A DNA stretch of 64,000 nt, from positions 186,001 to 250,000 of the forward strand of contig QPGO01000062.1 in NCBI GenBank assembly GCA_008632985.1, in the 5' to 3' direction. The position numbers were made by a program, and so were the translations under genes. This document shows positions 1-64,000 of the stretch, piece by piece (the stretch's first letter is position 1; each line of letters begins with the position of its first letter). The DNA comes from Psammoneis japonica. Its lineage: Eukaryota. The notes beneath the pieces were generated by a model that did not search any database, was not told where the DNA came from, and worked only from the letters and a program-made list of their open reading frames with translations.

Positions 1-1045
1 GCCTGATTGGCGTTGGCGAAGGAGGGGAGCACACAGAGCAGAGAGTGAGAAAAAGCGCTGCCTTGGCAAAGGATGTGTCAAGTGCACTGTCTTCCACAAA
101 CAGGATGGGCTGAAGACTGCTCTGTCACAACCACCTCTGACTCCCCTCTTCTGGAGGCATGCCGCCTTTGCTTCTTTGTCCCTTGTGTCGACGTCGTCCA
201 GCGCCAAGCACAGCTGGCATGGTGCTGTCTCAGGAGCCTGACTTGAGCATCAGCATTCTCCATGGAAGGCTGCATTGGCTGTGTCAAAGACATTCTCAGA
301 GGGCTGGCTTGCTCAGTTGTTAGAGCTTTTGCAGGTTTTTCTGAAATGGCGACATTGCAGGCAGCGGGAACAGCAGCACCAGGGATGCTGGGCTTGGACC
401 TTCACTTGAGGCCAGCACTGGCAACCCACCTCATGGCTGCACCCAGTGCCATTTTCAGTTTGAGCAAGAACACTCTGCAGATGTTTGTTTGAACAATTTG
501 GGAAGCAGCAGGCACACCCAGATTGTTGTCCATGATGAGCGATCGCTTGTTGTGACTGTGGAGACAACACCCAGCACCCCCTCCTCCAGACAAGCAATCT
601 CAGCTTGATCATCACATTGGGAGAATCAGGCAATTTTCATTTTCCAACCAATGCCTGCTGTGCACATGGCTTCAGGATGCAGAACAGGATAGTTGGGTGC
701 AGAGCCCCCATTGTTGCCAGCTGCAGCTGTCAAGAGGAGGGTGCCATTGTCACAGACTTTCTTGTGCTGTTTCAGAATGATTTGTTGTGATCCTCTCCAC
801 CAAGACTCACACTTTTGACATTGGCTCTCGCGCCCACCATTCACAGCACAGCTTTCAAGAGCATCAAGCATGCAAGACTCAGCTCCTTCCCCCCTTTTCC
901 AATGTGGAATTTGAGTGGTTTCACATTGCCCATGACACCAGCAATGCCTTGTGATTCTTGCCACCAATGGCGTCTGTTGAGACAGACAGGAAAAAGAACA
1001 GCCTTCTTGCTCTTTGAAAAGGTGCAGAGTCCAACAGAGGCATTC
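1..1045. repeat. TA/CG-depleted degenerate block 1 (probable decayed repeat or TE; continues beyond window start)
   Basis: Only about 2 TA dinucleotides seen in approx. 1 kb; few CG; TG/CA-rich. Overlapping Tyr-poor, Cys/His-rich ORFs in all frames. TA reappears abruptly at about 1048. Confidence 0.7.
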
Positions 1046-1190
1046 CGTACAAAGCCAAATTATTTTTATTAAACATTCAAAAGCTGCAATCCAGCAGTGC
1101 ACACAAGCAGAGAAACAGTCCATACAAAAATCAAAGTTTACTTTATACACTGTACAACATAGCTCATTTATTCATTCCCGTTACTCAATC

Positions 1191-2232
1191 TCACACATGC
1201 CACGCAAACCCAATCTCATCCAATCGCTCCTTGCGTTTCTTGGAAAGCTTGTCTTGTCGTGACCGTTGCGTACTCGCCCAGTACCCCAGCTTTTCATCCT
1301 CCTTACATTGCGACGGGACGCGGCAGTGTCCGTGCACCTTCTTGAATTTTTCAAGTCGTTCAAACATGCTATCCCACGTTTCTCGCAAACACCATGCAAA
1401 TCCAATACTCTCCAACAAGTCTCGTCGTTCTTGTGATAGCGAATCTCGTGATTGACGTTGGGTTTGGACCCAATTTCCAAGACGAGGATCAGGTTTGTAT
1501 TTGGTCGGGACACAACAATCACCATGGATCGCCTTGTAGTGTTGCAACCGAGCAAACATGACGTTCCAAATCGACTTGTCTCGGACACACCACTCGAAAC
1601 CAGCAGCCACGAGGCGTTCAATACGCGTGGGTGAGAGGGTATGCTTTTTAAAGTTGCGTCTCTGGCGTTCGACCCAACGACCTACGTACGAGGTGTTCAA
1701 TACACGCGTGAATGGGTGAGGAGAGGGTATGATTTTCAGAATTGCGTCCTTGTCTTTCGTCTCCACTCAACGACCTACCTAGCTTGGGGTCTGGCTTGTA
1801 TCGGTGTGGAACAAGACAATCGCCGTGCTTGAGCTTGTATTGGAGCAAGCGTTGATACATGGCGTTCCATGTCTCGTATGGTTGAGGACGTGGCTTTTGA
1901 TCTTGTTGTTCTTGTGGATCTTGTTGTTGCTTCGGACGGGTTGACGCTGTCGCAGAGAGCTGCGTGAGATGTAAAAGTCGTTCCGTATCCAGAGGCAACG
2001 GTGGTGTGGGAAGAGCAATAGCCGTAGCGAGTGTTGGTAGTGATGGAGCTAAAGTCGACAATACGGGAGACGTCGCGTACGGCCATGTCAACAGAGACGG
2101 CGTCGTTGTCGGTTGTTGAAGAAGAACAGCAGTAGCCGCTGCGGCAACGTCTTGCTGTTGTTGTTGTTGCCGTTGACGAAGAATCTCAAGAGCCAACTGA
2201 GAATACAATTGCTGATTTGGCGGTCCATTCAT
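1191..2232 (-). CDS. Helicase-associated (HA) domain repeat protein, paralog 1; exons 2232-1779 and 1681-1191
   Basis: Three HA repeats (W..MY.RL..YK..HGDC.VP..Y..DP.LG.WV..QR...L...GF.W) after a Q/P-rich N-terminus. A 97-nt GTAGGT...GTAG intron (1778-1682) restores KLG|RWVERQR. Confidence 0.88.
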
Positions 2233-2818
2233 GCTGGTCGATACTTCCGATAGATTCTTGAGTAAGCACATGGCAAAAAAAGAGTGCCGTGTGTCAGTGC
2301 ACCACTCTTTTTGTGTGCGACTTTTTGCGATCGCTGAGAGGTGCGTGGCGAGAGGCACAAATCCGAACCGTTTTGTGTGAGATGGTGAATGTCGTGAGGT
2401 GCAGTGTGGCATGAAGCTTCGCATTTGTTACCAATAAACAAGTATAAGAATGTATATATTCATATTGATGTGCAAAATCGTGTTGTTAAGTAACTTGGAT
2501 TCAAATTGCGTCATAATGTCATTTCTTTAAGTAATTCCACGCGTTGTCCGTACGTGGACAGCCAAAAGGTGACGCCTCAGTTTCTCTACCGACGTTTTCT
2601 ATATTAATTTATTAATGCATGGATAGAAATATAAAATTAGCTGCGGGAGAAAACAGACCGCTACATCAGAGGTTCAGTCAACTCGCGAGAACAACGCAAA
2701 CGCGACGATGATCAAAAACGGTGTTGTTGTGCTGTAGTCGGCGATGTAATATTTACAACCAATGCAGCACACGCACCCCCCTCAATCCCATCCATGTAAC
2801 CCCCAAATCGAAAAAAGT

Positions 2819-4019
2819 TCATCCAACCAATTTCTTTTCATTGTCACGAGCATTCCAAACAAACCCAATGTCATCGAGTCTCATCTTTCTCCGAATCGAC
2901 AACTTTTGTTGCCGCGACCGCTGGACATTGACCCACGCGGCCAGCTTGACATTTTCACTACACGTCACGTTACAATGGCCGTGCTTTTCTTTGTACTGAC
3001 AAAGCTGTTCAAACATGTTGTTCCATGTTTCACGAAGACCCCAGACAAAGCCAATCGAATCGAGTCGTTCCCGGCGTTCGTCACTGAGCGTGTCTCGTGC
3101 TTGACGTTGGGTCTGGACCCAATTTCCCAATTTAGGATCCAATGGGTATTTGGTCGGCACTCGACAATCACCGTGGAGTGCCTTGTACTGTTCAAGGAGA
3201 CAAAACATGGTATCCCACGCGTCCTTGTCGCGCACGCACCATTCAAATCCGAGAGCTTGCAAACTCTTGAAACGAAGAGAAGACATGCAATTCTTTTTGC
3301 GATTGCGTCTCTGACGTTCGACCCAACGGCCCAATTTGGGATCAGCCTTGTAGCGATGTGGAACCAAGCAATTGCCGTGCTCTTTTTGGTATTGAACCTG
3401 CGAGATGATTGTGTATCGAGAGGTGAGTAAAAGAAAAGTACGGGATCAAGAGCTGTGTAGAGTATGAACTTACCAATCTCTGATACATGTCATACCACGA
3501 TTCGTGTAGATAGCCTCTTCCTTTTTCGTGATTTTGAATGGTATGCATCTCGGAGGATGGCATGATACCCGGCTGCTGCTGCAGCTCTTCAGAAGGAGGA
3601 GTCGAGGCTACCGATTGCGGGAGGGAAGAGGCGGTTGCTGCAAGATTGAGCCGTTCCGCGCCGAGAACTCTGGGTGTTTGTGCTGGTAAAACCCCTGGAA
3701 ATGCGAGTAGTGGTGGTGGTGGCGGTGGTTGAGAGGTAGCAAGGGCAAGTGTTGGAGACAAGGAGGCAAGTGTCGGTGTTGTCGCCAGAGCCGCCAACGG
3801 AGCATACGGTGCTAGTACAACAGGCGGCGGCGGTGGTGGTTGTTGGAGAGCAGAACCCAGTACAGACAGAGCCGCAAGATCCTGCTGCTCCTTTTGTCGG
3901 CGAAGGATCCGTAGGGCTAGAATTCGCTTTCTAGCTAGTTCAGCTTCGGAACCCTGCATGAGATTGTCGATTCCTTGAAAGTTCGGAGAAACTATTGGGG
4001 CAGGGCCATCAATGGCCAT
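2819..4019 (-). CDS. Helicase-associated (HA) domain repeat protein, paralog 2; exons 4019-3474 and 3397-2819
   Basis: Three HA repeats closely similar to paralog 1. A GTAAGT...TCGCAG intron (3473-3398) joins YQRL|VQYQKEHGNCLVP. Confidence 0.9.
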
Positions 4020-4310
4020 TTATACAAAATCGTTGGAGCTTATCTCGCTCGATACAAGTTAACTCAGATTGGAATAGATACACACTGTTCAAACAAAACT
4101 GTATGCTGCTTGGAGCTGGATCGTCTTTGATTCATTCAAACTTTTTCGTTTTTTGCCTACTTGCTGCTGTGAAACAAAAGTGCGTCAAAAAACAAGATCA
4201 GAAAAAGAATGCCCCGATGAAAAATCGTGAGCGGAAGTCGGGTAAAGATTTCATGCTCGTGGCTGGTTAACGACAAGCCCATAGCCCAATCTCTTTGTCT
4301 GACTTCGAGC

Positions 4311-4434
4311 CAAAGTAAGCTAAATGGTTAGTGTAAATCGTTAAGTGTCATTTCCACTTCGACACAAAGAAAGCTAAATGGTTAGTGTAAATCGTTAAGT
4401 GTCATTTCCACTTCCATACAAAGACAGCTAAATG
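4311..4434. repeat. 54-bp tandem repeat, about 2.3 copies
   Basis: Unit caaag.aagctaaatggttagtgtaaatcgttaagtgtcatttccacttc... starts at 4311, 4365 and 4419 (partial). Confidence 0.9.
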
Positions 4435-4869
4435 CTTAACGGTAGTGGTCAGATTTCAAAATCTGAGCAATACAGAAATGTCAATGATGAATAAGGATTT
4501 TAGATTGCTTCTGCCGTAAATATCATTACGCCAATGCCACTAATGAATACACAAATGAATTTGTATTCCATCCTTTTCCTGAACTTTGATCTATCGGCAT
4601 TTTCGATACGAGTGCTCGACGCGATGACAATGAGGCATGCTTGTATGTGTCATGGCCATAAGCTGTGAGGCGTACCGTCACATTTGGATTGAACTCGGGG
4701 ATCTTGATGTCGAAAGTAGCCATTTGTTTGACATTCGTGATTTTTCATCGCCCACAAACTGGGATTTCAACTGAGTCGAGTTGATGTTGGACGTGTTTCA
4801 AAGCACTGCGTTTGATGAAACAATTGAGGGCTCTGGAATTATGGCATTTTATGCCATGGAGACTTAAAA

Positions 4870-6930
4870 CAGCAAATGGGTTGACAATCAAGCAGTGATC
4901 GGGTTTGCCAACATTTCCAAAAATGTGACAACAAAAGTTGCATCACTCAACAACCAACAACATCTCAAGAGATGGAAACAAGAAAAGTGACTCCTCTTTG
5001 CACTTGAATTAAAAGAGACAACAATGCACAACAAACATTTGAGAAGGACAAGAAGCTCTTGAATGCATGGAACCAGAAGAGAGTCAATGAATCGCTCTTG
5101 TTTTGAACCTCTTGACCTGTTCTGTCCATGATGGTGGTTGGCTGAAAGGTTGGTGGTGGTTTTTTTGTGTGACTTGCAGCTTGAGGCATGTTGATGCATG
5201 AACACATGGCCCATGTGTGGTGTCACCTTTGGAAAGTGCCACTTGTGGAGCTTGGGTGGACAACTCTCTGTGCTCAAGCTTTGTCCGCCAAATGCTCCAT
5301 CAAAGTCCAGATGCTGCCACATCCCACCCGACCATTGACACAAAACAGTTCTTGCAAAATGTTGTTGCCTGTTTCCCTCTTCCTCTGCAGAGCAGCCCTC
5401 TTGGTGACAGTGCTGCCCACATGCCAGAATGTGCTCAAGAATGCTTTCCATTTTGCCAGCAAAGATGCCCAACGCGGGGCTGTGTGGGCTCGAATCTCTC
5501 TCAAGACAAGCTGACATTTGTGCCTGGCACTGGCGGCAATGCTCAGCCCTCCTTCCTGTTTGACTTCCCAGGAGTGTGCCCAGATCTCCTGCGTGCTGAG
5601 TGGCTCAACCACAAGAGTCGCTGTCTTTGTCAGTTTTGTCAGCAGGATGTGCCAAGGCTGCTCTGGCCATGTGTGCGCAAGGACAGCTGCGACAGCGCTT
5701 TCTGCTGTCAGCAAAGAGTGTGAGCTGGCTGGACTGCCCAACCCCACACTTCACAGCTCCTTGGCAGTCACTCCAAATCAAGTGCCAACTTGGGGTCAAC
5801 CGCACCTGGCTGGTTGCAATGCAAAGACAGCTGTGGCAGCACTTTGTGACAACAAAGAGAGTGCGAGCTGGCTGGGCTCCCAACCCCACACTTCACAGCC
5901 CCTCAGCACTGGCTCCCAATCAAATGCCAACTTGGGGCCAATGGCTGTGAAGCCATCATTGCAAATCCCTGTGCCTGCCCCCTCACACAGCTTTGCACAG
6001 GGTCAACATGTGTGGCCTTTGCAAGATGGGCCCTGGCTGGCTGCTGGCTCCTCAGCCACACGGCTTGCACAACAAGCCACCAAAACACAGAGCACTGTGG
6101 GGTGAGTGCAGCACAGCCCAAACAAGCACACCATGCTGAGATCACCCAGAGTTGGCTGCTGTCCTGGGGCTCCATTCAAAGCTGAGCTGGGCTGCTTGGC
6201 TCCTTGGTGTGCAGCACATGCTTGGCATCACATTCTTGTTGCCAAGCAGCCGCATGGCATGTGCCCACCATTTGTGCCTGCAACAGCGACCCCAGCCACA
6301 AAGAAGCCAACAAAAAGTTGAACCTGGTTTTGTGGTTGAAGAGTGAAGAAACTGTGAGTGAAGTTTGGTTCAAGATTTGTTGGCAATGCCAAGTGGGCAA
6401 CCAAAGAGAGGCGCCAAAAATGGCTGTTCTTGCTCATTTCTCAAGAGGAGCTTGCGCTCATGATGCAGGGTCTGAAGCAAGCACCAGCCAAGACAACAGT
6501 TTTTTTCTCTCTGCCCCACTTAAAACACAGCCTTTGAGTCAATGTGGTGCTCCTTCAACAACTCACGCACACTGGGAAGAGCAGCTGGAGCCAGGGCAGC
6601 TGGCCTGGCAGGGCTTGGCTGACACCCAAGCTGGGATGCTCAGCCTGGTGGCACACACTCAGTGCCACATTGTCACCCTCCTGCAACTGCAATGTGCCCC
6701 ACTCTTTGCACCTGCAGCAACCACCCTGGATCAAAAGAAGCCAGTGCAACTCTGGCCATGGTTGCATGGTCAATTGTGTGTGTGTGTTCAACGGTTGATT
6801 CCCCTCTTTTTTTCTCTTTTCCTTTAACCGGCCACGAACATGAAAAAATTGCCGGAAGTCGCAGTTCGCAATGTCAAGGACGCTTTGACGTGGCACGATC
6901 AGCACGATCCGTTCGATTCAATCGCCAGAC
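4870..6930. repeat. TA/CG-depleted degenerate block 2 (probable decayed repeat or TE)
   Basis: Residual TA is nearly all in TTAA; strong TG/CA excess; six-frame ORFs lacking Tyr. Contains an internal direct repeat. Confidence 0.7.
5682..5941. repeat. Diverged direct repeat, period about 144 bp (5682-5799 and 5826-5941)
   Basis: Shared gacagctg...gagctggctgg...cccaaccccacacttcacagc...tgccaacttgggg; differences include CG/TG and CG/CA. Confidence 0.85.
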
Positions 6931-8335
6931 CTTATTTCTCCGTGAAGGTTTCTCCGAAATGTATCTTTTCACGGAAGACGACCAGACGAAGTGGGATGCG
7001 CGAAAGATATTTCCACGTGTCTCCTACCGCCCCCCGAGGAAGTCATACGAACATGTCATTGCTCTTTACGTGCTACAGACAAGTTCGAAATACTCTGTTT
7101 TGTCTTTTACTGTAGGTCCGTTACTCAAGGTGGTACGGGTACAAAAGTGTGCCAGATTCTACGCACGTGGAGCTTAGCATGTTTTCTACACAAATCGCCA
7201 AAGTCGGCTCGCCAACTTGAACCCTCTCCAGGACGATGGAAACTTTGACATTTCACATGACAAAGTGTTTGGACTACTTAATTACACTCCCCTCGACTTG
7301 TTTAAATGAAGAGAAGTTACAAGTTTCCGTGGGTTTCTCGTTTTGCATGGCTCTTTAAAACTCGAACGTCGCGATGCATGAAGAATGATTAAGCAGAGGG
7401 CGCACCACAGTTCTCGGCCCGTTCATTTTCTACGTGGCCTGGCACAACCCAAATCTGTTTAGATTCAGTGCATTTCGCCCTGCAGAACAGTTTTTGGGAG
7501 TGTTTTCTGCCTCGCGACGCAAAATGACACGCAAAACAACACGGCGGACAATGGCATTTCGCCGATTTCAAAAGTGCAGTTGTTTCTGAAGCACTTTGCA
7601 GTGTGCTCTCAATGGAGTGTCACACGTCATGGCATGAGGCGTGTGACAAGCTCAAGAGCACACAGGTTCATGTGGGTGGCTGATGGTGAAATTTTGAGCT
7701 GAAGATTGGTGTTGACACAGCTGATTTTGTTGCATCAAAACGCAACTTGTGCATCACCATTCATTCTGTGCATTTCGTTGAGTGCTCGTGCGTTCACATT
7801 CTTTCAACTTGCACACATGTTGTCTTTCCTCATTGTTGTTTTGTTCTGCAGGGTCTCCCTTGCCATGAGACATCCCTGAGAGAGAAGTGCTTCCTTTGAA
7901 TGTCGCTTCTACATCTGGGATGCCAACAATCTGGGTCTGACCGTCTGCCATGATCTGGGCATTTCTTGACTTTAATGCCAGATTGTTGTCAACTTACAAG
8001 CCAATTCTCTCCTCAAATGTAACATGAGAACTGCGCAAGTTTGCAAGCCTCCAAAACCCCAATTGCTTCCCACTTTCAAGTGTGGTCATTCCTTTCACAC
8101 AATGCAGACCTGCGCCCCAATTGACATTTGGGGTTTCTCGTTCTTTTAACACAAATGTTGCTGCACATGATCCACCCTCCTTTTCTGCCAACTCGTCCTG
8201 CATTTTGTCTCTTTGCTGTGCCGTTTTCAAATCCAATTCCCAATTGCCACACGTTGTTGCATCCAAACCGCATTGCACAATGTTTTTTTTTTAATTTTCA
8301 CTCATCTAGATTTTGTTGTTTGTTTCAAATTACGT

Positions 8336-9469
8336 TCACACACCAGTTTGGTTGGTGGCCATTGCGCCATTTGCTGCCGCTCCGTTGCCTGCAGCCACCG
8401 CCTGCAATGGCAGGTCCTCTCCCATTGGCGCCGCCCATCCTTCCTCTCTCTCCTTTCTTTTTTCCTCTCTTTTGCATTTCTTGTTTTCCTCCTGAGACAA
8501 GTTTGTCTTCTCCCGCCTTCTCTCCTTGAACCATGCACCGAATCCCTGGTTGTTCTCTCTGTCTTTCACCACCCACTGACGTGGATCATTGTGCTTCTTG
8601 ATCCCCTCCTTGCTCCATCCTTGGTTCCTCTTTGCCGACTCCCCCGCTGCCTGTGCTGTGCACTTTGCAGGAGCAGCATCTTTCACAGTTGGCTTTCTTC
8701 TCCTTGCAACATTTTCTTCCTTTTCCAATTTCTCTGCTGTGTCCTGCACCTTGTTGCAGCAGTTCAAGCACACTGGCAGAGCAAACGCCTCCGACGAAAC
8801 TGAAAGCCATTCCTGAAGCATGTCGGTTGTGCTTCTGCCAAACTGCACTTGTCCCACCACCGTCAGCACCACAGTTTCCAAGAACCACACGTGTGTGTCC
8901 TTGTCATTTCTTCCCTTTGTCAAGTCTTTGCAATCCACCAGCGATCCCTCTAAAGCAGCAACTGCACAGATGATGTCAAAGGAAGAGACACTCATCCCGT
9001 CAGACAATCGCCTCTGGCACAATCACCGGCACGCACACATCTGCTTGCCTGTCATTCTCCTCCCAATGTTGTCCTGCACATTGTTCCTCTTTCGGTTGAG
9101 TTTGGTCCTGAACACCTCTTTGCATTCATCCCAGAACTTCTCCGGTGAAGACGCCATGCTCCTCAACTCCTGCAGAACCAATTTCATGCAATCTCCTCCC
9201 ACAGCGAGTTCATGATCGAAGATTGTGAACTTGCGACATGGCCAAACACTCTCATTGACAACCTTGGTCAACATCGATGCCATCAATTTCTTGCCCACCG
9301 CAGGTGCACGATCCAACACAAGACATCCCTCTGTGGGAGTCACCACCGAACTTGAATCGCCACCTGCATGCTGGAATCTGTTCAGCTCCCCATGTTCGTT
9401 TCTTTGTGCATGCAGCAAGGCCGCCACCGCAGGACTCATGGTGACTTCATGTGACACCACACAGATCAA
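8336..9469 (-). pseudogene. Decayed repeat-associated protein with S[D/S]EAFAL...KYT...GWSxEG..YN.L...V..DR motifs; intron 9048-8962
   Basis: ORFs 9023-9469 and 8336-9022 join in frame through an 87-nt intron with a GCAAGC donor and TGCAG acceptor. From memory, the motif set resembles a multicopy diatom hypothetical family found in DNA-transposon-like repeats; this was not verified by search. Confidence 0.6.
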
Positions 9470-10162
9470 TCCAATGATTGTGTCAGTTCATCAGCAACTC
9501 TTTGTCATGTCCTTTCTCAATCTCACTTGCCGCTGGAAGTTGCACTTCCTCCCTCCGCTGCTCCTGTGAGAACCGCATCCTCCATCATTTTTTACCTTCC
9601 CAATGGCTTCCTCTTGTTTGGAACTTCCGTCCTTTCCTGTCGCTTTGTGAAAGGTCAGTTGCAAAAAGAGTGCACTTTTGCATGTGATTTTCTTGGTTTT
9701 GTTGTTGCTCGTGTGTCCTCTCTTGATTCAAACAGGTCTTTGTGTCATTTTTGAGTGCTCATCCCCAACCCCATGTTTGCATTTCTGTCAACGTTTCACT
9801 GTTTTGAATTGTGCACCTTTGTCAGCCAATCCAACACACCAATGAAGATTGCCACATCATTTGGGTCAATGCCAAACAATGTGTCACATCTGCTTGTGTT
9901 AATGCGTGCATTGCGCTTCCTTCTGGATGCAACATCTGCCTCATTTTGTGTGCCAAGTCGTGTCAAACCTCCCATTTGTTGTCCCTGTCTTAACAGGTCA
10001 TTCCCTCTACTTCCCCGACACCACATTTGTCCATTTGCTCTCTCTGTTGCCCAAATTTTCCAATCCACTTTAATGTCCACTGAAGTGTGTCATTGTCACT
10101 GAGATGTGGTTGTCGTGAGTCGTTCCCATTGTGGGAACACGTGTTCCCTCCACTGCAATCAC

Positions 10163-10864
10163 ATGCCGCCAATTGATGGTCAAATTGGTCATTTTGCTGG
10201 TGGTGGTGTGGAATCACACGGTGGTGCGGCAAGCTTTGCCTTCTCCGCCAAGGTCATTTGTAACCCCGCTCTCTTTGCGGCACAAATTCGAAGCCGTTTT
10301 AATTTCCTCGGCATTGGTGGTGGTGTTGGCGGTTTTGCGATTGCCTGTCGTCTGCTTGTTCCTGCCTGCAATGCCTGCAGCATCGAGTTCCACCGTCCCC
10401 GTCATGATCTTGGCTCTCAGTGGTGCAATGCCATGTGGCACAACAATGCCAGTCGCTTTCCGACCCTGATCAATCAGGACTTCCTCTCCGAAGATGATGC
10501 TGTGCGTCAGTTGCACCGTCTGAACAACTTAAAGATTTTCTTCAACAACTGCAATGGGCGAATGCTTTTTGACAACAACGCGACACAGAACCAACTCGAG
10601 GAGATGCTGTCCAACGAGTGTCCTGAAGGCACTGTTGTCATTTCATTGGACATGATGTTTTGTGTTGATGCGCACAAATGGAGGGATGGAGCATTCTTTG
10701 TTCCTGCCCATCCAGACGATCTGTCATGGGGAGGCGGTGTCGACAGGCACCCACTTCACAAGCACACCAAGAAAAGAGACGATGCCGTGGAGACCAGGCA
10801 TTCCACTGGGAACAACCTGGGGTCTGACATCAAACGTAAATTCAAGCCTGCCAAAAGTGGGTGA
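10163..10864 (+). pseudogene. Decayed DOT1-like class I SAM-dependent methyltransferase
   Basis: Motifs in DOT1 order: ES[H<-Y]G, FL[G]IGGGVG (motif I), SIE, QDFL, IFFNN, PEGTVVISLD, LSW...PL[H]K[H]TK. No Tyr in more than 230 aa. Confidence 0.65.
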
Positions 10865-11019
10865 CTTTGCAATTCCACTTTGTTTGCAATGTAACTGTCA
10901 TCCATGCAAGCAATGCATTGTCAATTGGCCCTTTACACATGCCTGCTTTGTGCCCACATTAACTTGCCACTTCGCTGGTTTTGTGTTCCAACACACACTT
11001 GTTCACACGCTTGCTGTGT

Positions 11020-12240
11020 TCACACGCTCACCATGTCAAAATTGTGGACCAGACATGCCATGTTCCTTCGACTCAAATTCGTTTTGTCAGGCAAAGCTCG
11101 GTGCAACATTCTTGCATCAAAAACAAATGCAGTGCCTGCTTCTCCAACCAGCAATTGTTTTTCCAAACCCAACCCAACCAATTGTCTTTCGCGTTCCTTC
11201 TCATTCAATGTCACCTCACAACTGTCTGGCCACATCTCCACTGCACCATTGTGCTCCGTTGTGTCACCGAGGAACAGAAACATGGTGAAAATTTTGTTGC
11301 CAGGCAACAATTTTGTTTCCACACAATCGCGATGAATTTCCCCCTTTGACCAGAAGTTGGATCTTGAACTTGAAGCAGGAGCGTTTGCTGCTGTGTGCCG
11401 GGATGTCTTTCTGCTTGAATCACCTGCCAGGGGAAAGCCAGGTGCAGCATGCATGCAGACAAAAGGTTGTTTTTGTCATGCCCTTTGTGACATTAAAAGG
11501 CTGTGACACGTCGCCGTGATGCATTGGCTCTTGTCAGTGGCTGTGTGTTGCACTCCTCCCCATGTGTCACGCGTCCATGCGGCTCTTCACTAACGTGCAC
11601 TGACACTGCACGGTTTTGGCGGAACAGTGTGGGCACGTGCGAAGGAACACACAGAACTGCACAGAGTTTTGCGCGTTCGACAGTGATCAACGTTGCTGCA
11701 GACAACTCCCACTCAGGGTTTCGAACCCCTGGCCTCCTGCCCAGTGGTTGCGATGTGCCACTCCGCCATGAATTCATGGTGCAGTGTGCATGCAGACAAA
11801 AGGTTGTTTTTGTCACGCCCTTTGTGACATTTAAAGGCTGCAACATGTCGCCGTGACACATCAACTCTTGTCAGTGGCTGTGTGTTGCACAGGAATTGGC
11901 TCCAGCATTTTTCTGCCAACCCAGTGCCTTCCGCCTTTTCCTTTTTGTCAATGGCGAACTCACCAACAAAACGGCATCCTTCCTTTTCTCCCTTCCTGCT
12001 TGGTGCCTTGTTTGCAAGTGTTGTCATCTTGTTGAGCAGGGGTGGTGGTGTTTTGAATTTTTGCAAGTGGCCTTTTTTTCTTTCCTGGTGCTCTCTTTCT
12101 TTGGACACCGCCTTCTTGCTCTTGACGACATGAGGTTTCATTTTGCCTGGGTGTGTTGGTAACTTGCCATGTTTCTGGCATGACATTGTCGGCCAACGGG
12201 CAAATTTCCGGCATCCGTTCACAGAACACTTCCGCGCCAT
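11020..12240 (-). pseudogene. Decayed 2OG-Fe(II) dioxygenase (PhyH-like) with N-terminal C-x4-C...C-x2-H zinc ribbon; disrupted by an internal duplication and a frameshift
   Basis: IHRD...TMFLFLGDTTE.NGAVEMWPDS...GEAGTAFVFDARMLHRA...SRR gives the HxD...H...R facial triad and 2OG-binding Arg. N-terminus is MARKCSVNGCRKFARWPTMSCQKHG. Confidence 0.7.
11441..11890. repeat. 113-bp direct repeats (11441-11553 and 11778-11890) flanking 224 bp
   Basis: Colinear copies ggtgcag...ctgtgtgttgcac; differences are mostly CA<->TG and CG<->TG. Confidence 0.92.
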
Positions 12241-12372
12241 TCTCTGAAAATGCCTGTTCTGCCAAATCAAATGGTGCCTGGTCTTTTTCTTTCAGTGGAA
12301 CAGACCCAATCCAGTGAAAGTCCACACCCATCGCTTTCCAACAAAAATGGCTTTCTCGCCAAACAGCTGTTG

Positions 12373-12507
12373 CCAACGGCAGCCCATCTGTTCGTGTGCA
12401 CCACGGGTGTTTTTTTTGTAAATGGTCCCGTGTGATGTTTTGGCAACGGCAGTCTGTCTGTCGGGTGCACCACAGACGTTTTTTTGTAAACAGTCACGTG
12501 TGATGTG
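12373..12507. repeat. Approx. 70-bp tandem duplication
   Basis: caacggcag...tgcaccac...ttttttgtaaa..gtc.cgtgtgatgt occurs twice; includes CA<->TG swaps. Confidence 0.85.
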
Positions 12508-13184
12508 ATCTTCGTCGATCCTGTTCACTGAATGATCTCATTGAATGGGTCATCCCAGCCATCTCAAAAGCACAGAAAACAATTTTGTTGCTCACAATCC
12601 TGCCAGTGATGATGTGAGACATTTTCACATCACCACAGCGGCAGACACAAAGCAAAAGCTTCTGTCCACCGCACATTCCGCACCACAAACAAACTGTTGC
12701 TTTTTTGGCAATGCACGTGTCTGTCAACAGAGCAATTTGGTGTCACTTTTTTATTGTTACAACCATTTCTTAACAAAGTGATTCCACATCACTTTTCTGT
12801 TGTCAAACATGTGTGTTGACAGAAGAATTTGGGCATCAGTTTTTTGTCAATGCACACATCTGGCAATTGACACCTTTGGTGCCACTTTTTTACTCACACA
12901 CTTGGTGCTAGCCTGCACAGCATCGTGACATGAGGTGCATCTCCCACAGCAAACCACATTCTCCCGAATCTTGTCCAAGTTGCTGATCAACTCATGTTGA
13001 GCAGCAAACAGATGTCGTTTGGGTGACTCTGTTTCTTGTGTTCCGCAGCCTTGTCATTCCCTTTGCAAAACAAAAAAAAGAATCACACCCAATCCCTTGC
13101 CTGTCAGGCCACATTGCCGAAATGGAACCAACAAATCTCTTTTCCGTCCAATGCATTGCACTTCTCTCCCAACGACATTCCACC

Positions 13185-14161
13185 TCACTCAACCTGCAGT
13201 GTTGACCAACAATCCATCTGGGCGTTGTCCTCATTGGGTGCGACATCACGCGGTGGGCCAAGAGGGTTGTGTTGATCGAGGGAGGAAACAGGATCTTCTG
13301 TCGGACAGGAAATTGAGGGGGGGCCACAACTGCCATCGTGATGGTCGGCTCCAATGAACTCAGGAACATCCACAGGACTGTCCTCTCCAAGGGCGGACAC
13401 ACCATCATCTGCAAACAAAACAAATCGGCGGACATTTTGGGAGGCTGCACCAGCGGCAGCAGCATTGGCGGCTGAACACAATCGACCAGAGCGTCTGACG
13501 AAGGGTGGGCGCAGTCCACTTCCGGCAGAGGGAGGACAAGCTGGAGAAGAATTGTCCGTTGGTGTGGGAGGAGATGGAGCTGGATTCCAAAGGACTTCGG
13601 GGAGGGGAGGAGGGGGTTCATCGTCGGAGAAGCCAAACCCAGCAGGATCATCATGGTCGTCCAGTGACTCATCATGGTCATCGTCTGGAGGGGGAAGTGC
13701 GTGGGCGGCAGCAGAAGATGTGGCACGCAGGCAAAGGGACATTTCCTCCTTTTCATGGCAGGGCAAGTGCTTCTGTAGATGAAGGGCAATGTTGGAAAAG
13801 GGAACACGGCAATGGGGACATTTGGGTTTGTTGGTGTTGGATCCAAGGGAGCCGACGGAGACAGAATCCAGAGGATGAGAGGAAAGAGATGTTCCGCCGG
13901 ATGAAGAAGACAACTGGGTTGTGTGGCGCAAAACTGTGTCAATGGGGGATGGAGACCAGATGCTGCGGTGCAGTGCCGAGACAGGTGACACTGCACATTG
14001 TTTTCAGAGTCAAATCCACGTTGTCCGCAACGAGGACAACCAAAAGACTTGGTGGAAACGGCGGAATGGAGGCAGCCAGTTGTGATGTGCCTGCTGAGGC
14101 CATGTTCGGAAAAGAAACCAGTTCGTTTGCACCATGGACAAACAAGACCATCAGAAGACAT
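13185..14161 (-). pseudogene. Decayed multi-C2H2-like zinc-finger protein with acidic/Pro-rich region (frameshifted)
   Basis: CPWCKRTGFFSEHGLSRHITTGC, CPRCGQRGFDSENNVQCHLSRHC and CPHCRVPFSNIALHLQKH lie across two frames, followed by a DDDHDESLDD...PPPP region. Confidence 0.6.
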
Positions 14162-15705
14162 GGCCCATGCACATGGATGAAGAAGTTGAGAAGAGAATCG
14201 AAAGGAAAGAGTGGGCGCAGCAACAATCACTTGGGGATGTGGTGAGGGTGGAAACATGGAGATGCAATGTGCGGATGGACGGGAAGGAAGGATGGAATGG
14301 GCAGGGAGAGAAAATTGAGAAAACAATTAGAATCTCGATTGACGGACACAGGCGGCAATTTTGATCCAGAAAGTTGATTGACACACAATTCAGAAATTAA
14401 AATGGCGCCAAACACACACACAAGGCTTGTCGGATGGGGGGGCAAACATTTAAATTGAGGAATGTGGATGTTTGATGTTGAACATTTCAGAAAAGCTGAC
14501 TTGACAAATCAGCACGATCTTGGATTAAAGGGAGAAAATGTTGGGTTTTATTTCAAGAAATCTTGACGGCCAGTGCGACACCTGGATTGTTGGTGTCCCA
14601 GATGCACCTTGCAACGGCCACGGCAGTCTGACGACAAGTCCAAGTCACAGACGCAGCATCCGGGTGGCTTCACAATAAATGTAGAAGCTTGGGTCTGTGG
14701 TGTCTGAAGATGTTCAAGCTCTTGACAGCTCAGATTTGTCGCAGAGCAATTTTGCCGTGCATTTGGCGTGCATCCAAAAGGTGATGCGGAGTTTTGTTCG
14801 ACAGAGAAACGCACCATGGCAGTTGTGATGGTTTGCATTGAGTCTCACAGCTGCAAGGTGGTTTGTGACATAGAAACATGTGACTTGTTTGCCTCATTTG
14901 CCAAGCCTGTGCAACACATTTGGGGGTGAAAGTCAGGGCAAATCATCATGCACAGTGCCAAGTCTCCAAAAACAGCACAAGAGTGCAAGCCCAAAAGAAA
15001 AACCAGCTTTGCAACTTGTCATTAGAGTGCAGAGCTTATTTTTCTGGGGCATCATGTCTCCATTGTTTTTGTGGAGTGAACATTCACTGGAGTTGTTGCC
15101 GCCAACGTGCGAGTTCGCCTTGACAACATGTTGCACTGCATTCTGAGATTTTGGAATGTGAAAAAACAACTTGCATTTGCATCATTCTATCATGACAGAA
15201 ATGTGTGAGCTGTCCCTGGCCCTTTTGGAGAAATCGGGTGAGTGAAAGAGGAGCTACAGAAAGATGCGGACGACGCCATTTTGATGGATTTTGAGATTCT
15301 CGTCAGCGGTGGGGTGTCGCGAGGAGTCGTGATGGAGTGCCGCTTCGTGTTTTTGTACTGCGTCTATGTAGGAATGTACGTGCTTGGCTCTCGTGTAGTT
15401 TCTACGTAAAAAGTGTACCAGGCGATCTCTGGACCGCCCTCTTAATCATGCTATGGAACACTTATCGATCGCAAGTTTCTCTCCAGATCTTTGCTAAGTA
15501 ACACCTTGAATACAATATATATTAAAAGCTTCATAATGCGCAATGTCTGGAAGTCATTCTTATTTAAGTAGTGTTGAATTACATACAGCGCCCATGGATG
15601 GTGCGTGGAACCTTCCGCGCCGCACTGATCCCGGCGTGGGCGGCCGGCCGTCCCATTATTTTTCCGTCTGTCATCTTCCGAGCCTAATGGTCTTGGACTC
15701 CCGTT

Positions 15706-16035
15706 CTCTACTCTCTACTCTAGAGTAGCTAGCTAGAGTAGAGAGTAGAGAGAGAGAGAGAGAGAGCTAGTAGCTCTACTGTACTCTATCTACTCTAGTA
15801 GTAGCTACTCTAGCTAGCTATCTACTAGAGAGTAGGCCCTACTCTCTGCCGGTACTCTCTCTCTCTCTCTCTAGAGAGAGAGAGAGAGAGTAGAGTGTAA
15901 ATACCGTAGACGGACTCTCTTCTCTTTCATACGGTTCAAAGATGCTGTCTACGGTACCTAAGGTAGAGATAGACAGGTCTCGCGAGGTGTCCGGTATTCT
16001 CTCTCTTTAAGAGAGAGTAACCTCTCTAGAGAGTA
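15706..16035. repeat. CTAG/TAGAG/(AG)n-(CT)n low-complexity self-complementary island
   Basis: Dense ctag, tagag and ctcta words; perfect palindrome CTACTCTAGAGTAG at 15715-15728. Confidence 0.85.
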
Positions 16036-16216
16036 GAGCACAGCGTAGTCTCTTGCGCGACAAGGAGCAAACCAATTTTGTAACCGACCTGCCTCTTGCA
16101 CTAGTCGATACCCAAAACATCCAGCTAGAGATGATAGAGTTAGGTAGCTTCATTTTCATGTTATGATTCTTAAAAAATATCTCAAGTGTGTCATGAACTC
16201 AAGATTGTGCAAAACT

Positions 16217-19200
16217 TTAGCAGCCGATTCGAACAGGCTCAGTCTTCTTCTCCGCTTCCTCGGCACAAGGACTAGCCGCCTTTTCAGACGGAGGCGATGG
16301 AGTGCTCGCTTTTGACGAAAACGGTGCACCATCCACCTTGGCATCGCCCTCTGGAGCAGCCTTTTTGAGAACCACTGCATTCGTGCCGCCGCTTCCCTCC
16401 GTTTCCTTTATTGCTTGCGCGCAGTCCTCTTCAGCGGCGTTTTCTGGCTCGCTCTGCCCACTACTTCCAAGGTCCTCAATCAGTGCCGCGTCATCTTCCA
16501 ACTTTGGAAACTTGAGTCGAGGTGGTATATCCTTGGGAACCTCCGAGACGGACCCCATCTCCGGACTCTTTTCGTCTCCACTGCCCAGAATGGTGGGACT
16601 CACCGTGGCCTCGCCAAGCTCTGCTAGCTCTGCAACGGCGGGAGAGAGTGGGGCAGCTTCTGCTAAGGCAAGCGCGGCAGCAACTCCATCGTGTGACTGT
16701 GCAACGGCGGCGGCGACGCTTGTCGAGACGGTTGACGGATTCAAAGCAACGGCCTGAAGCGGTTCCGACGGAGCTGCAGTCACACTAGTCGAAGGCTCTA
16801 TTGATACAGTTGCAGACGTTGGCTGCTTTGCTACCACAGAAGTAGCAATTGGCGCATGCGGAGCAGTCAACTGTGTCGTGGGTGCAGTAGCAGGTATTGA
16901 TGTGGGGGTTCCGGTTACTTGGGGCAGAGCATTTGCTGTCGGCATCGAAGGAGTAGCTGTCTCTGTTGCAGGCTGTTTTGGCAATGCAACTGCTGTCTTT
17001 CCCGGCATATTGAGAGCGGCAGGAGCCGTTCTTGCCGCCTTCGCTGCCGCAAGAATGGTTGAGGGAGGCGCTGCCGGTACGTCGGTGGGCAAACTCGTGG
17101 TATTCGGAGCCACTGCTGGCGCTTTTGCCCGCGGATAAGTCGAAGCAGGAGTCGCTGTTGATGCGTTCACAGCTGATATGGATGCAGGTACTTTGGAGGT
17201 TGCCATCGGCGTCGCGCGCGACAGCGCCGTCGAAACCGGTTGCTTGGTGGCTGAGAGCGGTCTACTCCCGCTGACAACTGGCTTCTTGACGGCGTTAATG
17301 GCAGCGTTGGCTCGAGCTTTCGCAACTGCAGCAGAAGGTGGCGTCCAGTTCTTATGCAATGCTGCCTTCGATGACGGCACGGCGCTCTTCTTGTGGTGAG
17401 CTGACCGGGAAGTTGGTCTCGAAGCGGCGGCAGCTGCTCTCGCCTTGGCCGCCGCTGCTGCTTTCATGGCAGCAACCATTCGAGCTCGGTGTTTCTTTCT
17501 CCTGAAATCGTTAAGGCCGGTAAGGGCTTTCAGATTCGGTGAGAGGTGCTCCTTCGGTGTACAGATACCACACTGCTGCGGTCGTGGGCACGCTACAAGG
17601 TGATAAAGTAGATGCTTTACCTTTCGACACCATGGAAATGGACAGACGTCGAACGTTGAGGTGGTTCCTGGGCAATCTCGAACGTGAAGCATGAGAAATT
17701 TGGTGCTGTGACACACATCTCGATGGCGAGCTGACTTGTGTCTGCGACAGTTCAAAATCAGCAAATGAAAAAGGCTAGGTGAGAGACTGAAGAGGACCAA
17801 ATTCCAAATGCATGAAGATACTGACCTGCCTGGGCACGTCGAGGCATGAGAGATTAGAGTCAACAGGCGAGCAGACTCATTTTCTGTAAGAGTCGGGCCT
17901 GTATATTCTCGTCCGAACCGTTCCTTCTCTGCTTCCTCCCCGGGAGACAAAGAGAACAAATCCGAGTCGTCGCTATCCATTGAGTCGTCCGAGAGGTGGC
18001 CAATATCAGAATCATCACTGAAATCCGAGCCCGAGTCAGAATCGCTACTGAGTTTTGGGAACTTGCTGCTCACAACAGGTGCCGACACAGCCAAGGATGG
18101 CGATATATGCGTAGGATTAAGGTGCATCACGCCAATACCGGCGCCTGCACCAGAATTATTGCCGCCGCTTGTATCCTCGGCATGAGCCAACAAAGCCGGG
18201 TGGTACTCAATGGCATTTGCGGGTGATGTAATGTCTACTCGAGGGACCTGAGTCTTGCGGCACTTTGGGCAGTCGTGAGATGTCAGAGTCCACCATGGGT
18301 TGGCTTCACAAGTCGAACTGTATGTTTCACTACACAGCGCACAAATGTACTCCACCGTACGCGGCCCTTTCTTCTTCCCAGCGTTCTTGTTCGCGATGGC
18401 TCCTTTTGTAACCTTTTTGGTTGCACTTGGTGGAGCACCACCTTTGTTTGGTAACTGAGAAGCCTGAACAGCTTGCTGCTGTAGCAACACTTGTCTCTGC
18501 CGTTCTATTTCAAGCCGCCGCGCATCACGGCGTTTCTGCTTTCGCTTCCTCTTCTTGCGTAATCTCTTCCGCTCCTCGTCCGTAAGTATAAAATCATCAT
18601 GTCGTCTCTTGCTTGATGCAGCGCTGGCCATTGCTGCGTTCATTTTTGCCGCATGGCGCTTCATCTCCTTTGTAGAGGGTAAGGCCATGGTGTCAGATGG
18701 CGGTGGATGCTGAGGACCAGTGACAGCTCTTGGCGATACAGAGGAAGTTCCAACGGCCTTCTGGGCAGCAGCTGCAGTCTGCTGCACTTTCTGGCGAGCA
18801 ACTGTCGATAACAACGCTGGGTCCTCCACCACATACCGTGGGCACCAACTGCTGCAGACACACTGGAATGAACTTGCTTACTACCAGGGGCCATACCTGC
18901 GTAAAGTATCTTTCGTTTCTTGATTTCTTCGTCGGATTCCAGCGCTGACCCCTCGGCAGCAGTAGCCTGAAGACGACTCTTGGAACCAAGAGTCGATCCA
19001 TGAAGCTTTTGCGTGAGCGACGAGCCACCACCCTTTAGAGGCTTCCCAAACTGCGACGAGCCCATGTCTCTCTCTAGCGGTTCCTCAGCTGCAGCTCTTA
19101 TTGCTTCGGCTTGTTTTCGTCTTTGTTCAGCGGCGGCAGCAAAGGTCCCCTTTCCCTTTTCTACCGCAGGCTGCAACATCCCCCGACGTGCTGCTGGCAT

Positions 19201-20934
19201 TCCTGCCGGATTCCGCGAAGCACCTTGCTGCGCAGCAAGCTGTTTCGTTAATCTTACCTTGACTGGAAGCAGATTGGCCAGAATGTGCTCCTCCAACTTT
19301 TGCACATTTTCTTCCTCCTCCTTCTCTCTGGTAATGTTCGTCAGAGCTGAGCTATCCAGTTTACCATTGTCTCCCATTGCCGCTTCATCACCAACCGAAG
19401 CCCCAGAGACACCCACCAAGGCCGTGCTCTTGCCCTCTGCTTCCAACCTGCATCCAAGATCGATCTGTCTAATGGTGTCTTCGAGGTGCAATATGAAAGA
19501 ATGAAGTTTTTCGCGACGTTCTCGAGAGCCGGCCGACTCTTCAATTCCCTTAGCCCCTAGCAATTGGCGTTCTAGCTTACGGAACTCGCGAAGCATGTAT
19601 TGGAGTTCCGCTGTGTACTTCTTACGCAAATGTGACATGGTGACTGCCTTTAGCGGTGGAGGCGGAGATGGAGGACCTTTTGGAGCCTTTGAGGGCTGTG
19701 GCACGGATATAGCTGGCTTGGGAGACTGTGCTGCTCCCAAAGATGACGCCCCCATGGTAGATGGTGCTTCTACCTTTAGCTTTGGTGGCGACAGCGCTTG
19801 TGGCGGGATCGATGTACTTGCTGTAGCTGCAGTCATAGCCGACGTAGCCAAAGACCCCCTTCCACTAGTAGCAAGAGGCTGAGTCGAAGGATGCTTCTGA
19901 CCCTCCTCCTTCGTAGCGTTTGAGTTTCCAGTTACAAGATCTGGCGTTGAATCGGATATTTGTGAAGAATCCGATAGGGCAGTTTTCATTGGTAGATCGC
20001 TTCCAAGACTTGATACTCCGGAGACGGCGGTTTCCTCTACCTTTATTCGAGGCAATGGGGTTTCTCTCCCAACTGATTCACATACTGTAGCTGTAGCTTG
20101 TTGCATTATTTTCGTTGTCGATGGTTTTTGCTCTGTGCTGCATAGCGTAGTGCTCATTGATTGCCCGATCTGAGATAAAAATGTGAGCAAGAGAAAGAGT
20201 TAAGAGATTGATCGCGCAATTGACAGTTCTGCGATATCTATAGATCAGCTCTCAACACGAGTCCTTCAGATGTTTCGAAACAATGTTTTTTGCATTCAAC
20301 AAAGATGAATCCAACGCCTGGTGCTGTGTCTTTGGATCACAAAGAATGGAAATTGGAATGAAATAAAACAGGTGATGTGCAGTGTAGTACAAATTCACGT
20401 TGCCCGCCACCACTTGTTTTCTGACGTGAAAAAAGATGAGCCCTTACTTATGGACGATATTGTTGGAGAATGGAATCCAAACCATACTTTGGAGCAAAGT
20501 GGATCAGGTCACTTAACGAAACGAGTGATGTCTTCGAAAAAAATATAATTGAAAAAGGGGTACGTACAACAACATCTACTTATAGACAAAGAACCCGGAG
20601 TGAACACGTGTGCGCGAAAAAAGTTACGTACGACGAAGAACACATTCTTTCTGGAACACAATAATACAATGAAAATACAGTATGTTCGGAGCGAACCCAA
20701 GACAGCACTTCGCATAAATAGGATCAGAAGGAAATAACGGTATCGTTAAGTACCACAAAACGTAAACAAAACAGCAAAACTACTCACCGAGATTCCGTAT
20801 TCCGGTTTCTCTGCCATCAACGACGCGGTCGCAGGCAACGATGCGGCAGAGGCCATGGCGACGGCTGACGGCTGCTGAGGATCGAGATTGGAATTATCGT
20901 TTCCAGATGTCAATGAATCGTCTTTCACGTCCAT
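16217..20934 (-). CDS. Large nuclear protein with zinc ribbon and TAZ-type zinc finger
   Basis: Exon 20934-20788; GTGAGT...CTCAG intron 20787-20170; probable 1-nt frameshift near 18833; in-frame intron 17825-17742. Contains YICALC...CPKC and HASTCPGRH...C...MLHVRDC...CPFPWC..VKHLLYHLVAC...CGIC (TAZ-like). Confidence 0.75.
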
Positions 20935-21586
20935 TTCTGAGCCATTGGCGATACGAATGTGGTTCCTGCTTTCGTCTTGCAAGCAGTCACTTGTCTCGAT
21001 TTTCGAACGCCGATCTTTTTGCGGCCGCAAAAAGTGTTGGCGGATACGTCATACTCGTAGAATAGTACTGAGGAATACGTATGTAGAAATCTGGTACACA
21101 AAATTCAACTAAATAAATCGCTGATTTCGGAAGCTGAACTTTCGCGATGGCGAGGACCAACAATGCAGTATGGATACCTCTACTAGAGTAGTTCTCTAGT
21201 AGTTTGAGTTGCTAGATCTGTCGCCTTGGCAGTATTGAACTATACCAGCAGTTATTCGTAGTTTACCTACTTTTTTCGGAAGCTCGAAGGGTAGTGGCTA
21301 TACGGTACTGTACTCATGAGCCGTGGTTCCACTCGAGAGCGTTTACTGACCTTTAGTTGCTCCGACTAACATTGACTTGGTTTCCATGAAGCCTTCGGAT
21401 GACCAATGTCTAGATGGAAAAGTGTTTAATGTGCATAGCTTTGCAGTGTGCTAAAGCACGACCTCACTCAACACCGTGTGTGCAGGATCAGCATTTGCCA
21501 TTAGGCTGCAGCTTCAGAGCTACGACATTTGGCAACCGGCGATTGCATTTTCGACTGCATTGCAATGACCGACTCAAGAGTTAGTC

Positions 21587-22725
21587 TCACACAACAGCAA
21601 GAGCTACATAATGATCCTTCACTGCGATATATCCACGGCGACGTATCAAAGAAGGCAGAATCAGGCCAGCAATAGCAAGAATGAACAGCAAGAAGGCTGG
21701 AAGAACGAAATGAGGCTTCACAATACTGCCTGACAGTGACAAGGAACGGTTGTCAAGGAGCAGAGTCGCTTGACTCATCATCATCCTCCACGATACTTTG
21801 TCACCCAGTGCCTCGTAGCGTGTCTCTGAATGTGCCTGGTCCGGCAGAGGTAAGCAGTGCTTGTATGTGTCGATGGCTTCCAATGTGAGAGTAGTCACGG
21901 GCGTTGCATCTGCATCAGTAGGAAACATTCTTTCATTCCGTCGTTCCATCAAGAGCCGATCCTCCCTGTTGGCGCATTCCCCCAAACAAAATTCAAAGCC
22001 AAACCCGTTCCCAGCGTTTCCAATGTCTTGACTGAATCCTCCCCATCCACCACCGCCGCCTCCTTGTACCCAAAGAACTGGTTTACAGCACAAGTTTGCA
22101 TGGTATTTTTCAATGCAGTAATTGCACCAGAATCCACAGAGATATTTAGTTTGTCGAGTTTCCACCTGCTGCCTCGTCCATTGCCATGTATAGCAATGCT
22201 TCCTCCACTATCAAGTTTCACATGGACTTGAGCACCCGATCCATACCAGCAACCGCTCTGATTGAACGTTCCACCGCCACCACCTCCACAGGTTGCTTCT
22301 AAAAGAGTACGCTCTACTCCACAATGAACCGTAAAGCCAGCTCCCATCCCTCCTCCAACGTTTTGGATACCATGCTGCTCCAAACAGTCAATAGGCGGTT
22401 TCCACTCTAGAAATTGAACACTTTCTGCTAGCTTTTGGATTGTGTCAATAACAAATGAATTCTCGCCATGCACCATAGCCTCCAAGATGGATGTCAAGAT
22501 ATTGGCCATGCGGAGTAGCATTGCGCTATTGTCCAAACATTGCTCGATTGCATCACAGCTCGTACTACGTTTTGCTGTTGTACAATCTGGAGCAAACACC
22601 GCACTCTGTAGAGCCAATCTTTTGGTTGCTTCCATACCAATTACGGATGCCGTCCAGTTTTGGACTGTCATGGCAAATGAACCAACGTTTTGTTTTATAG
22701 TTTCTTTTTGAGATGATGATTTCAT
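21587..22725 (-). CDS. Hypothetical Gly-rich protein with C-terminal TM helix (frameshift near 22085; 5' end uncertain)
   Basis: Two overlapping ORFs with matching GGGGGG motifs and a hydrophobic FVLPAFLLFILAIAGLIL segment followed by RRR. Confidence 0.5.
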
Positions 22726-23295
22726 GCTGTCGCTTTACCAATGAGATATTCGTCGATTTGCATCTTATGGGATTATTCTTCTCTATCGGAGGGAGAAATT
22801 TCGAATTCAAACTGCAATGCTAAAATCTTTGGTCCAAATCTTTGGTCCAAGGCTATCAATCCACATTCCAAGGATCTATGCTGACATAACGGTAACACTG
22901 TTGACAAGAATACTACAAGTATGATTCATGTTCCAAGGCAGCGACATGAAACATGCTAAAACTTTATGATACCATCGTAAATGCGATGAGCGAGTGCACG
23001 GAATTCGAATCTGATGAATCCATTTTTATCACTCTGATAAACCTCGTGATTTGCCCGGGAAAATCAGCATGCGAACTCCCGCCACGACTGGACACTCACA
23101 ACGAACGCAATTGCAACTGCTTCACAAAGCGACGTGTTGTTGTCTGCTCGCTTCTCGTTATTTGTTATTTCACAACGAGTTTACGAATAAAGCATTTTCA
23201 AAACAGCTACAATTTCATTCTGAAGTTAGATAACAGTCAGTACTGAGGGAAAGTAAGGCTAAACAAAAGCAAGAGCTAAGTACAAAACAAACAGC

Positions 23296-24230
23296 ATGTC
23301 GAGGTCCTTTCATGATGATCCGGCTGTGGGAGCGAAACGCGTGATTGAAGAAATGTCGTTTCAGCGCAAACCAAAGGAAAAGGCGCAGCGTTCTGGTTCT
23401 TACGTTCCCATTGGACCTCCTCCGGCATGTCCTCCTCCGCCGCCTTCACCGACACCGCCGCATCCCCAATCAATCCTCAAGACGAACAAGAAGTTGGAGC
23501 GGCTTCCAGAATTGCATCCAGAGAAATACCCTTTCCTTCCTATCAACACTCAGGTCGACCCGGTCTTGTAAGAAATGTCAATCAAGACTATGGCAATGAC
23601 GACGATTTGAAACAAACATCGTCAAACTCCATGTTTCACTCAACCGGCAGCATGTTGAGAGGAGACGCTACCGTCCGTCCCAACACGGGTGAATCCAACT
23701 CGGCCGAGGGAGAGGGTACGGCCTTGCACGAAGTCATGTATCGAATCCGTGTCATCAACATTGTCGTATCCTCTGCGACGGTGTTGTTACAGAGCTTTCA
23801 TTTGCTCATGCCCAAAAGTGTGACGCATTTGGTACTGGGTGGGTATATTATTTTCTTTTCACTCATTTTATGTGGATTTGAATTGCGTCCGACACCTCTG
23901 GTGGGAGAGGCCATTCGTGATCATTTTGGTCTCTTGTACCATCCAACCTCGCGTGTCGTCTTTTTGATTCTATTGGCGGGGTTGTCGCTGGGGCAAGGTG
24001 GTATTTTGCAATCACTCTTGGCGCTTTGTTTGTTTGGGAATGCCATGTATACACTCTATGTCTATGTACAGTATCCTGAGTACAGACGCATTCATGCCGA
24101 TCGAAAACCCGATGAGATTGGATTCATGAAGAGGTTTCTCATGAAATCAGCGTCATCATCACGGCGGTATACATGGACCAATCCAGATGCGAGTCTCCGT
24201 GTTGGAGAAGGAGAATCCTTGTTGGTGTAA
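23296..24230 (+). CDS. COPI-associated/TVP15-like Golgi membrane protein (probable frameshift near 23520)
   Basis: Pro-rich N-terminus, then four hydrophobic segments with Y..FFSLILCGFEL...HFGLLYHP..RVVFLILL...YPEY typical of the COPI_assoc family. Confidence 0.65.
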
Positions 24231-24751
24231 AAAAGCGATTGTCACAAAACGTCAAGATTAAAGAATAGAGAACCGTACATACCGCCATGAGAGCTCCATT
24301 ACGCAACAAACAGTTTGGTACGAATGCTACTAGATAGTTCCATAGGGCAGATGAATAGGATTCCACTATTGATTGCTTGATGATGATTCATTCTTCAGCG
24401 TTACGCAACAAAAAGTTTGGCATGAATGCTGCATTGGATTCCGCTACGTTCCTCTCTATTTAGTGCTAGCGACTTGATTGATTATTCTTTCAGCTGTCTC
24501 GTTCTTTACCTCTATTATTGCATGCCAGCTACAGTAAAGCGTAGTAGCCCGCCATGCTTTGGACCTCAGCTGAGTCTTGCTTCGTCCGTGCGAATTTCAA
24601 ATCGAGTCCCGCTTCTCGTGACCGCTTTCCAAGGCCCGCCAGCCGCGTGTTTCAAAATCACGAAGAGCCGTTGCTCATCTCAGAGCTCTGCCGTTGTCGA
24701 ATCACTTTCTTGCCGTGTCCAAAACCATTGCATCAAAACCACATCACCACC

Positions 24752-25744
24752 ATGGGAAAAGCCAAAGCCTCCACCGCCACCGCCAAAAAGGCGTTGACCA
24801 AGAAGAAGCAGCCAAAGGCAAAGCGTGTCGTCAAGGACGCCAAGCCTGTCGAGACCGTTCGCCCAAAGAAATCGTCGGACGATTCTTGGAAGAGCGTCAT
24901 GGTTGTCGGCGAACATCCAGAGAACGTCAAACGCATTCACCAAGGCCCGCATCCGGGCATCCAATGGGACTTTTCTCACTTGCACAAGAAAATCACGTCC
25001 TTGTTGATAGAGAATCCCGACAAGGACATTTACGTCGTGGGCGGATCGCCCGAGATGCTGGATTGTAAGACGCAAGTCTTTTCGGCCATTGTTGCCATGC
25101 CCGTCATGCATTTGATTCTCGTCGACAGTGGTCACCAGCCGCCAGAGCTGATTGCCTTGCAAGACTTTCAGCATGGGAAGGAGAAGATTGTCCCGTTTCG
25201 TAACATGAAATTCTCGTGGCAAAGCTTCACGGATTGTCCCACCTTTCAAAACCGTGTCTTTAAGCTCAGGTCTCTTGAACGCGGCGTCGTTCTCAAGACC
25301 AAGAAGGAAGCTGACCTCATTCAAAACGAGTACAGTGGACTCTACATTCAGGTCCCGAGCCGAGACTGGGGGATCGATAAGAACGGCAAACTTGACGTTC
25401 GTCACGCCATGTTTACCTACAAGCCTTCTGCTGATGCAGAACGGATCGACGAAGAGTTTGACAAGGACAGCGGACACCGCCTCAAGCAGTTTATCCCCGA
25501 CTTTGTCGAACGCCACGACCTTGACGAGAGTCACTACGACAAGGTCAAGGCGGCGATTGTTCAAGGTTTTGATCAAGCGCGTGAGTACAAGGCCAAAACG
25601 ATTAGCCTTTTCAAAAACTACGACAAGGATGTGTTGGACAGCATTGAGGTTGTCAAGCTCTACCCCAAGAACAGCTTTGTTCCAGATAGCGCGCATAACT
25701 CTTATGTCAATGCGTACTACCCCAAGGCTTCGTCGACTCTCTAA
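24752..25744 (+). CDS. HIT4: HEAT-INTOLERANT 4 (HIT4)-like protein
   Basis: K-rich N-terminus, then WKSVMVVGEH, WDFSHL, IYVVG, PPELI, EKIVPFRNMKFSW, EY, EFD, KLYP and YVNAYYPKA..L, colinear with Arabidopsis HIT4 motifs as recalled (VGTEW, WDF, PPSDKIG, IIPMKKMKMDW, KFYP, FINRYYGKA). Confidence 0.75.
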   Translation: MGKAKASTATAKKALTKKKQPKAKRVVKDAKPVETVRPKKSSDDSWKSVMVVGEHPENVKRIHQGPHPGIQWDFSHLHKKITSLLIENPDKDIYVVGGSPEMLDCKTQVFSAIVAMPVMHLILVDSGHQPPELIALQDFQHGKEKIVPFRNMKFSWQSFTDCPTFQNRVFKLRSLERGVVLKTKKEADLIQNEYSGLYIQVPSRDWGIDKNGKLDVRHAMFTYKPSADAERIDEEFDKDSGHRLKQFIPDFVERHDLDESHYDKVKAAIVQGFDQAREYKAKTISLFKNYDKDVLDSIEVVKLYPKNSFVPDSAHNSYVNAYYPKASSTL

Positions 25745-25872
25745 AGCCGCTGTAGTGCTGCCAAGAATGTTGCGGAGTGGTGCTCATTGTCTGACACCAC
25801 GTCGTCGATTCTCTAAAGCCGTTGTAGTGCTACCAAGAATGTTGCGGAGTGGTACTCATTGTCTGACACCAC
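25731..25872. repeat. 72-bp tandem duplication spanning the HIT4-like stop codon and 3'UTR
   Basis: cgtcga.tctctaaagccg.tgtagtgct.ccaagaatgttgcggagtggt.ctcattgtctgacaccac at 25731 and 25803. Confidence 0.92.
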
Positions 25873-25983
25873 TCAATTGTTCCTTCCTTTTGGCGAAATA
25901 ACTATTGGAAGCATAATTAGTTTAGTAGATACGTTGTTTTGAAATACTTTTGCGAGTCCATGTGCTGTAGCTACTTTTTTGTA

Positions 25984-28134
25984 TCAAATCACATTTCGCT
26001 CTTCTGGAGAAGCATTACGCCGATTAATGAGAGCCCGTGGGTAATACTTTTTCAGCATGTACTCGAATTCATCTATCGCGATGGAACCATCCCGATTGTA
26101 ATCTAAATCATGCACAAGACCAGCAATCTCATCCACCGTGAATCCTACTTGCAGCGCGTCTACCCGACTCTTAAACTCGCTCAAGGTAATGAGACCATCC
26201 CCATCTTCATCAAAGAGTACAAAGAGCTCCTTGGCTTGCTCCTCCATTGTTCCAATAGTATGGTCCGAATACCAGTCCAAAAATTCCTGGCGAGTCACGT
26301 GCCCATCACCGTTTGCGTCTAATTCCAGTATCATCTGTTTGCGTCTCTCACTTGTCAACGAGATTCCCAATTTCGTAAAGAAAAGATCAAGCTCATTATA
26401 CGTAAGAGATCTATCGGCAGATAGATGTGTGAGAAGCCGTGTAGCTTCACTGAGCTCAAGGTTTGTGTAGGATCTGGATACGGTTTCCGAGTTGTCATGT
26501 TCACAAGTCGCGTGTCGATGAATTGCGCAAATGAATAATAGCGTACGAATCGCTTCATGTGTTTTCATCTCTCGTACCACGGCGGCAACCACATGCAGAT
26601 TTCGATGAGGACCCAGAGAAAGACATTGCGTGAGCGTGGCAACCAGGCGCTTCTTGTTGTACGTAAGGCCAAAGACAGGCAACGATGCCAGTGCAGTGTA
26701 GACAATCGTGACTACCAGTTGACCTTGAGATAAAACAGTGGGGACATAGGCGAGGACCAAGCAAGCAACGTAAAGTCCCGTAAAGACGAGATTCATTTGA
26801 AGAATGAGCAAATACAGCTCTGATCCACCACTATTCAACCAGAGAGAAACTCGACGTCCAAATGGCACGCCACAGATACACGTTTGCATGCAAGGGCTGT
26901 AAGTAACGTTTAGGACGCCACTGGCATCATCCTCTTTCATTCCAAGCCACTGTGGCAACTCATCTGGGTCTGGTGCGTCCAGAAGCAGAGCGGATTGTTT
27001 CCTTGACTGCTGATACGTCATGATTTGGGCCTGTGAATCTTGGCGAAACATACTTAGCAATCCCGTCGGAAGGTACGAGTCTCGCAATTCCTTCAAGTGG
27101 CGCTCGAACACAATGTTAAATAAGAAAACTGCCCATCCAATTCCTACCCAAACCCAAGCTAACGTATAAGGGTGACGTAGCCACAGTCCCAACACATAAA
27201 ACAGACTTGTCACAATGGCAAAGCAGATCCAACCCGTTTCCTCCACATCGATTACTTTCGTCAAAATATCAATCTGGCACAGCGCCAAGTACCGTCCAAA
27301 GAAAAAGTCCTTCGAGAGCCGACTCTCAGGTGATAGAGGTCGAAAAGGAAATTTTGATGAGCGCTCCAATAGGAACTCATTTCGCAACGCCGTAAAGACA
27401 ATTTGATCGCGTTCACGCTCTTCGTTTCGGTTAACCAATTGCGGGAATAACCATGTGTACCACCGTGCTCGCCTCAAATGCTTGAACCCTTCTTTCTCAT
27501 GTTGTGAATAAACAGAGGGATAGTTGCTATGTTTCTTTAGTTCAGCTTCTTGGAGCCCTTCACGGCAATGCTGTTCCATCGCAACCCATTGTTGTTCAGT
27601 CATTTCGGCTGCTCCCATGAGCACCCACACTTGAATGACAAAGAACACCATGATGCAAAAAAGAGCATAGTGAACGTATTCAAGATACTCTTCGAGTTCC
27701 TCTTCATCGATTGCAGAAGATGTTTCTTCTAATGCAGGCTGCGCGACGAATATAATCATGGCGAGAAAGCCAAGTACGGTCAACTCCCCGAAGATTCTTT
27801 CGACAATGACAATCTTTTCAGGGGCCACAATATGCTCTAGGAAATTCTTTCCTTTTTCAAAGAGAATCGAGAAAGCAATCATAATGAGCACAATACAAAC
27901 AATGACCGTCAAGTCGGTGGATGTAAAGTCGTCTTCATGGCCGGCTTCTTCGCCATCAGCGTCGTGTTCATTGTAACCGGCATTTTCTTCCAAGTGGCGC
28001 GATCGGACAGGACGAAACGGTGAGCTGAAAAGAAGGATAAAGCCCACCGATGAAAGAAGCAGCGTCATTATTATCGTTGACAAGGACCGTCTGCAGCGCG
28101 TTGCTGATGGTGGCACCATCGTTGTATTTCGCAT
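25984..28134 (-). CDS. MLO-like multi-pass membrane protein with C-terminal EF-hands
   Basis: IVCIVLIMIAFSILFE...IFGELTVLGFLAMIIF...VHYALF...W..ME...FFFGRYL resembles the MLO TM1-TM3 pattern. EF-hands: DANGDGHVTRQE, DEDGDGLITLSE, DYNRDGSIAIDE. The ORF is open to 28257. Confidence 0.78.
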   Translation of the reverse strand: MRNTTMVPPSATRCRRSLSTIIMTLLLSSVGFILLFSSPFRPVRSRHLEENAGYNEHDADGEEAGHEDDFTSTDLTVIVCIVLIMIAFSILFEKGKNFLEHIVAPEKIVIVERIFGELTVLGFLAMIIFVAQPALEETSSAIDEEELEEYLEYVHYALFCIMVFFVIQVWVLMGAAEMTEQQWVAMEQHCREGLQEAELKKHSNYPSVYSQHEKEGFKHLRRARWYTWLFPQLVNRNEERERDQIVFTALRNEFLLERSSKFPFRPLSPESRLSKDFFFGRYLALCQIDILTKVIDVEETGWICFAIVTSLFYVLGLWLRHPYTLAWVWVGIGWAVFLFNIVFERHLKELRDSYLPTGLLSMFRQDSQAQIMTYQQSRKQSALLLDAPDPDELPQWLGMKEDDASGVLNVTYSPCMQTCICGVPFGRRVSLWLNSGGSELYLLILQMNLVFTGLYVACLVLAYVPTVLSQGQLVVTIVYTALASLPVFGLTYNKKRLVATLTQCLSLGPHRNLHVVAAVVREMKTHEAIRTLLFICAIHRHATCEHDNSETVSRSYTNLELSEATRLLTHLSADRSLTYNELDLFFTKLGISLTSERRKQMILELDANGDGHVTRQEFLDWYSDHTIGTMEEQAKELFVLFDEDGDGLITLSEFKSRVDALQVGFTVDEIAGLVHDLDYNRDGSIAIDEFEYMLKKYYPRALINRRNASPEERNVI

Positions 28135-28392
28135 CACTCCCAGCTTGGGAGGTCTGTAATGGGAGATGATGTTGTGAGCGAGAAAGAAGCGGAACAAGCG
28201 AGGTTCAACAGTCATAAACGTCTCGGAAAGCACGCACTCTACTTCAAGTGATTTCATAAGACGCGAATAATGGAAAAATATGTCCTTTTAACATTCTGGA
28301 TATAAATATAATCCCTGATTCAATCGCCGACTGGCATCAACGATAAAAGACATCTTCAATCTCGCTCTCTTACTCTCTAAAAAATGTATCAT

Positions 28393-28510
28393 TAGCTCTA
28401 TCTACTTCTCACTCCCGGCTTGGGAGGTCTGTAATTGATAGCTACTAGCTACGGTAGTAGCTACTAGTAGCATGGTACTCCTAGCTCTAGAGTACCTCTA
28501 CTCTAGAGGT
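28393..28510. repeat. CTAG/TAG-rich intergenic island
   Basis: gctactagct...ctactagtag...ctagctctagag...ctctactctagag. Confidence 0.7.
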
Positions 28511-28598
28511 CCTCGTCTCAGGTCTCTAAACCTAACCTGTTAGACGATTACCTCCCTACTGTGACTAGGGCTACCAGATAATCTGGTATGAGCTATCT

Positions 28599-30577
28599 TT
28601 AATTGGAATGATCCTTGGTCCATACATTCATTGCATCCTCCAATCGCTTGAGAATCGTTTCTTCACTCAGCTCCTTGATAACGGTATCATCTTGCATGTT
28701 GCATCGTCTAGCGCGGACTCGCAACTCGTCGTTAGCGGTAACTTCTACAACGACTTCAATTCCGCCCTCCTTCTTTTGTCGCTTTGGTGTTGGAGTACTT
28801 GTGGTGCTTGAGGATGATGATTGGGTGGCGCCCGAGGACGACATTTCACGTTCTCGGGCACGCTCTTCGGATTTGGATTGGTACGCGCTTCCAGTCTTTG
28901 TAGGCAAAAATAGCAAGCGAACTCCATAACGTTCCTTGACGGGATATGTATCTGAATACGATGCGAGTTCGGTTCGAATTGGTGTTGTGAGACGTTTGTT
29001 TTCCTGAAGTAGTTCGCCCCACTCGCTTAGATACTCCACCAACTGCTCCTTGCGACCAACTACTTTTTCGAGTCTCCATAGTTCGGGTCCATCCAGCTTT
29101 AAGAATTCTTCATCCCACTCTTGATCAGAGACAGACCCGCTTCCAACAGCGCACAGAGTCGCATTTCGTGCTGCGGGTTGAAACGCAATGGCTTGTAGCA
29201 AGACTTGAGCAGCCATGTCAGACGTAGTAGTACCATCCAGCACATCTCCAGGAGCCATTTCAAATTCGCCAGGAGAACCATCCTTGATTTCTCCCAATTT
29301 GACAATAGTGTAGTCCAAGGGTGGCTCACTCATGTGCCGTTTCACTGTACTAATTGTGGCTTCCTCCATTTGTCGCCGCTTCTCTAACTTTCCGCCCATG
29401 AGGTTCTGCATGGAGTATGGGAACTTGTCTGTCCGTTCTGTACCCAGAGTAGAAATGCACACGAGTTGGGTGGGCGGCTTGTTCACTTGGCCCTCGGACA
29501 GTGTTCTCCGCAATGCACGACTGTACATGTTGCCCAAACTAGAAGCGTCCGAGAGACTGGTGGCAAACGCAACCAAAACCAAAGCATTGTCAGCGCCCAA
29601 AGGCATGGTTGTTGTCGGTTTTATCGTCTGGACCTGTAAACCTGGAATGCCTTCTTCTAATTTCGCAACGAGCGACGGCATTACTTGTTTGGCAAGAGGA
29701 TCCTGTATTGTTTGAAGAGGTGGAAGAACGTTTAGGCAAGACAACTTCAAAACTCGGCAATCACGAGGACTTTAGTCTTTTTTTTACGTACCGACGATTC
29801 ATCCGCAACAATCAAGATTCTATTTTCCGTCACTACTGCTTCAGATTCGTCATCTTGTGGTGTCTTGCCTTCTTGTTTGTTGGTAGCAGCATCAACACTG
29901 CCAAGCAAACCACTGCCTGAACTTGTAGTAACTACTGCATCCCCAACGGTACCCCACGCCCCCATTTCCAACCCCTTATCCTTCATGCTGGAATCAGCCT
30001 TGGCCGCCATTTTGGTACCCTTTCGTGATTTTTCAGTAGATGATAAAAATCCTTCTGCCATTTTATCAATTTTGCTCATGAGCTTTTCGGATTCTTTTTG
30101 CGCATTCAATTCGGATGCAAAGTCCATGGCCTTTTTCGATTTGTTCAAGTCTCGCGTCATTTTGCTCCTCAACTTTTCGATTTCTTCGAGTCCCTTTGAA
30201 AATTCCTTATTGATGACTTCTGTGGCTTCGTCCTTGAGTTCTTGTGCTTGCTCTGGCGTGAGCGGTTCCAACTGCGCTCCAATGTCAATACCCAATTTCG
30301 GTGTCTCACTATTATCATTCCAATCGGTAGAAGGATCAGGAGTAATATTATCACTACCTTCTGCGTTCTTCAAGAGGTCATCATAATCGACATCATCGTC
30401 CCAATTCTCTTGATCGTTGTTGTCAGTGAGGAAACGACGCCAGACACGTGTTCTCGTGTCTCTGCATGATGACGGTCGTGAGATCAGCGGGACTTGACGG
30501 TTTGAAACAAACGCTTGAACAGACTCAATGGCAAGAAGCAACGCCAAAGCTTTACAAATGTGCATGTTGAAAGACAT
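28599..30577 (-). CDS. Plastid-targeted hypothetical protein with NAD(P)-binding-like segment; exons 30577-29792 and 29702-28599
   Basis: Signal peptide ending VQA-F; GTACGT...TACAG intron 29791-29703; ISTLGTERTDKFPYS...LDYTIVKLG resembles the C-terminal half of atypical SDR domains. Confidence 0.72.
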
Positions 30578-30846
30578 AATCTCGAAGTTTTATGGCATTC
30601 ACTGTTACTGTTGGCATTCTTCGCTGTCGCCATGTGACGAGAAGTGAGAAAGCAACAGCGAGGAGCCGGATCCCGGATCTTCAAGAAAGGAAAGATCCCG
30701 TCGTACTTCGTACTAAGGTTTGCGTAGAAGCTACACAACGGATGAAACAATGATAATTAGTACGGTGTGCTTAGAGACATACGAGTACCGATACCTAGAT
30801 CGATAGATCGATCGCGATCGATCGATCGAGCGAAGGACCGACCGAC

Positions 30847-31084
30847 AGCAAACAGATACCGGCCGGTACGTAGGTAGGCTTCACTTTGTTTTAGTCCTTA
30901 CTAACTCTTACCCAACAAGCAACAGTCTCACTACTTTTTTAAGCACTTGTCTTGACACGCTCTGCCAGCTACTACATGTTGTAGAGCAAACAGATATGCT
31001 TCACTTTGTTTTAGTCCTTTTACTAACTCTCACCCAACAAGAAACAGTCTCACTATGTTTTTTAAGCACTTGCCTTGACACGCT
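30847..31084. repeat. Tandem duplication (about 100 bp) of the CYP51 stop codon and 3'UTR
   Basis: agcaaacagata...gcttcactttgttttagtcc...taagcacttg.cttgacacgct at 30847-30961 and 30985-31084. Confidence 0.88.
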
Positions 31085-32663
31085 TCTTGTATCTCACACG
31101 ACAATCTCCTTTTGGTCCCACAACCATGGCTTCATAGTCAATATCCGGCATTTCATCCGCCACCATTTCGATTTCATATTCGCGAAAAAGCACGGATAGA
31201 ATTGTCTTGACTTGCAAATAGCCAAACACTTGTCCCATGCACGAGTGCATGCCCCCACCAAACGCCAGATAGGCATAGGGAATCTTGTGTTCTTCTCGTC
31301 CGGGTCCGTACCGATCGGGATCAAACTCGGTGGGTTTCGGAAAGACGTCCGGAAGCCGCATGCCGACACTGGGCGACACGCCCACCATGTCGTTTTTGGG
31401 AATGACGTATTTTTTGCCCTCCACCTCGACGGGAATGTCCACCATGGCCTTTCGAAAGAGCAAAATCAAGGGCGGACAGAGCCGGAGTGCCTCGCGCATG
31501 CAATCGTGCAAGAGTTGCATCTGACCCACTTGCTCATTAGTCAATTCTTCCTCCGTACTACTACTGTCGCCGCCCACGAGCTCGTCCTGTTCTTGGATGA
31601 TACGCTTCATAATGTCAGGATTGTGTGCAATAAACAAAGTCGTCCACGTCGAAGTCATACACGACGTGTGTTGTCCCGCAAACAAGAGCGCAATCAAGAG
31701 TCCCGTCACTTGCTCATCGGTAATTTTGGTCCCATCCTTGTATTGGATTTCCATAAAAATCGACAAAATATCGGTCCCATCCGAAGCATCCGGATCGTTC
31801 CGACGGTTCTCAATCACTTTGGAAAACAATTCCACCATTTGTTCCCGTGCCTTGTTGCGTCGGGCGTGTGCTTTCGTCGGAGCGTTGGGCCAAAAGACCG
31901 TCAGGGGAGTCAAACCTTCATCCAAGTCGTGATAGAGACGACTCACTTCCTTGAATACCTTTTCTCGAACATCATTTCCGTGCAAACACCGACTGGCCGT
32001 CAAAATGGTTAATTCCGATAACGCATGAAGCAAATCAATTTCTCCCTCCTCGCCCCAGTCTTTGAGGAACAAGCGTGTTTCGCGTTCAATTTTGGGAACA
32101 TAAGACTTTAAACGGGCAGCACGCAAACCGTTGGCCATGCTTTGGAATTGTACTTGACGGTTCTTCTTGGGAGCGTCGTACACCACGTCGGGACCAAACA
32201 CATGCGTCATGAAATCATACACTTCATTCTGAGAAAGAACGTCATCGTTGGCCTTGCAAAAGACTTTTTGAGCAGACGGGCCAACGAGGAATGTAAGGCG
32301 CTTGTTGAGAATCTGAGTTGTGTGTGTAGAGAAGAGCGTGCTGTTGTTAGACTATAATTGAATCATGTCTCAATTCCATATTCACAACAAAATACGTACA
32401 GGAACAGTATAGATTGGACCATAATCCTCATAACATCGACGAATCATTTTTACGGGACTCTTTCCAAACTCCATCGCCATGCCGAGATAGGGAACCGGAA
32501 CGACAGGAGACGACAACACCATGGGTGGAGCATTGCGTCCTCCTCGGCGTGGTCGAATTAGTAGCCAAACTACAAACAAAATTCCAATACCGTACAAGAC
32601 GACGGGATTGTTGCACCATGGTGGCAACGTGTCGAGAAGCTCGTTGAGCATCATCGCCGTCAT
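31062..32663 (-). CDS. CYP51: Sterol 14-alpha-demethylase (cytochrome P450 51); intron 32399-32313
   Basis: N-terminal TM anchor, VFGPDVVYDAP, I-helix LLFAGQHTS, EALR, heme motif FGGGMHSCMG. Confidence 0.96.
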
Positions 32664-33031
32664 TGTTGGTTATTTTTGTGGAGGCGTGCGTGGCCGCAAA
32701 AAATGCGAATAAATGAGCATCTCTAATTTGATACTGGATTTCCCGCGCAATTCTACGTAATTGGTAGTATGACATACACGTAAAGCAATCTCAACGGAAA
32801 TGAACTATGAAAAGACTATGTGATTGTATATGAATATTGAAATTTCGAAAAACAGTCACAGTGAGCGTCTGGTTGATGGTACGGTAAGGTTATCTTTTCC
32901 TGCTTTCTCACCTTGTTTCGAAAGCGTTCTCGCCATGCGATTGTGGGTTTGCGTTGATTCTGCCTTTGCCACAATAAAATAATTAGATACATTCATCACT
33001 GCTGTTGTTTCAAGAAATACAAAAAGAAAAA

Positions 33032-34453
33032 ATGAGACAGGACGACGAGTTGCAATTGGCCGCTAAACTAGCTGCCAACCACGTGGATGCGATGGATTCA
33101 CTCGGCATTATTCAAGAGAACGATCCAACGGTGCTTCGGGAACATTTGGTCAAGGAATTACAAGACGAGGGAATAGTAGCAGAACAAGTCATTTCCGAAC
33201 TACACAGAGATGCTTCTCCCGGAATCATGAATACCGGCAGTGGCCGCTTTTTTGGTTTTGTCATTGGCGGAGCGCTGCCCGTGACGATTGCGACCGAATT
33301 TCTCGTGGCAGCGTGGGATCAAAACGCCGGTGCCTACTTTGCATCGCCGTCTGCCGCCATTGTGGAAGAAGTTGCTGGAGCATGGCTCAAGGATTTGTTG
33401 AATCTCCCAACGGAAGTGTCGTTTGCATTTGTGACGGGGTGCCAGACGGCGCATCTTGTGGGACTGGCTGCGGCGAGGCATTACTTATTATCCAAAAATA
33501 AGGGGTGGAATGTGGAACAAGATGGTTTGTTTGGAGCGCCACGGATTCGTGTCATTGTCGGTGAGCATCATCATGAAACATTGATTCGGGCTATGCGCTT
33601 TTTAGGACTGGGAGCAAAGGCGTTGGTGCAAGTCGAGTCGTGTCCCGAAAGTGGAACAATCAATGTGGACAGTCTACAACAAGAGCTCGACAAGGATCCA
33701 GATTGCTGCACGATTGTTGCATTGGCAGCAGGTGACCTAAATCGTGGCAACTTTGATCCCTTTGAACAAGTTTGTGAGATTGCCCATGCCCGCGGTGCGT
33801 GGGTTCACGTGGATGGCGCATTTGGTTTGTGGGCGGCAGCATCTCCCAAGTTCCAGCACTTGACCAAGGGCATGGAGCTGGCAGATTCGTGGGCCACCGA
33901 CGCACATAAAATTCTCAATGTTCCACAAGATTCGGGCATTGTATTTTGTCGTCACGACGAGGCACACAAGGCGAGCATGTCGATTTATGCTCCATACGCG
34001 GTGGAACATGATAGCACGCACGTCGTGCGGGATCAATACCAATGGGGACCCGATTGGTCGCGACGCGGACGAGGCTTTGCAGTCTATGCAGCTTTGCGGC
34101 ATTTGGGACGCAAGGGTGTTGGACAGTTGGTGGAACAGTATTGTGACTTGGCTGCTGCGCTTGTGGAGTCTTTGGGAGAGTTGGAGGGTGTAGAGGTGTT
34201 GTCGAAACCAGTATTCAATCAGGGTCTTGTTCGGTTCTTGGATCCAAATCATGGAAATCATGATGAATACACTGACAAGGTTGTGGATAAGATCAACGAG
34301 TCGGGTGAGGTATGGTTTGGAGCTACGAGTTGGCGAGAAATGAGAGTGATGCGGATTTCGGTTTGCAGTCACCGCACCACTGAAAAGGACATTGATAGAG
34401 CTGTTCAAATCATCAAACGTGCGTTGGCTAGTGCCGAAAATGGTAAAATGTAA
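33032..34453 (+). CDS. Group II PLP-dependent (aromatic amino-acid-type) decarboxylase, intronless
   Basis: GRFFGFVIGG, WDQNA, WVHVDGAFG, ADSWATDAHK (PLP lysine), WSRRGRG. Confidence 0.92.
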   Translation: MRQDDELQLAAKLAANHVDAMDSLGIIQENDPTVLREHLVKELQDEGIVAEQVISELHRDASPGIMNTGSGRFFGFVIGGALPVTIATEFLVAAWDQNAGAYFASPSAAIVEEVAGAWLKDLLNLPTEVSFAFVTGCQTAHLVGLAAARHYLLSKNKGWNVEQDGLFGAPRIRVIVGEHHHETLIRAMRFLGLGAKALVQVESCPESGTINVDSLQQELDKDPDCCTIVALAAGDLNRGNFDPFEQVCEIAHARGAWVHVDGAFGLWAAASPKFQHLTKGMELADSWATDAHKILNVPQDSGIVFCRHDEAHKASMSIYAPYAVEHDSTHVVRDQYQWGPDWSRRGRGFAVYAALRHLGRKGVGQLVEQYCDLAAALVESLGELEGVEVLSKPVFNQGLVRFLDPNHGNHDEYTDKVVDKINESGEVWFGATSWREMRVMRISVCSHRTTEKDIDRAVQIIKRALASAENGKM

Positions 34454-34954
34454 AACCAACTGTAGTTTATTTCTAATGAATCTACGATAGAGCTTCCAAC
34501 GTGAAGCTGAACCTTATATTTTTCTGACGGTGCTGTATCTCAATCTGATCCACGGGGATCAAACGAATAAGCGCCCTTTCAAGGATCTGGTGGCAGCTGT
34601 GATTTTACCCGTTTCAAGAAGAATAGCATTCAAACACGGTAGCAACCGCCAGAGATGCACCCGGATTAGGGACCGGACTTGAGCGAGAGCGCATTTCCAT
34701 GTTGTCCTCATCTGGTAGAAAAGAACGGCAGGCTACACTCGCTCTACAGAGTGGCCTCTGAGTTGCATAGCGCGCTACAGTACCTGTACAGATTTACAGA
34801 GATACTATTCTGGTATTCGACCACCATACAGCAACTTTTTCTGGAGGGAAGAAGAGTAGAATACTGTAGGTAATTACACGCTCTAACTCTGAATATCACA
34901 GTAGGCATACTCTAAACTTTTACAGTTCTAGCATCCGTCCTTCTGTACTATCGT

Positions 34955-34955
<1 letters not shown>

Positions 34956-35004
<49 letters not shown>

Positions 35005-35015
35005 GTACACGTGGA

Positions 35016-35074
<59 letters not shown>
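34956..35074. repeat. A48 - CGTACACGTGGACC - T57 fold-back
   Basis: Read directly from the sequence; the spacer is a near-palindrome centred on CACGTG. Confidence 0.9.
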
Positions 35075-35077
<3 letters not shown>

Positions 35078-35215
35078 GCGGGCACCAGGCCTTTTGAAGT
35101 CCAGCACCACACAAATAATGATGCGTTGGAGAAAAGGAGGTGGAGTCTCCACCATAGATTGCCCAAGTTTGTGAAGTTTGAGTATTCGGACTGCGGGCGC
35201 TGCGGAACGATAGGA

Positions 35216-35710
35216 TTAGGTATCGAGACTTGGAAATTCGTTCAAAGCCTCCTCCCGCTGTTGTTCCACGGTGTAACGAAAGACTTGCCGCCCTCATCAA
35301 TTCTTCATCCTCCGTAACAGAGAGTTGCAGAAACAAACGAGCCATGGCCAGCATCGTGAGTTGAAACCGTGATGCCAGTCGACAGTATCAACTGAATGGA
35401 GGTCCTCCGCGTCCTTCAGAAACTGCTCAACCTTCTTCTCGTCGCCTTTCCAACCCTTTGTGATCATGTCCAGTTTTTCAGAATCCTCCAAGTTACTTCG
35501 CGCATACCAAACAAGCCTGTCATAGTAGTCGGCCTTGTCGCCGCTGTGCTCCTGGATGACATTCAATGCCTCACGGAGCTTGCGGTTCTCCTCGCGGAGG
35601 CGGTCAATCTCTTCACTCTCTTGGTGTGCGGCCACCACATTCAAGGCGGCTGAACCCGTCGGAGCAGCGGGTTTCTTGGGGTTTTTCTTGCTTTTCTTTC
35701 TTGGAGACAT
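35216..35710 (-). pseudogene. Small hypothetical protein (DWHHGFNS.MLA...EALNEFPSLDT*), frameshifted
   Basis: N-terminal frame RLVWYARS...DWHHGFNS; MLAMARLF lies in a second frame and the C-terminus EQQREEALNEFPSLDT* is back in the first frame. Pseudogene or indel errors. Confidence 0.55.
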
Positions 35711-36568
35711 CGATTGCTGTAATAGCCGACGATCTAAAAACACAACGATCAACGATCGAGATGAGAAAAAATGACGACTACTCCTCGGTTTTGAGGAGTC
35801 TGGCTGCTATGCGCACAGTCCGCGCGCGCTTCCACGTTGGCAACTTCACACTTTTCTCCGACCTGCGACCGACCGCCGATGACATGCGTTGCATTAATTT
35901 GTTCTTTGAAACAAAAACAAAGAGCAATAGCGAGAAACATCAAAATGAAAATGGTATTTTGGCAATTCATCTTGTTGCTCTTTGCTTCCCTAGCTACTAG
36001 CCAGCAGTGCAGAAGGACAAGTCAGTGCACAGACATCATCAGGGCACTGCTTCGCACGCCACGCACGGCAGGGGCCCCTCCGTTGTGCGCGGTTTGTTGC
36101 GTGCAAACTGCGAAATACTGTATAATATACTCATCGATGTATGCCACTAATACAAGTGATGACATCGATCAGCCAATCAGAATCCAAAACGGTAGGGAAT
36201 GGGTGTCAAAATTCCGTTTGAAACAGAAATTTTTGGCAAGCTAAAAATCACATCGTTTCTGCTCACTATTCACTGTTCATGGCTCTACGGCCGGGTTTCT
36301 ACAGCAAGACGAGTCGTCGTTCATGACATCTCGAAGACTCGACTCGCGGGGACCGAATGAACGCGAATCTGGACGGAACGGTGGTCTGACTGTCTTCCAG
36401 GACGTGTCAAGCTTTTGTTCTTCATGTTCTTCGGGTTCGGATTGGGGACCATCATTGATCTCGTTTCTAGTTCTTCTTTCCCACAGAATGAGAAAGATAC
36501 TGCTACTAAATTGCGATCTCGGTTGGTTACAGTAGGGTTTATTCGAAAAATCAGGAAGTGAGACGATC

Positions 36569-39500
36569 ATGAAGCTTTGGAGCACTCTAATGGTGAGCCT
36601 TAGCACTGTCGGCTGGCTAGTTTCTGGTGCGAAAGGCCAAGGGACCGACGTTGTATTCATCGTGGATGGATCAGGAAGTATTGACTCGACAGACTTTCAG
36701 CTGCAGAAGAATGGTATCGTCGCAGCCCTGAAAGATCCTTCCCGCGTTCCTGTCGACGGGACCATTGCAGTCGCTGTTGTGCAGTTCTCTACTAATGCGC
36801 AGGTTGAGTTTCCTTACCGACTTATCAGTACCCAAGCTGACCTTGACGCTGCCACGAACGCAGTCCTTGGCTTTAGCCAAATCGGAGGAAGCACCGGACC
36901 GGGCGAGGGTATCAATACGGCATCTTCTGCATTTGCATCTGCCTTTCGTCCCGGTGCCACGCAGTCTTTCTGTCTTACCACTGACGGTGTTAGGAATGTA
37001 GGAGCGACTGTTGGGTCTGCTGTTGACAGCGCCAAAAGTGCATCCTACGTCCTGGACAGATTCAGCGTGATTGCCATTGAAGATGGACCTGGCGCCCTTG
37101 CAGCTGATTTTGAGGCTGAATACGGACCACACGTGTTTAATGGTGGTGATGTGTTTACGACTCGTGAGTTTACCGAGTTTGCCAATACAGTTGGTGCACT
37201 TTGCTTTCCAAATGAAGCCAAACTTGTTGGAATCGAAGTCACACAGACTATCCAAGATCTCAAGAACAGTGTTACTTTGGTTGAAAAGAAGCCGACCCTG
37301 GTTCGCTCGTACTTTGAACCCAAGACTGGCGGACCACCCAGTGTTCCGGTACAGGCGCGTCTCATCGGCCGCCGGGGTGGAAGCGAACTGTCTGGATCTC
37401 CCCTCACCGCTTCATTCAACCCCACCATTACAGCGCAAGTTGGAGCTCTTGCTCGGCGCAATACACGCGGTGATAGTTTAAACTTTGAGCTGCCCAGTTC
37501 TTGGCTTTCGGGCACGATTGAGCTTGAAGTTGAACTTGTAGGGGGTGACCTGGAATGCAAAGAAGTGGCCGGACCCACACAGGATGATTGCAAGGTAACC
37601 GTCACATTCGCCCAAGGTTCAGAAGTCGAAGTCAAATTCGTCACTTTGACTTACAAAGACGGGGTACGACCTTCACGCCAGCGAGTGGCAATAATCTCAA
37701 ACTCGAGCAGCGTCTCAAGGGAATCTTCCCGGTTGCTCGAGTTGACGCAACGACCTCAGCGCTTACTCTCCCTTCTGGATCACAAACATCATCTTCCATT
37801 CTACTCAGGCTTAAACTCCTCCGGTTGGTGGATTGCATCGCTAGTCTTCTATCGTTTAGTCTCTGCGATTTGGATCGACAGTACTATGGCGTCGTGGCAT
37901 CGGCCGGCAGGGTTGAGGGCTTTGGTGGGGAAGCTGATGGGATTCCCGGTGCTGTTAGCTGGGGCATATACAGAGATGGAGGTTCGTATGGCAGCAACCG
38001 ACATGCTCACGAAATAGGACACACTCTCGGCCGTAGCCACGCAACATCTGTTGCTAATTCTCACTGTGGAGCCACCTCAGGTGGTGTCACTTATCCTACA
38101 GGAACTGTGAGCGGTGTGACCGTGGTACCCATTGGTCCTCTCGCTCCCGACAATGATGTCATTTTTGGTTGGGATGATCGTGAAAAACGCGTGATAGACC
38201 CAACAGTCAACTACGAGTTGATGAGCTACTGCGGCAACGGAGCATCGATTAATCGTGAGAGATGGATATCCAAGACCACGTACGAAGCCATTCGTACCAT
38301 TGTCAACGGCGAATTCGACGCCGTCCGTCGACTTGAGCAAGTCACAAACGCCATCAAGACAGCGCCCCATCTGCGAAGGGTGCAAGCAACGACAACTTAT
38401 TGTACCTACCGAGGTGTGATTGGCTTGACATCCCCCACCGCCACCGCCCTTTTCCCGGTAGATTCGTTTGTGCTTCCGACAGGAAGCACACTTCCTCCAG
38501 GTTTGACTACTCCTCCGGGATCCTTTAAGCTCCAGACACTTGGCTCCGCTGCTGTGTTGACAGAGCTTCCATTCCAGCCTCAAGTTACAGTTACTGACAT
38601 CCTAGAAGGAGAAACAAACGACCCAGTCAAAAATGAGGCAGTGTTCCTACTCGCTGCTGTGTGCGACAGTGGCGTCGACACAATCCGAGTCGTCGATGAC
38701 ACTGGTGCTGAGCTGACTTCCCTTTTGGTGTCCCCGAGCGCACCTACTGTTGAGGTTACATACCCTAACGGTGGTGAAAGCCTTGCCGGAGATACCGTTG
38801 TCATTGAGTGGACCGGAGCCGATGCCGATGGTGATAGTCTGACTTATTTTGTCGCATTTTCACCGGATGGAGGCAATACATGGTTGTCTCTTGCATTCGA
38901 TTATACTGAAACAACCCTCACTGTACCCCTGTCCGATCTCGGAGAAACCAACAATGGCCTGATTCGGGTGCGGGTCAGTGACGGATATAACACTGGGGAA
39001 GATGTCTCTGATGGAACTTTCATCACACCGAACACCCCCCCTCTTCTGGAGATTACCTCCCCTGCTGATGGTACTGTTTTCTCCGGTGTACAGTCCATCT
39101 TCTTTCGAGCTGTTACGTTTGATAGTGAAGATGGCAACATTGATGATTCGGTGACCTGGACATCCAGCATTGATGGATCTCTCGGAGCTGGAGAGTTGGA
39201 TCTGTCGGCGTCGCAACTTTCGGAGGGAGATCATCAGATCACTGCCACAGCTACGGATTCCAACACGGCATCAACTGATGACTCTATCACCATCACGATA
39301 TTCCGTATAGCTCCACCAGTCGCGAATCAGCCACCTGTCGCCAACTGTCAGGACGTCACGTTACCAGCGTTACTTGGCTGTCAGGCGGACGCAAGTATTG
39401 ATGATGGAACCAGCGGCGACCCAGAGGATTCGAATCCTATTATCACGCAGACTCCGCCCGGCCCATACGGTATCGGAGACACTGTTGTGACCTTGTCTGT

Positions 39501-40143
39501 TGAAGACACTCAGGGTCTAGTCGCTAGCTGCATAGCAACTGTCACGATCGTGGACGATGAAGCTCTGAACCCTGATAACATCGTCTGTGGTGATCCAGAC
39601 ATGATCTCGCCATGTGACACTCCAGCCCAGTACAATCCTGTCTACCAGATGCCAGGACTGCCAGCACTGACCAAGGCAAATGGCTGTCCTGTCTTCCGTC
39701 CTTCGGGAGGTTCTGTGCGAAGCTTGGCCTGCCAAGCTTGTAACCGTGCCGGCAAGATTGTCGAGCGCGATTGTGTTGTCAGCGTTGACGATGCTTTAAT
39801 TAGCATTGAAGATAGTGGAGGAGTCGGCAGTTTTGTTAGTTTCGAGGCTTCTTTTGAAGACATTAATGGATTTGTCATCTCTGACGTTTGTACCGTGTGC
39901 GTTGAAAAGCCAGAACAAGGGTGTAATGGAGGTGGCAATGGTGGTGGTATTTTTGGGCGTCCCAGACGTCTAAAGGGTAAACGTGGAAAGAGTAAACGTG
40001 GAAAGAGTAAACGTGAAAAGCGTAAACGTGAAAAGCGTAAACGTGGAAAGGACAAACGTCGAAAGGATAAACGTAGAAGGGGTAGAGGGTTTTCCTGCGA
40101 AGGTTGGTCCATCAAAAACGAGTTCATTTGTCCTGCCCCGTAG
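36569..40143 (+). CDS. Secreted VWA-domain zinc metallopeptidase with Ig-like repeats and basic tail (1-nt frameshift at the GGGG run near 37661)
   Basis: Signal peptide; DVVFIVDGSGS (MIDAS), TTDG; HAHEIGHTLGRSH (38008-38022) and YELMSYC Met-turn; PTVEVTYPNGGE and GEHQIT-like Ig domains. Confidence 0.82.
39979..40080 (+). repeat. 15-bp coding tandem repeat (aaacgtggaaagagt-like) encoding KRGKS/KREKR
   Basis: About 7 degenerate units directly after an RRL motif. Confidence 0.85.
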
Positions 40144-40424
40144 ACAAGTAGTGACGAGCAAGGAGATTTACATGCAAAAATGAAGTGTGCCCGCGGATAG
40201 CGTGGGAGTTTATGTGTAGGCGGTCGTTGTCGGCTCGAGCTTCTCGATGTTCAAGCCATCAAAGATGCGCCAGTTACCGAAAATAGCAAAATGTATAACC
40301 AAATGTTTTCTTTTGATTTCTAACGAATCTTAATGGAGACTCTGAACTCTAGCATTTAGCTGAACTTGGCTGAACCTCTTATTTCCTGATGAGAGACCGA
40401 TGAGAGATGAGAAAAAGTGAACGG

Positions 40425-40625
40425 CTACTCTTTCTCTACCAGCTAGCTAGCTAGCTCTACTACTCTCTCTAGAGCTAGAGCTAGCTCTCCTACCTCTACT
40501 CTCTCTAGAGAGAGTAGCTCTGCAGTACTCTACCTCTAGCTAGAGCTACTCTCTAGAGCTAGAGCTACTCTCTAGAGCTAGAGCTACTCTAGAGTAGAGA
40601 GTAGATACCGGTAGAGTAGAATAGA
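40425..40625. repeat. CTAG/TAGAG island
   Basis: Repeated ctagagctactctctagag; palindrome CTACTCTAGAGTAG at 40584-40597. Confidence 0.85.
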
Positions 40626-40706
40626 GATGACGCGGTTTTCAGTCTGGCCGCTATGCGCTCGGTCCGCGTGCGCTTCCACCTTCCACGTTGAACTATTCGA
40701 ATTTTC

Positions 40707-40989
40707 NNNNNNNNNNNNNNNNNNNNNNNNNNNNNNNNNNNNNNNNNNNNNNNNNNNNNNNNNNNNNNNNNNNNNNNNNNNNNNNNNNNNNNNNNNNNNN
40801 NNNNNNNNNNNNNNNNNNNNNNNNNNNNNNNNNNNNNNNNNNNNNNNNNNNNNNNNNNNNNNNNNNNNNNNNNNNNNNNNNNNNNNNNNNNNNNNNNNNN
40901 NNNNNNNNNNNNNNNNNNNNNNNNNNNNNNNNNNNNNNNNNNNNNNNNNNNNNNNNNNNNNNNNNNNNNNNNNNNNNNNNNNNNNNNNN
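40707..40989. other. Assembly gap (N run)
   Basis: Run of n characters. Confidence 1.
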
Positions 40990-41388
40990 GGGCCGACCTT
41001 GGTCGGCCGGGCCAAATCCCAAACTGAGCCCTCAGGATGCCATTGATATTGTTGCCGTGATTGAAAGCACAAGGAAAGATCCCGAAACCATGCTGATGGT
41101 GAACCGAATGAAAACGGTGACGGCCAAGACGCGTACGAAAAATTTACAGCCGACCTGTCGCCGGTGGAGATTGTGGCTGGGCTCAAGCAAGGACTGGACG
41201 AGCTGAAAATGCTAGAAATTCTCTTCAAAGACAAAGAAAGAGCGTTGAAAGCCATGACGGAAGATGGCATGATTGATAAGAAACGATTGAAAGACTACAA
41301 GAAGAACCCAGATCTACTAGAGGAGGATACAAGGAAAGGCTTGTTCTTTACGTTTGTTTCCCTAGCGGTTGCTGGAGGCTACTTGTAG
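40990..41388 (+). CDS. 3' part of a hypothetical protein (5' end in the gap; frameshifted)
   Basis: LKQGLDELKMLEILFKD...NPDLLEEDTRKGLFFTFVSLAVAGGYL* has protein-like composition; an upstream frame gives LSPQDAIDIVAVIES. Confidence 0.55.
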
Positions 41389-41748
41389 TCTTACGTTGGA
41401 TGGCACGGTCGAGTGCCGCTAGAATGAAGTTTTGAATGACTTTTGTTGAATGTTGAATTGGTGGGCATTTTCTGTTTCTTCTGTTCCCAGGTCTTCTCTC
41501 TCTACGATAGTTTCAGGTCTCTTACTCGGAAACCATCAAATCATAACTAAGAACTATATGCTATGGCTTGAAAACCATGTGTCAGCAATCTAGTGCAACT
41601 GCAAGGGAATATCTCATAGGCAAAGCCTCATTAGAAAGGGATCATCTGAGTTACACGTGCATAGGGACATCATGTCGAACCAACATGCCATTGAAAGGAC
41701 GGCCATTTTACTGGTTATGAAACTATTGTAAAGGCAACATTTAGACAA

Positions 41749-43547
41749 CTACTTGTAGCTTGGAACATACATTCCGGAACTCATATTGATCTCGGGTTCA
41801 GCGGTCGGTTGCGAGGTATCAATCTCGGGTTCGGCGGGCGGGGCTGTTGGTTGCACGGACGGCGGCGGAGCATCCATTGCTGCGAAAACGGAATGCTGGT
41901 GCTAGTAGTGGCTGGCTGGGACTGCGTATAGTAAGTCGAAGCTGACTGTTGTCCATAGGGTGATCCGTAATTTGTTTGCTGTGATTGTCCATAAGACTGC
42001 TGATGAGGTTGCTGGGCAGTTGTCGAAGACTGCTCCTGTTGTTGCTGCTGCTCCTCCTCTTGTTTCTTCTTTCGCGCTCGATAGCACAGCCAGACGGAGA
42101 CGGAGAGCGACGCCACTACGATAGGTACGGCAATGGCGGGTCGATAAAAGCACCAACCGATTGCAATGAAAAACAAGCTGAGGGGAAGTGCAATCAAGAC
42201 AGCCACTAGCGGGAACAGGCACTTCTCCATGCCTCCCTGCATGTAATCTCCAATAAAAGGGATAATATCAACGGCTGTTGCCATGGGCTGTAGAATCAAA
42301 AGAATGGAAATCACCATGAGCGCAAAGCCGACAAAGCGGATAATCCATGTTTGGGTCTCGTTGTCTTTTTCGGCTTGGACAAAGAGATCCTCGGCTGCAG
42401 CAATTCCGCGTTTCAAGAACAAGATCTCTCCACCCCGACTCGTGACAAAGGGAATCAGTTGACCCTGTGTGTAGAGAGCAACAACGCTGATAGTATCCGG
42501 CGCTACAGCGTAAAAGGCCATGCGCGTGTCGCCCACTACTGGAGCCGAGTTCGTTCCTGTTCCGTAATACAACCCGTTCTTTCCAACCTTTGTGACTCTG
42601 TTCCGTAACTGTGAGTCGGGAATGTCTTCTATAGAGATGTCAGACAGAGGTTCAAACCATTGGATCAAATCAGTAACGGGACTGGAGAGGACAATGGATC
42701 CGAGTAGAATAGGATCGGCTGTGAGACTCAGAGATTCAAAGGGAAAGGCGCTTGGATTCCTTAATTCTTCTCTCTGTCTGTGGAAGTTGTTTGAATTGAT
42801 AAGGTAACTGGACCAAACCTTTTCATACGAGTAGGTAGTTTCGGTCCGAGTTCCGCCGTTTGCCGTCTTTATCTGGCGACTGCTACTCCGTTCTTGCCAC
42901 TGATACATTTCTGAGAATCGCCTGAGTCGCAATGCTTCACCTTTTCCTACTGAAACATTGAAAATTGGATCTGCCAAACTCGTGTTCGTCGTGAGCGGTC
43001 CCGTGATATGAATCAGCTTGTTGTCAAACCCGCTCGTTGTTGGGTCGGATATGTTTTGAAACTTTGACAGGATGACTTCCACCACGTTTTCTCGTGCTTC
43101 GTCAATGTCCTTGTAACGTGCGACAGCTCGTCCTTCGTTCCAGAGCAACAGTCCAATGCTACCAAAGAACAAAAGAAAGCCAATCACAACACCCGTGCAC
43201 GTGTTCTTGAGCTTGCTTCCATACGACTGATAGGTGGATTCTGTAAACTCAAAGTCGCGACTTTTTTCGCCAAGCTCCTCGTCGACACCCGCATCTGAAA
43301 CATTCTTTTCATTGATAACAGCATCATCTGTGGTACTCTCTTCAGGGACACTGCGACTGCTGTTACCATTTTTCTCGTCAACATTAGCATCGGCAGCAGC
43401 ATTTTCATCCACGACAGCATCATCTGCCGTGCTTTCTTGTGGGATACTTTTGTCATCCGCCTCGTCGTCTACAACATCCTTTTCTTCGACGATTGCAACA
43501 TCTGTCGTGCTCTCTTCAGGGGCATCAGCTTCTTCAATGTCAGACAT
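41749..43547 (-). CDS. TMEM43: TMEM43/LUMA (DUF1625) family membrane protein (frameshift near 41875)
   Basis: Acidic repeats; GVVIGFLLF...LLLWNEGRAV; EMYQWQE; YSYEKVWSS.LINS; VGDTR; TWIIRFVG...IIPFIG...IAIGWCFYRP. Confidence 0.88.
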
Positions 43548-43997
43548 GCTCCGTAAGAATCCTTGTGATTTGGTAAAACCGGGAATGCGTTGTGTGGACT
43601 GCGTTTTCGAATTTGTGATCTTTCCCAAAGATGTCGTCGCGATAGGTAGAATTTAGTTTTTTGTGTCGCGTTTGCTTTTGGCGACGCGCAAAAAACGGGA
43701 CCGCGCCTTGATCTGCACCGCGACGAAAAACCGGCGCGATGTTATCCAGTTCAGTCTGAAGTCGTCTGGAAACTGCGGAACCACTTGTGGATCTTCTACG
43801 ACGATACACTGTTTGAGAGGTTATAAGCTTTCCTGCCCCTGGAATCTCAAGCACGACCAGTCTCTTTCTGCCACCAACGCTATTGATTTTCTACTAGAGA
43901 CATCCTTCTAAAGTCTTCTCTAAAATCATTTAGAGATTTTTAACTACTGAAAGGCACTCGGCGACATTTACTCCGCCCGTGCACTCCTTTTCTCACT

Positions 43998-45936
43998 CTA
44001 GTGAAGTCCCAAATCATTGACATAACACTTGATGGAGTGGTTTCTGTACGGCTGGCGAAGCTTGTGCAAAGCCCGAACTTCAATTTGTCGTATGCGCTCT
44101 CGTGTGACAGAGAAGCGCTTTCCAATTTGTTCAAGAGTTTTCGACTTGCCGTCATCCAATCCATAACGCATACGAATGACGGCTTGCTCCCTACTATTAA
44201 GCGTGCAAAGGAGCCGCGAAATGTCGTCCTTGAGCATTTGGTACGTGGCTTCATCGATAGGCTTTTGTTCGGGGTCGCTCATGATATCCCCAAGGGTTAT
44301 TGCCTGGCCGCCACCGGCACCACCACGAGCTCCGCCGGTGCTGGCCGACGACCCCTTTGTTTTTGAAGTTTGAATCTGATGCTCCATGGAAATAGCATGC
44401 TGGGTGTTTCGCCTCAAGAAATCAATCTTTTTGACATCCAAATTGGTGCGTTCACTCAGCTCGTCAATCGTTGGTTCTCGTCCAAGTTCCTGTTTCAAAT
44501 CACGTTCATGCCTATTCAACGAATTCAATTGATCGTGAATGTGTACCGGGAGTCGAATCGTGCGTCCTTGATCTGCTATACCCCGGAGAATGCTTTGCTT
44601 GATCCACCAGGTGGCATATGTCGAGAACCGGAAGCCGAGTTCGGGATCAAACCTTTCACAAGCCTTGGTAAGGCCCAAAATACCCTCCTGGGAGACGTCC
44701 TGGAAACTCAAGCCGCGGTTCTGGTACCTCTTGGCAATGGACACCACCAAACGAATGTTGGACTCAGTCAAGGCAGCCTTGGCTCGGAGAGAACGGCGGA
44801 TCTGCTTCTTAAGGTCGGCAACCGTCATGCCAGGTTTCACTGCTTCAGCCCACTCTGCATATGTTGGAGGCCTGAAATTGAACCGGATACGACAGCCATA
44901 AGGTAAGTGTAATCTGACATGAATCAAATTCACCCTCCTTCTTAGCTCTCAACATGCACTCACCTGATTAACTTGGTCTCCAACTCTTCACGCGTTTTTT
45001 CCCACTTGAGTAGTATTTGAATTTCTCTTGCCAAAATAATTTCTTCGTTCTTGTTCAAAAGTTCATGGTCACACATGGTTTTGATGTAGGATCTAATCGA
45101 ATCGTATCCCGTCTCCTTGACAGAAGCACGCACTCGTCGGCGAGGCTGCTCTTGTTTCAATTGTTCCTTATTGGTTGCACGTGGTGGTGGAGTTTTGGTT
45201 GTTTCTTCCGCACTTTTCGATAGTTTCTCTTTTTCTTGATCAAACGTCGAGGCAAAATCATTAAACACATTTCCGACCAAGTGATTGTTATTATTCTCTA
45301 GACTTTTCTGCAAGTCGTTCAAAACAGGTGCCACACCACCGGATGATTCATCTTTCTCCGCTGTAGCAATCGTTGCAAAAATGTCTGGATTTTCCACTAG
45401 ACTACTTTTCAAAAATACAGGTCTTCTAGTCGAACTTCTACCAGCAAATCCATGACATGCAGGAAGAGCCACTAGAAAGAGAGAGGAGCAAAACGATGTG
45501 TGAGATGATGTATCATGACACATACTTGCGGAATGTGTGAGTACGTGGCAATCATCAGGTTATGGGATATTGTGTACGGCAATCTGCGTAGCCATAGTAC
45601 TGTCCGTACGTCACCCGTCACATAAGTGATGGGTTGTGCTTCAGCGAGCACCATGACAATGGCTGGCGAACAACCAGCGCATCCATCACCGACACGTTCG
45701 CCCATAAGCCACCCATACGATCACGGTTGAGCCTCATAAGTGTCTTTCTATCAACGAAAGATCGAAAAACCTCTCCCCTAGTCGAATTGAATGCTTCATA
45801 CCGCCATCTCACATCGCACACCAAAAATTGTATCTTTCGACTTGTGCTTACCAACAAGAAGAGCCATTGCTGCGGTCACTCCTGCCGCTCTTCTCACAAG
45901 TGGAGTCGATTGCCTTGTTCTCGCAACCGTATCCAT
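43998..45936 (-). CDS. Nucleus-encoded plastid RNA polymerase sigma-70 factor; introns 45851-45472 and 44963-44872
   Basis: Signal peptide ending CHG-F; region 1.2 [40 protein letters not shown]; region 4 [20 protein letters not shown]. Confidence 0.93.
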
Positions 45937-46887
45937 GCTGCTTTGTTGACAATCCATTTTAGATTCTCGTTGTGCTTCAGCGAGAGAAAGTGTGATGTGA
46001 TGGATTGAGTTGATGGATGGCAACGCTCGTCGCCATACATTTTCTACGCGGCAACGGCCGGCTTTTGCCGACAGCCTGTTGCTGTCAGGACCTCAACTCG
46101 TCTGTGTCAGAGGGCTGGACGAAATCATAAGTAGCGAGAAACCCTTTAAGTAATGAATTCTGATATAAGTATTAGTGTACAAATTTATTGAATGATGGTC
46201 GTTCGCAAGACAAGAAACAATGATACAGAATGACGTCTCACATCCAATCAAAACTGAGAATTGACACACGTCAAATTATGAAAATCTGACGTAATAAAAT
46301 AGATGAGAGCTCTGAAAGGCCACTAAAAACAGACAGCACAGCACAGCAACGAAGAGCAAGGAGTAACCACGTGTTCACTCGTTTGGAACTTCTCGAAGTT
46401 TTAAGCAACTGCTACTGAGGGCCTAGATTGGAAGACAACGTTTGAACTCTTCTCTAGCTAGATTAACAGAGAATCAAGCTGCTCTAATTGTTTGCTCTAT
46501 TTTGTGTAGTCAGCTCTTCAACTCCTCCTACGGTGCGTCATCTACTACATGCAATGCTAGAGAGTTAAAACTATTCTTAGGAAGTTTCTAGTTTCTCAAC
46601 TTGCAGAGTAACATAGCTTGTTATGCCATTGTCACTATGCTCTCCACCTAAGTCGTGCGTTAAGTAAGATATAATGGATGTATGAAGTCCTCCTCCTTGA
46701 GTAGACTGATCATGTTAGAGGTTGTGCTGCATTGACCCTCTAGAGAGAGTTTGTAGTTGCGCACCAACAGCTCATAAAGAAACTACAGTACAGTTGGTCT
46801 AAGAGAAATGATAAAATCAAAACGTGTATCTATAGAGTTCTACGTAGGACCAAAAAATGCTTGGTAGCTTCCCAGAGAAAAAGCGTT

Positions 46888-48605
46888 TTACAGAGACTCG
46901 GCACGAGCTTTGACAGCCTTTTCAAATTTCTCAAGTGCTTCATTCACTTGCTCCTCATTGACAATCAGTGGCGGAACAAATCGAACTACAGATGGACCGG
47001 CAGGGACCAAAAGCAATTGCTCCTTCATGGCATCACCCACCAACTCTCCCGCGGTGCACTGAGCGTCGTCATTGACCACCACACCAACAAGCAGTCCCCA
47101 TCCACGAACCTCTCCCAAAATCGTTGGGTACTTCTCCGCAAGTGCTTCCAATCCACTGCGCAATTGTCTAGCACGGGCATTGACATTTTCAAAGAAACCG
47201 GGTTCCGACATGGCCTTGGCGACCGCCAATCCAGCCGAGCACGCCAAGGGATTGCCACCATATGTAGAGGCGTGATCACCGGGTCCAAACACATCGGCAG
47301 CCTTGCCCCGAGCCATCATGGCACCAATCGGTACACCACCGCCCAAGGCCTTGGCAGACGTAAAGACATCGGGTTCCACGCCTCCCAAATTTTCATATCC
47401 CCAGAGTTTACCGGTGCGTCCCATTCCGACTTGAACTTCGTCACACACGAGCAAGGCATTGTTGTCATCACACAATTGACGAGCCTTATTGAAAAATTCG
47501 GGCGTGCCCGGTACGATGCCACCCTCACCCTGAAGCGCTTCCATCATGATGGCTGCCAGACCACGACCGGAGTCTAGCACTTCTTGGACCTTTTTCTCGA
47601 GTGCCTCGGGATCGTTGTAGGGGACATATTCAAAACCTTGAACCATTTCACCCTTGTATCCAAATCCCTTTTGGTACTTGGGCTGACCCGTGGCTGTAAT
47701 GGTGGCCAAGGAGCGACCGTGGAAGGAGTTTACAGCAGTAATGATAACTGGTGCCTGATGGGTAAGAAAATTTGAGAAAACGCATGAGAATACCATAGAT
47801 AAAAAAGAAATGGAGATTCAAATCATCTCCGACATCATCTACAGCAATATCAACAACATAGTATACACACCTCAACACCGTTATTATACGCATTTCGACG
47901 AGCCAATTTGATTGCGGCTTCGTTGGCTTCCGCACCCGAATTGCAAAAGAAGACCTTGTCGGCCACGGAGTTTTCGCAAAGCCACTTGGCCAGCTTGGCC
48001 TGAGCCGGAATGTAGTAGAGATTGGAAACGTGATGCACGGTAGACATTTGATCGATAATGGCATTGGTAAGATCTGGATGAGCATGGCCCAAGGCGCACG
48101 TGGCAATTCCAGAAACAAAGTCCAAGTACTCCTTGCCGTCGGTCGTGTACAACTTGCAGCCGTCGCCCTTTTCAATTGTAAGTGGATAGCGGCTGTAATA
48201 TTGAAGATTCGCATGGAACAAGAGCATAGTTATGAGTACAAAGGCTGAAACAGAGAAATCGTGCAAAAGATACTTTTTTCTCAGGAACAGATGAGAACTT
48301 TGAACGAGAATTGTCATTCTGAGCTTTCACTGAAACGCTCATCAGACGTGCTAAAGGTGCAGCGTGTAGCCAAGCACTTTTGACGATCACACAAAAGTCA
48401 CTTACCCATATGTCGTCTGCACATTTTCATCGTACATGCCTTGAATGTCGCTGCTACTGTCAGTGACAACCGGGGCAACAAGTTCTGTTTCAGCCACGGA
48501 TGCCTTTAGCGAAGAAGAAGCGGCCGAGCTGCGCGTACTAATGGCAAACGCATCCACAGACGCCGCCATGGCGAGAGCACATGCTAGAGACTTGCGAGAA
48601 AACAT
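46888..48605 (-). CDS. argD: Plastid-targeted acetylornithine aminotransferase; introns 48405-48193 and 47870-47755
   Basis: VDA-F signal cleavage; YLDFVSGIA, FFCNSGAEANEAAIKLAR, SFHGRS, CDEVQVGMGRTG, SAKALGGG, HASTYGGNPL. Confidence 0.95.
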
Positions 48606-48969
48606 TGGTGCAAAATTGGGTCACTTGCAACTACAACGACTTTTGTTGAGAACTGAGAAAATGAGAAGAAAGAATGCAACGCAAAAAAATCTTTTGGGTG
48701 GTGATGCGAGGAAAGATACGAAAGTGTGCATTTTCAAAAGCTTTCGTACTGAAAATACGTAGAAACCTACGGTGTTCTTTCCAGCTTCCGGCAAATCTAC
48801 TGACAGACAACAGACCATGCGTTTTCGTTCGCACGACTGACCTGAGTCATGCGCTTGGTTGCGTTCTTGGTCGTTCCAAAGGTGACATCGTAAGGGCTAA
48901 AATTCCAATCATCAGCTTCTACATAGAAAGGGCTGTGTGACGCCAATCAACTGAAAATTGTTAAAACAT

Positions 48970-51900
48970 CCACTGGCCGCTGGAGAAAGTGTCTTTCATC
49001 CCACACAACCATCGGCTCTCACATGACACGGGGCTCTCCCAGCACTCACCACACTGCCAGCTCAAAGCTGGGAAGCACCAGTCTGCAATGTTTCAAACCA
49101 AAAAAACACACACTTCTCTTTGAGAGTTTTGGCAATGGCACAATCTTCAAGATGGTGCTGGCATGTCTTCTTGTCTCACCACACATGCCCAGCTGCCAGA
49201 CACCAGACAATGTGCCCAATCTTTTGCATTTCCTGATGCAAAAAAGACGCATCATGCAAACTCCTTGGGGCTGTTGGGATGAATGTTTGCTGCATGGAGA
49301 TGCCATGGCCCCCACCTGTGAGACAAGGCATGGTGGAGTGCAGCAAATGATGAGAGCTGCAGCACTGCGATGTGTGCAAGCGCAGACAGCTGTGCCGCTC
49401 AAGGGTGCTCTCTCTCTGACCTTGAACAGATTTGTCCAAAGGCCAGCCTGGCGCTCCTTTGCAGATTGTGCTGATCTGAGCCTTTTGCCCTCCATTGACA
49501 CTCCACCCCAATGGCTGCATTTAAACCCCCCTCTTTTCCTCTTTTCCCTCACACCTCCGATCTCTCCCAGCTTCTCCATCCAACCTGTCTTTGCTGCTCT
49601 GGGGCTGCTTCCTTGCTCTTCATGACAAAAATGTCCTCACCCGGTGACTGTTGGCTTCAGTCATTGCTCTCACCACCAGTTGTTTTCAGCGGCCAAACTC
49701 ATGACTCATGCCATCTCATGGTGTTCATTCGTCATCCACCATCTCAAACAAAGAAACATGCTGCACAATGCAGCCATGCTTGCTGTGAAGAACTTCCTTG
49801 TTGAGATGTTTGCAAGCTGCTCAACTCATGCATGCATTCCACCTGTTTGCTGTTGTTGATCATGACCAAGTCAACAACAAGAAAGAGAGCCTGTGCAGTG
49901 CCCTTTTTGCTCTTTTTTCTTGTTTTGTGCTCTCATTGTTGACAACCACAAGCAGAAAGGCAAGTCCAACAATGCATTTCAAGCATCAAAATTTGATGAA
50001 GTTGCAAAGGCATGTTCACATGGCCCCTTGTTGTCCAGTTGCTCACACTTGCCATCCCACCCTGTGGACATGGAAAGCAGCCAGCTTGATTCTTTTTTTG
50101 AGCTGTGTGCCAAGTGTGCTGCCTCAAGTTGACAAAGTTGCAGGAGCAGTGCCAGGGAGAATGTGCAAAGGCATCTGACCTCCTGGAACATGAAAATGAC
50201 ATGTTGAAACTCGGGCCAAAGTTTTCGCACTTGTTGTGCCAAGCATTTGCTTTTGCAAGTGAGCGTGCCCCACAAAAAAAGCAAAGCCACCACTTGTGCA
50301 ATGCTGTGAAGGATCCCTTGACATTTTTGTTCTTGTTCAACATGTCTGCAAGGAAGCAACACACAACTCCTGAGTGCCATCTGGGCCCAGCATGCAGCAG
50401 GCCTGGGCAGTGTCCCATTGTCTGACAAGATGTGGGCAGTTGTTTGCAAGATTTGTCTGTTGAGCCCACATCTGCAAGAAAATGTGCTGTTGTTTCTTCA
50501 TTTGCTGCTTTGTCTTCATTTGTTCACAAAAGTGCACATGCTGAATGATGTGCAGACCACATGGCTCATGTCTGTGAGCATGTCTTCATGTCTGCGAGTG
50601 TGTCCTCAGCTGTTGAATGTTTTGTGTCATTCAGCTGTGCACCACGGGTCATCGACATTGCTGTTGTTTGGTTTTTGGTTGTCACAACAGCTGAGCAGCA
50701 TCTCATTGTTGCATCAGAGCAAAAAAAAAAACATTGTTTCATTGCTGCATTGCCAGCTGTGACATTCATGTGCTGCTCAAATCATCATCTCATGCAAGAC
50801 ATCTCCTCCTCCAATGGCTGCCACACACGGCAACTGTGTGGGGAGGAAGAAGCTTCTGTGGCAGCCCAGGCTGCACTGGCTGCTCAAGTGTCTCAAAGAT
50901 TTGTGCATGCACGGGCTTTCAAGGCACAAATGAGGATGGCATGCACTGCTGCATTGATGACTGCAACAAAGATGGCACCCCTGCTCCTCCTCTGACCATC
51001 ACTGCCACAGCATCAAGAAATGCCCCCACATTTGCTGAACCCTGATCTTTTCAAATGAAGCACACAGCCCATCTGCTGGGAAACATGTGCCATGAAGCTG
51101 GAGCTGAACAGGACATTGGTTTGACAGAGAGTTGATTGTGCTGTGCAGCAACAATCCAGCATCAAACATGGAGAATGAGAAATGTTGGAAACACACAAAT
51201 TTGGAAAAAACTGGTCAGCTGCAAGATCGTCAAAACAAGCACGTCATTGTGCTTGCTCACATTGTCAGTTTGAATGTCAAGAACATTGTTGGATGGACAA
51301 GGCAGCTCATGCACTGCAAATGGGTGGAGCAAAGGAGACATTCTTGCTGCAATGACTTGCTGTGCATGCTCCCAAATTGGCCAGCAAATGACTGTGTCCC
51401 CATGAGCAGCTTGCCAAGTGCTCACAACAAAGAGGCTGCCAGTGCCAGATGAAAATCCGGGCATGTCTCTGGCGGCTGACATTGGAGAGCCATGGCAACA
51501 AGCCATTTCCAAAGATGCTCCCCTTGTTGCTGGAGCTGAAGCCAAAGAGGCCTGTGGCACCAACCACACATGACCCAGCTGCGTGCTGGGCTGGAAGCAA
51601 GTGTGAAAGGCGTGGTGCATGCAATGAGCAGGGGACCTTGAGCTTGCTGTCTCCATGTGCAGCCACCACAGTCCAACCCTGGCTGGAGGCTTTGTGGGTG
51701 AAAAGGAGCCCTCAATTGCTGGACAGCTGAGAAATCCAAGGTGCAAGAAACCGCAGCTGTTCAAGGTCTGACCAAAGTGGCAAGAAGATTTGCCACCTGC
51801 AAGCCACATGTGCCCATCTTCAAAGTGTCCCTGCATTGTGAGTGGCAGCATGTCCAATGAGTTGTTCTGGGGATTGTGATGACAAGTCTTTTGCCAGTGC

Positions 51901-53055
51901 CAAAGATGAGGTCAAGCACCAGCTCTCCTCCCAGCTCTAACTGGGCAAACTTTGGCGAGTGATGACTGTCCCAAGAATGGCTTTGTCTGTCCTCTCCCAA
52001 CCAATTTTGCAGGGCTGTTCATGTCCCTCATCCAATGGAGTCAGCAAAGCATGGCTTCAAAGCAAGTGCTCCCATGAAATCACAACCACTTCGTGGCCAT
52101 TCTCAACTCACCTCAACTGTCCACAAGGGCTTGACTCGAGAAGTTGAAGAAGCAGGAAATGGCAAAAAAAGGAAAGCCAACTTGAACAAAAAAGTGCTCA
52201 AGTTGATCCTCTGTTTTATGCCTGAGAAGATGGCCAGCAACTTGTTGTGACAAGGCTGCAACCAAGCCTTGCTTTGCATGCAACAAATGCCAGTCACATC
52301 AATCACAGCCACCCCTGGACCCATCTGCCAACGGTCAACCCAGCAGCTTGCCAAGCACGCATCTGTGAACTCCTCCAAGTCAAGAGATGGAGGCTGCAGA
52401 GACATTCTGGTCCAAGGCTGCTGGTGGTGGAAGAATGCACACTAGATGCCACATTTGATGTCAGAAAGCCACCAACACAGGTGCCAAGTTTTGCCTTTCC
52501 ATGATGCCAGAACAAGTCTCCCATCAGATGAAAAAATGAGAAATGATGCAAGAGAACCTCCAGCCATGCCACGAGCAATGCACTGCATCTTTTCATGGCT
52601 GTCATGGCACTGTGCAAAAGATTGTTTGGCAACGAAGCCCAAGCAACCCAGCTGATGACAGCAGCACAGCTTTTGCAAACAGGTGGCACAAAAGCCGAAG
52701 TGTGCACATTTTTTGCACAATGAGAATGAGTGTTGTGACAGAGAGGTGCCTCTGCTTGAGAGGCTCAAGAACAAGAATCCCCTCCTCCAAGACTTTTGCC
52801 AGACACCTCACTGGAAAGATGGCTCTGGTCTGTCCACCCTGTGCAAGCACCAAACCTCTTTAAGATGATGGTGTCTGTGTGTTGAGACTCAATGCAGACA
52901 TGTTGCCAACCATGGCACACTTTGCATTGAGCCCTCAAAGCTGCTGCATGACTGTTTTTGAATCCCCCACTTTCTTCTGCTTCTGTTCATCTGTTGTTGT
53001 TCTCTCATTGGTGCACCCACCATGCTGAAAACTTGCTGAGAGGACCTGCAACATT
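48970..53055. repeat. TA/CG-depleted degenerate block 4
   Basis: Only a handful of TA in about 4 kb; CG rare; TG/CA-rich. Segment 49229-49403 is homologous to 56318-56475. Confidence 0.75.
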
Positions 53056-53127
53056 GAACATAGTAAGAAAACTCCCTCTCGTCTTTTGAGTAGCCCTTCT
53101 CTGCTGTGGTATCGCTGGACTTATACA

Positions 53128-54291
53128 ATGTCTTTTGATAACCCTTCGACTGAAGCGCTGGTTGAGGCCATTCTTAGCAACTCCTTGTTGCTCGTGGAGA
53201 ATTACCTCAATCGTGGGTGCGATCCGAACTCTACTTCGTCGCTGATATGGCCTCTTCTGGGTGATATCGTAGGAGTTGATTATCTTGCACATGAAGTTGT
53301 TCCCGAAGACACCAAGATGGCGATACAGAACCGTGCAGCCAATCATCATCCTCCTACAGCTCTCCATGCGGCCGTGATCAACTGTTATCACCGAAGTAAG
53401 CAATACAAGGATCACCAATCTACGGCTCGTGCCATTCTTCGTACGCTCTTGCGTCACGGAGCCGATCCTTCCGTGGTTGCCACCAATCTCGTTTTGACCA
53501 ACATTGAAGACAACGTATATAAACTTTTTGACGCTTCCGACAAGACGCCTTGCGGTCTCGCGCTCTTTCTAAAACGTTTCCCGTTTCGCATTTGGAAGGA
53601 TGAGACGCATTCCATGATGGACAAGGTGATTGAAATCCTGCAAGGTCGAGCGTTATTGCCTACTTCTATTCAGCAACCGCAGACACAAATTCTCAAAGCC
53701 ACGGCGGACATGTACAAGAAACTCTTGTTTTCGGCAAATTACAGTGATGTACACTTTCTTTGCAGTGACGGAGTCGAGCTACACGCTCATCGCTGTATTC
53801 TCGCCGCGGCATCGGAATACTTTGACCGATCCTTTCAAGGCCCATGGGTGGAGAATAACGACAATGGAAAGTGGTCGACGGCCCATTCTTCCCAAATCAT
53901 GAAGGCTGTGCTGGCCTTTATTTACAAGGGTGACGTTGCGGGTCATGGCTTGCTCGAGCTCGAGCCACTCGAGTTGTTTTCGGTTGCCGCCGAGTACGAT
54001 ATCCCTAGTCTCATCAAGTTGGCCGAAGACCGGTGTATTCAAAGCATCAAGTGCGACAATGTCAAGGACATTCTCCAAGAGGCACACTTGCATGGCAATG
54101 TGAATATCAAGCGAGCTTGCTTTTTGTTTGTTCAAACCAAGGCGGCTCGTGTCTTGACGGATCCAGAAATGATGGACTTGGCCATGGAGGATCCACAACT
54201 CTGGAAGGAGCTCACCACGGCGATTGCTCCGTCTAGTAGTGGCGACAAGGAAAACCGTGGTCCCAACCGAAAACGCGCTCGTACGCGATAA
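53128..54291 (+). CDS. BTB/POZ-domain protein with ankyrin-like N-terminus
   Basis: TALHAAV...LLRHGADP (ankyrin-like); YSDVHFLCSDGVELHAHRCILAAASEYFDRSF...VLAFIY (BTB) and BACK-like helices. Confidence 0.88.
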   Translation: MSFDNPSTEALVEAILSNSLLLVENYLNRGCDPNSTSSLIWPLLGDIVGVDYLAHEVVPEDTKMAIQNRAANHHPPTALHAAVINCYHRSKQYKDHQSTARAILRTLLRHGADPSVVATNLVLTNIEDNVYKLFDASDKTPCGLALFLKRFPFRIWKDETHSMMDKVIEILQGRALLPTSIQQPQTQILKATADMYKKLLFSANYSDVHFLCSDGVELHAHRCILAAASEYFDRSFQGPWVENNDNGKWSTAHSSQIMKAVLAFIYKGDVAGHGLLELEPLELFSVAAEYDIPSLIKLAEDRCIQSIKCDNVKDILQEAHLHGNVNIKRACFLFVQTKAARVLTDPEMMDLAMEDPQLWKELTTAIAPSSSGDKENRGPNRKRARTR

Positions 54292-54669
54292 GAGAGACTT
54301 TTCGCACAAATACCATTTTGGAAAAAGGCGACACTCCGCAAGATATATATGCACCTGTGCTTGTGTTGTGGCATTTGGTTGCTCATTGCATATATCAAGC
54401 ATTTGTACTTCACGTGTCGTGTGCTGTGTTGGACACTCGCCGACAATATAAAGTAGTAACTTGATTACCGTTCCACGATATCTACATGCTACTAGAGAGT
54501 GTTGAGGAGTTCAAAAGCATTCCAGTGAGAGCCACAAGAAAGTATAGCGGAGTTGGCATCAGCAGTGTTATACCTACTGGCAGTAGATGCAGTAATCGGG
54601 TCCAATTTGGATTCTGTAAACCCATTAGAACTCGAAGGAGACGTCACAGATGCAATAGAAAGCATGGGA

Positions 54670-56375
54670 GCTGTCTCGCACGATCGCCGGGGCGTGGAGC
54701 ATCTTGTGACCGCATCGATTCTTCGAATGAGGGAGGTCGACCAGGCCCTTTTTGAATCGCATGTGCTTGACAATCTTGACCTGCGATGTCTCAAGATCTT
54801 TCCAAGTGTCATTCTTGGTGGCAGCAGACAAACAACCAAAGAAGTTGCCCTTCTTGCAGTTGGGGCGCAACTTGTTGCGGCGGCGACCGGGTTCTTGGAC
54901 CCAAACACAACAACCAATTGCAATGTTCTCAGCAGTCTTGGCAGCAGGGGATGCATCTTGATCCACAGATGCAACAGTCACACCAGAATCCCAGGTGGAT
55001 GTGTGGCAGCAGTGTCCACAGCAGTGGTGGGTGGTGGAGGCCCCAATGATGAACTGTGCAGCACTGCAACAAGATCACCTGCAAGCACCCAAGAGTTTTG
55101 TTTCAGCCAAATTGCACACATCTTTGGAAGTGACAGTCACGTTGGTGCCTCCAGAATGTGTGCTGACAGCCACAGTGGGTGATGCAGTTTTGAGAAGCAG
55201 CCAAACACAACAAGCAGCTTGAAGCACTCCATGCGTTCCTGCAGGTGCACCATCATCAGAGGAGCGGAGGGCTTTTTACCCTTGTCTGTGGACTTGTTGT
55301 CTTTGTTGAACACATCAGCAGTGATGTCATCCCAGTTCTCATGCACTGGTTGGGGTCCTGGTCAGAAGTGAAGGTGTGGCAGTTTCCAGCAGGAACAAAA
55401 ATTGCATCTTCTCCAGCATCGATTGCCTTGGTCATTGCTGCTTTCTGGAGAGTGCAGATCAACTCAGATGGGCATTGTAGATTCCAGGGGCATGGGACAT
55501 GGAGGGCTGCTTTGTCCATCATGGGTTCACCATGCAGTTATTGGTGGTGGTCACAGCAAGTGGCATGATCAGCCATTTAAAGAGTTGCTGGCACAGAATC
55601 TCAACAACATCAACATCAAGACTTGGCTGCACAGAGTCATCTAGAATGACTGTGTCCAGAGTTTTTTCCAAGTGCTGGCTGTTCAGGCAAGCACGTGCAT
55701 CTTTGTGAGCAGGGTGAAGCCCAAATTCAAAGATTGTGGTGGGCTTTGTCATCATCAAATTGACAGCTTTGGTTGACTTGGACATTGCGGGTGCATGTGA
55801 AAGATGCTGCACAGAGCTCTGGTGTGTGCCCTGCAGTGGCCCTGCAATCACAGTTGGCAGGAAAATGCGTGAGATGAAGACTGAGTTTTCTCAAAAATTG
55901 AGCTCCGCAGCTCAAATGCTGCTGGCATGGGTGCTCTGATGGCAGAAAATGGTGCAAGAGCACTCACAACCCAACAGACAATGGTTTGCAAGAACAGTGT
56001 GACACATGCCAGCAGGGCTGGGACAGCAACAACAACTTGGTGCTGGCCAAAAAGAAAGCGCATGTCTGCCAGTTGTTTTTTGGGGTGCCAAGCCTCTGGC
56101 ACTCGGACCTGCGACAAACTTGAGCCTTCTCTGTGTCCTGCTGCAAGTGCAAGGTTCACTTCCTCAAGCATTTGTGCTGGCAACCTCAGAGCCTTTTCAG
56201 CATTGTTTCATTTTTCCAGCTTTGTTGAGACAGGAACGCCTCGATCAGCGTGACTGGACCGGACTGCGCCACAGCATTGGCACGCATTGTCCTGTTGTCA
56301 GAAACCAAGCTCTCCCGTTTCCTGATGCCAGGAAGACGCGTCATGCAAACTCCTTGGGACCGTTGGGGTGAATGT
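54670..56375. repeat. TA/CG-depleted degenerate block 5
   Basis: TA nearly absent; contains a copia fragment and a copy of the block-4 repeat at its right edge. Confidence 0.72.
54730..54920 (-). mobile_element. Ty1/copia polyprotein fragment (post-integrase SH3-like region)
   Basis: GCCVWVQEPGRRRNKLRPNCKKGNFFGCL...WKDLETSQVKIVKHMRFKKG matches the copia consensus FGC.V.V...R.KL......G.FLGY.......YD..T..V.....V.F.E; conserved GY appears as GC. Confidence 0.75.
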
Positions 56376-56668
56376 TTGCTACCTCGAGATGCCGTGGCCC
56401 ACCTGTGAGATGGGATAGAGAGTGCAGCAAATGACCGTTGTATGACGTGTCGGTTAGACGACTGCGCCGCTCGAGATCACGTCTTTTGTCGCTCGCGATG
56501 TCAGCGGGTCCGGGTCCATTTCAGTCACGCCGGTGACTACAGTAATGGGTGAGCATGTTACATCACTGCATGCAAGGATTTATGATGAAGATAAACTAGT
56601 GTTATGAAACTCTATGGCTCGAAACGATTAAGCATCCCCGGGATTAAGTTTAGCACCGCTTTTACGTC

Positions 56669-57556
56669 CTAACATGGATTGCAACTTTGCATACGATGAT
56701 TGCGATCCCTAGTATAGAAATCAATCTGCACCTTAAGAATTATGAATACCGGTACACTTATGAAAACTATACTACTCAACGAGTTGATCTCCAGGACTTT
56801 CTCGTTCTCTAACCCTGCCACGTTGAGGAGAAGGTGGTGGCTAGAGTCAACCGTCGTGTCGGTGCCGTCTACTGCTTCCAGAATGCAGCTGGTTTTGGCT
56901 ACTGTGACTGCCGTGGTCTGGTTTGCTCCTTTCTCTGCAGCTGGCAAGAACTGCGAGTCTAGGTAATCGAGATAGACGTCCTCTTCATGATCTGGTTCTG
57001 GCTCTGGATAGCGTTCCGACAGTTCTTGAAACCGTGCAGCCATAACCTTCAGTTGAACCTTGTTTCTCTCAAGCTCTGTCTTGGCTTTTCTCTTTTCTTC
57101 AGCTGTAAGTTTCTTCCGCCTTGTTGTCGTCCTTGTCCCCGGATGCGACTTGGGCTGGTGTTTACTAGTGCTGCTCAATGTGGAATTCGTCACGGCCATG
57201 GACGGAACGCTTCTGCGTGACGAAGAGTGAGATTTGCCCAAAGCATCTGGTCGTCGCCGTTGGTAATATTGTTGTTGTTGCTGCTGTGATTGGAAAAATG
57301 ATGGTGGTCTCATGACTTGTAGCAGTGAGTTTTGCATGTTGACTTGTGCAGGTTGACTTGAACGATCTGAAATGGCCGAAACACTGTCACTGTCGTCAAA
57401 ACCAACAGACGACTCGGGTGTTCTGTTTGGCACATAAATGACATTGAATTCTGGTGCATCAGTGGCAGATGGAGGGTAGTCTGTTGTCGGGAACGCGCCG
57501 CTCTTTCGGGCACTCGTTGCCTTGATTTCCTTCATAAATTCCTTTGAGTTTACCAT
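56669..57556 (-). CDS. Hypothetical low-complexity protein (3' end uncertain)
   Basis: Approx. 300-aa ORF with S/Q-rich and coiled-coil segments; normal dinucleotide content. Confidence 0.5.
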   Translation of the reverse strand: MVNSKEFMKEIKATSARKSGAFPTTDYPPSATDAPEFNVIYVPNRTPESSVGFDDSDSVSAISDRSSQPAQVNMQNSLLQVMRPPSFFQSQQQQQQYYQRRRPDALGKSHSSSRRSVPSMAVTNSTLSSTSKHQPKSHPGTRTTTRRKKLTAEEKRKAKTELERNKVQLKVMAARFQELSERYPEPEPDHEEDVYLDYLDSQFLPAAEKGANQTTAVTVAKTSCILEAVDGTDTTVDSSHHLLLNVAGLENEKVLEINSLSSIVFISVPVFIILKVQIDFYTRDRNHRMQSCNPC

Positions 57557-58604
57557 GATGATTTTATGAGAGAACAACGTTGAATTGATTTAGTCGTTAC
57601 TTTTTGTGTTAGCATTCGTTGATGCTCCCTTCACGAAACACACACAAGAAACCTATTGCCCAAGACGATTGCACCCAAGATACAAACCAAGATTACGATA
57701 CGACGCTTGGTACACCCAACGCTTGATGTAAATGCCGTTCGCGATTGACCAACTGGCATTACCCCAAAACATTTCACTTCAAACATCGAGGCATAAATCT
57801 AGTTTTGCCGTTGGGCATGTCCGGACAAGAAGTTTGCAATTATTAAGGGTATAAGAGACCACACATAAAACATATCATCACAATGACTGAGTTTCTCAAC
57901 GGACAGATGAAAATGCCTCGATCTTTTTCTCATACGGATGGTCTTTGCGCTTGTTCCCGTAAGAAGGACTTTCGGCTTTGTTTTCACGACTATCTCTATG
58001 ACCCTTCGATCTTGCAGTGTCAATGAAATGACTTGTCCAAAGACGTTGACGAATGTCTCTCCCAATTTTTGACAATTTTCGAGGTAGCCCTACCTACCGC
58101 ACCGGTAGCTTTGCATGCAGTCTTTGTTCCCAGTTCAAAAGGGATCACTCAAAGCCACATCGGCTCTCTAAGCCGGTACCTGTAGCTAGTTTAAAAATCT
58201 ACCGCGAATTGGAATAGCCTGAGATGTCGAACGCAAAGGACAAGAAACCCCTCCTACAGTATCAGTCAGTGGTCAGTGATGCTCTTGCTGCCGCAACATA
58301 CTTCTACTGTAGCTAGTAGAAGCAGCTAGTTAGACTTGCTGTCTCTTGACAACTGCTTAATCAGTTCTACCCTGCTGTGTTCTCCTGCATTCAGTATTGC
58401 TGTAACAGAGCCCTATAAAGAACTCTGCAGGAGGAGGAGAGCAGTATAAGAGGCGAACGTTAAGATTAGGTTCCTCTGCTATTGCAAGCACGACGAATCG
58501 CGAAATGCTGCAACTTTGCCGAAAATCTTCTTCTTCTAGTCTGTTTAGTATTTTATGGGTCTAGAGACAGGGGAGAGAAAATTCAAATCCCTTGAACATC
58601 TTGT

Positions 58605-59534
58605 TCAAAACAAAGGATTGCTCATCCGTCTGGGACGACCTTGTTGTTGATTTGCGGTGCTCGTCCACGACCTTAGCAAGTCTCTTCGGGACGCGGACGA
58701 CTTTTTCATCATTTCGAGCAACGCTTTCGACCCTAGATTCGTTTCTTTTTCGATTTCCTCTTTGGTATCCTTGGCTACTTTTTCGGCACCTACAGGTTGC
58801 GTTGATTCTTCCTTCTCATCATCCTGTTCCTTCGGCTTTTCCGAGACTTTGTCGGTCTCTTTCTCATTAGACGACAGTACTCGATAGTATAGCTCTTGCG
58901 AGTGATAGGATCGCTCGAGTGCCGACAACAGTCGTTTAGAAAGTGAGTCAAAGTCAAGATCTTCTTTCTCCTGCTTTTTCACACGTTTTGACTTGTGCTT
59001 TGACTTGCTGCTCCGCTTAGTTGGCTTTTTGCTCTTCTTTTTCACAGTCTTTTGCTTGCCTTTTCTACTGCTACTTCTCCGACTAGTTTTCTTCTTTCGC
59101 TTTGAGGATGCCTTCTCCTTGATGGGTTCAAACACTGCCTTGGTAGCCGCCCCGCTGTTATATTGAATGGGCTCGTGAACCTTTCGAAAAAATTCGAGTT
59201 GTTTGTCTTCCTCCTCGTCTCGAAACATGCTTGTCGATAAACAAACGTCCGGTACCAACTCCTGAGAATAAACCATATCATCCTGAATAGCTGTCGGATC
59301 AATCAGTGCCATATCATCCTCATCGGGCCTCACTTGATGGAGCACGAAATTGATTGGTTGCTTCATTTTCGGCTTGATTGTGCTTTGCATTTCCTCAAAC
59401 ACACCCGTTGGAGATGCACAGAACGAGTACTCAAGTACAGAGGCCGAGAAGAGCGCCTCATTCATCATGGCATCGTCGGCCTCAAACGAGACCGACGGTA
59501 CAGAGGAGTCGACATCGTCGAGAAGGGTCGTCAT
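58605..59534 (-). CDS. Hypothetical protein with K/S-rich tract
   Basis: 309-aa ORF with ATG start; acidic N-terminus, basic middle, LLEMMKKSSASRRDL helix. Confidence 0.65.
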   Translation of the reverse strand: MTTLLDDVDSSVPSVSFEADDAMMNEALFSASVLEYSFCASPTGVFEEMQSTIKPKMKQPINFVLHQVRPDEDDMALIDPTAIQDDMVYSQELVPDVCLSTSMFRDEEEDKQLEFFRKVHEPIQYNSGAATKAVFEPIKEKASSKRKKKTSRRSSSRKGKQKTVKKKSKKPTKRSSKSKHKSKRVKKQEKEDLDFDSLSKRLLSALERSYHSQELYYRVLSSNEKETDKVSEKPKEQDDEKEESTQPVGAEKVAKDTKEEIEKETNLGSKALLEMMKKSSASRRDLLRSWTSTANQQQGRPRRMSNPLF

Positions 59535-59841
59535 TTTTTCGTTGTGTGCTGGTCGCGATCTTATTTTGGAGTGGTACTGTCACTGTGTAGAATTCTACAG
59601 GGAACATTCCCATGCAGTCGTTCGCAAAGAGTTTTTGAACATATTTTATACTTATACAGAACTGTATGTACACAGATTATACTAACTCAAAGACATAAAT
59701 ATTTCAATTAGCAATATTCGATGTCGTAATTTCTACGCCAGCGACAGTACAAGAGCAAGCACGAATGCGTTGTCGCGTGAACGTCCGTCCATGGCGCGTG
59801 TCTGACATGCGCCTGTTTGGTCTTGCTTTTTTTCTTTTCGC

Positions 59842-59925
59842 CTCTACTAAAGTAGCTAGAGTAGAGAGAGTAGAGACTCTAGTAGCTAGTTTCTAGAGTG
59901 GAGAGGCCTCTACTCTAGAGTAGAC
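59842..59925. repeat. CTAG/TAGAG island
   Basis: 16-bp palindrome TCTACTCTAGAGTAGA at 59909-59924. Confidence 0.75.
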
Positions 59926-60168
59926 AGTTGCTATTTTAAGTAGAAGAACCTTGCCTACATCTCTTCATTGGTCTACGACCAACCAAATAAAGCATTGAGT
60001 GCTGCGTAGTAGAAGCAACGTCTCAAGAACATTGGACTCCTCGAGACTGAGAACAGTTGCCTCTGTGATTTCTGCGCTCGAGTGTCTTATGCGATCACTA
60101 TCAGTAGCATTGAAAAGTTTTTTATGATTAGAAAAAGTGTTTTAACGTACGGTTCTCCACTCACAAGT

Positions 60169-61119
60169 TTAAGAAGAAGTAGCGCTGCTGTCTCGTTCAG
60201 CCACTTGTTGTTCGAGACGCTCCAATTCATCCCGTTCTGCTTGAGCCGCATCGGCATCCTTTTCCGCTCGGATTTGGCGTTCAATCCACTTGCGCTTTTG
60301 GTTCATGGTTGGAGCTTGGTAAATGCGGAGAGGAAAGTCAATTTCTCGTAGTATCACACGCATGTGAGAAAAACGTTTCCTTGTTCGTCCAGCTCTGCAA
60401 AATAACAGGCGGCGAGTTTCGAGTGAAAAAACATGACAACACTCATGTCAGCATCATTCAGAATACAAAACACAGTACTTCACTATGATATTCACAACTC
60501 ACCGCCCTCGACCCATGAATCGAATCCCCTTGATTTGTGAACCCGGCGTTGCAAAGCATTCTGCAACTTCCAATTGACTCATTTGCAGTCCATCTCGAAT
60601 GTCGGCTAGATTGGATGTGCGTTTCAAAACCTTTTGTACCAAGGGCGCCTTGAGCTTGTTGCAAAATTCCAATTGCGTCAGAGCTTCCGGCAAAGGCAAG
60701 CCCGCCACGAGGCGACAAATGAGATTCAAACGAAAGGGAGAATAGCGAATGTTCTTTTCCTTGCCTTCATATGTCTTCATCCGTTCCAATCGACGTCGGA
60801 CGATCGACGGCTTTAACTTTTGACGGGAGGAATGGACGACGGCGTATTGGCGACCGTCGGGTCCTTGAATGACTTTCGGACTACTCTTGTTTGTTTTTGT
60901 GCTTGCCGCAATTTGTGAGGAGAAACACCTCGATGATATCAACGTGACGTCATCGTACGACACAGTGAAACCACCACACGCCCAATTAGGACAGAGTGCG
61001 TTCCCAACGTTCCAAAGACAGCGCTGTGCTACCGACTGGTTATTTACCGATAATATTCTTGAACGTGAGGATAACGAGAGATTGGCCATTCGACGAGCCA
61101 GCATGTTTGCGGTGCTCAT
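60169..61119 (-). CDS. MRPL22: Mitochondrial ribosomal protein uL22m; intron 60502-60395
   Basis: Arg-rich presequence; NIRYSPFRLNLICRLVAGL...EALTQL; KGIRFMGRGR|AGRTRKRFSHMRVILRE. Confidence 0.88.
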
Positions 61120-61490
61120 GGTGCGTTTTGACAACGAAAAGCGTTGCCTATTTTTGTGGTGTTGGTGCTTCGTAGAAATCCTACATGCATCTACATACGC
61201 AGGACACAGTACGAATTCTACGCGCGTTGGAACGAAGATTGACGCAAGATTTTTTGGAATATTTGATATTGTGCCTTCTGCTGACTGCGACATGCTTCTC
61301 CTGTCATGCCTCAGCATTCTTTCCTTGACAACAACTGCAAGAAGAAGGAAGTATCACATCAGTTCCTTTGTTGAGAAGAGTGTATCGAAGTCACAGGAGA
61401 GCAATTTCAGAGCCAGCTTTGATTGATTCATACAGTGAGATCAGAAGCACCAGCTGCGGAACTTGTGTTTTTGAATTTTCTAGAAAAAAA

Positions 61491-62891
61491 ATGAGCCCTC
61501 GTTCTATTGCCAAAAGCCGAACGGAGCAGAACGAGACTCAGAGTCAGTCGTCGAATTCATCAAAGGCTCGCAAACTACTCTCCTTTCGTAAATTGAAAAA
61601 GGTGCTGAGTACACGGAGTTCAAAAAAACCTCCGGCTGCGAGTTTGTTGAGCTCTGCTGATGGTGAAGCAAGAGACAGAGAGTTACCCACCGTCATTTGG
61701 ATGGAGTATATCTTTCCCTTTTTGGATCGCTCCTCACAAGACCGTCTTGCGAGAGCACACCGAGATGTCGCTCGGGCGAGGCGTTCTGCGTTTCATCGAG
61801 AAGAACAAAAAATGGATTGGCCCACGGGTTGTTTGCAGAAATTGTCGCGGCCCGTCAAAAAGGTCACCTTCTCTCCCGACAGTAACTCCACCCTGTTGGT
61901 GGCCTGTTGTAAACGCAAAGCCTTACAATATGACAAGCTGTTTGGACCAAAATCTCCCATTAAGGGCCATTCCGGAGTTGTGGCGGATATGAAGTACAGT
62001 CCAACCGATCCATCCGTACTGGCAACAGCCAGCCGAAACGATGGAACGATTCTCTTGTGGAATGTACTCAAAAAGGATGATGGCGATATCGAATACGAGT
62101 CTTTTCGGAGTTTGAAAGTTTACCAGCATGACCTTCGTCACATGATTTGGTCACCCCGAGGAGATCGTGTCGCATCGTGGGGACAAGACTGCTTTGTGCG
62201 AATTTCCAATGTAGAAACGGGCGCTCTCAAGAGTCAACACTGGAAAACACGATTAGAAGTTGCGGGATGTCTCGAGACGGTTGCATTTGAGCCTCCCCAC
62301 GGACACACTGTGGCTTTTGCACAAGACAATGATTGCGTTTTGTTGTGGAATGTCGAGACGGATTCCATGCGCGTCTTGTCGGACTTGGACGATGCACACG
62401 GGTCGTATAGGGGCGCATTCATTACCAGTGTAGCGTATAGTCCGGATGGACAATACTTTGTTGTGGGATGTCATGTAGCCATGATTAACTTTTGGCGTGT
62501 GGAATCTCGTTCCAGAGAATCTGTAGATTCTGGCGAGGAAGAATCTGAGAACGACAATGAAAATGACAACACCCATATTGACTCGGACTATGTCTTTTTC
62601 AAAGAAGTATTTCTGGGAGGAGGGTGGAGCGCAGTCACCTTGTTGACGTTTACTCCCGATGGACGATTCTTGGCGTGTTCCAATCATGGGAAACAAATAC
62701 GTATTGTGGATACTGTCACTGACAACATTCTTGTTACGCTGAATGGACACGTGGCTCGGATCGAATCTCTTTGCTTCACGTCGGATGCAAGAACATTGGC
62801 ATCCAGCTCTTGTGATCGTACTGTTCGATTGTGGGATACATCGTCCTATTGCCGTGGGATAGACAGCGCGGACTATGAGATATGCGGATAG
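61491..62891 (+). CDS. F-box-like/WD40 repeat protein
   Basis: ELPTVIWMEYIFPFLDR (F-box-like); GHSGVV...YSP...DGTILLWN and GHVARIESLCFT...DRTVRLWD repeats. Confidence 0.85.
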   Translation: MSPRSIAKSRTEQNETQSQSSNSSKARKLLSFRKLKKVLSTRSSKKPPAASLLSSADGEARDRELPTVIWMEYIFPFLDRSSQDRLARAHRDVARARRSAFHREEQKMDWPTGCLQKLSRPVKKVTFSPDSNSTLLVACCKRKALQYDKLFGPKSPIKGHSGVVADMKYSPTDPSVLATASRNDGTILLWNVLKKDDGDIEYESFRSLKVYQHDLRHMIWSPRGDRVASWGQDCFVRISNVETGALKSQHWKTRLEVAGCLETVAFEPPHGHTVAFAQDNDCVLLWNVETDSMRVLSDLDDAHGSYRGAFITSVAYSPDGQYFVVGCHVAMINFWRVESRSRESVDSGEEESENDNENDNTHIDSDYVFFKEVFLGGGWSAVTLLTFTPDGRFLACSNHGKQIRIVDTVTDNILVTLNGHVARIESLCFTSDARTLASSSCDRTVRLWDTSSYCRGIDSADYEICG

Positions 62892-63186
62892 TTCGATATT
62901 TTGATCGTCAACGGGTTAAGGGTACGGTAAAGAAAAATAATTGAACTGGATGTGCAATCAAGATTTGACTGGTAGGTATTACTTCTGGTTTAGTCAGACG
63001 TACATTCTGCTTCTCTGTGGCCATTAGAGACACTCGGATAGGATGTGTGCTGTGTACCAATGCACCGTAGCCCTTCTTTGTGTAAGGGTTAGAAGTACGC
63101 AGCACGTACATCGAAGCGCACGGTGAAACAGTCACCGAAGCATCGACGTCATTCTTGAAAAATACCAAAGCAAGTCTAATCTAACG

Positions 63187-64000
63187 CTATGGTTTCTTGA
63201 CACACTTTGTGGAACAGCAGTCGCCAGGTTCCTTGGTGGCCAAAAAGCCCTCGGAACACTTGATGTGCCGACAGTTCGCCCTGAAACAGTTATCCGGTTT
63301 GCATTGACTTGCCTTGAATCCTGCGCCCTTGGTGGCGAGGCATTCATTGTCGTAGCGACAGTCATTCCCACAGACTACCGGCCTGAGTATTTTCGGACAA
63401 GTACGAAGCCAGCTCGTGGACAAGTAGTAGTATCATCCTTGATGCATGACGAGCTACAGCATTCGCCAGGTTTCTTATGCGGCTTCGATCCCGAAGGACA
63501 TTTGAGAATGGGACACTTACCCGCTGGGCAGTCCGCTCTATACACAATGTCCTTGATACAGGATTTACAACATTCACCTGGCTTTATCGATGGTTTCCAA
63601 CCAGCTGGGCATTTGACTGGACGACATTTCGCTTTTAAGCAGTCTGGCTTCTTCTCCTTGATGCACGTGCCACAGCATTCACCAGGATTCTTAACCAATC
63701 TCGAACCATCAGAGCATCTTGAAGGACAATTTGCTTTTGAGCAGTCTGGTCGACATTGATCTGGTGTATAACCGGCCAATTTTGCCTCGCACTCGTTGTT
63801 ATAGCGGCAGTCTGTGCCGCAAATCACGGGACGCACAATCATGGTACAACTGCCGAGCTCGGGTTTCTTGCATTCTTCCTGGATACAAGAGTCGCAGCAT
63901 TCGCCAGAAACCCTTCCAATCTTGGTACCATTTTTGCATTTGATCTTTGGGCATTGAGTTTTAGCACAGTCTGGCTTGCACTGACTTTCACTGTAACCAG
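63187..64000 (-). CDS. Cys-rich repeat extracellular protein with Kazal-like and VWC-like modules (partial; frameshift near 63385)
   Basis: Repeats C...RPV.CG.DCRY.NEC.A..AG and C..C...CP.G....K.PGECC..C; continues beyond the window end. Confidence 0.72.

Follow-up and report, generated by a model that had tools for sequence, protein, structure and literature searches.

The window analysed here, a 64-kb stretch of DNA taken as a whole, contains five sharply bounded blocks from which TpA has almost vanished, together with much of CpG, while TpG and CpA have increased. We consider it probable that these blocks are old, dead mobile-element DNA, with at least block 5 a truncated Copia-type retrotransposon, and that they were altered in place by two context-dependent processes, the one at TpA being of the kind reported in Bigelowiella natans (Mettrop et al., bioRxiv 10.64898/2026.01.13.699255) and, in the mechanism we propose, carried out by a TadA/ADAT2-type deaminase.

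Extent and composition of the blocks

The original prediction of five near-TA-free, sharply bounded blocks is borne out by segmentation, by observed/expected ratios (o/e) and by Poisson probabilities. A two-state HMM on pyrimidine-purine steps, run over the 64-kb window, called exactly five block segments, each contiguous and 1.0-7.7 kb long; they are given here beside the block limits.

1..1045, no strand: block 1, purged of TA and CG, continuing past the left end of the window (HMM 4-1042)
4870..6930, no strand: block 2, with its core at 4870-6790 (HMM)
7470..15250, no strand: block 3, the largest (HMM 7569-15227)
48967..53060, no strand: block 4, the most fully purged of the five (HMM limits)
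54670..56378, minus strand: block 5, probable Copia-type element, 3'-truncated (HMM 54760-56378)

Within the limits first proposed, blocks 1 to 5 hold 2, 3, 44, 5 and 5 TAs (TA o/e 0.03, 0.03, 0.09, 0.02 and 0.05), which is 0.12-0.6% of dinucleotides. Expected counts come from the density outside the blocks, a baseline that is mostly coding DNA and not the blocks' true ancestor; by this measure 42.6 TAs would be expected in block 1, 314 in block 3 and 168 in block 4, and Poisson P for the block counts runs from 3e-16 to 1e-81. CG is depleted as well (o/e 0.22, 0.24, 0.53, 0.14 and 0.33 for blocks 1 to 5), with CpG about half decayed in block 3. The blocks are rich in TG and CA, as had been claimed for them (o/e 1.57-2.04, the highest value being that of TG in block 4), and their GC is 0.49-0.52. 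Outside the blocks the corresponding o/e values are 0.60 for TA, 0.98 for CG and 1.15 for TG/CA. In 500-bp windows, TA o/e is 0.00-0.15 in the five blocks vs about 0.3-1.0 elsewhere, and TG/CA o/e is 1.5-2.1 vs 0.9-1.4. The local example first put forward, a single TA in 8401-9590, holds exactly: the sole TA is at 8951, and the sequence is TA-free between 8331 and 8951. These values lie within the limits used for TpA hypermutation of the B. natans type, namely clustered windows with Rho_TpA at most 0.43 and Rho_CA+TG at least 1.52.

The sequence of the window recurs in X1, an independent DNA run with a word depth of about 60. Positions 41013-53050 lie in one 12,202-bp contig with 11 other letters, so that a single contig spans block 4 plus flanking genes and block 4 assembles as unique sequence; X1 contigs also cover block 5. 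This agreement excludes an assembly artefact and also a base-calling artefact, the latter having been named at the outset as grounds for refutation. A further data set, X2, whose contigs have spliced joints, is without cover over 49004-53672 and 54340-56340 and was not counted as expression evidence.

Direction of change

Per 1000 dinucleotides, the blocks differ from the DNA outside by -37.3 for TA, -33.3 for CG and +72.6 for TG and CA together. The losses of TA and CG equal the gain of TG/CA, and the pattern is therefore mutational. TG and CA are in balance (1806 vs 1811).

Duplicates within the blocks give the same direction.

5675-5800/5819-5942 and 6211-6339/6648-6773: internal duplicates of block 2
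11441-11553 and 11778-11890 (11441..11890), plus strand: direct duplicate in block 3
49216..49351, plus strand: LTR-like segment in block 4, common to the right end of block 5
56305..56435, plus strand: LTR-like segment at the outer end of block 5, spanning the composition boundary at about 56379

Five in-block duplicate pairs show 92 transitions vs 33 transversions and 20 aligned TG:CA in 561 columns, compared with 94 vs 84 and a single TG:CA in 699 columns for five pairs outside the blocks. Without the in-block pair that was found only in purine/pyrimidine code, the TG:CA count is 9 in 435 columns (P=0.001). CG:TG/CA differences in the in-block pairs number 13. The two copies of the block 3 duplicate share 89.4% of bases and 99.1% in purine/pyrimidine code, differing by 11 transitions and 1 transversion, with 4 aligned TG:CA in 113 columns. 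The LTR-like segments, at 81.5% and 91.9% respectively, show 24 differences over 131 aligned columns, including 6 transversions, and the part of the second segment that lies outside block 5 has kept TA and CG where the block 4 copy has TG/CA. Self-alignment in purine/pyrimidine code found no long LTR pairs.

The differences listed between X1 and the window are all transitions in blocks 4-5 (13 of 13), vs 13 of 27 outside, and 2 of the 13 coincide with a TA, of which these blocks have only 10 (P=9e-4). Mass balance and paralogues thus agree with the A:T->G:C process at TpA on either strand that was originally proposed, as do the Tyr to Cys/His replacements and the spectrum of a related Copia family described below.

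Loss of TpA and loss of CpG at the block edges

The wider limits of the original prediction (6930, 7470 and 54670), where they exceed the HMM segments, mark edges that lack TA and are still rich in CG.

6791-6930: right edge of block 2, TA-poor, CG-rich
7470-7566: left edge of block 3, TA-free, CG-rich
54670-54760: left edge of block 5, TA-free, CG-rich

Over these three edges, 350 bp in all, there is 1 TA vs 14.4 expected, and many CGs are retained. Because TA loss outreaches CpG loss here by 100-140 bp, the two processes are separate. In excerpts of Hoguin et al. 2023 (PMC9998398), CG methylation of diatom transposable elements is DNMT5-dependent. Decay of methylated CpG in such elements explains that part of the pattern in which CG gives way to TG/CA, but it is unable to remove TpA and accounts for the CG part only. 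The TA-free, CG-rich edges agree with the earlier argument that CpG methylation can explain CG->TG/CA and not the loss of TA.

Identity of the DNA in the blocks

54724..54987, minus strand: remnant of a Copia integrase C-terminal SH3-like domain (Pfam PF25597, E=2.6e-5)
11023..11475, minus strand: weak PhyH / 2OG-Fe(II) oxygenase-like ORF remnant in block 3 (PF05721)

Block 5 contains the SH3-like domain of the integrase C-terminus, as expected of Copia/Ty1 elements. The remnant has 75 phmmer hits at E<=1e-3, with 45-55% identity; when the long polyproteins among the hits were used in tblastn, the match was confined to 54724-54987. A word-based protein search with the block 5 ORF gave 0 matches. 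Pfam searches of 82 block ORFs of at least 90 aa and of six read-through frames each of blocks 3, 4 and 5 (stops translated as X) yielded little beyond SH3_retrovirus. Neither gag, protease, integrase core nor RT/RNase H was found in the read-through frames of block 5; block 4 gave no Pfam domain in any of its six; and no significant Pfam domain was found in blocks 1-4. Below threshold there were one PhyH/2OG match (E=2.8e-4, 21.6 bits, under the curated cut-off of 22) and one C2H2 finger. The LTR-like match of block 5 to block 4 is single and 135 bp long, and block 5 has no paired LTRs. A primer-binding-site motif, taken from general knowledge, occurs 18 times vs 19.3 expected; one match with 1 mismatch at 55933-55944 on the minus strand lies inside block 5 and is only suggestive. 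As to the proposal that the blocks contain TE-like or duplicated DNA, block 5 has the Copia remnant, blocks 4 and 5 have the LTR-like segment in common and blocks 2-3 have their duplicates; for blocks 1-4, which gave no significant domain, an origin as foreign or mobile DNA is putative.

Among public homologues of the integrase remnant, 14 of 74 are poor in Tyr. Opposite 34 partner tyrosines these have C 13, H 11, F 6 and Y 2, so that Cys or His stands at 24 of 34 positions, compared with Y 234, F 52 and H 14 of 365 in controls. The window's own remnant has 18 mismatches to a consensus of 60% or stronger, among which 2 TA>TG and 2 CG>TG/CA are callable; the others are 5 other transitions, 3 transversions and 6 multi-step changes. 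Since 14 of the 18 are not TA/CG collapses, there has been much unrelated decay in the relic, and this codon-level test is weak support for TA collapse.

These replacements bear on whether the composition could be intrinsic or selected, through avoidance of UpA and CpG in element RNA, which together with sequencing artefact we regard as extremely improbable. Excerpts of PMC3829696 describe joint suppression of CpG and UpA with an excess of UpG/CpA in RNA viruses and mRNAs, a pattern of this general form. However, at a TA o/e of 0.02-0.09 no Tyr codons are left, while relatives keep Tyr and purged copies have Cys/His; the in-block duplicates differ by TG:CA pairs; depletion varies from copy to copy in one family; and, as regards artefact, X1 agrees independently with the assembly.

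A related Copia family from metagenomes

A metagenomic Copia family of 41 non-redundant copies, which belongs to another organism than the window, allowed derived changes to be counted. In 7 TA-depleted copies, derived transitions at ancestral TA sites range from 15/74 to 26/66 (20-39%), vs 2.3-5.3% at other A/T sites of the same copies; among the other copies, 28 of 34 have <10% derived transitions at TA sites. Some copies therefore have a TA-site rate 7-15 times that of other A/T, while sister copies of similar age are at baseline, and the predicted excess of TA->TG/CA over other transitions is present in the depleted copies. Rates at TA and CG sites are unlinked (34% vs 7.9% in copy L057, 10.9% vs 23.9% in L062). 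Conversions to TG (183) and to CA (127) are interleaved, and a strand-runs test on the 7 depleted copies revealed no consistent processivity (pooled runs z -0.36; two copies z -2.0 and -2.4). Near-identical locus pairs of depleted copies differ by TA<->TG/CA at 5 of 26 differences, too small a number to demonstrate ongoing activity. No intact active member with TA-free composition was found among 80 loci, the lowest TA o/e being 0.15, in a 1.5-kb fragment.

Could the copies have arrived already mutated, through ADAR-like or APOBEC-like activity on retrotransposon RNA or cDNA before integration? LTR retrotransposons such as block 5 and the metagenomic family go through RNA and cDNA stages, and deaminase editing of retroelements is known in animals (PMC4866542, in excerpt). 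We nevertheless judge such an origin very unlikely: both strands are about equally affected in the blocks and in the family; one chromosomal insertion differs at TA sites between X1 and the window, if on a small scale; conversion of the ADAR-preferred TAG is about half as frequent as that of TAY; and the targets in B. natans are integrated DNA viruses, according to excerpts of the preprint. The UAG preference and one-strand asymmetry of ADAR-type editing are absent, TG being about equal to CA and without strand clustering.

Sequence context of conversion

In the metagenomic family, strand-symmetrised conversion is 92/242 for TAC, 88/244 for TAT, 46/264 for TAG and 15/106 for TAA, or 180/486 for TAY vs 46/264 for TAG. 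In the window RTAY occurs 0 times in the blocks and 560 times outside (relative surviving density 0), the surviving density relative to outside is 0.10 for CTAG and 0.76 for TTAA, and 21 of the 59 surviving block TAs are in TTAA. The order TAY > TAG > TAA is the same in both, with TTAA almost spared; a preference for TAY, then TAG, then TAA would render TTAA almost immune. The size of the ratio differs, being more than 19:8:1 in the window and about 3:1.3:1 in the family.

TpA is self-complementary, so that T->C on one strand is inseparable from A->G on the other. Sequence data would therefore look the same if the modified base were thymine, with a TET/JBP-type hydroxylase producing 5-hydroxymethyluracil or a base-J-like T at TpA that mispairs with G, and T->C in silent chromatin appearing as A->G on the complementary strand. 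There are precedents in the 5hmU of dinoflagellate DNA and in base J, which in trypanosome telomere repeats is placed on T preceding A. The telomeric J context is TTA, however, which corresponds to the least converted context here (TAA/TTA), and we hold thymine modification to be unlikely.

A dedicated enzyme might also be dispensed with, if late replication, error-prone repair or polymerase bias in heterochromatin had acted over very long times. The blocks are indeed old, as the divergence of the LTR-like pair attests, and other transitions and transversions have accumulated too. We find this account quite unlikely given the extreme specificity of the change, from RTAY lost to TTAA kept, the baseline rates in sister copies of similar age in the metagenomic family, and the rate in B. 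natans, which excerpts of the preprint put at about 1000-fold above background in some lines only (bioRxiv 10.64898/2026.01.13.699255).

Comparison with known systems

The nearest known system is that of B. natans, where, in the excerpts of the same preprint on which we draw throughout, integrated NCLDV/virophage DNA undergoes TpA-only hypermutation: two viral inserts had acquired 231 new mutations, 230 of them A->G or T->C, and every GC-biased one lay on TpA. The principal target reportedly occurs as a single copy, TpA-poor coding sequences are enriched in reverse transcriptase and DDE Pfam domains, and an ADAT2-like candidate enzyme is named (bioRxiv 10.64898/2026.01.13.699255). The change in the window has this direction, A->G/T->C at TpA with TpG or CpA as the product on either strand, in bounded DNA that is probably foreign or mobile, and the long-term footprint is likewise low TpA with high CpA+TpG. 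There are also differences. B. natans is a chlorarachniophyte, whereas the named organisms closest to the window by protein are diatoms and a pedinellid; its reported targets are viral, those of the window probably transposon relics; and the purge is near saturation in the window, vs 3.3% TA in the B. natans NCLDV region. CpG is co-depleted in the window, and the preprint excerpts mention neither CpG nor diatoms; the order TAY > TAG > TAA and the TTAA immunity are absent from its main text as excerpted. The preprint reports newly arisen mutations; in the window the process is read from sequence comparison, and the sole hint of a raised local rate is that 2 of the 13 X1 differences in blocks 4-5 coincide with TAs.

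The original prediction knew of no description of the phenomenon in diatoms. In the literature searched we found no description of TpA hypermutation in diatoms, and a term search of excerpts of Maumus 2009 (PMC2806351) returned no relevant passage; TpA-only hypermutation itself has been on record since April 2026, from a chlorarachniophyte. The window is thus a further case, from a stramenopile, with nearly saturated change in what are probably relics of transposons.

Fungal RIP changes C->T mostly at CpA, and so creates TpA, lowers GC and makes stop codons. Like the process in the window, it strikes whole regions by transitions only, ruins mobile DNA and produces blocks whose composition changes abruptly. 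Unlike RIP, the process here destroys TpA with GC staying about 0.5, and it removes TAA/TAG and leaves long open frames, so its changes are not those of RIP. The original notion that repeats are the target is not supported as to repetition being the trigger; block 4 behaves as unique sequence in X1, and the main B. natans target is reportedly single-copy. Nor is there support for the notion that the affected repeats are silenced. Animal ADARs act on dsRNA and APOBECs deaminate C; editing by either resembles the change in the window in that selfish nucleic acids are hypermutated through deaminase-type transitions, and ADARs share the 5' U/T preference. The ADAR-preferred triplet is UAG, though, that of the window TAY, and the change in the window is in DNA, in place and on both strands.

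Proposed mechanism and significance

We propose that a first process converts TpA to TpG or CpA (A:T->G:C, either strand) in place in the chromosome and has run nearly to completion, while a second is ordinary decay of methylated CpG to TpG/CpA. The first probably belongs together with the hypermutation measured in the viral insertions of B. natans. The composition, limits, direction, specificity and context order of the change are observed; the enzyme, its targeting signal and a role in defence are inferred. The candidate enzyme is a TadA/ADAT2-type adenine deaminase, which would be aimed by some signal at silenced foreign DNA and would turn A into inosine in TA(Y) on both strands. The natural RNA target of an enzyme of this type is U33-A34-C35 in the tRNA anticodon loop. 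Since anticodon loops with UAA and UAG are edited by ADAT2/3 as well, that family gives no reason to expect TAA to be immune. A review table gives 5'ACG for TadA/ADAT2 and 5'UAG for ADARs (PMC10661471, in excerpt). The context order and the finding that TpA and CpG are lost separately are testable constraints on the enzyme; they speak against both an ADAR-like activity and a by-product of cytosine methylation.

The window would represent an end state of such a process, with near-total TA loss, long false ORFs in six frames and protein homology erased, a point of consequence when genes and repeats are annotated in algal genomes. If the process is the same as in B. natans, it would be a mode of genome defence in at least two distant algal lineages, with retrotransposons targeted as well as viruses. 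More tentatively, there may be a SAR-wide defence, common to stramenopiles and rhizarians, in which a TadA/ADAT2-type deaminase or a TpA modifier edits silenced transposons and viruses without needing cytosine methylation. Were this true, 5'-TAY would be rewritten on both strands until the invader is without Tyr codons, TATA elements and TAA/TAG stops, and TAY > TAG > TAA would reflect the specificity of the enzyme itself and could help to identify it.

Composition and identity of the blocks

The five TA-poor, TG/CA-rich blocks named in the original prediction are a real and striking feature of the window, borne out by sliding windows and by block totals. TA occurs 2, 3, 44, 5 and 5 times in blocks 1 to 5, an observed/expected ratio (o/e) of 0.02-0.09 against 0.60 outside (Poisson P from 3e-16 to 1e-81 per block). 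CG o/e is 0.14-0.53 against 0.98, TG and CA o/e 1.57-2.04 against 1.15, and GC in the blocks stays close to 0.5. Segmentation of the pyrimidine-purine steps by a two-state HMM gives exactly five blocks:

Block 1: 4-1042
Block 2: 4870-6790
Block 3: 7569-15227
Block 4: 48967-53060
Block 5: 54760-56378

Block 5 is the only block to which an identity could be given: Pfam (E=2.6e-5) and 75 phmmer matches at E<=1e-3 mark 54724-54987 (-) as the C-terminal SH3-like domain of a Copia integrase. Long polyprotein matches align to this interval alone within the window, so the element must be truncated, with everything else erased. No significant Pfam domain lies in any frame of the remaining block sequence, and long open stretches run in all six frames because TAA and TAG have been lost. 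One of these, 444 aa at 12995-14326 (-) inside block 3, has two CxxC...HxxxxC finger-like motifs, a proline-rich tail and a sub-threshold Pfam C2H2 match, and could be either a relic gene or an effect of TAA/TAG stop loss.

Genomic setting

The 64-kb window is gene-dense, eukaryotic and nuclear, with short GT..AG introns, and encodes a plastid-type sigma-70 factor, a P450, TMEM43 and HA-domain proteins; its closest named protein relatives come from the diatoms Cylindrotheca (39-40%) and Helicotheca (34%) and from a pedinellid (57%). None of the protein matches approaches 100%, so the window does not belong to Bigelowiella natans or to any other genome among the proteomes searched. Contigs with spliced joints from run X2 mark three introns:

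44871-44962 (-), GT..AG, 92 nt
47754-47869 (-), GT..AG, 116 nt
60395-60502 (-), GT..AG, 108 nt

Old gene duplicates escape purging, since the paralogous segments 1318-1684 and 2967-3333 (69% identity, within a region coding an HA-domain protein) have normal TA content and about equal transitions and transversions (57:66). A 420-aa open frame of normal composition with a BTB/POZ domain, 53029-54291 (+), lies between purged blocks 4 and 5. About 450 bp right of block 3 is a TA-rich low-complexity tract of CTAG/GAGA/GTAGAG units (15690-16060); in the 500-bp window from 15501, TA o/e rises to 1.47 and TG/CA o/e drops to 0.56, the reverse of the blocks. Pyrimidine-rich CT tracts at 34955-35075, 8410-8495 and 49500-49580 match one another in purine/pyrimidine code only, and the one at ~35000 is self-complementary in that code.

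Independent reads

A base-calling or assembly artefact is ruled out as the source of TA loss: X1, a separate DNA run (Logan contigs, word depth ~60), carries the same sequence, with one 12,202-bp contig spanning 41013-53050 at 11 other letters and block 5 likewise covered. Roughly one site per kb differs between X1 and the window, so X1 is more than a copy of that assembly. Among the differences listed, 13/13 in blocks 4-5 are transitions versus 13/27 outside; those 13 include four TA<->TG/CA and three CG<->TG/CA changes, and in two of them the site is among the mere 10 TAs that these blocks contain (P=9e-4).

Between blocks 4 and 5, the stretch of normal composition is flanked by breaks in the X1 contigs, at 53049-53062 and 54889-54969. 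One contig matches the window until 53062 and then diverges into different, TA-containing sequence, which hints at a structural variant, or at a second copy, where block 4 ends on the right. X1 also adds 161 letters running from 41013 into the assembly gap at 40707-40989 (283 N).

Direction of change and separation from CpG decay

Per 1000 dinucleotides, the blocks differ from the rest of the window by -37.3 TA, -33.3 CG and +72.6 TG+CA. The in-block pair 11441-11553/11778-11890 is 89.4% identical in bases and 99.1% in purine/pyrimidine code. Across five in-block pairs, transitions number 92 and transversions 33, and TG is aligned with CA 20 times in 561 columns; for five pairs outside, the figures are 94:84 and 1/699. 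One in-block pair was detected only in purine/pyrimidine code, a bias toward transitions; without it, the TG:CA count is 9/435 versus 1/699 (P=0.001). TG:CA pairs are expected if a TA or CG of the ancestor changed on one strand in one copy and on the opposite strand in the other. An LTR-like sequence straddling the block-5 edge (56305-56435) retains TA and CG at sites that read TG/CA in the matching segment of block 4 (49216-49351). These comparisons, with the X1 differences, show that the block pattern was made by mutation toward TG/CA.

Diatom TEs carry DNMT5-dependent CG methylation, and some diatoms also have a RID-related DNMT4 of unknown function (Hoguin et al. 2023, PMC9998398). Decay of methylated CpG is insufficient for the TA loss, as originally argued. 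Three edges (6791-6930, 7470-7566, 54670-54760) are poor in TA and rich in CG; pooled over 350 bp they hold 1 TA versus 14.4 expected (P=9e-6). Block 3 combines TA o/e 0.09 with CG o/e 0.53. TA and CG rates are also unlinked in a related metagenomic family (34%/7.9% in locus L057, 10.9%/23.9% in L062). These observations show a TpA process distinct from CpG decay.

Related Copia elements

Leaving out one giant protein, 14 of the 74 ordinary integrase matches are Tyr-poor, 11 of them without any Tyr in 98-251 aa. At 34 positions where Tyr-normal partners have Tyr, their residue is Cys in 13 cases, His in 11, Phe in 6 and Tyr in 2; at the same positions a control set has 234 Tyr, 52 Phe and 14 His among 365 (P=3e-19, with control Cys taken at its upper bound of 5). 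Both strands are affected, because TAY->TGY gives Cys and TAY->CAY gives His.

We took 80 metagenome loci of the block-5-type Copia clade (TA o/e 0.15-0.81), from another organism than the window's and with no nucleotide match to it. Fifty-six align to locus L039 at >=80% identity, 41 after near-duplicate removal, and derived changes were polarised by a 70% majority. In the seven TA-depleted copies, 20-39% of ancestral TA sites carry a derived transition, as do 2.3-5.3% of other A/T sites and 5-14% of CG sites, the excess at TA that the substitution-spectrum check sought; 28/34 remaining copies lie under 10% at TA. In L057 and L070 the depletion ends where the element ends. More distant clade members on metagenome contigs (L010, L012, L015, L007, L008) show no purging and reach the top TA o/e of the set, 0.77-0.81; the process is thus specific to copy and lineage.

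Sequence context

Strand-symmetrised conversion in the metagenomic family is 92/242 for TAC, 88/244 for TAT, 46/264 for TAG and 15/106 for TAA (TAY versus TAR, P=2e-11). Window survivors give the same order, hence TAY > TAG > TAA; TTAA makes up 21/59 surviving TAs.

Density of surviving TA tetramers in blocks relative to outside
ATAC/GTAT, GTAC, ATAT: 0 (560 outside)
CTAC/GTAG, ATAG/CTAT: 0.04
ATAA/TTAT, GTAA/TTAC: 0.075-0.17
CTAG: 0.10
CTAA/TTAG: 0.11
TTAA: 0.76

The least enriched TG/CA tetramers are the NTGA/TCAN products (1.06-1.32), which fits an A before another A being refractory.

Mechanism and known systems

Mass balance, in-block duplicates, Tyr->Cys/His replacement and derived transitions at TA all support A:T->G:C change at TpA on either strand. 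The data as a whole show an in-place, two-strand, TpA-specific process with TAY preference, alongside independent CpG decay. Its trigger may be repeats, foreignness or chromatin state. The candidate enzyme would be an adenine deaminase of TadA/ADAT2 type acting at TpA. The RNA target of TadA/ADAT2 comes after the universal U33, as UAC in tRNA-Arg. This agrees with TA and with the TAC preference, although such enzymes would not be expected to spare TAA. A review table lists preferred sites of 5'ACG for TadA/ADAT2 and 5'UAG for ADARs (PMC10661471). A deaminase has three rivals: thymine modification specific to TpA, a heterochromatin bias that needs no enzyme, and editing before integration. The sequence data oppose the last most strongly.

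A literature search found no description in diatoms, as the original prediction supposed, and one matching preprint overall, which reports the same kind of process for B. natans (Mettrop et al., bioRxiv 10.64898/2026.01.13.699255). There, 231/302 nuclear single-nucleotide mutations in mutation-accumulation lines fall within two regions of integrated viral DNA. With a single exception these 231 are A->G or T->C; every one of the GC-biased changes is on TpA, at ~6e-7 per site per generation. It also describes 124 genomic clusters of TpA-poor, CpA+TpG-rich windows and proposes an ADAT2-like protein as the enzyme responsible; the words CpG, diatom and TTAA are absent from its text. Unlike that case, the window represents a stramenopile, a retrotransposon target and a near-saturated end state, and it adds a context fingerprint and a separation from CpG methylation. 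The kind of TpA hypermutation described in 2026 is thereby extended to a stramenopile and to retrotransposons.

Follow-up and report, generated by a model that had tools for sequence, protein, structure and literature searches.

RIP, the best-known comparison in ascomycetes, mutates repeats in place at the DNA level, in a specific sequence context and by transitions only, destroying their reading frames; it converts CpA to TpA and in this way creates TpA and AT-rich DNA. CACTA/EnSpm elements encode a second protein of the TnpA type and have captured Ulp1 protease domains. Together with Mirage, Chapaev, Transib and Plavaka, EnSpm/CACTA makes up the CMCT clade, in which PlavakaB, from Agaricomycotina fungi, is described as having termini CATCA..TGATG and a TSD of 2–3 bp, with a 2OG dioxygenase as cargo in some members (PMC12730594). 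Hypermutation at TpA, which is changed to TpG or CpA, has been described for integrated viral DNA of Bigelowiella natans, where it is recognised by clustered windows in which Rho is ≤0.43 for TpA but ≥1.52 for CpA+TpG, and where TpA-poor genes are enriched in DDE and reverse-transcriptase genes (bioRxiv 10.64898/2026.01.13.699255).

Here we describe an interval within a 64,000-nucleotide stretch of the genome of the diatom Psammoneis japonica (contig QPGO01000062.1, positions 186,001 to 250,000; hereafter the window). The interval most probably represents the remains of two cut-and-paste DNA transposons, one nested within the other, in the diatom nuclear genome, the inner unit being a transposase-less Plavaka-like derivative that was hypermutated in place; we give this reading a probability of roughly 70%.

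Boundaries of the nested repeats

The elements of the two repeats are as follows.

7385–7911, no strand: outer host repeat, left arm (inverted end 7385–7402)
7910–7911, no strand: left TSD copy of the inner unit, TA (sequence and empty-site joint)
7912–14604, no strand: inner mobile unit, 6,693 bp (empty-site joints, TIRs and depth)
7912–7936, plus strand: left TIR of the inner unit, CATCTGGGATGCCAACAATCTGGGT, starting CATCT
14580–14604, minus strand: right TIR of the inner unit, CATCTGGGACACCAACAATCCAGGT as read on the minus strand
14605–14606, no strand: right TSD copy of the inner unit, CA, which is TA with T>C
14605–15449, no strand: outer host repeat, right arm (inverted end 15431–15449)

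Three empty-site contigs (two in X1 and one in X2) join 7910 to 14606/14607 and skip the inner unit exactly, with two letters at the 7910 to 14606 joint compatible with either side; in two of the three the shorter side is only 22 letters long. Since the contigs are 80–92% alike, they are paralogues and not alleles. The TIR arms of the skipped unit are 25 nt long with 84% complementarity (18 of 20 positions counted from CATC), they align with a score of 30 against a maximum of 27 in 300 shuffles, and the sole differences between them are two TG/CA dinucleotides. Depth was similar across all bins of the inner unit, at 2,077–5,094 apart from a spike (the range quoted for the element as a whole being 2,077–5,484), as against 39–61.5 in the unique flank; these are summed contig depths from 5,913 placed contig pieces, in which repeat contigs are short, and not copy numbers.

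The outer repeat totals about 1.4 kb (7385–7911 plus 14605–15449) and has degenerate inverted ends. At 7385 and 15449 the inverted match ATGATTAAG..AGGGCG includes a 3-nt gap and runs on into some 50 nt where similarity is patchy, giving a local score of 28 where 300 shuffles reached at most 26. In the left arm TpA is retained at 7390, 7431 and 7460 and is nearly absent beyond, and at the right boundary a unique contig begins at 15418 while loose ends of other copies fall at 15442. The first-pass annotation had placed the ends of a single element of about 8 kb at 7385 and 15449. These termini are real inverted repeats, but they are the ends of the outer host repeat, and the description as transposon-like, transposase-less and carrying enzyme cargo holds for a moved unit of 7912–14604. 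We envisage that the 6,693-bp element struck the outer repeat at a TA, and that autonomous relatives would have moved it in trans, so that it reached many copies.

Gene content and probable kinship with Plavaka

Within the inner unit the following coding remnants can be discerned.

8339–9487, minus strand: EAF/GWSxEG helical protein pseudogene (phmmer; in-frame TGA at 9023–9025)
10103–10861, plus strand: DOT1-like SAM-dependent methyltransferase pseudogene (ESM Atlas features)
11023–11475, minus strand: 2OG-Fe(II) dioxygenase of PhyH type, C-terminal half with the double-stranded beta-helix (HRD..H..RR; Pfam and Atlas)
11441–11890, no strand: two 113-nt repeat copies, 89% identical and 337 nt apart
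11716–12291, minus strand: dioxygenase gene, N-terminal part, sharing the frame of 11023–11475 (CxxxxC..CxxH)
12995–14326, minus strand: finger-protein pseudogene (two CPxC..H..C units in frame)

The EAF/GWSxEG ORF, previously annotated as repeat-associated, belongs to a genuine family, of which phmmer returned 99 cluster representatives with E≤1e-3, the best at 3.5e-48; Pfam family and solved-fold searches returned no match. By tblastn it matches 21 of 22 metagenome loci, and it is the only gene in common between the inner unit and the transposase-bearing loci, with an identity of 26–37%. PF18759 Plavaka transposase ORFs adjoin its relatives in loci L006 and L007 (E 2e-10 and 5e-11; 40.7 and 42.8 bits, cut-off 26.3), and BLASTP identifies homologues of these transposase ORFs in L010 and L012 (47–51% and 24–26% identity). 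Peptidase_C48 (Ulp1-protease) ORFs lie beside EAF relatives in five metagenome loci. In L010 perfect 25-nt CATCT..AGATG repeats, 10.6 kb apart, enclose the EAF-linked genes, with no recognisable TSD at these repeats; L003/L004 is a 5.3-kb transposase-less relative with ends CATCA..TGATG and TA on both flanks. We take the EAF/GWSxEG gene to be the signature gene of the Plavaka-like family; in the inner unit it is located beside one end.

An association with Plavaka is supported by these neighbours, by the 2-bp TSD, which fits PlavakaB, and by the termini, which fit it in part. The inner unit begins CATCT and ends AGATG, sharing four of five letters with PlavakaB (both start CATC and end GATG), and its 2-bp TSD is present as TA at 7910–7911 and CA at 14605–14606 and as a single copy in the empty site. 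The linked gene has relatives beside PF18759 transposases, and a 2OG dioxygenase is likewise cargo in some PlavakaB members. The inner unit differs in its diatom host, in having no transposase, in a fifth terminal letter T rather than A, in a dioxygenase of PhyH type rather than TET/JBP, and in its additional DOT1-like and finger cargo; the available part of the PlavakaB description makes no mention of EAF/GWSxEG and Ulp1 partners (PMC12730594).

Plavaka transposases (PF18759) are DDE enzymes with C(2)C and H(3-4)H motifs. In agreement with the first-pass annotation, no transposase was detected, either by Pfam among 92 ORFs of the TpA-poor domains of the window or by tblastn of the four Plavaka-like ORFs from L006, L007, L010 and L012 against the window (nothing at E≤1). 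About 4.5 kb of the 6.7 kb of the inner unit is occupied by other genes, leaving no room for one. The inner unit is therefore at most a non-autonomous Plavaka member and, because there is no transposase, the case for membership is made by its termini, its TSD and a single linked gene. As in CACTA/EnSpm elements, the products of the autonomous relatives L006, L007 and L010 comprise a transposase, a large protein with a Ulp1 domain and a smaller, accessory one; by analogy we conjecture that the EAF/GWSxEG protein might be the equivalent of TnpA. The unit would derive from a Plavaka-like (EnSpm/CACTA-related) family: it lacks the transposase but kept the family termini and the EAF/GWSxEG gene, and the transposase and Ulp1-protease genes were presumably replaced by genes for a methyltransferase (DOT1-like), a 2OG-Fe(II) dioxygenase (PhyH-type) and a zinc-finger protein.

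A check of full-length copies for a transposase and a conserved gene order had been suggested. A Plavaka transposase does lie beside EAF relatives in metagenome loci, but a common gene order did not emerge: DOT1, 2OG and finger ORFs co-occur with EAF relatives in none of the 22 loci, and the cargo set is therefore lineage-specific and not a conserved toolkit.

The dioxygenase half matches Pfam PhyH (E 2.8e-4; 21.6 bits, cut-off 22) and 2OG-FeII_Oxy_3 (E 1.8e-3), and PhyH clusters account for 27 of its 30 ESM Atlas hits. These results confirm a 2OG-Fe(II) dioxygenase, of PhyH type and not TET/JBP, there being no Tet_JBP match in Pfam, and the earlier description of the cargo as base-modifying finds no support in them; a distant TET/JBP link may exist in this hypermutated sequence of 151 aa. 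The N-terminal part (11716–12291) has no family match in Pfam, and what had been called a zinc ribbon is present as the CxxxxC..CxxH pattern only, in a sequence inflated in Cys and His. The gene is broken by the 113-nt repeat pair, where contig joints that go back by about 330 nt were seen, and the 337-nt unit has undergone enormous amplification at other places in the genome (summed depth 68,706 over 11378–11811 and 29,658 over 11812–12245).

For the methyltransferase ORF, DOT1 (PF08123) clusters make up 20 of 30 ESM Atlas feature hits (top score 0.96, 205 of 256 features in common). It contains GxGxG-like and IFFNN motifs, which we take to be those of DOT1, a family with a SAM-binding Rossmann core. 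As no profile matched at E≤1 in Pfam, and word-index and PDB sequence searches gave no match, the DOT1-like assignment proposed earlier is supported only indirectly, by language-model features and these motifs. The evidence for C2H2-like fingers is weak: there are three CPxC..H..H/C units, but they are spread over two frames, the third unit and an acidic tail lying in the frame of 13188–14003, and zf-C2H2_4 scores below its cut-off (E 0.0044; 18.1 bits, cut-off 27).

Hypermutation at TpA

One domain covers the inner unit and most of the outer repeat.

7461–15355, no strand: TpA-depleted, CpG-poor, TG/CA-rich domain, 7,895 bp (dinucleotide odds ratios)

It contains 45 TpA where 514 are expected from base composition, an odds ratio of 0.088 compared with 0.598 over the 46,995 bp of the window outside its five TpA-poor domains, which upholds the suggestion that the element was inactivated by TA hypermutation. 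The odds ratios for CpG and for TG+CA are 0.55 and 1.64, G+C stays near 49%, and the four further TpA-poor domains of the window have TpA odds ratios of 0.018–0.049. The same loss can be seen in the encoded residues: the element ORFs have one Tyr in 1,423 residues compared with 2.4% in eight control ORFs, and 4.4% each of Cys and His compared with 1.7% and 2.6%. At the seven columns of the EAF ORF where Tyr is common in relatives, Cys is found four times (codon TGC), His twice (CAC) and Phe once. Among the 40 best-supported differences from other copies, the window has CA or TG opposite TA in 15 and the reverse in one; 12 of the differences are transitions at sites other than TpA or CpG, so that other decay is mixed in. 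Paired TG/CA differences between the internal repeats number nine events in 39 mismatched bases, compared with one in 115 in controls.

All the genes of the inner unit are wrecked by near-saturating TpA to TpG/CpA changes together with CpG to TpG/CpA changes. Many of the 133 ORFs of at least 60 aa in the region owe their existence solely to the scarcity of TAA and TAG, which are almost missing, and inflated ORF lengths and zinc-finger appearances arise since these stops are lost and Cys and His are in excess. We suggest that decay occurred in place at the DNA level after insertion, with TpA going to TpG or CpA while CpG decayed in the ordinary way, and that it erased Tyr codons, produced stops and frameshifts and was accompanied by the 337-nt duplication. 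As the mutator we suspect an adenine deamination that is directed at TpA in DNA of repeated or foreign nature. The Tyr codons turned into TGC or CAC, the TA retained in other copies and the duplicated target TA that now reads CA are indirect signs that new A:T>G:C mutations at TpA may have arisen in place; CpG decay and other transitions are present as well.

A literature search found no report of this signature in diatoms, the only description found being the 2026 preprint on B. natans. With 0.088 and 1.64 over 7,895 bp, the domain lies within the thresholds used there, and in both organisms the TpA to TpG/CpA change stays within foreign or repeated DNA that has sharp boundaries. B. natans is, however, a chlorarachniophyte (Rhizaria), and its process was observed live in mutation-accumulation lines, whereas that of the diatom is deduced from end products; depletion is also far deeper in the diatom window (0.02–0.09 compared with 0.45 in the B. 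natans giant-virus region) and, unlike in B. natans, is coupled with CpG loss (bioRxiv 10.64898/2026.01.13.699255). The diatom pattern resembles RIP in affecting repeats in place, at the DNA level, in a specific context and by transitions only, with destruction of frames, but it destroys TpA and leaves G+C near 49%, whereas RIP makes TpA.

Alternative readings and wider meaning

It is conceivable, if unlikely, that 7385 and 15449 bound a single element of 8.06 kb, in which case the CATCT repeats would be internal and subterminal, and the contigs lacking 7911–14605 internal-deletion derivatives. The outer inverted repeats do score above shuffles, the right boundary agrees with the contig start at 15418 and the loose ends at 15442, and the TpA-poor domain covers inner and outer parts alike. 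Deletion derivatives, however, sit poorly with a skipped stretch whose limits coincide to the base with a 25-nt inverted repeat and which leaves a single TA, with inner termini and a TSD that fit the Plavaka family linked to the EAF gene, and with the X2 contig, in which only 7851–7910 and 14606–14828 of the outer repeat are represented.

A chance mosaic, in which fragments of unrelated repeats neighbour host genes in decay within a heterochromatic, hypermutated patch and share no mobile unit, appears improbable: the precise empty-site joint spans all four genes together, the bins of the inner unit all have a similar summed depth, and the unit has TIRs and a TSD. Such a mosaic would fit the 0 of 22 metagenome loci in which EAF relatives accompany the cargo ORFs, the likewise repetitive region to the left (4000–6824) and the separate, highly amplified 337-nt unit within the dioxygenase gene. 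Least credible of all is an integrated giant-virus or virophage fragment, the type of DNA that the B. natans preprint links with TpA hypermutation (bioRxiv 10.64898/2026.01.13.699255). Nucleocytoviricota DOT1-like and methyltransferase clusters are among the Atlas hits, but 13 pattern matches to EAF relatives in IMG/VR gave none confirmed, Pfam found no viral hallmark gene among the ORFs of the TpA-poor domains, and the sequence is multi-copy, with TIRs and a TSD, and has relatives that adjoin Plavaka transposases. We conclude that the inner unit is a Plavaka-like non-autonomous element with new cargo, silenced through RIP-like TpA hypermutation.

The cargo may once have modified chromatin to the benefit of the element, and the anti-silencing or self-marking role put forward in the first-pass annotation is conjectural. 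Speculatively, and with more doubt than confidence, diatoms might possess a reverse-RIP-like defence that drives TpA to TpG/CpA near saturation in DNA elements and Copia-type relics, perhaps, given the like signature in the rhizarian B. natans, as part of an old and widespread system in SAR, and the cargo might have been a chromatin-directed counter-measure that let a transposase-less Plavaka derivative spread before the defence caught up with it. The Plavaka-like diatom element combines chromatin-enzyme-like cargo in the place of the transposase with a mutational signature otherwise reported only in one unrelated alga.

Boundaries of the element in the host DNA

The window is nuclear DNA of the diatom. 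Its non-repeat part carries long genes, mostly without introns, which encode a P450, a PLP decarboxylase, TMEM43, a plastid-type sigma factor, a helicase-associated-domain protein and a class-III aminotransferase. The closest relatives of the aminotransferase are 72–77% identical, and all of the organisms named among the matches listed are diatoms (for example Helicotheca, Rhizosolenia, Cyclotella, Skeletonema, Thalassiosira and Seminavis).

The first-pass annotation had proposed a single transposon-like element between 7385 and 15449. The finding is real and its kind is largely as guessed, but the single unit gave way to a nested pair. The termini at 7385/15449 are inverted repeats (score 28 against a shuffle maximum of 26), and the right one is consistent with a unique contig beginning at 15418 and with the loose ends that other copies show at 15442. 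They are, however, the limits of an outer repeat, into which an inner mobile unit (7912–14604) has inserted. The ends of the inner unit are:

7912–7936 and 14580–14604: inverted repeat of 25 nt

Counted from CATC, 18 of 20 letters match between the arms (score 30, maximum of 27 in 300 shuffles), and the four letters that differ across the 25 nt form two TG/CA pairs. Three sequencing contigs (label X1, n = 2; label X2, n = 1) connect 7910 to 14606/14607 and so omit exactly the inner unit, with two letters at the joint compatible with either side. The filled site reads TA-CATCT...AGATG-CA, and it therefore follows that the paralogous empty sites bear a single TA that was duplicated upon insertion; the right copy of this TA has since mutated from T to C.

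Summed contig depth, which is not a copy number, was 2,077–5,484 over 7472–15283 compared with 39–61.5 over the unique flank at 15718–17000, indicating a comparable level of repetition throughout. Self-comparison with blastn found no second copy within the window, and tblastn with 99 EAF family proteins gave matches in the window only at 8300–9600. Just to the right of the outer repeat lies (GA)n and CTAG-rich palindromic low-complexity DNA (15698–15906); a similar stretch at 40565–40614 adjoins an assembly gap (N run, 40707–40989).

The EAF/GWSxEG gene and its Plavaka-linked relatives

The gene that ties the element to a known superfamily encodes a helical protein:

8339–9487, minus strand: EAF/GWSxEG ORF, with one in-frame TGA

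This ORF matched 99 cluster representatives at E ≤ 1e-3, of which 15 reach E ≤ 1e-10; the matches align with its N-terminal half, its C-terminal half or both. No Pfam family was found in any of 18 members tested, and no relative was found in IMG/VR viral contigs. The AlphaFold model of one family member, P0067, is all-helical (mean pLDDT 75.6), and structure searches with it found no matching fold; Foldseek gave E 0.87 at best, and the best VIA-align Z, 4.9 on small three-helix DNA-binding domains, is within noise. EAF/GWSxEG is a conserved accessory gene without a match to a Pfam model or solved fold. In relatives the two halves are separate ORFs 20–70 nt apart, often in different frames (L001, L003, L006, L007 and other metagenome loci), suggesting a short conserved intron between them; in the window both halves are read in the same frame, interrupted by just one TGA.

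A scan of metagenome contigs yielded 22 loci, 21 of which match the window ORF by tblastn. At the long loci the EAF gene adjoins an ORF of ~1,000 aa with a PF18759-type Plavaka transposase domain, which exceeds the Pfam cut-off at L006 (E 2.3e-10) and L007 (E 5.1e-11) and has homologues at L010 (47–51% identity) and L012 (24–26% identity). A Ulp1 protease domain is present in an ORF of 1,265–1,488 aa alongside EAF at L006, L007 and L010, and L008 and L016 hold partial Ulp1-domain ORFs ended by the contig ends. Two relatives have both ends defined:

L010, 473–11146 (10.7 kb): perfect 25-nt CATCT..AGATG inverted repeats, 10.6 kb apart, flanking three genes
L003, 1271–6605, and L004, 330–5727: 5.3-kb relative with CATCA..TGATG ends and TA at both flanks

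L010 looks like a complete autonomous relative, with a Plavaka-like transposase, a 1,488-aa Ulp1-domain protein and EAF/GWSxEG; no target site duplication was readable at this locus, which is followed on the right by part of a Copia-type Pol gene. The L003/L004 relative holds the EAF gene, a gene of 433–483 aa without family assignment and no transposase, and homology between the two contigs ceases 2 nt beyond the right end. Wherever both ends of an element are defined (three elements), its EAF gene terminates ~430–560 nt from one terminus.

The L003/L004 cargo protein (P0220/P0221) has 19 relatives in which H..H and D..H..G residues are nearly invariant, and an HxD..H pattern can be read in it. 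Its profile had no match in PDB sequences or Pfam, BLASTP gave no match to the window dioxygenase, and its structure model (pLDDT 36.7) was too poor for use; we therefore do not claim it as a dioxygenase.

The accessible text of Kojima (2025, PMC12730594) groups Plavaka with EnSpm/CACTA and gives PlavakaB termini as CATCA..TGATG, with target site duplications of 2 or 3 bp. The ends of the inner unit (CATCT..AGATG) agree with those of PlavakaB in 4 of 5 letters, and its 2-bp TA duplication fits PlavakaB; together with the transposase ORFs beside the EAF relatives, this supports the proposed Plavaka relation. In the sources searched, as far as their text was available, Plavaka-type transposons are described from fungi and mentioned in red- and green-algal genome papers, and a full-text literature search found no paper on Plavaka in diatoms; two of the papers listed contain both words.

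Cargo in place of a transposase

The window had no tblastn match to four Plavaka-like and four Ulp1-domain ORFs, and DOT1-like, dioxygenase and finger genes are present, in line with the initial description of a cargo-bearing copy that lacks a transposase. None of these three genes was present in the 22 related loci. Two features are referred to here:

10103–10861: DOT1-like ORF, with DOT1 clusters making up 20 of 30 language-model hits
11441–11890: 337-nt unit within the dioxygenase gene

The DOT1 clusters matched come from diatoms, haptophytes and giant viruses. The ORF had no HMM match and no PDB sequence match, and none of 543 candidates from a word-index protein search reached E ≤ 0.01. 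The available text of the literature searched contained no DOT1 cargo in transposons.

The dioxygenase had been likened to the TET/JBP type. Pfam (just below cut-off) instead places it in the PhyH type, as do 27 of the 30 hits in the Atlas; neither source gave a TET/JBP signal, and comparison with PDB sequences returned noise only (EctD, E 1.1). The gene is disrupted by stops and by a 337-nt duplication, whose length is not divisible by three and which Tandem Repeats Finder did not report. Contig depth spikes to 68,706 and 29,658 at 11378–12245, against ~50 for unique DNA, marking the 337-nt unit as separately amplified. Contigs contain joints that go back about 330 nt, and at other places in the genome the unit is probably organised as tandem arrays (a satellite).

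The finger ORF has three CPxC..H..H/C units over two frames, with a C2H2 match below threshold. The recurrence of these units argues for their being real; single Cys/His residues, and the 'zinc ribbon' ahead of the dioxygenase, could nevertheless have arisen through TAY and CGY decay.

Mutation of TpA in the element and in other domains

Five domains of the window are almost free of TpA, with sharp edges, and the element interval lies in one of them:

7461–15355: TpA-poor stretch around the element
1–1047, 4866–6824, 48963–53060 and 54657–56379: further TpA-poor domains, with 2, 2, 5 and 5 TpA (odds ratios 0.018–0.049)

TpA counts per 500 bp are ~10–40 in the background and only 0–5 over 7501–15000. 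Within 7461–15355 there are 45 TpA against 514 predicted from base composition (odds ratio 0.088), compared with an odds ratio of 0.598 in the rest of the window (46,995 bp that belong to none of the five domains); the corresponding values are 0.55 and 0.98 for CpG, and 1.64 and 1.16 for TG+CA. In the four further domains CpG odds ratios are 0.14–0.33, and a Pfam profile search of ORFs found no family within them. The mutation pattern is therefore not peculiar to the element. At the edge of one domain, 54628–55074 (minus strand) matches a retroviral/Copia-type integrase SH3-like domain (PF25597, E 2.7e-5, just below cut-off), suggesting that retroelements are affected as well as DNA transposons. 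The stretch 4000–4866 is repetitive by contig depth (5,017–5,671) yet normal in TpA, so depletion is not found in every repeat of the genome.

The TpA-poor state is the result of mutation and not native composition. Tyrosine accounts for one of 1,423 residues in the five ORFs of interest compared with 2.4% in eight control ORFs of the same window, with Cys at 4.4% versus 1.7% and His at 4.4% versus 2.6%. At the seven columns of an alignment of 51 EAF relatives where at least 30% of the relatives have Tyr, the window has four TGC (Cys) codons, two CAC (His) and one TTC. The sequencing contigs of the one public run that contains this stretch reveal numerous diverged copies, which are compared with the window in the table.

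Table. The 40 best-supported of 960 differences between the window and other copies.
Window CA/TG, other copies TA: 15
Window CA/TG, other copies CG: 8
Window TA, other copies TG: 1
Window CG, other copies TG: 1
Other transitions: 12
Transversions: 3

Repeats internal to the element show nine paired TG-versus-CA changes among 39 mismatched bases, compared with one among 115 in four control pairs of repeats located away from the TpA-poor domains, as expected if an ancestral palindromic dinucleotide mutated independently on either strand. The element belongs to the cut-and-paste DNA transposons, and the duplicated host TA has mutated too, so the changes probably occurred in place at the DNA level and not via an RNA copy. 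The suggested inactivation by TpA changes is supported. Such decay also creates an annotation hazard: regions without TAA/TAG stops and Tyr codons yield long false ORFs in every one of the six frames and spurious Cys/His 'zinc fingers'. The element region holds 133 stop-to-stop ORFs of at least 60 aa over all six frames and, because TAA/TAG are almost absent, ORF length alone means little there.

The same TpA-to-TpG/CpA signature appears in the accessible part of a preprint on Bigelowiella natans, in integrated giant-virus and virophage DNA and transposon-like genes, with an ADAT2-like deaminase as candidate mutator (bioRxiv 10.64898/2026.01.13.699255, 2026). A full-text literature search found no report of TpA hypermutation in diatoms; bioRxiv supplements, which lay outside the search, may hold more.

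The element places the Plavaka type in diatoms and indicates that in such elements the transposase can be replaced by putative chromatin-type enzymes (cargo swapping). TpA-to-TpG/CpA hypermutation of repeats now has a second lineage, a stramenopile, and a eukaryotic system that would 'mutate the invader', whether shared or convergent, thereby becomes testable.

Follow-up and report, generated by a model that had tools for sequence, protein, structure and literature searches.

The locus examined here raises the question of how a two-exon gene came to carry codons and a splice donor that look like scars of mutation, and in which direction that mutation ran. The gene lies on the minus strand of the window, the term used here for the whole stretch of 64,000 nt that was analysed. 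Its parts are as follows.

9049..9487, minus strand: exon 1 of a two-exon gene of unassigned family; open frame, matched by tblastn to loci L001, L003, L004, L005 and L006 (E 4e-15 to 2e-7), joined in frame to exon 2
8962..9048, minus strand: phase-1 intron of 87 nt, donor GCAAGCAG, acceptor TGTGCAG, TA = 0
8339..8961, minus strand: exon 2, with the motifs EAFALPVCLNCC and KHNDP; six protein homologues (E 2.5e-9 to 4.4e-5) and six metagenome loci (E 2e-28 to 7e-10)

Structure of the Flagged Gene

As the initial annotation had proposed, excision of 9048..8962, an intron starting with GCAAGCAG, links 9487..9049 to 8961..8339 in frame, ending with a TGA stop. Both motifs described there were located on the minus strand, EAFALPVCLNCC in the region 8791-8771 (codons running from GAG GCG TTT GCT through CTG CCA GTG TGC to TTG AAC TGC TGC) and KHNDP at 8596-8582 (AAG CAC AAT GAT CCA). 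Within the flagged span 8560-9050, a single TA was observed against 19.9 expected at the background rate of the window (Poisson P = 4.7e-8). In the spliced ORF 9487..8339, of 354 codons, Tyr is absent, Cys occurs 11 times and His 7 times; the corresponding counts over the 320 codons of L001, its closest homologue, are 16 for Tyr and 2 each for Cys and His. Pfam searches with the intact homologues returned nothing credible, and the alignment of the gene, used as a profile query against the PDB, gave no match (E of at least 0.39). The AlphaFold model of L001 exon 2 is all-helical (pLDDT 78.4), with no match to the PDB in Foldseek at E<=0.001. In this predicted structure both motifs fall inside confident helices. 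A further candidate homologue, L007 (IMG/VR), was rejected, as it matches by chance over a short motif, in a phage-like contig and in a frame that is non-coding.

Direction of the Changes

Comparison with metagenome homologues of normal TA content (TA O/E 0.55-0.97 at their loci) supports the direction proposed in the initial annotation, by which TAC would have become TGC or CAC, CTA would have become CCA, and GTAAG would have become GCAAG. At those sites, the intact homologues carry natively neither Cys, His or Pro nor a GC donor. The two columns that read CC in the window hold Tyr in 8/9 and 9/9 homologues, encoded as TAC TAT in 3/3 loci compared at the codon level, and the Pro column (CCA in the window) holds Leu or a similar residue, with CTA in L003. 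For two columns, the proposed Tyr ancestor is borne out only in part. At the His of KHNDP, L001 reads RYNEL with TAC opposite the CAC of the window, but it is the only homologue with Tyr, Phe being found in 7/8; at the Cys of “VC”, Tyr occurs in 2/9 homologues but Leu in 7/9. At the THVW column, one homologue, L006, has a native His. Across the 8 consensus-Tyr columns, the window has Cys or His at 3, Phe at 3, Val at 1 and Ala at 1, and the four best-conserved of them read His, Cys, Cys and Phe.

An intron at the same codon and in the same phase is present in L001 (donor GTAAGTAG), L003 (GTAAGTGG) and L006 (GTATGTAC), and the step from the L001 donor GTAAGTAG to that of the window, GCAAGCAG, amounts to two TA to CA changes. 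The host donors had been given as GTAAGT or GTGAGT, and the single gene inspected, a sigma-factor gene, has GTGAGT. At positions that are TA in homologues, the window reads TG on its coding strand in 32 cases and CA in 19, in counts pooled from three mutually dependent comparisons; both products thus stand on one strand, as had been noted. TA was kept at 0/114 of these positions and replaced by TG or CA at 51/114, whereas among homologue pairs TA was kept at 44/175 and TG or CA found at 50/175 (Fisher p = 0.0056 for the excess of TG/CA in the window). At the codon level this excess is moderate, 45% vs 29%.

Read from these comparisons, the process converts TpA to TpG or CpA, a change of A to G on either strand. 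In the flagged gene, Tyr codons were turned into Cys or His codons, CTA into CCA and the donor GTAAGTA into GCAAGCA, and TAA and TAG stops were erased. Since these stops are lost, long open frames in the TA-free blocks described below are no sign of function.

The Transposon That Carries the Gene

The flagged gene, an inactivated version of a gene borne by a transposon, lies inside a DNA transposon with terminal inverted repeats (TIRs), for which the following features were recorded.

7911..14605: block D, TIR DNA transposon of 6,695 bp carrying the flagged gene; TA O/E 0.08, 37 vs 272 expected; contigs from sequencing runs X1 and X2 connect 7910 directly with 14606
7912..7936, plus strand: left TIR, 21/25 bases matching the right arm, the 4 mismatches being two TG/CA double differences
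14580..14604, minus strand: right TIR, pairing with the left TIR
7910..7911: target-site duplication, left-hand copy, TA; in the joined form, with the site empty, the junction is T+A
14605..14606: target-site duplication, right-hand copy, CA, a TA to CA change in comparison with the left copy
10103..10861, plus strand: DOT1-like methyltransferase ORF, transposon cargo, weakly assigned; nearest Atlas clusters carry a DOT1 domain (score 0.96, 205-208/256 shared features)
11023..11475, minus strand: 2OG-Fe(II) oxygenase/PhyH-like ORF, below Pfam cut-offs (PhyH E 2.8e-4, 21.6 bits vs 22; 2OG-FeII_Oxy_3 E 1.8e-3)
11441..11890: internal direct repeats, a 113-nt pair (11441-11553 and 11778-11890, 89% identical) in a very high-copy segment with a summed depth of about 85,000 in X1

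A TA target-site duplication and 25-nt TIRs are present, as in Tc1/mariner, but Pfam detected no transposase (DDE/D) domain in any ORF of at least 70 aa. The element is therefore not assigned to Tc1/mariner and is described simply as having TIRs and a TA duplication. The earlier description of 10103-10861 as DOT1-like holds for its protein-language-model look-alikes in the Atlas, but Pfam (E<=0.1) and PDB sequence searches gave no match. For the 444-aa ORF at 12995-14326 on the minus strand, word-based protein searches found no homologue.

The 11441/11778 repeat pair differs by 11 transitions and 1 transversion; in terms of dinucleotides, double differences of the CA/TG kind are found 4 times and CG/TG differences twice, beside 2 other positions in 113 nt. 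Differences between the TIRs are of no other kind than TG/CA. As the differences between these duplicates and between the TIRs are mostly at TG/CA, the TA-specific rate must lie far above the general rate.

These observations bear on whether the changes arose in RNA. ADAR-like A-to-I hyperediting of double-stranded transposon RNA, made permanent in the genome through reverse transcription, would share with the present pattern a 5′ U preference and action on both strands; block F, moreover, contains a copia-like remnant. This explanation is nevertheless very unlikely. ADARs are a metazoan family. The changes in block D, a DNA transposon with TIRs, extend beyond transcribed and reverse-transcribed sequence to the intron, the TIRs and one copy of the host-derived target-site duplication, and in its tandem internal copies the same sites took different outcomes once the duplication had occurred. 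Because intron, TIRs and target duplication have all been changed, as have the exons, the process acts in place on chromosomal DNA, on both strands.

Extent and Composition of the TA-Free Blocks

Seven segments of the window, 16,253 nt, contain 57 TA vs about 660 expected and 350 CG vs about 902 expected. Block D is one of them, and the others are listed here together with the one coding remnant recognised in block F.

1..1048: block A, TA-free and CG-poor, extending past the window edge; TA 2 vs 43 expected, CG 16 vs 58
5010..6825: block B, TA-free and CG-poor; TA 2 vs 74 expected, CG 21 vs 101; high summed depth in X1
7460..7910: block C, left part of the outer TA-free repeat; TA O/E 0.03; joined in contigs to 14606 onward, the transposon being inserted here
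14606..15023: outer TA-free repeat, right part; TA 3 vs 17 expected; contig joint
48962..53061: block E, TA-free and CG-poor; TA 6 vs 166 expected, CG 35 vs 227
54656..56380: block F, TA-free and CG-poor, with a copia-like remnant; TA 6 vs 70 expected
54628..55074, minus strand: hypermutated fragment of a putative copia-type polymerase, covering the SH3-like region at the integrase C-terminus; Pfam SH3_retrovirus E 2.7e-5, 24.4 bits vs a cut-off of 27

In the blocks, TA O/E is 0.02-0.08 vs 0.59 in the background and CG O/E is 0.14-0.66 vs 0.98, and CA and TG are enriched 1.6-2.0-fold. The process halts sharply where unique host DNA starts: ordinary TA density is regained within tens of bases of the block edges, and host genes between the blocks have a TA O/E of about 0.5-0.6. 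Within the window, the loss of TpA is confined to mobile regions, blocks B, C and D being high-copy repeats. The high-copy stretch at ~4270-5010, which adjoins the blocks, has a normal TA content, so that not all repeats are affected. A 463-nt TA-free stretch at 24545-25008 was considered as a further block and rejected, as its CG O/E of 1.11 and CA/TG of 1.1-1.2 lack the signature. Comparison within the window also ruled out that the blocks are copies of one another.

The composition of the background is relevant to a second explanation, in which nothing is targeted and a genome-wide neutral spectrum disfavours TA and CG, the blocks being old junk at equilibrium. Background TA is indeed already low, and across most blocks the loss of TA rises with that of CG. 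It is still a distinctly improbable account, given that unique intergenic stretches (15001-16000 and 28001-29000) reach a TA O/E of up to 0.88-0.97, that the block edges are sharp, and that the repeat pair and TIRs of the transposon differ as described above.

Among the residual TA of the blocks, 43/55 are preceded by T or followed by A, compared with 697/1,934 in the background (p = 5.6e-10), and TTAA accounts for 19/55. TA within TTAA, TTA or TAA contexts is thus spared to some degree.

The copia-like fragment in block F had no homologue in a word-based search among longer proteins; phmmer later gave 74 matches at E<=1e-3, over about 65 residues. Providing an independent replicate of the pattern, the change from GY to GC suggested for it agrees with column 81, which is Cys in the window and, in the 74 homologues, Tyr in 34, Phe in 26, Cys in 7 and His in 3. 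Among these library matches, 11/74 are free of Tyr.

Selection could in principle have made the elements free of TA and CG, for instance because this let them evade a nuclease or insertions directed at TA. Such adaptive avoidance is the least probable of the explanations weighed here. Conserved Tyr residues and the canonical donor have been lost, the TIRs are no longer identical, and the state is common to different, unrelated elements; almost nothing is recognisable in the 143 block ORFs of at least 70 aa, for which Pfam gave just two matches, both sub-threshold.

Copy Number and Differences between Copies

The blocks are overlain by 5,667 X1 contigs at 85-100% identity, and between-copy differences in X1 comprise 559 transitions vs 117 transversions. 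Among the 40 sites listed, 11 have TA in other copies and CA or TG in the window. Of those 40 differences (647 further ones were counted), 20 lie outside CA, TG, TA and CG contexts. Five duplicate pairs within blocks show 8 CA/TG double differences, with 50 transitions and 23 transversions, as against 1 CA/TG double difference, 53 transitions and 68 transversions in four pairs outside blocks. Three pieces of unique depth (about 60) outside the TA-free blocks have 0 differences to the window.

Base modifications cause systematic miscalls in long reads, and modified TA and CG bases in silenced repeats might accordingly have been miscalled as TG or CA. The platform of X1 is unrecorded, and X1, the only run that contains this sequence, may be the source of the assembly. 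Yet the k-mer contigs of X1 contain 51% of the words sampled from 6800-16500, a region in which pieces of unique depth make up only about 1,290 nt, so that much TA-free sequence must be present verbatim in X1. The thousands of contigs are, furthermore, diverged copies that differ by transitions, as expected from real independent mutation, and in the main text of a preprint on Bigelowiella natans the same signature arises de novo in Illumina data (Mettrop et al., bioRxiv 10.64898/2026.01.13.699255). An artefact is therefore highly improbable, more so than RNA hyperediting.

Comparison with Known Systems

Three familiar processes resemble the pattern in part. RIP, the repeat-induced point mutation found in ascomycete fungi, is likewise a DNA-level, transition-only and dinucleotide-specific process that saturates repeats, pseudogenises transposons and spares unique genes. 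RIP converts CpA to TpA, thus creating TA and stop codons. Here, by contrast, TA is destroyed, the changes at TpA add no stops, and TAA and TAG stops are lost; in place of C to T changes at CpA or other CpN with a rise in TpA, TpA falls in the blocks. ADAR hyperediting and APOBEC editing, which in animals hit retroelements and viruses, share the clustered, deaminase-type transitions that disable selfish elements, and the 5′ U/T preference is ADAR-like. Their substrates are RNA or single-stranded replication intermediates, whereas here introns, TIRs and the target-site duplication of a DNA transposon were changed in place. CpG decay of methylated transposons agrees with the depletion of CG and gain of TG and CA in the blocks, but leaves the loss of TA unexplained, which is stronger and more uniform than that of CG.

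The closest counterpart is B. natans, where, according to the main text of the preprint, integrated NCLDV and virophage DNA undergoes TpA to TpG/CpA hypermutation, the same changes appear de novo in mutation-accumulation lines, the real-time mutation rate rises by orders of magnitude, and an ADAT2/TadA-like DNA adenine deaminase is proposed (Mettrop et al., bioRxiv 10.64898/2026.01.13.699255). Its long-term footprint there consists of TpA-poor, CpA- and TpG-rich clusters in which unannotated ORFs and the domains of transposases and reverse transcriptases are over-represented. In both cases only TpA is changed, to TpG or CpA according to strand, as seen here by comparison and there in observed events, and in both they affect only foreign or mobile DNA adjoining a normal host genome. 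The differences from the system as the preprint text describes it are several. In the present case the host seems to be a diatom-like alga; its genes are long and poor in introns, and Bacillariophyta is the taxon most often represented in the nearest protein cluster. TA makes up 4.06% of background dinucleotides vs 6.0%; depletion is near saturation (O/E 0.02-0.08 vs 0.45 in the NCLDV region); and high-copy transposons, a TIR DNA transposon among them, are the targets. CpG co-depletion and TTAA sparing occur here, and the main text of the preprint mentions neither (CpG has 0 mentions). Full-text literature searches found the signature described in no diatom and in no organism but B. natans. 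The present case represents the same kind of process, new in this lineage, near saturation and on ordinary transposons.

Proposed Mechanism

The locus is best explained, with good probability, as an inactivated transposon gene in a nest of mobile repeats, altered by a region-specific, DNA-level process that has run near completion. The targeting and the chemistry are proposed by analogy: adenine following T in DNA would be deaminated, probably by a TadA/ADAT-type deaminase as put forward for B. natans, and the role would probably be genome defence against repeats or foreign DNA. In the same blocks, CpG (one half to six sevenths of it lost) has passed to TpG or CpA, for which the simplest reading is ordinary 5-methylcytosine deamination in silenced, methylated repeats. 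Whether the losses of TA and CpG stem from one process or two, either is compatible with the data.

A different chemistry, in which thymine rather than adenine is the base attacked, is unlikely, although it is the strongest of the alternatives considered. Thymine at TpA would be modified, e.g. by a 2OG-Fe(II) dioxygenase that hydroxylates it to 5-hydroxymethyluracil, and faulty pairing or repair would then turn T to C, with no deamination of adenine. At the palindromic TpA, T to C and A to G are indistinguishable by sequence; 5-hydroxymethyluracil in dinoflagellate DNA prefers TpA; and the oxygenase-like ORF 11023-11475 (E 2.8e-4) lies within the transposon. That match, however, falls below Pfam cut-offs and is of the PhyH/prolyl-hydroxylase type, the ORF is cargo of a dead element and not a host gene, and Pfam gave no TET/JBP match at E<=0.1 among the block ORFs. 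Furthermore, adenosine deaminases of the ADAR type usually prefer a T on the 5′ side of the A that they edit, as stated in the main text of the preprint (bioRxiv 10.64898/2026.01.13.699255).

Under the preferred reading, adenine deamination, a wider proposal can be advanced tentatively, its chances being somewhat below even: in diatom-like algae (stramenopiles), a RIP-like defence may erase TpA from both transposon classes to saturation by deaminating adenine in double-stranded DNA, with TTAA spared, and the system may be old and widespread in SAR lineages. If so, it would not be a chlorarachniophyte oddity, the same signature being found in Bigelowiella (Rhizaria), and Tyr-free pseudo-proteins would occur throughout public gene catalogues.

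Biological Significance

As stops are removed and none created, hypermutated repeats yield long spurious ORFs and Tyr-free “proteins”, which gene predictors will annotate as genes. Three features narrow the search for the enzyme: TTAA is spared, both strands are acted on, and CpG decay goes along with the process, which probably implies an association with methylated chromatin. Base-editing research would have an interest in a natural adenine deaminase with activity on double-stranded DNA. Finally, a second and stronger case, in a probably unrelated alga, suggests a general eukaryotic genome defence that is comparable with RIP and opposite to it in chemistry.

Extent and composition of TA loss

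TA loss extends far beyond the minus-strand two-exon gene singled out in the initial annotation. Within the annotated span 8560-9050, one TA is observed where the background rate of the window predicts 19.9 (P = 4.7e-8), and the gene lies inside one of seven TA-depleted segments.

Nearly TA-free segments of the window
1-1048: segment A, nearly TA-free
5010-6825: segment B, nearly TA-free
7460-7910: segment C, nearly TA-free
7911-14605: segment D, nearly TA-free
14606-15023: segment C2, nearly TA-free
48962-53061: segment E, nearly TA-free
54656-56380: segment F, nearly TA-free

Together these blocks cover 16,253 nt. TA occurs 57 times in them (approximately 660 expected) and CG 350 times (approximately 902 expected). 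The observed/expected ratio (O/E) of TA is 0.02-0.08 in the blocks versus 0.59 in the rest of the window, and that of CG 0.14-0.66 versus 0.98, while CA and TG reach 1.6-2.0 versus approximately 1.17; no other dinucleotide is comparably shifted in the blocks. At the block edges, normal TA density returns within tens of bases. The loss of CG is weaker and more variable than that of TA and tends to rise with it across the blocks. The favoured reading is that methylated CpG in silenced repeats has decayed in the ordinary way, one single process behind both losses being a conceivable alternative. Long open frames abound on either strand of the blocks, because a change of TA to TG or CA makes no new stop and turns TAA and TAG into sense codons or TGA; open frames within the blocks are no evidence of function.

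The sole similarity between different blocks joins E and F (49216-49350 and 56305-56434; 135 nt, 81% identity), in stretches on either side of the host gene for a BTB-domain protein (53029-54288). TA is also absent over 463 nt at 24545-25008, where a host ORF has its 5' end; with a CG O/E of 1.11 and no CA/TG excess, this stretch has a cause other than that of the repeat blocks. A run of 283 N at 40707-40989, an assembly gap, lies in a TA-rich, low-GC neighbourhood (GC 0.40 over 40001-42000). Host genes in the window are long and intron-poor; among them are genes for HA-domain proteins, a nuclear sigma-70 factor and a TMEM43. Bacillariophyta make up most of the Atlas cluster nearest to the TMEM43. 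In the presequence of the sigma factor, Phe directly follows a signal-peptide-like stretch, as is typical of red-lineage complex plastids. On these features and the background TA content, the host is probably a diatom-like stramenopile rather than B. natans.

Direction of change in the gene and in a copia-type replicate

Both codon runs on which the initial annotation relied, GAG GCG TTT GCT CTG CCA GTG TGC TTG AAC TGC TGC and AAG CAC AAT GAT CCA, are present on the minus strand as described, as is the intron with a GC donor at 9048..8962 (87 nt, starting GCAAGCAG and ending TGTGCAG). Its excision keeps the frame, and exon 1 (9487..9049) and exon 2 (8961..8339) then form 354 codons with a TGA stop and not a single Tyr. 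Searches of Pfam, PDB sequences and folds gave no match for the family, in which the motifs SSEAFA and KRNQGWS are conserved. The exon-2 ORF has six metagenome protein homologues (E 2.5e-9 to 4.4e-5) and six metagenome DNA loci (E 2e-28 to 7e-10), five of which also encode exon 1; TA content at these loci is ordinary (O/E 0.55-0.97). Since a phase-1 intron occupies the same codon in three loci of differing GC (L001, L003 and L006; 0.40-0.48), the family is eukaryotic and spread across several planktonic lineages. For an intact homologue, the predicted structure consists of helices only (pLDDT 78.4) and places the counterparts of both codon runs within them, in agreement with the suggestion that the TA-restored peptides would read as helices.

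The closest homologue, L001, has AFAILAYENYYDN and GIDRYNELF where the window has AFALPVCLNCCNK and GIKKHNDPR. In each of the three loci with spliced DNA, TAC TAT stands where the window has TGC TGC; the CAC of KHNDP is aligned to TAC in L001, and CCA to CTA in L003. The intron donors of L001, L003 and L006 are GTAAGTAG, GTAAGTGG and GTATGTAC, respectively, and that of the window differs from the L001 donor in having CA in place of each of the two TA steps. The window never has Tyr at the eight homologue-consensus Tyr columns, where it reads V, F, A, H, F, C, C and F; at the four columns that are Tyr in seven or more of nine homologues, it reads H, C, C and F. With codons threaded, homologue TA positions are TA in the window at 0/114 and TG or CA at 51/114, versus 44/175 and 50/175 between homologues; the excess of TG/CA gives Fisher p = 0.0056, over three comparisons that share ancestry and are not independent. 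Some of the proposed scars are weaker. The paired Cys codons, the CCA codon and the donor agree with loss of TA, but the first Cys of 'VC' is opposite Tyr in just two of nine homologues, the His of KHNDP is opposite Phe in seven of eight, and L006 natively has His at one Tyr column. The proposed direction of mutation is supported.

A copia-type fragment in block F appears to provide an independent replicate of the Tyr to Cys scar.

Copia-type feature
54628-55074, minus strand: copia-type fragment, Pfam SH3_retrovirus E 2.7e-5, below cut-off

The GY to GC change suggested for it is borne out at column 81, where the window has C and its 74 relatives (phmmer) have Y 34, F 26, C 7 and H 3; column 92 (Y 42, F 14, C 8, H 6) is uninformative, the window having K. 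Furthermore, 11 of the 74 relatives (P0025, P0027, P0029, P0032, P0033, P0039, P0042, P0059, P0065, P0071 and P0072 of the public representative library; 98-251 aa) contain no Tyr and 7-12% Cys plus His, and so are probably translations of other TA-free copies in public protein sets.

Repeats and the nested transposon

The region is found in a single public sequencing run (X1), possibly the assembly's own source. Over 4000-16500 this run yields 5,667 contigs whose identity is 85-100%. Outside the blocks, three pieces have unique depth (approximately 60) and show no differences; across the blocks the summed depth, which is not a copy number, rises to thousands. The TA-free blocks within 4000-16500 are high-copy repeats. 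The X1 copies differ by 559 transitions versus 117 transversions; among the 40 sites listed (647 more exist), other copies have TA where the window has CA or TG at 11 and CG at 6, the direction is the opposite at 3, and the context is a different one at 20. A sequencing or assembly artefact, for which it may be said that X1 has no platform on record and is the only supporting run, is an unlikely source of the TA loss.

In contigs of X1 and of another public run (X2), position 7910 is joined directly to 14606, so that 7911-14605 is a 6,695-bp insertion inside another TA-free repeat. It carries terminal inverted repeats (TIRs), with TA next to its left end and CA next to its right end; it is thus a DNA transposon of the TIR type whose target duplication was TA, one copy having itself turned to CA. 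Domain and homologue searches found no transposase domain in the element, and it is therefore given no superfamily.

Features of the transposon
7912-7936 and 14580-14604: TIR arms, 25 nt each
9487..8339, minus strand: the two-exon gene, cargo
10103-10861, plus strand: DOT1-like methyltransferase ORF, cargo, Atlas look-alikes only
11023-11475, minus strand: 2OG-Fe(II) oxygenase-like ORF, cargo, sub-threshold match

The look-alikes of the DOT1-like ORF include diatom, haptophyte and giant-virus clusters, and this ORF and the oxygenase-like one are putative chromatin- or nucleic-acid-modifying cargo. By far the highest X1 summed depth (approximately 85,000 in bin 11506-11922) falls at 11441-11922, a stretch that holds two 113-nt direct repeats and possibly represents a short element of very high abundance within the transposon. 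A high-copy stretch at approximately 4270-5010 (summed depth approximately 5000), with 54-nt tandem units at 4302-4438 and a 211-nt contig at 4685-4895 of depth 3043 with no differences, adjoins block B and has normal TA. Possibly this repeat is young or protected and was missed by the process; targeting thus does not simply extend to every repeat.

Mode of action

The evidence indicates a targeted process that works directly on DNA, in place, and affects both strands, the last as claimed earlier. Between the TIR arms, 4 of 25 bases differ, which amount to two TG/CA double differences; the 113-nt duplicates (11441-11553 and 11778-11890) differ by 11 transitions and one transversion, with four CA/TG doubles and two CG/TG differences. 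Five duplicate pairs inside blocks show eight CA/TG doubles (50 transitions, 23 transversions) and four pairs outside show one (53 transitions, 68 transversions). Such a double is the outcome expected when a single ancestral TA (or CG) is resolved twice, independently; from other causes it is rare. A route through mRNA editing is excluded, since scars are present in intron, TIR and target-duplication sequence, none of which is ever in spliced, reverse-transcribed RNA. Genome-wide neutral bias on old DNA does not fit, because TA O/E reaches 0.97 in nearby intergenic DNA that is unique and the TIRs and duplicates show almost no substitutions of other kinds.

Of 55 residual TA sites in the blocks, 43 have a 5' T or 3' A, versus 697/1,934 background sites (p = 5.6e-10); TTAA makes up 19 of the residual sites. 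Apparent TA survival, with a proxy for the ancestral count as denominator, is 0.073 in TYRA, 0.026-0.028 in GTAA/TTAC and at most 0.02 elsewhere. An enzyme disfavouring A after the target A would produce this pattern, both strands being disfavoured in TTAA. Adenine deamination in DNA would be the chemistry, and genome defence the likely role.

Relationship to known systems

Fungal RIP is alike in outline with the opposite chemistry, as it makes TA; ADAR and APOBEC editing targets RNA or replication intermediates, unlike the in-place action on DNA here. Full-text search found a single description of a TpA to TpG/CpA signature, by Mettrop et al. (bioRxiv 10.64898/2026.01.13.699255). According to that preprint, 230 of 231 mutations in integrated NCLDV and virophage DNA of B. 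natans mutation-accumulation lines are A to G or T to C, all 230 at TpA; the genome has 124 TpA-poor, CpA+TpG-rich clusters, and an ADAT2-like deaminase is proposed. The dinucleotide, products, strand symmetry and restriction to mobile or foreign DNA are alike. In contrast, saturation is far higher here (TA O/E 0.02-0.08 versus 0.45 in the NCLDV region), high-copy transposons of both classes are targeted, CpG co-depletion and TTAA sparing occur, neither of which the preprint mentions, and the host differs (background TA 4.06% of dinucleotides versus 6.0% for B. natans). The evidence supports TpA-directed hypermutation of mobile or foreign DNA, of a kind very recently described and here at saturation, and the window probably represents a second eukaryotic lineage that possesses it.
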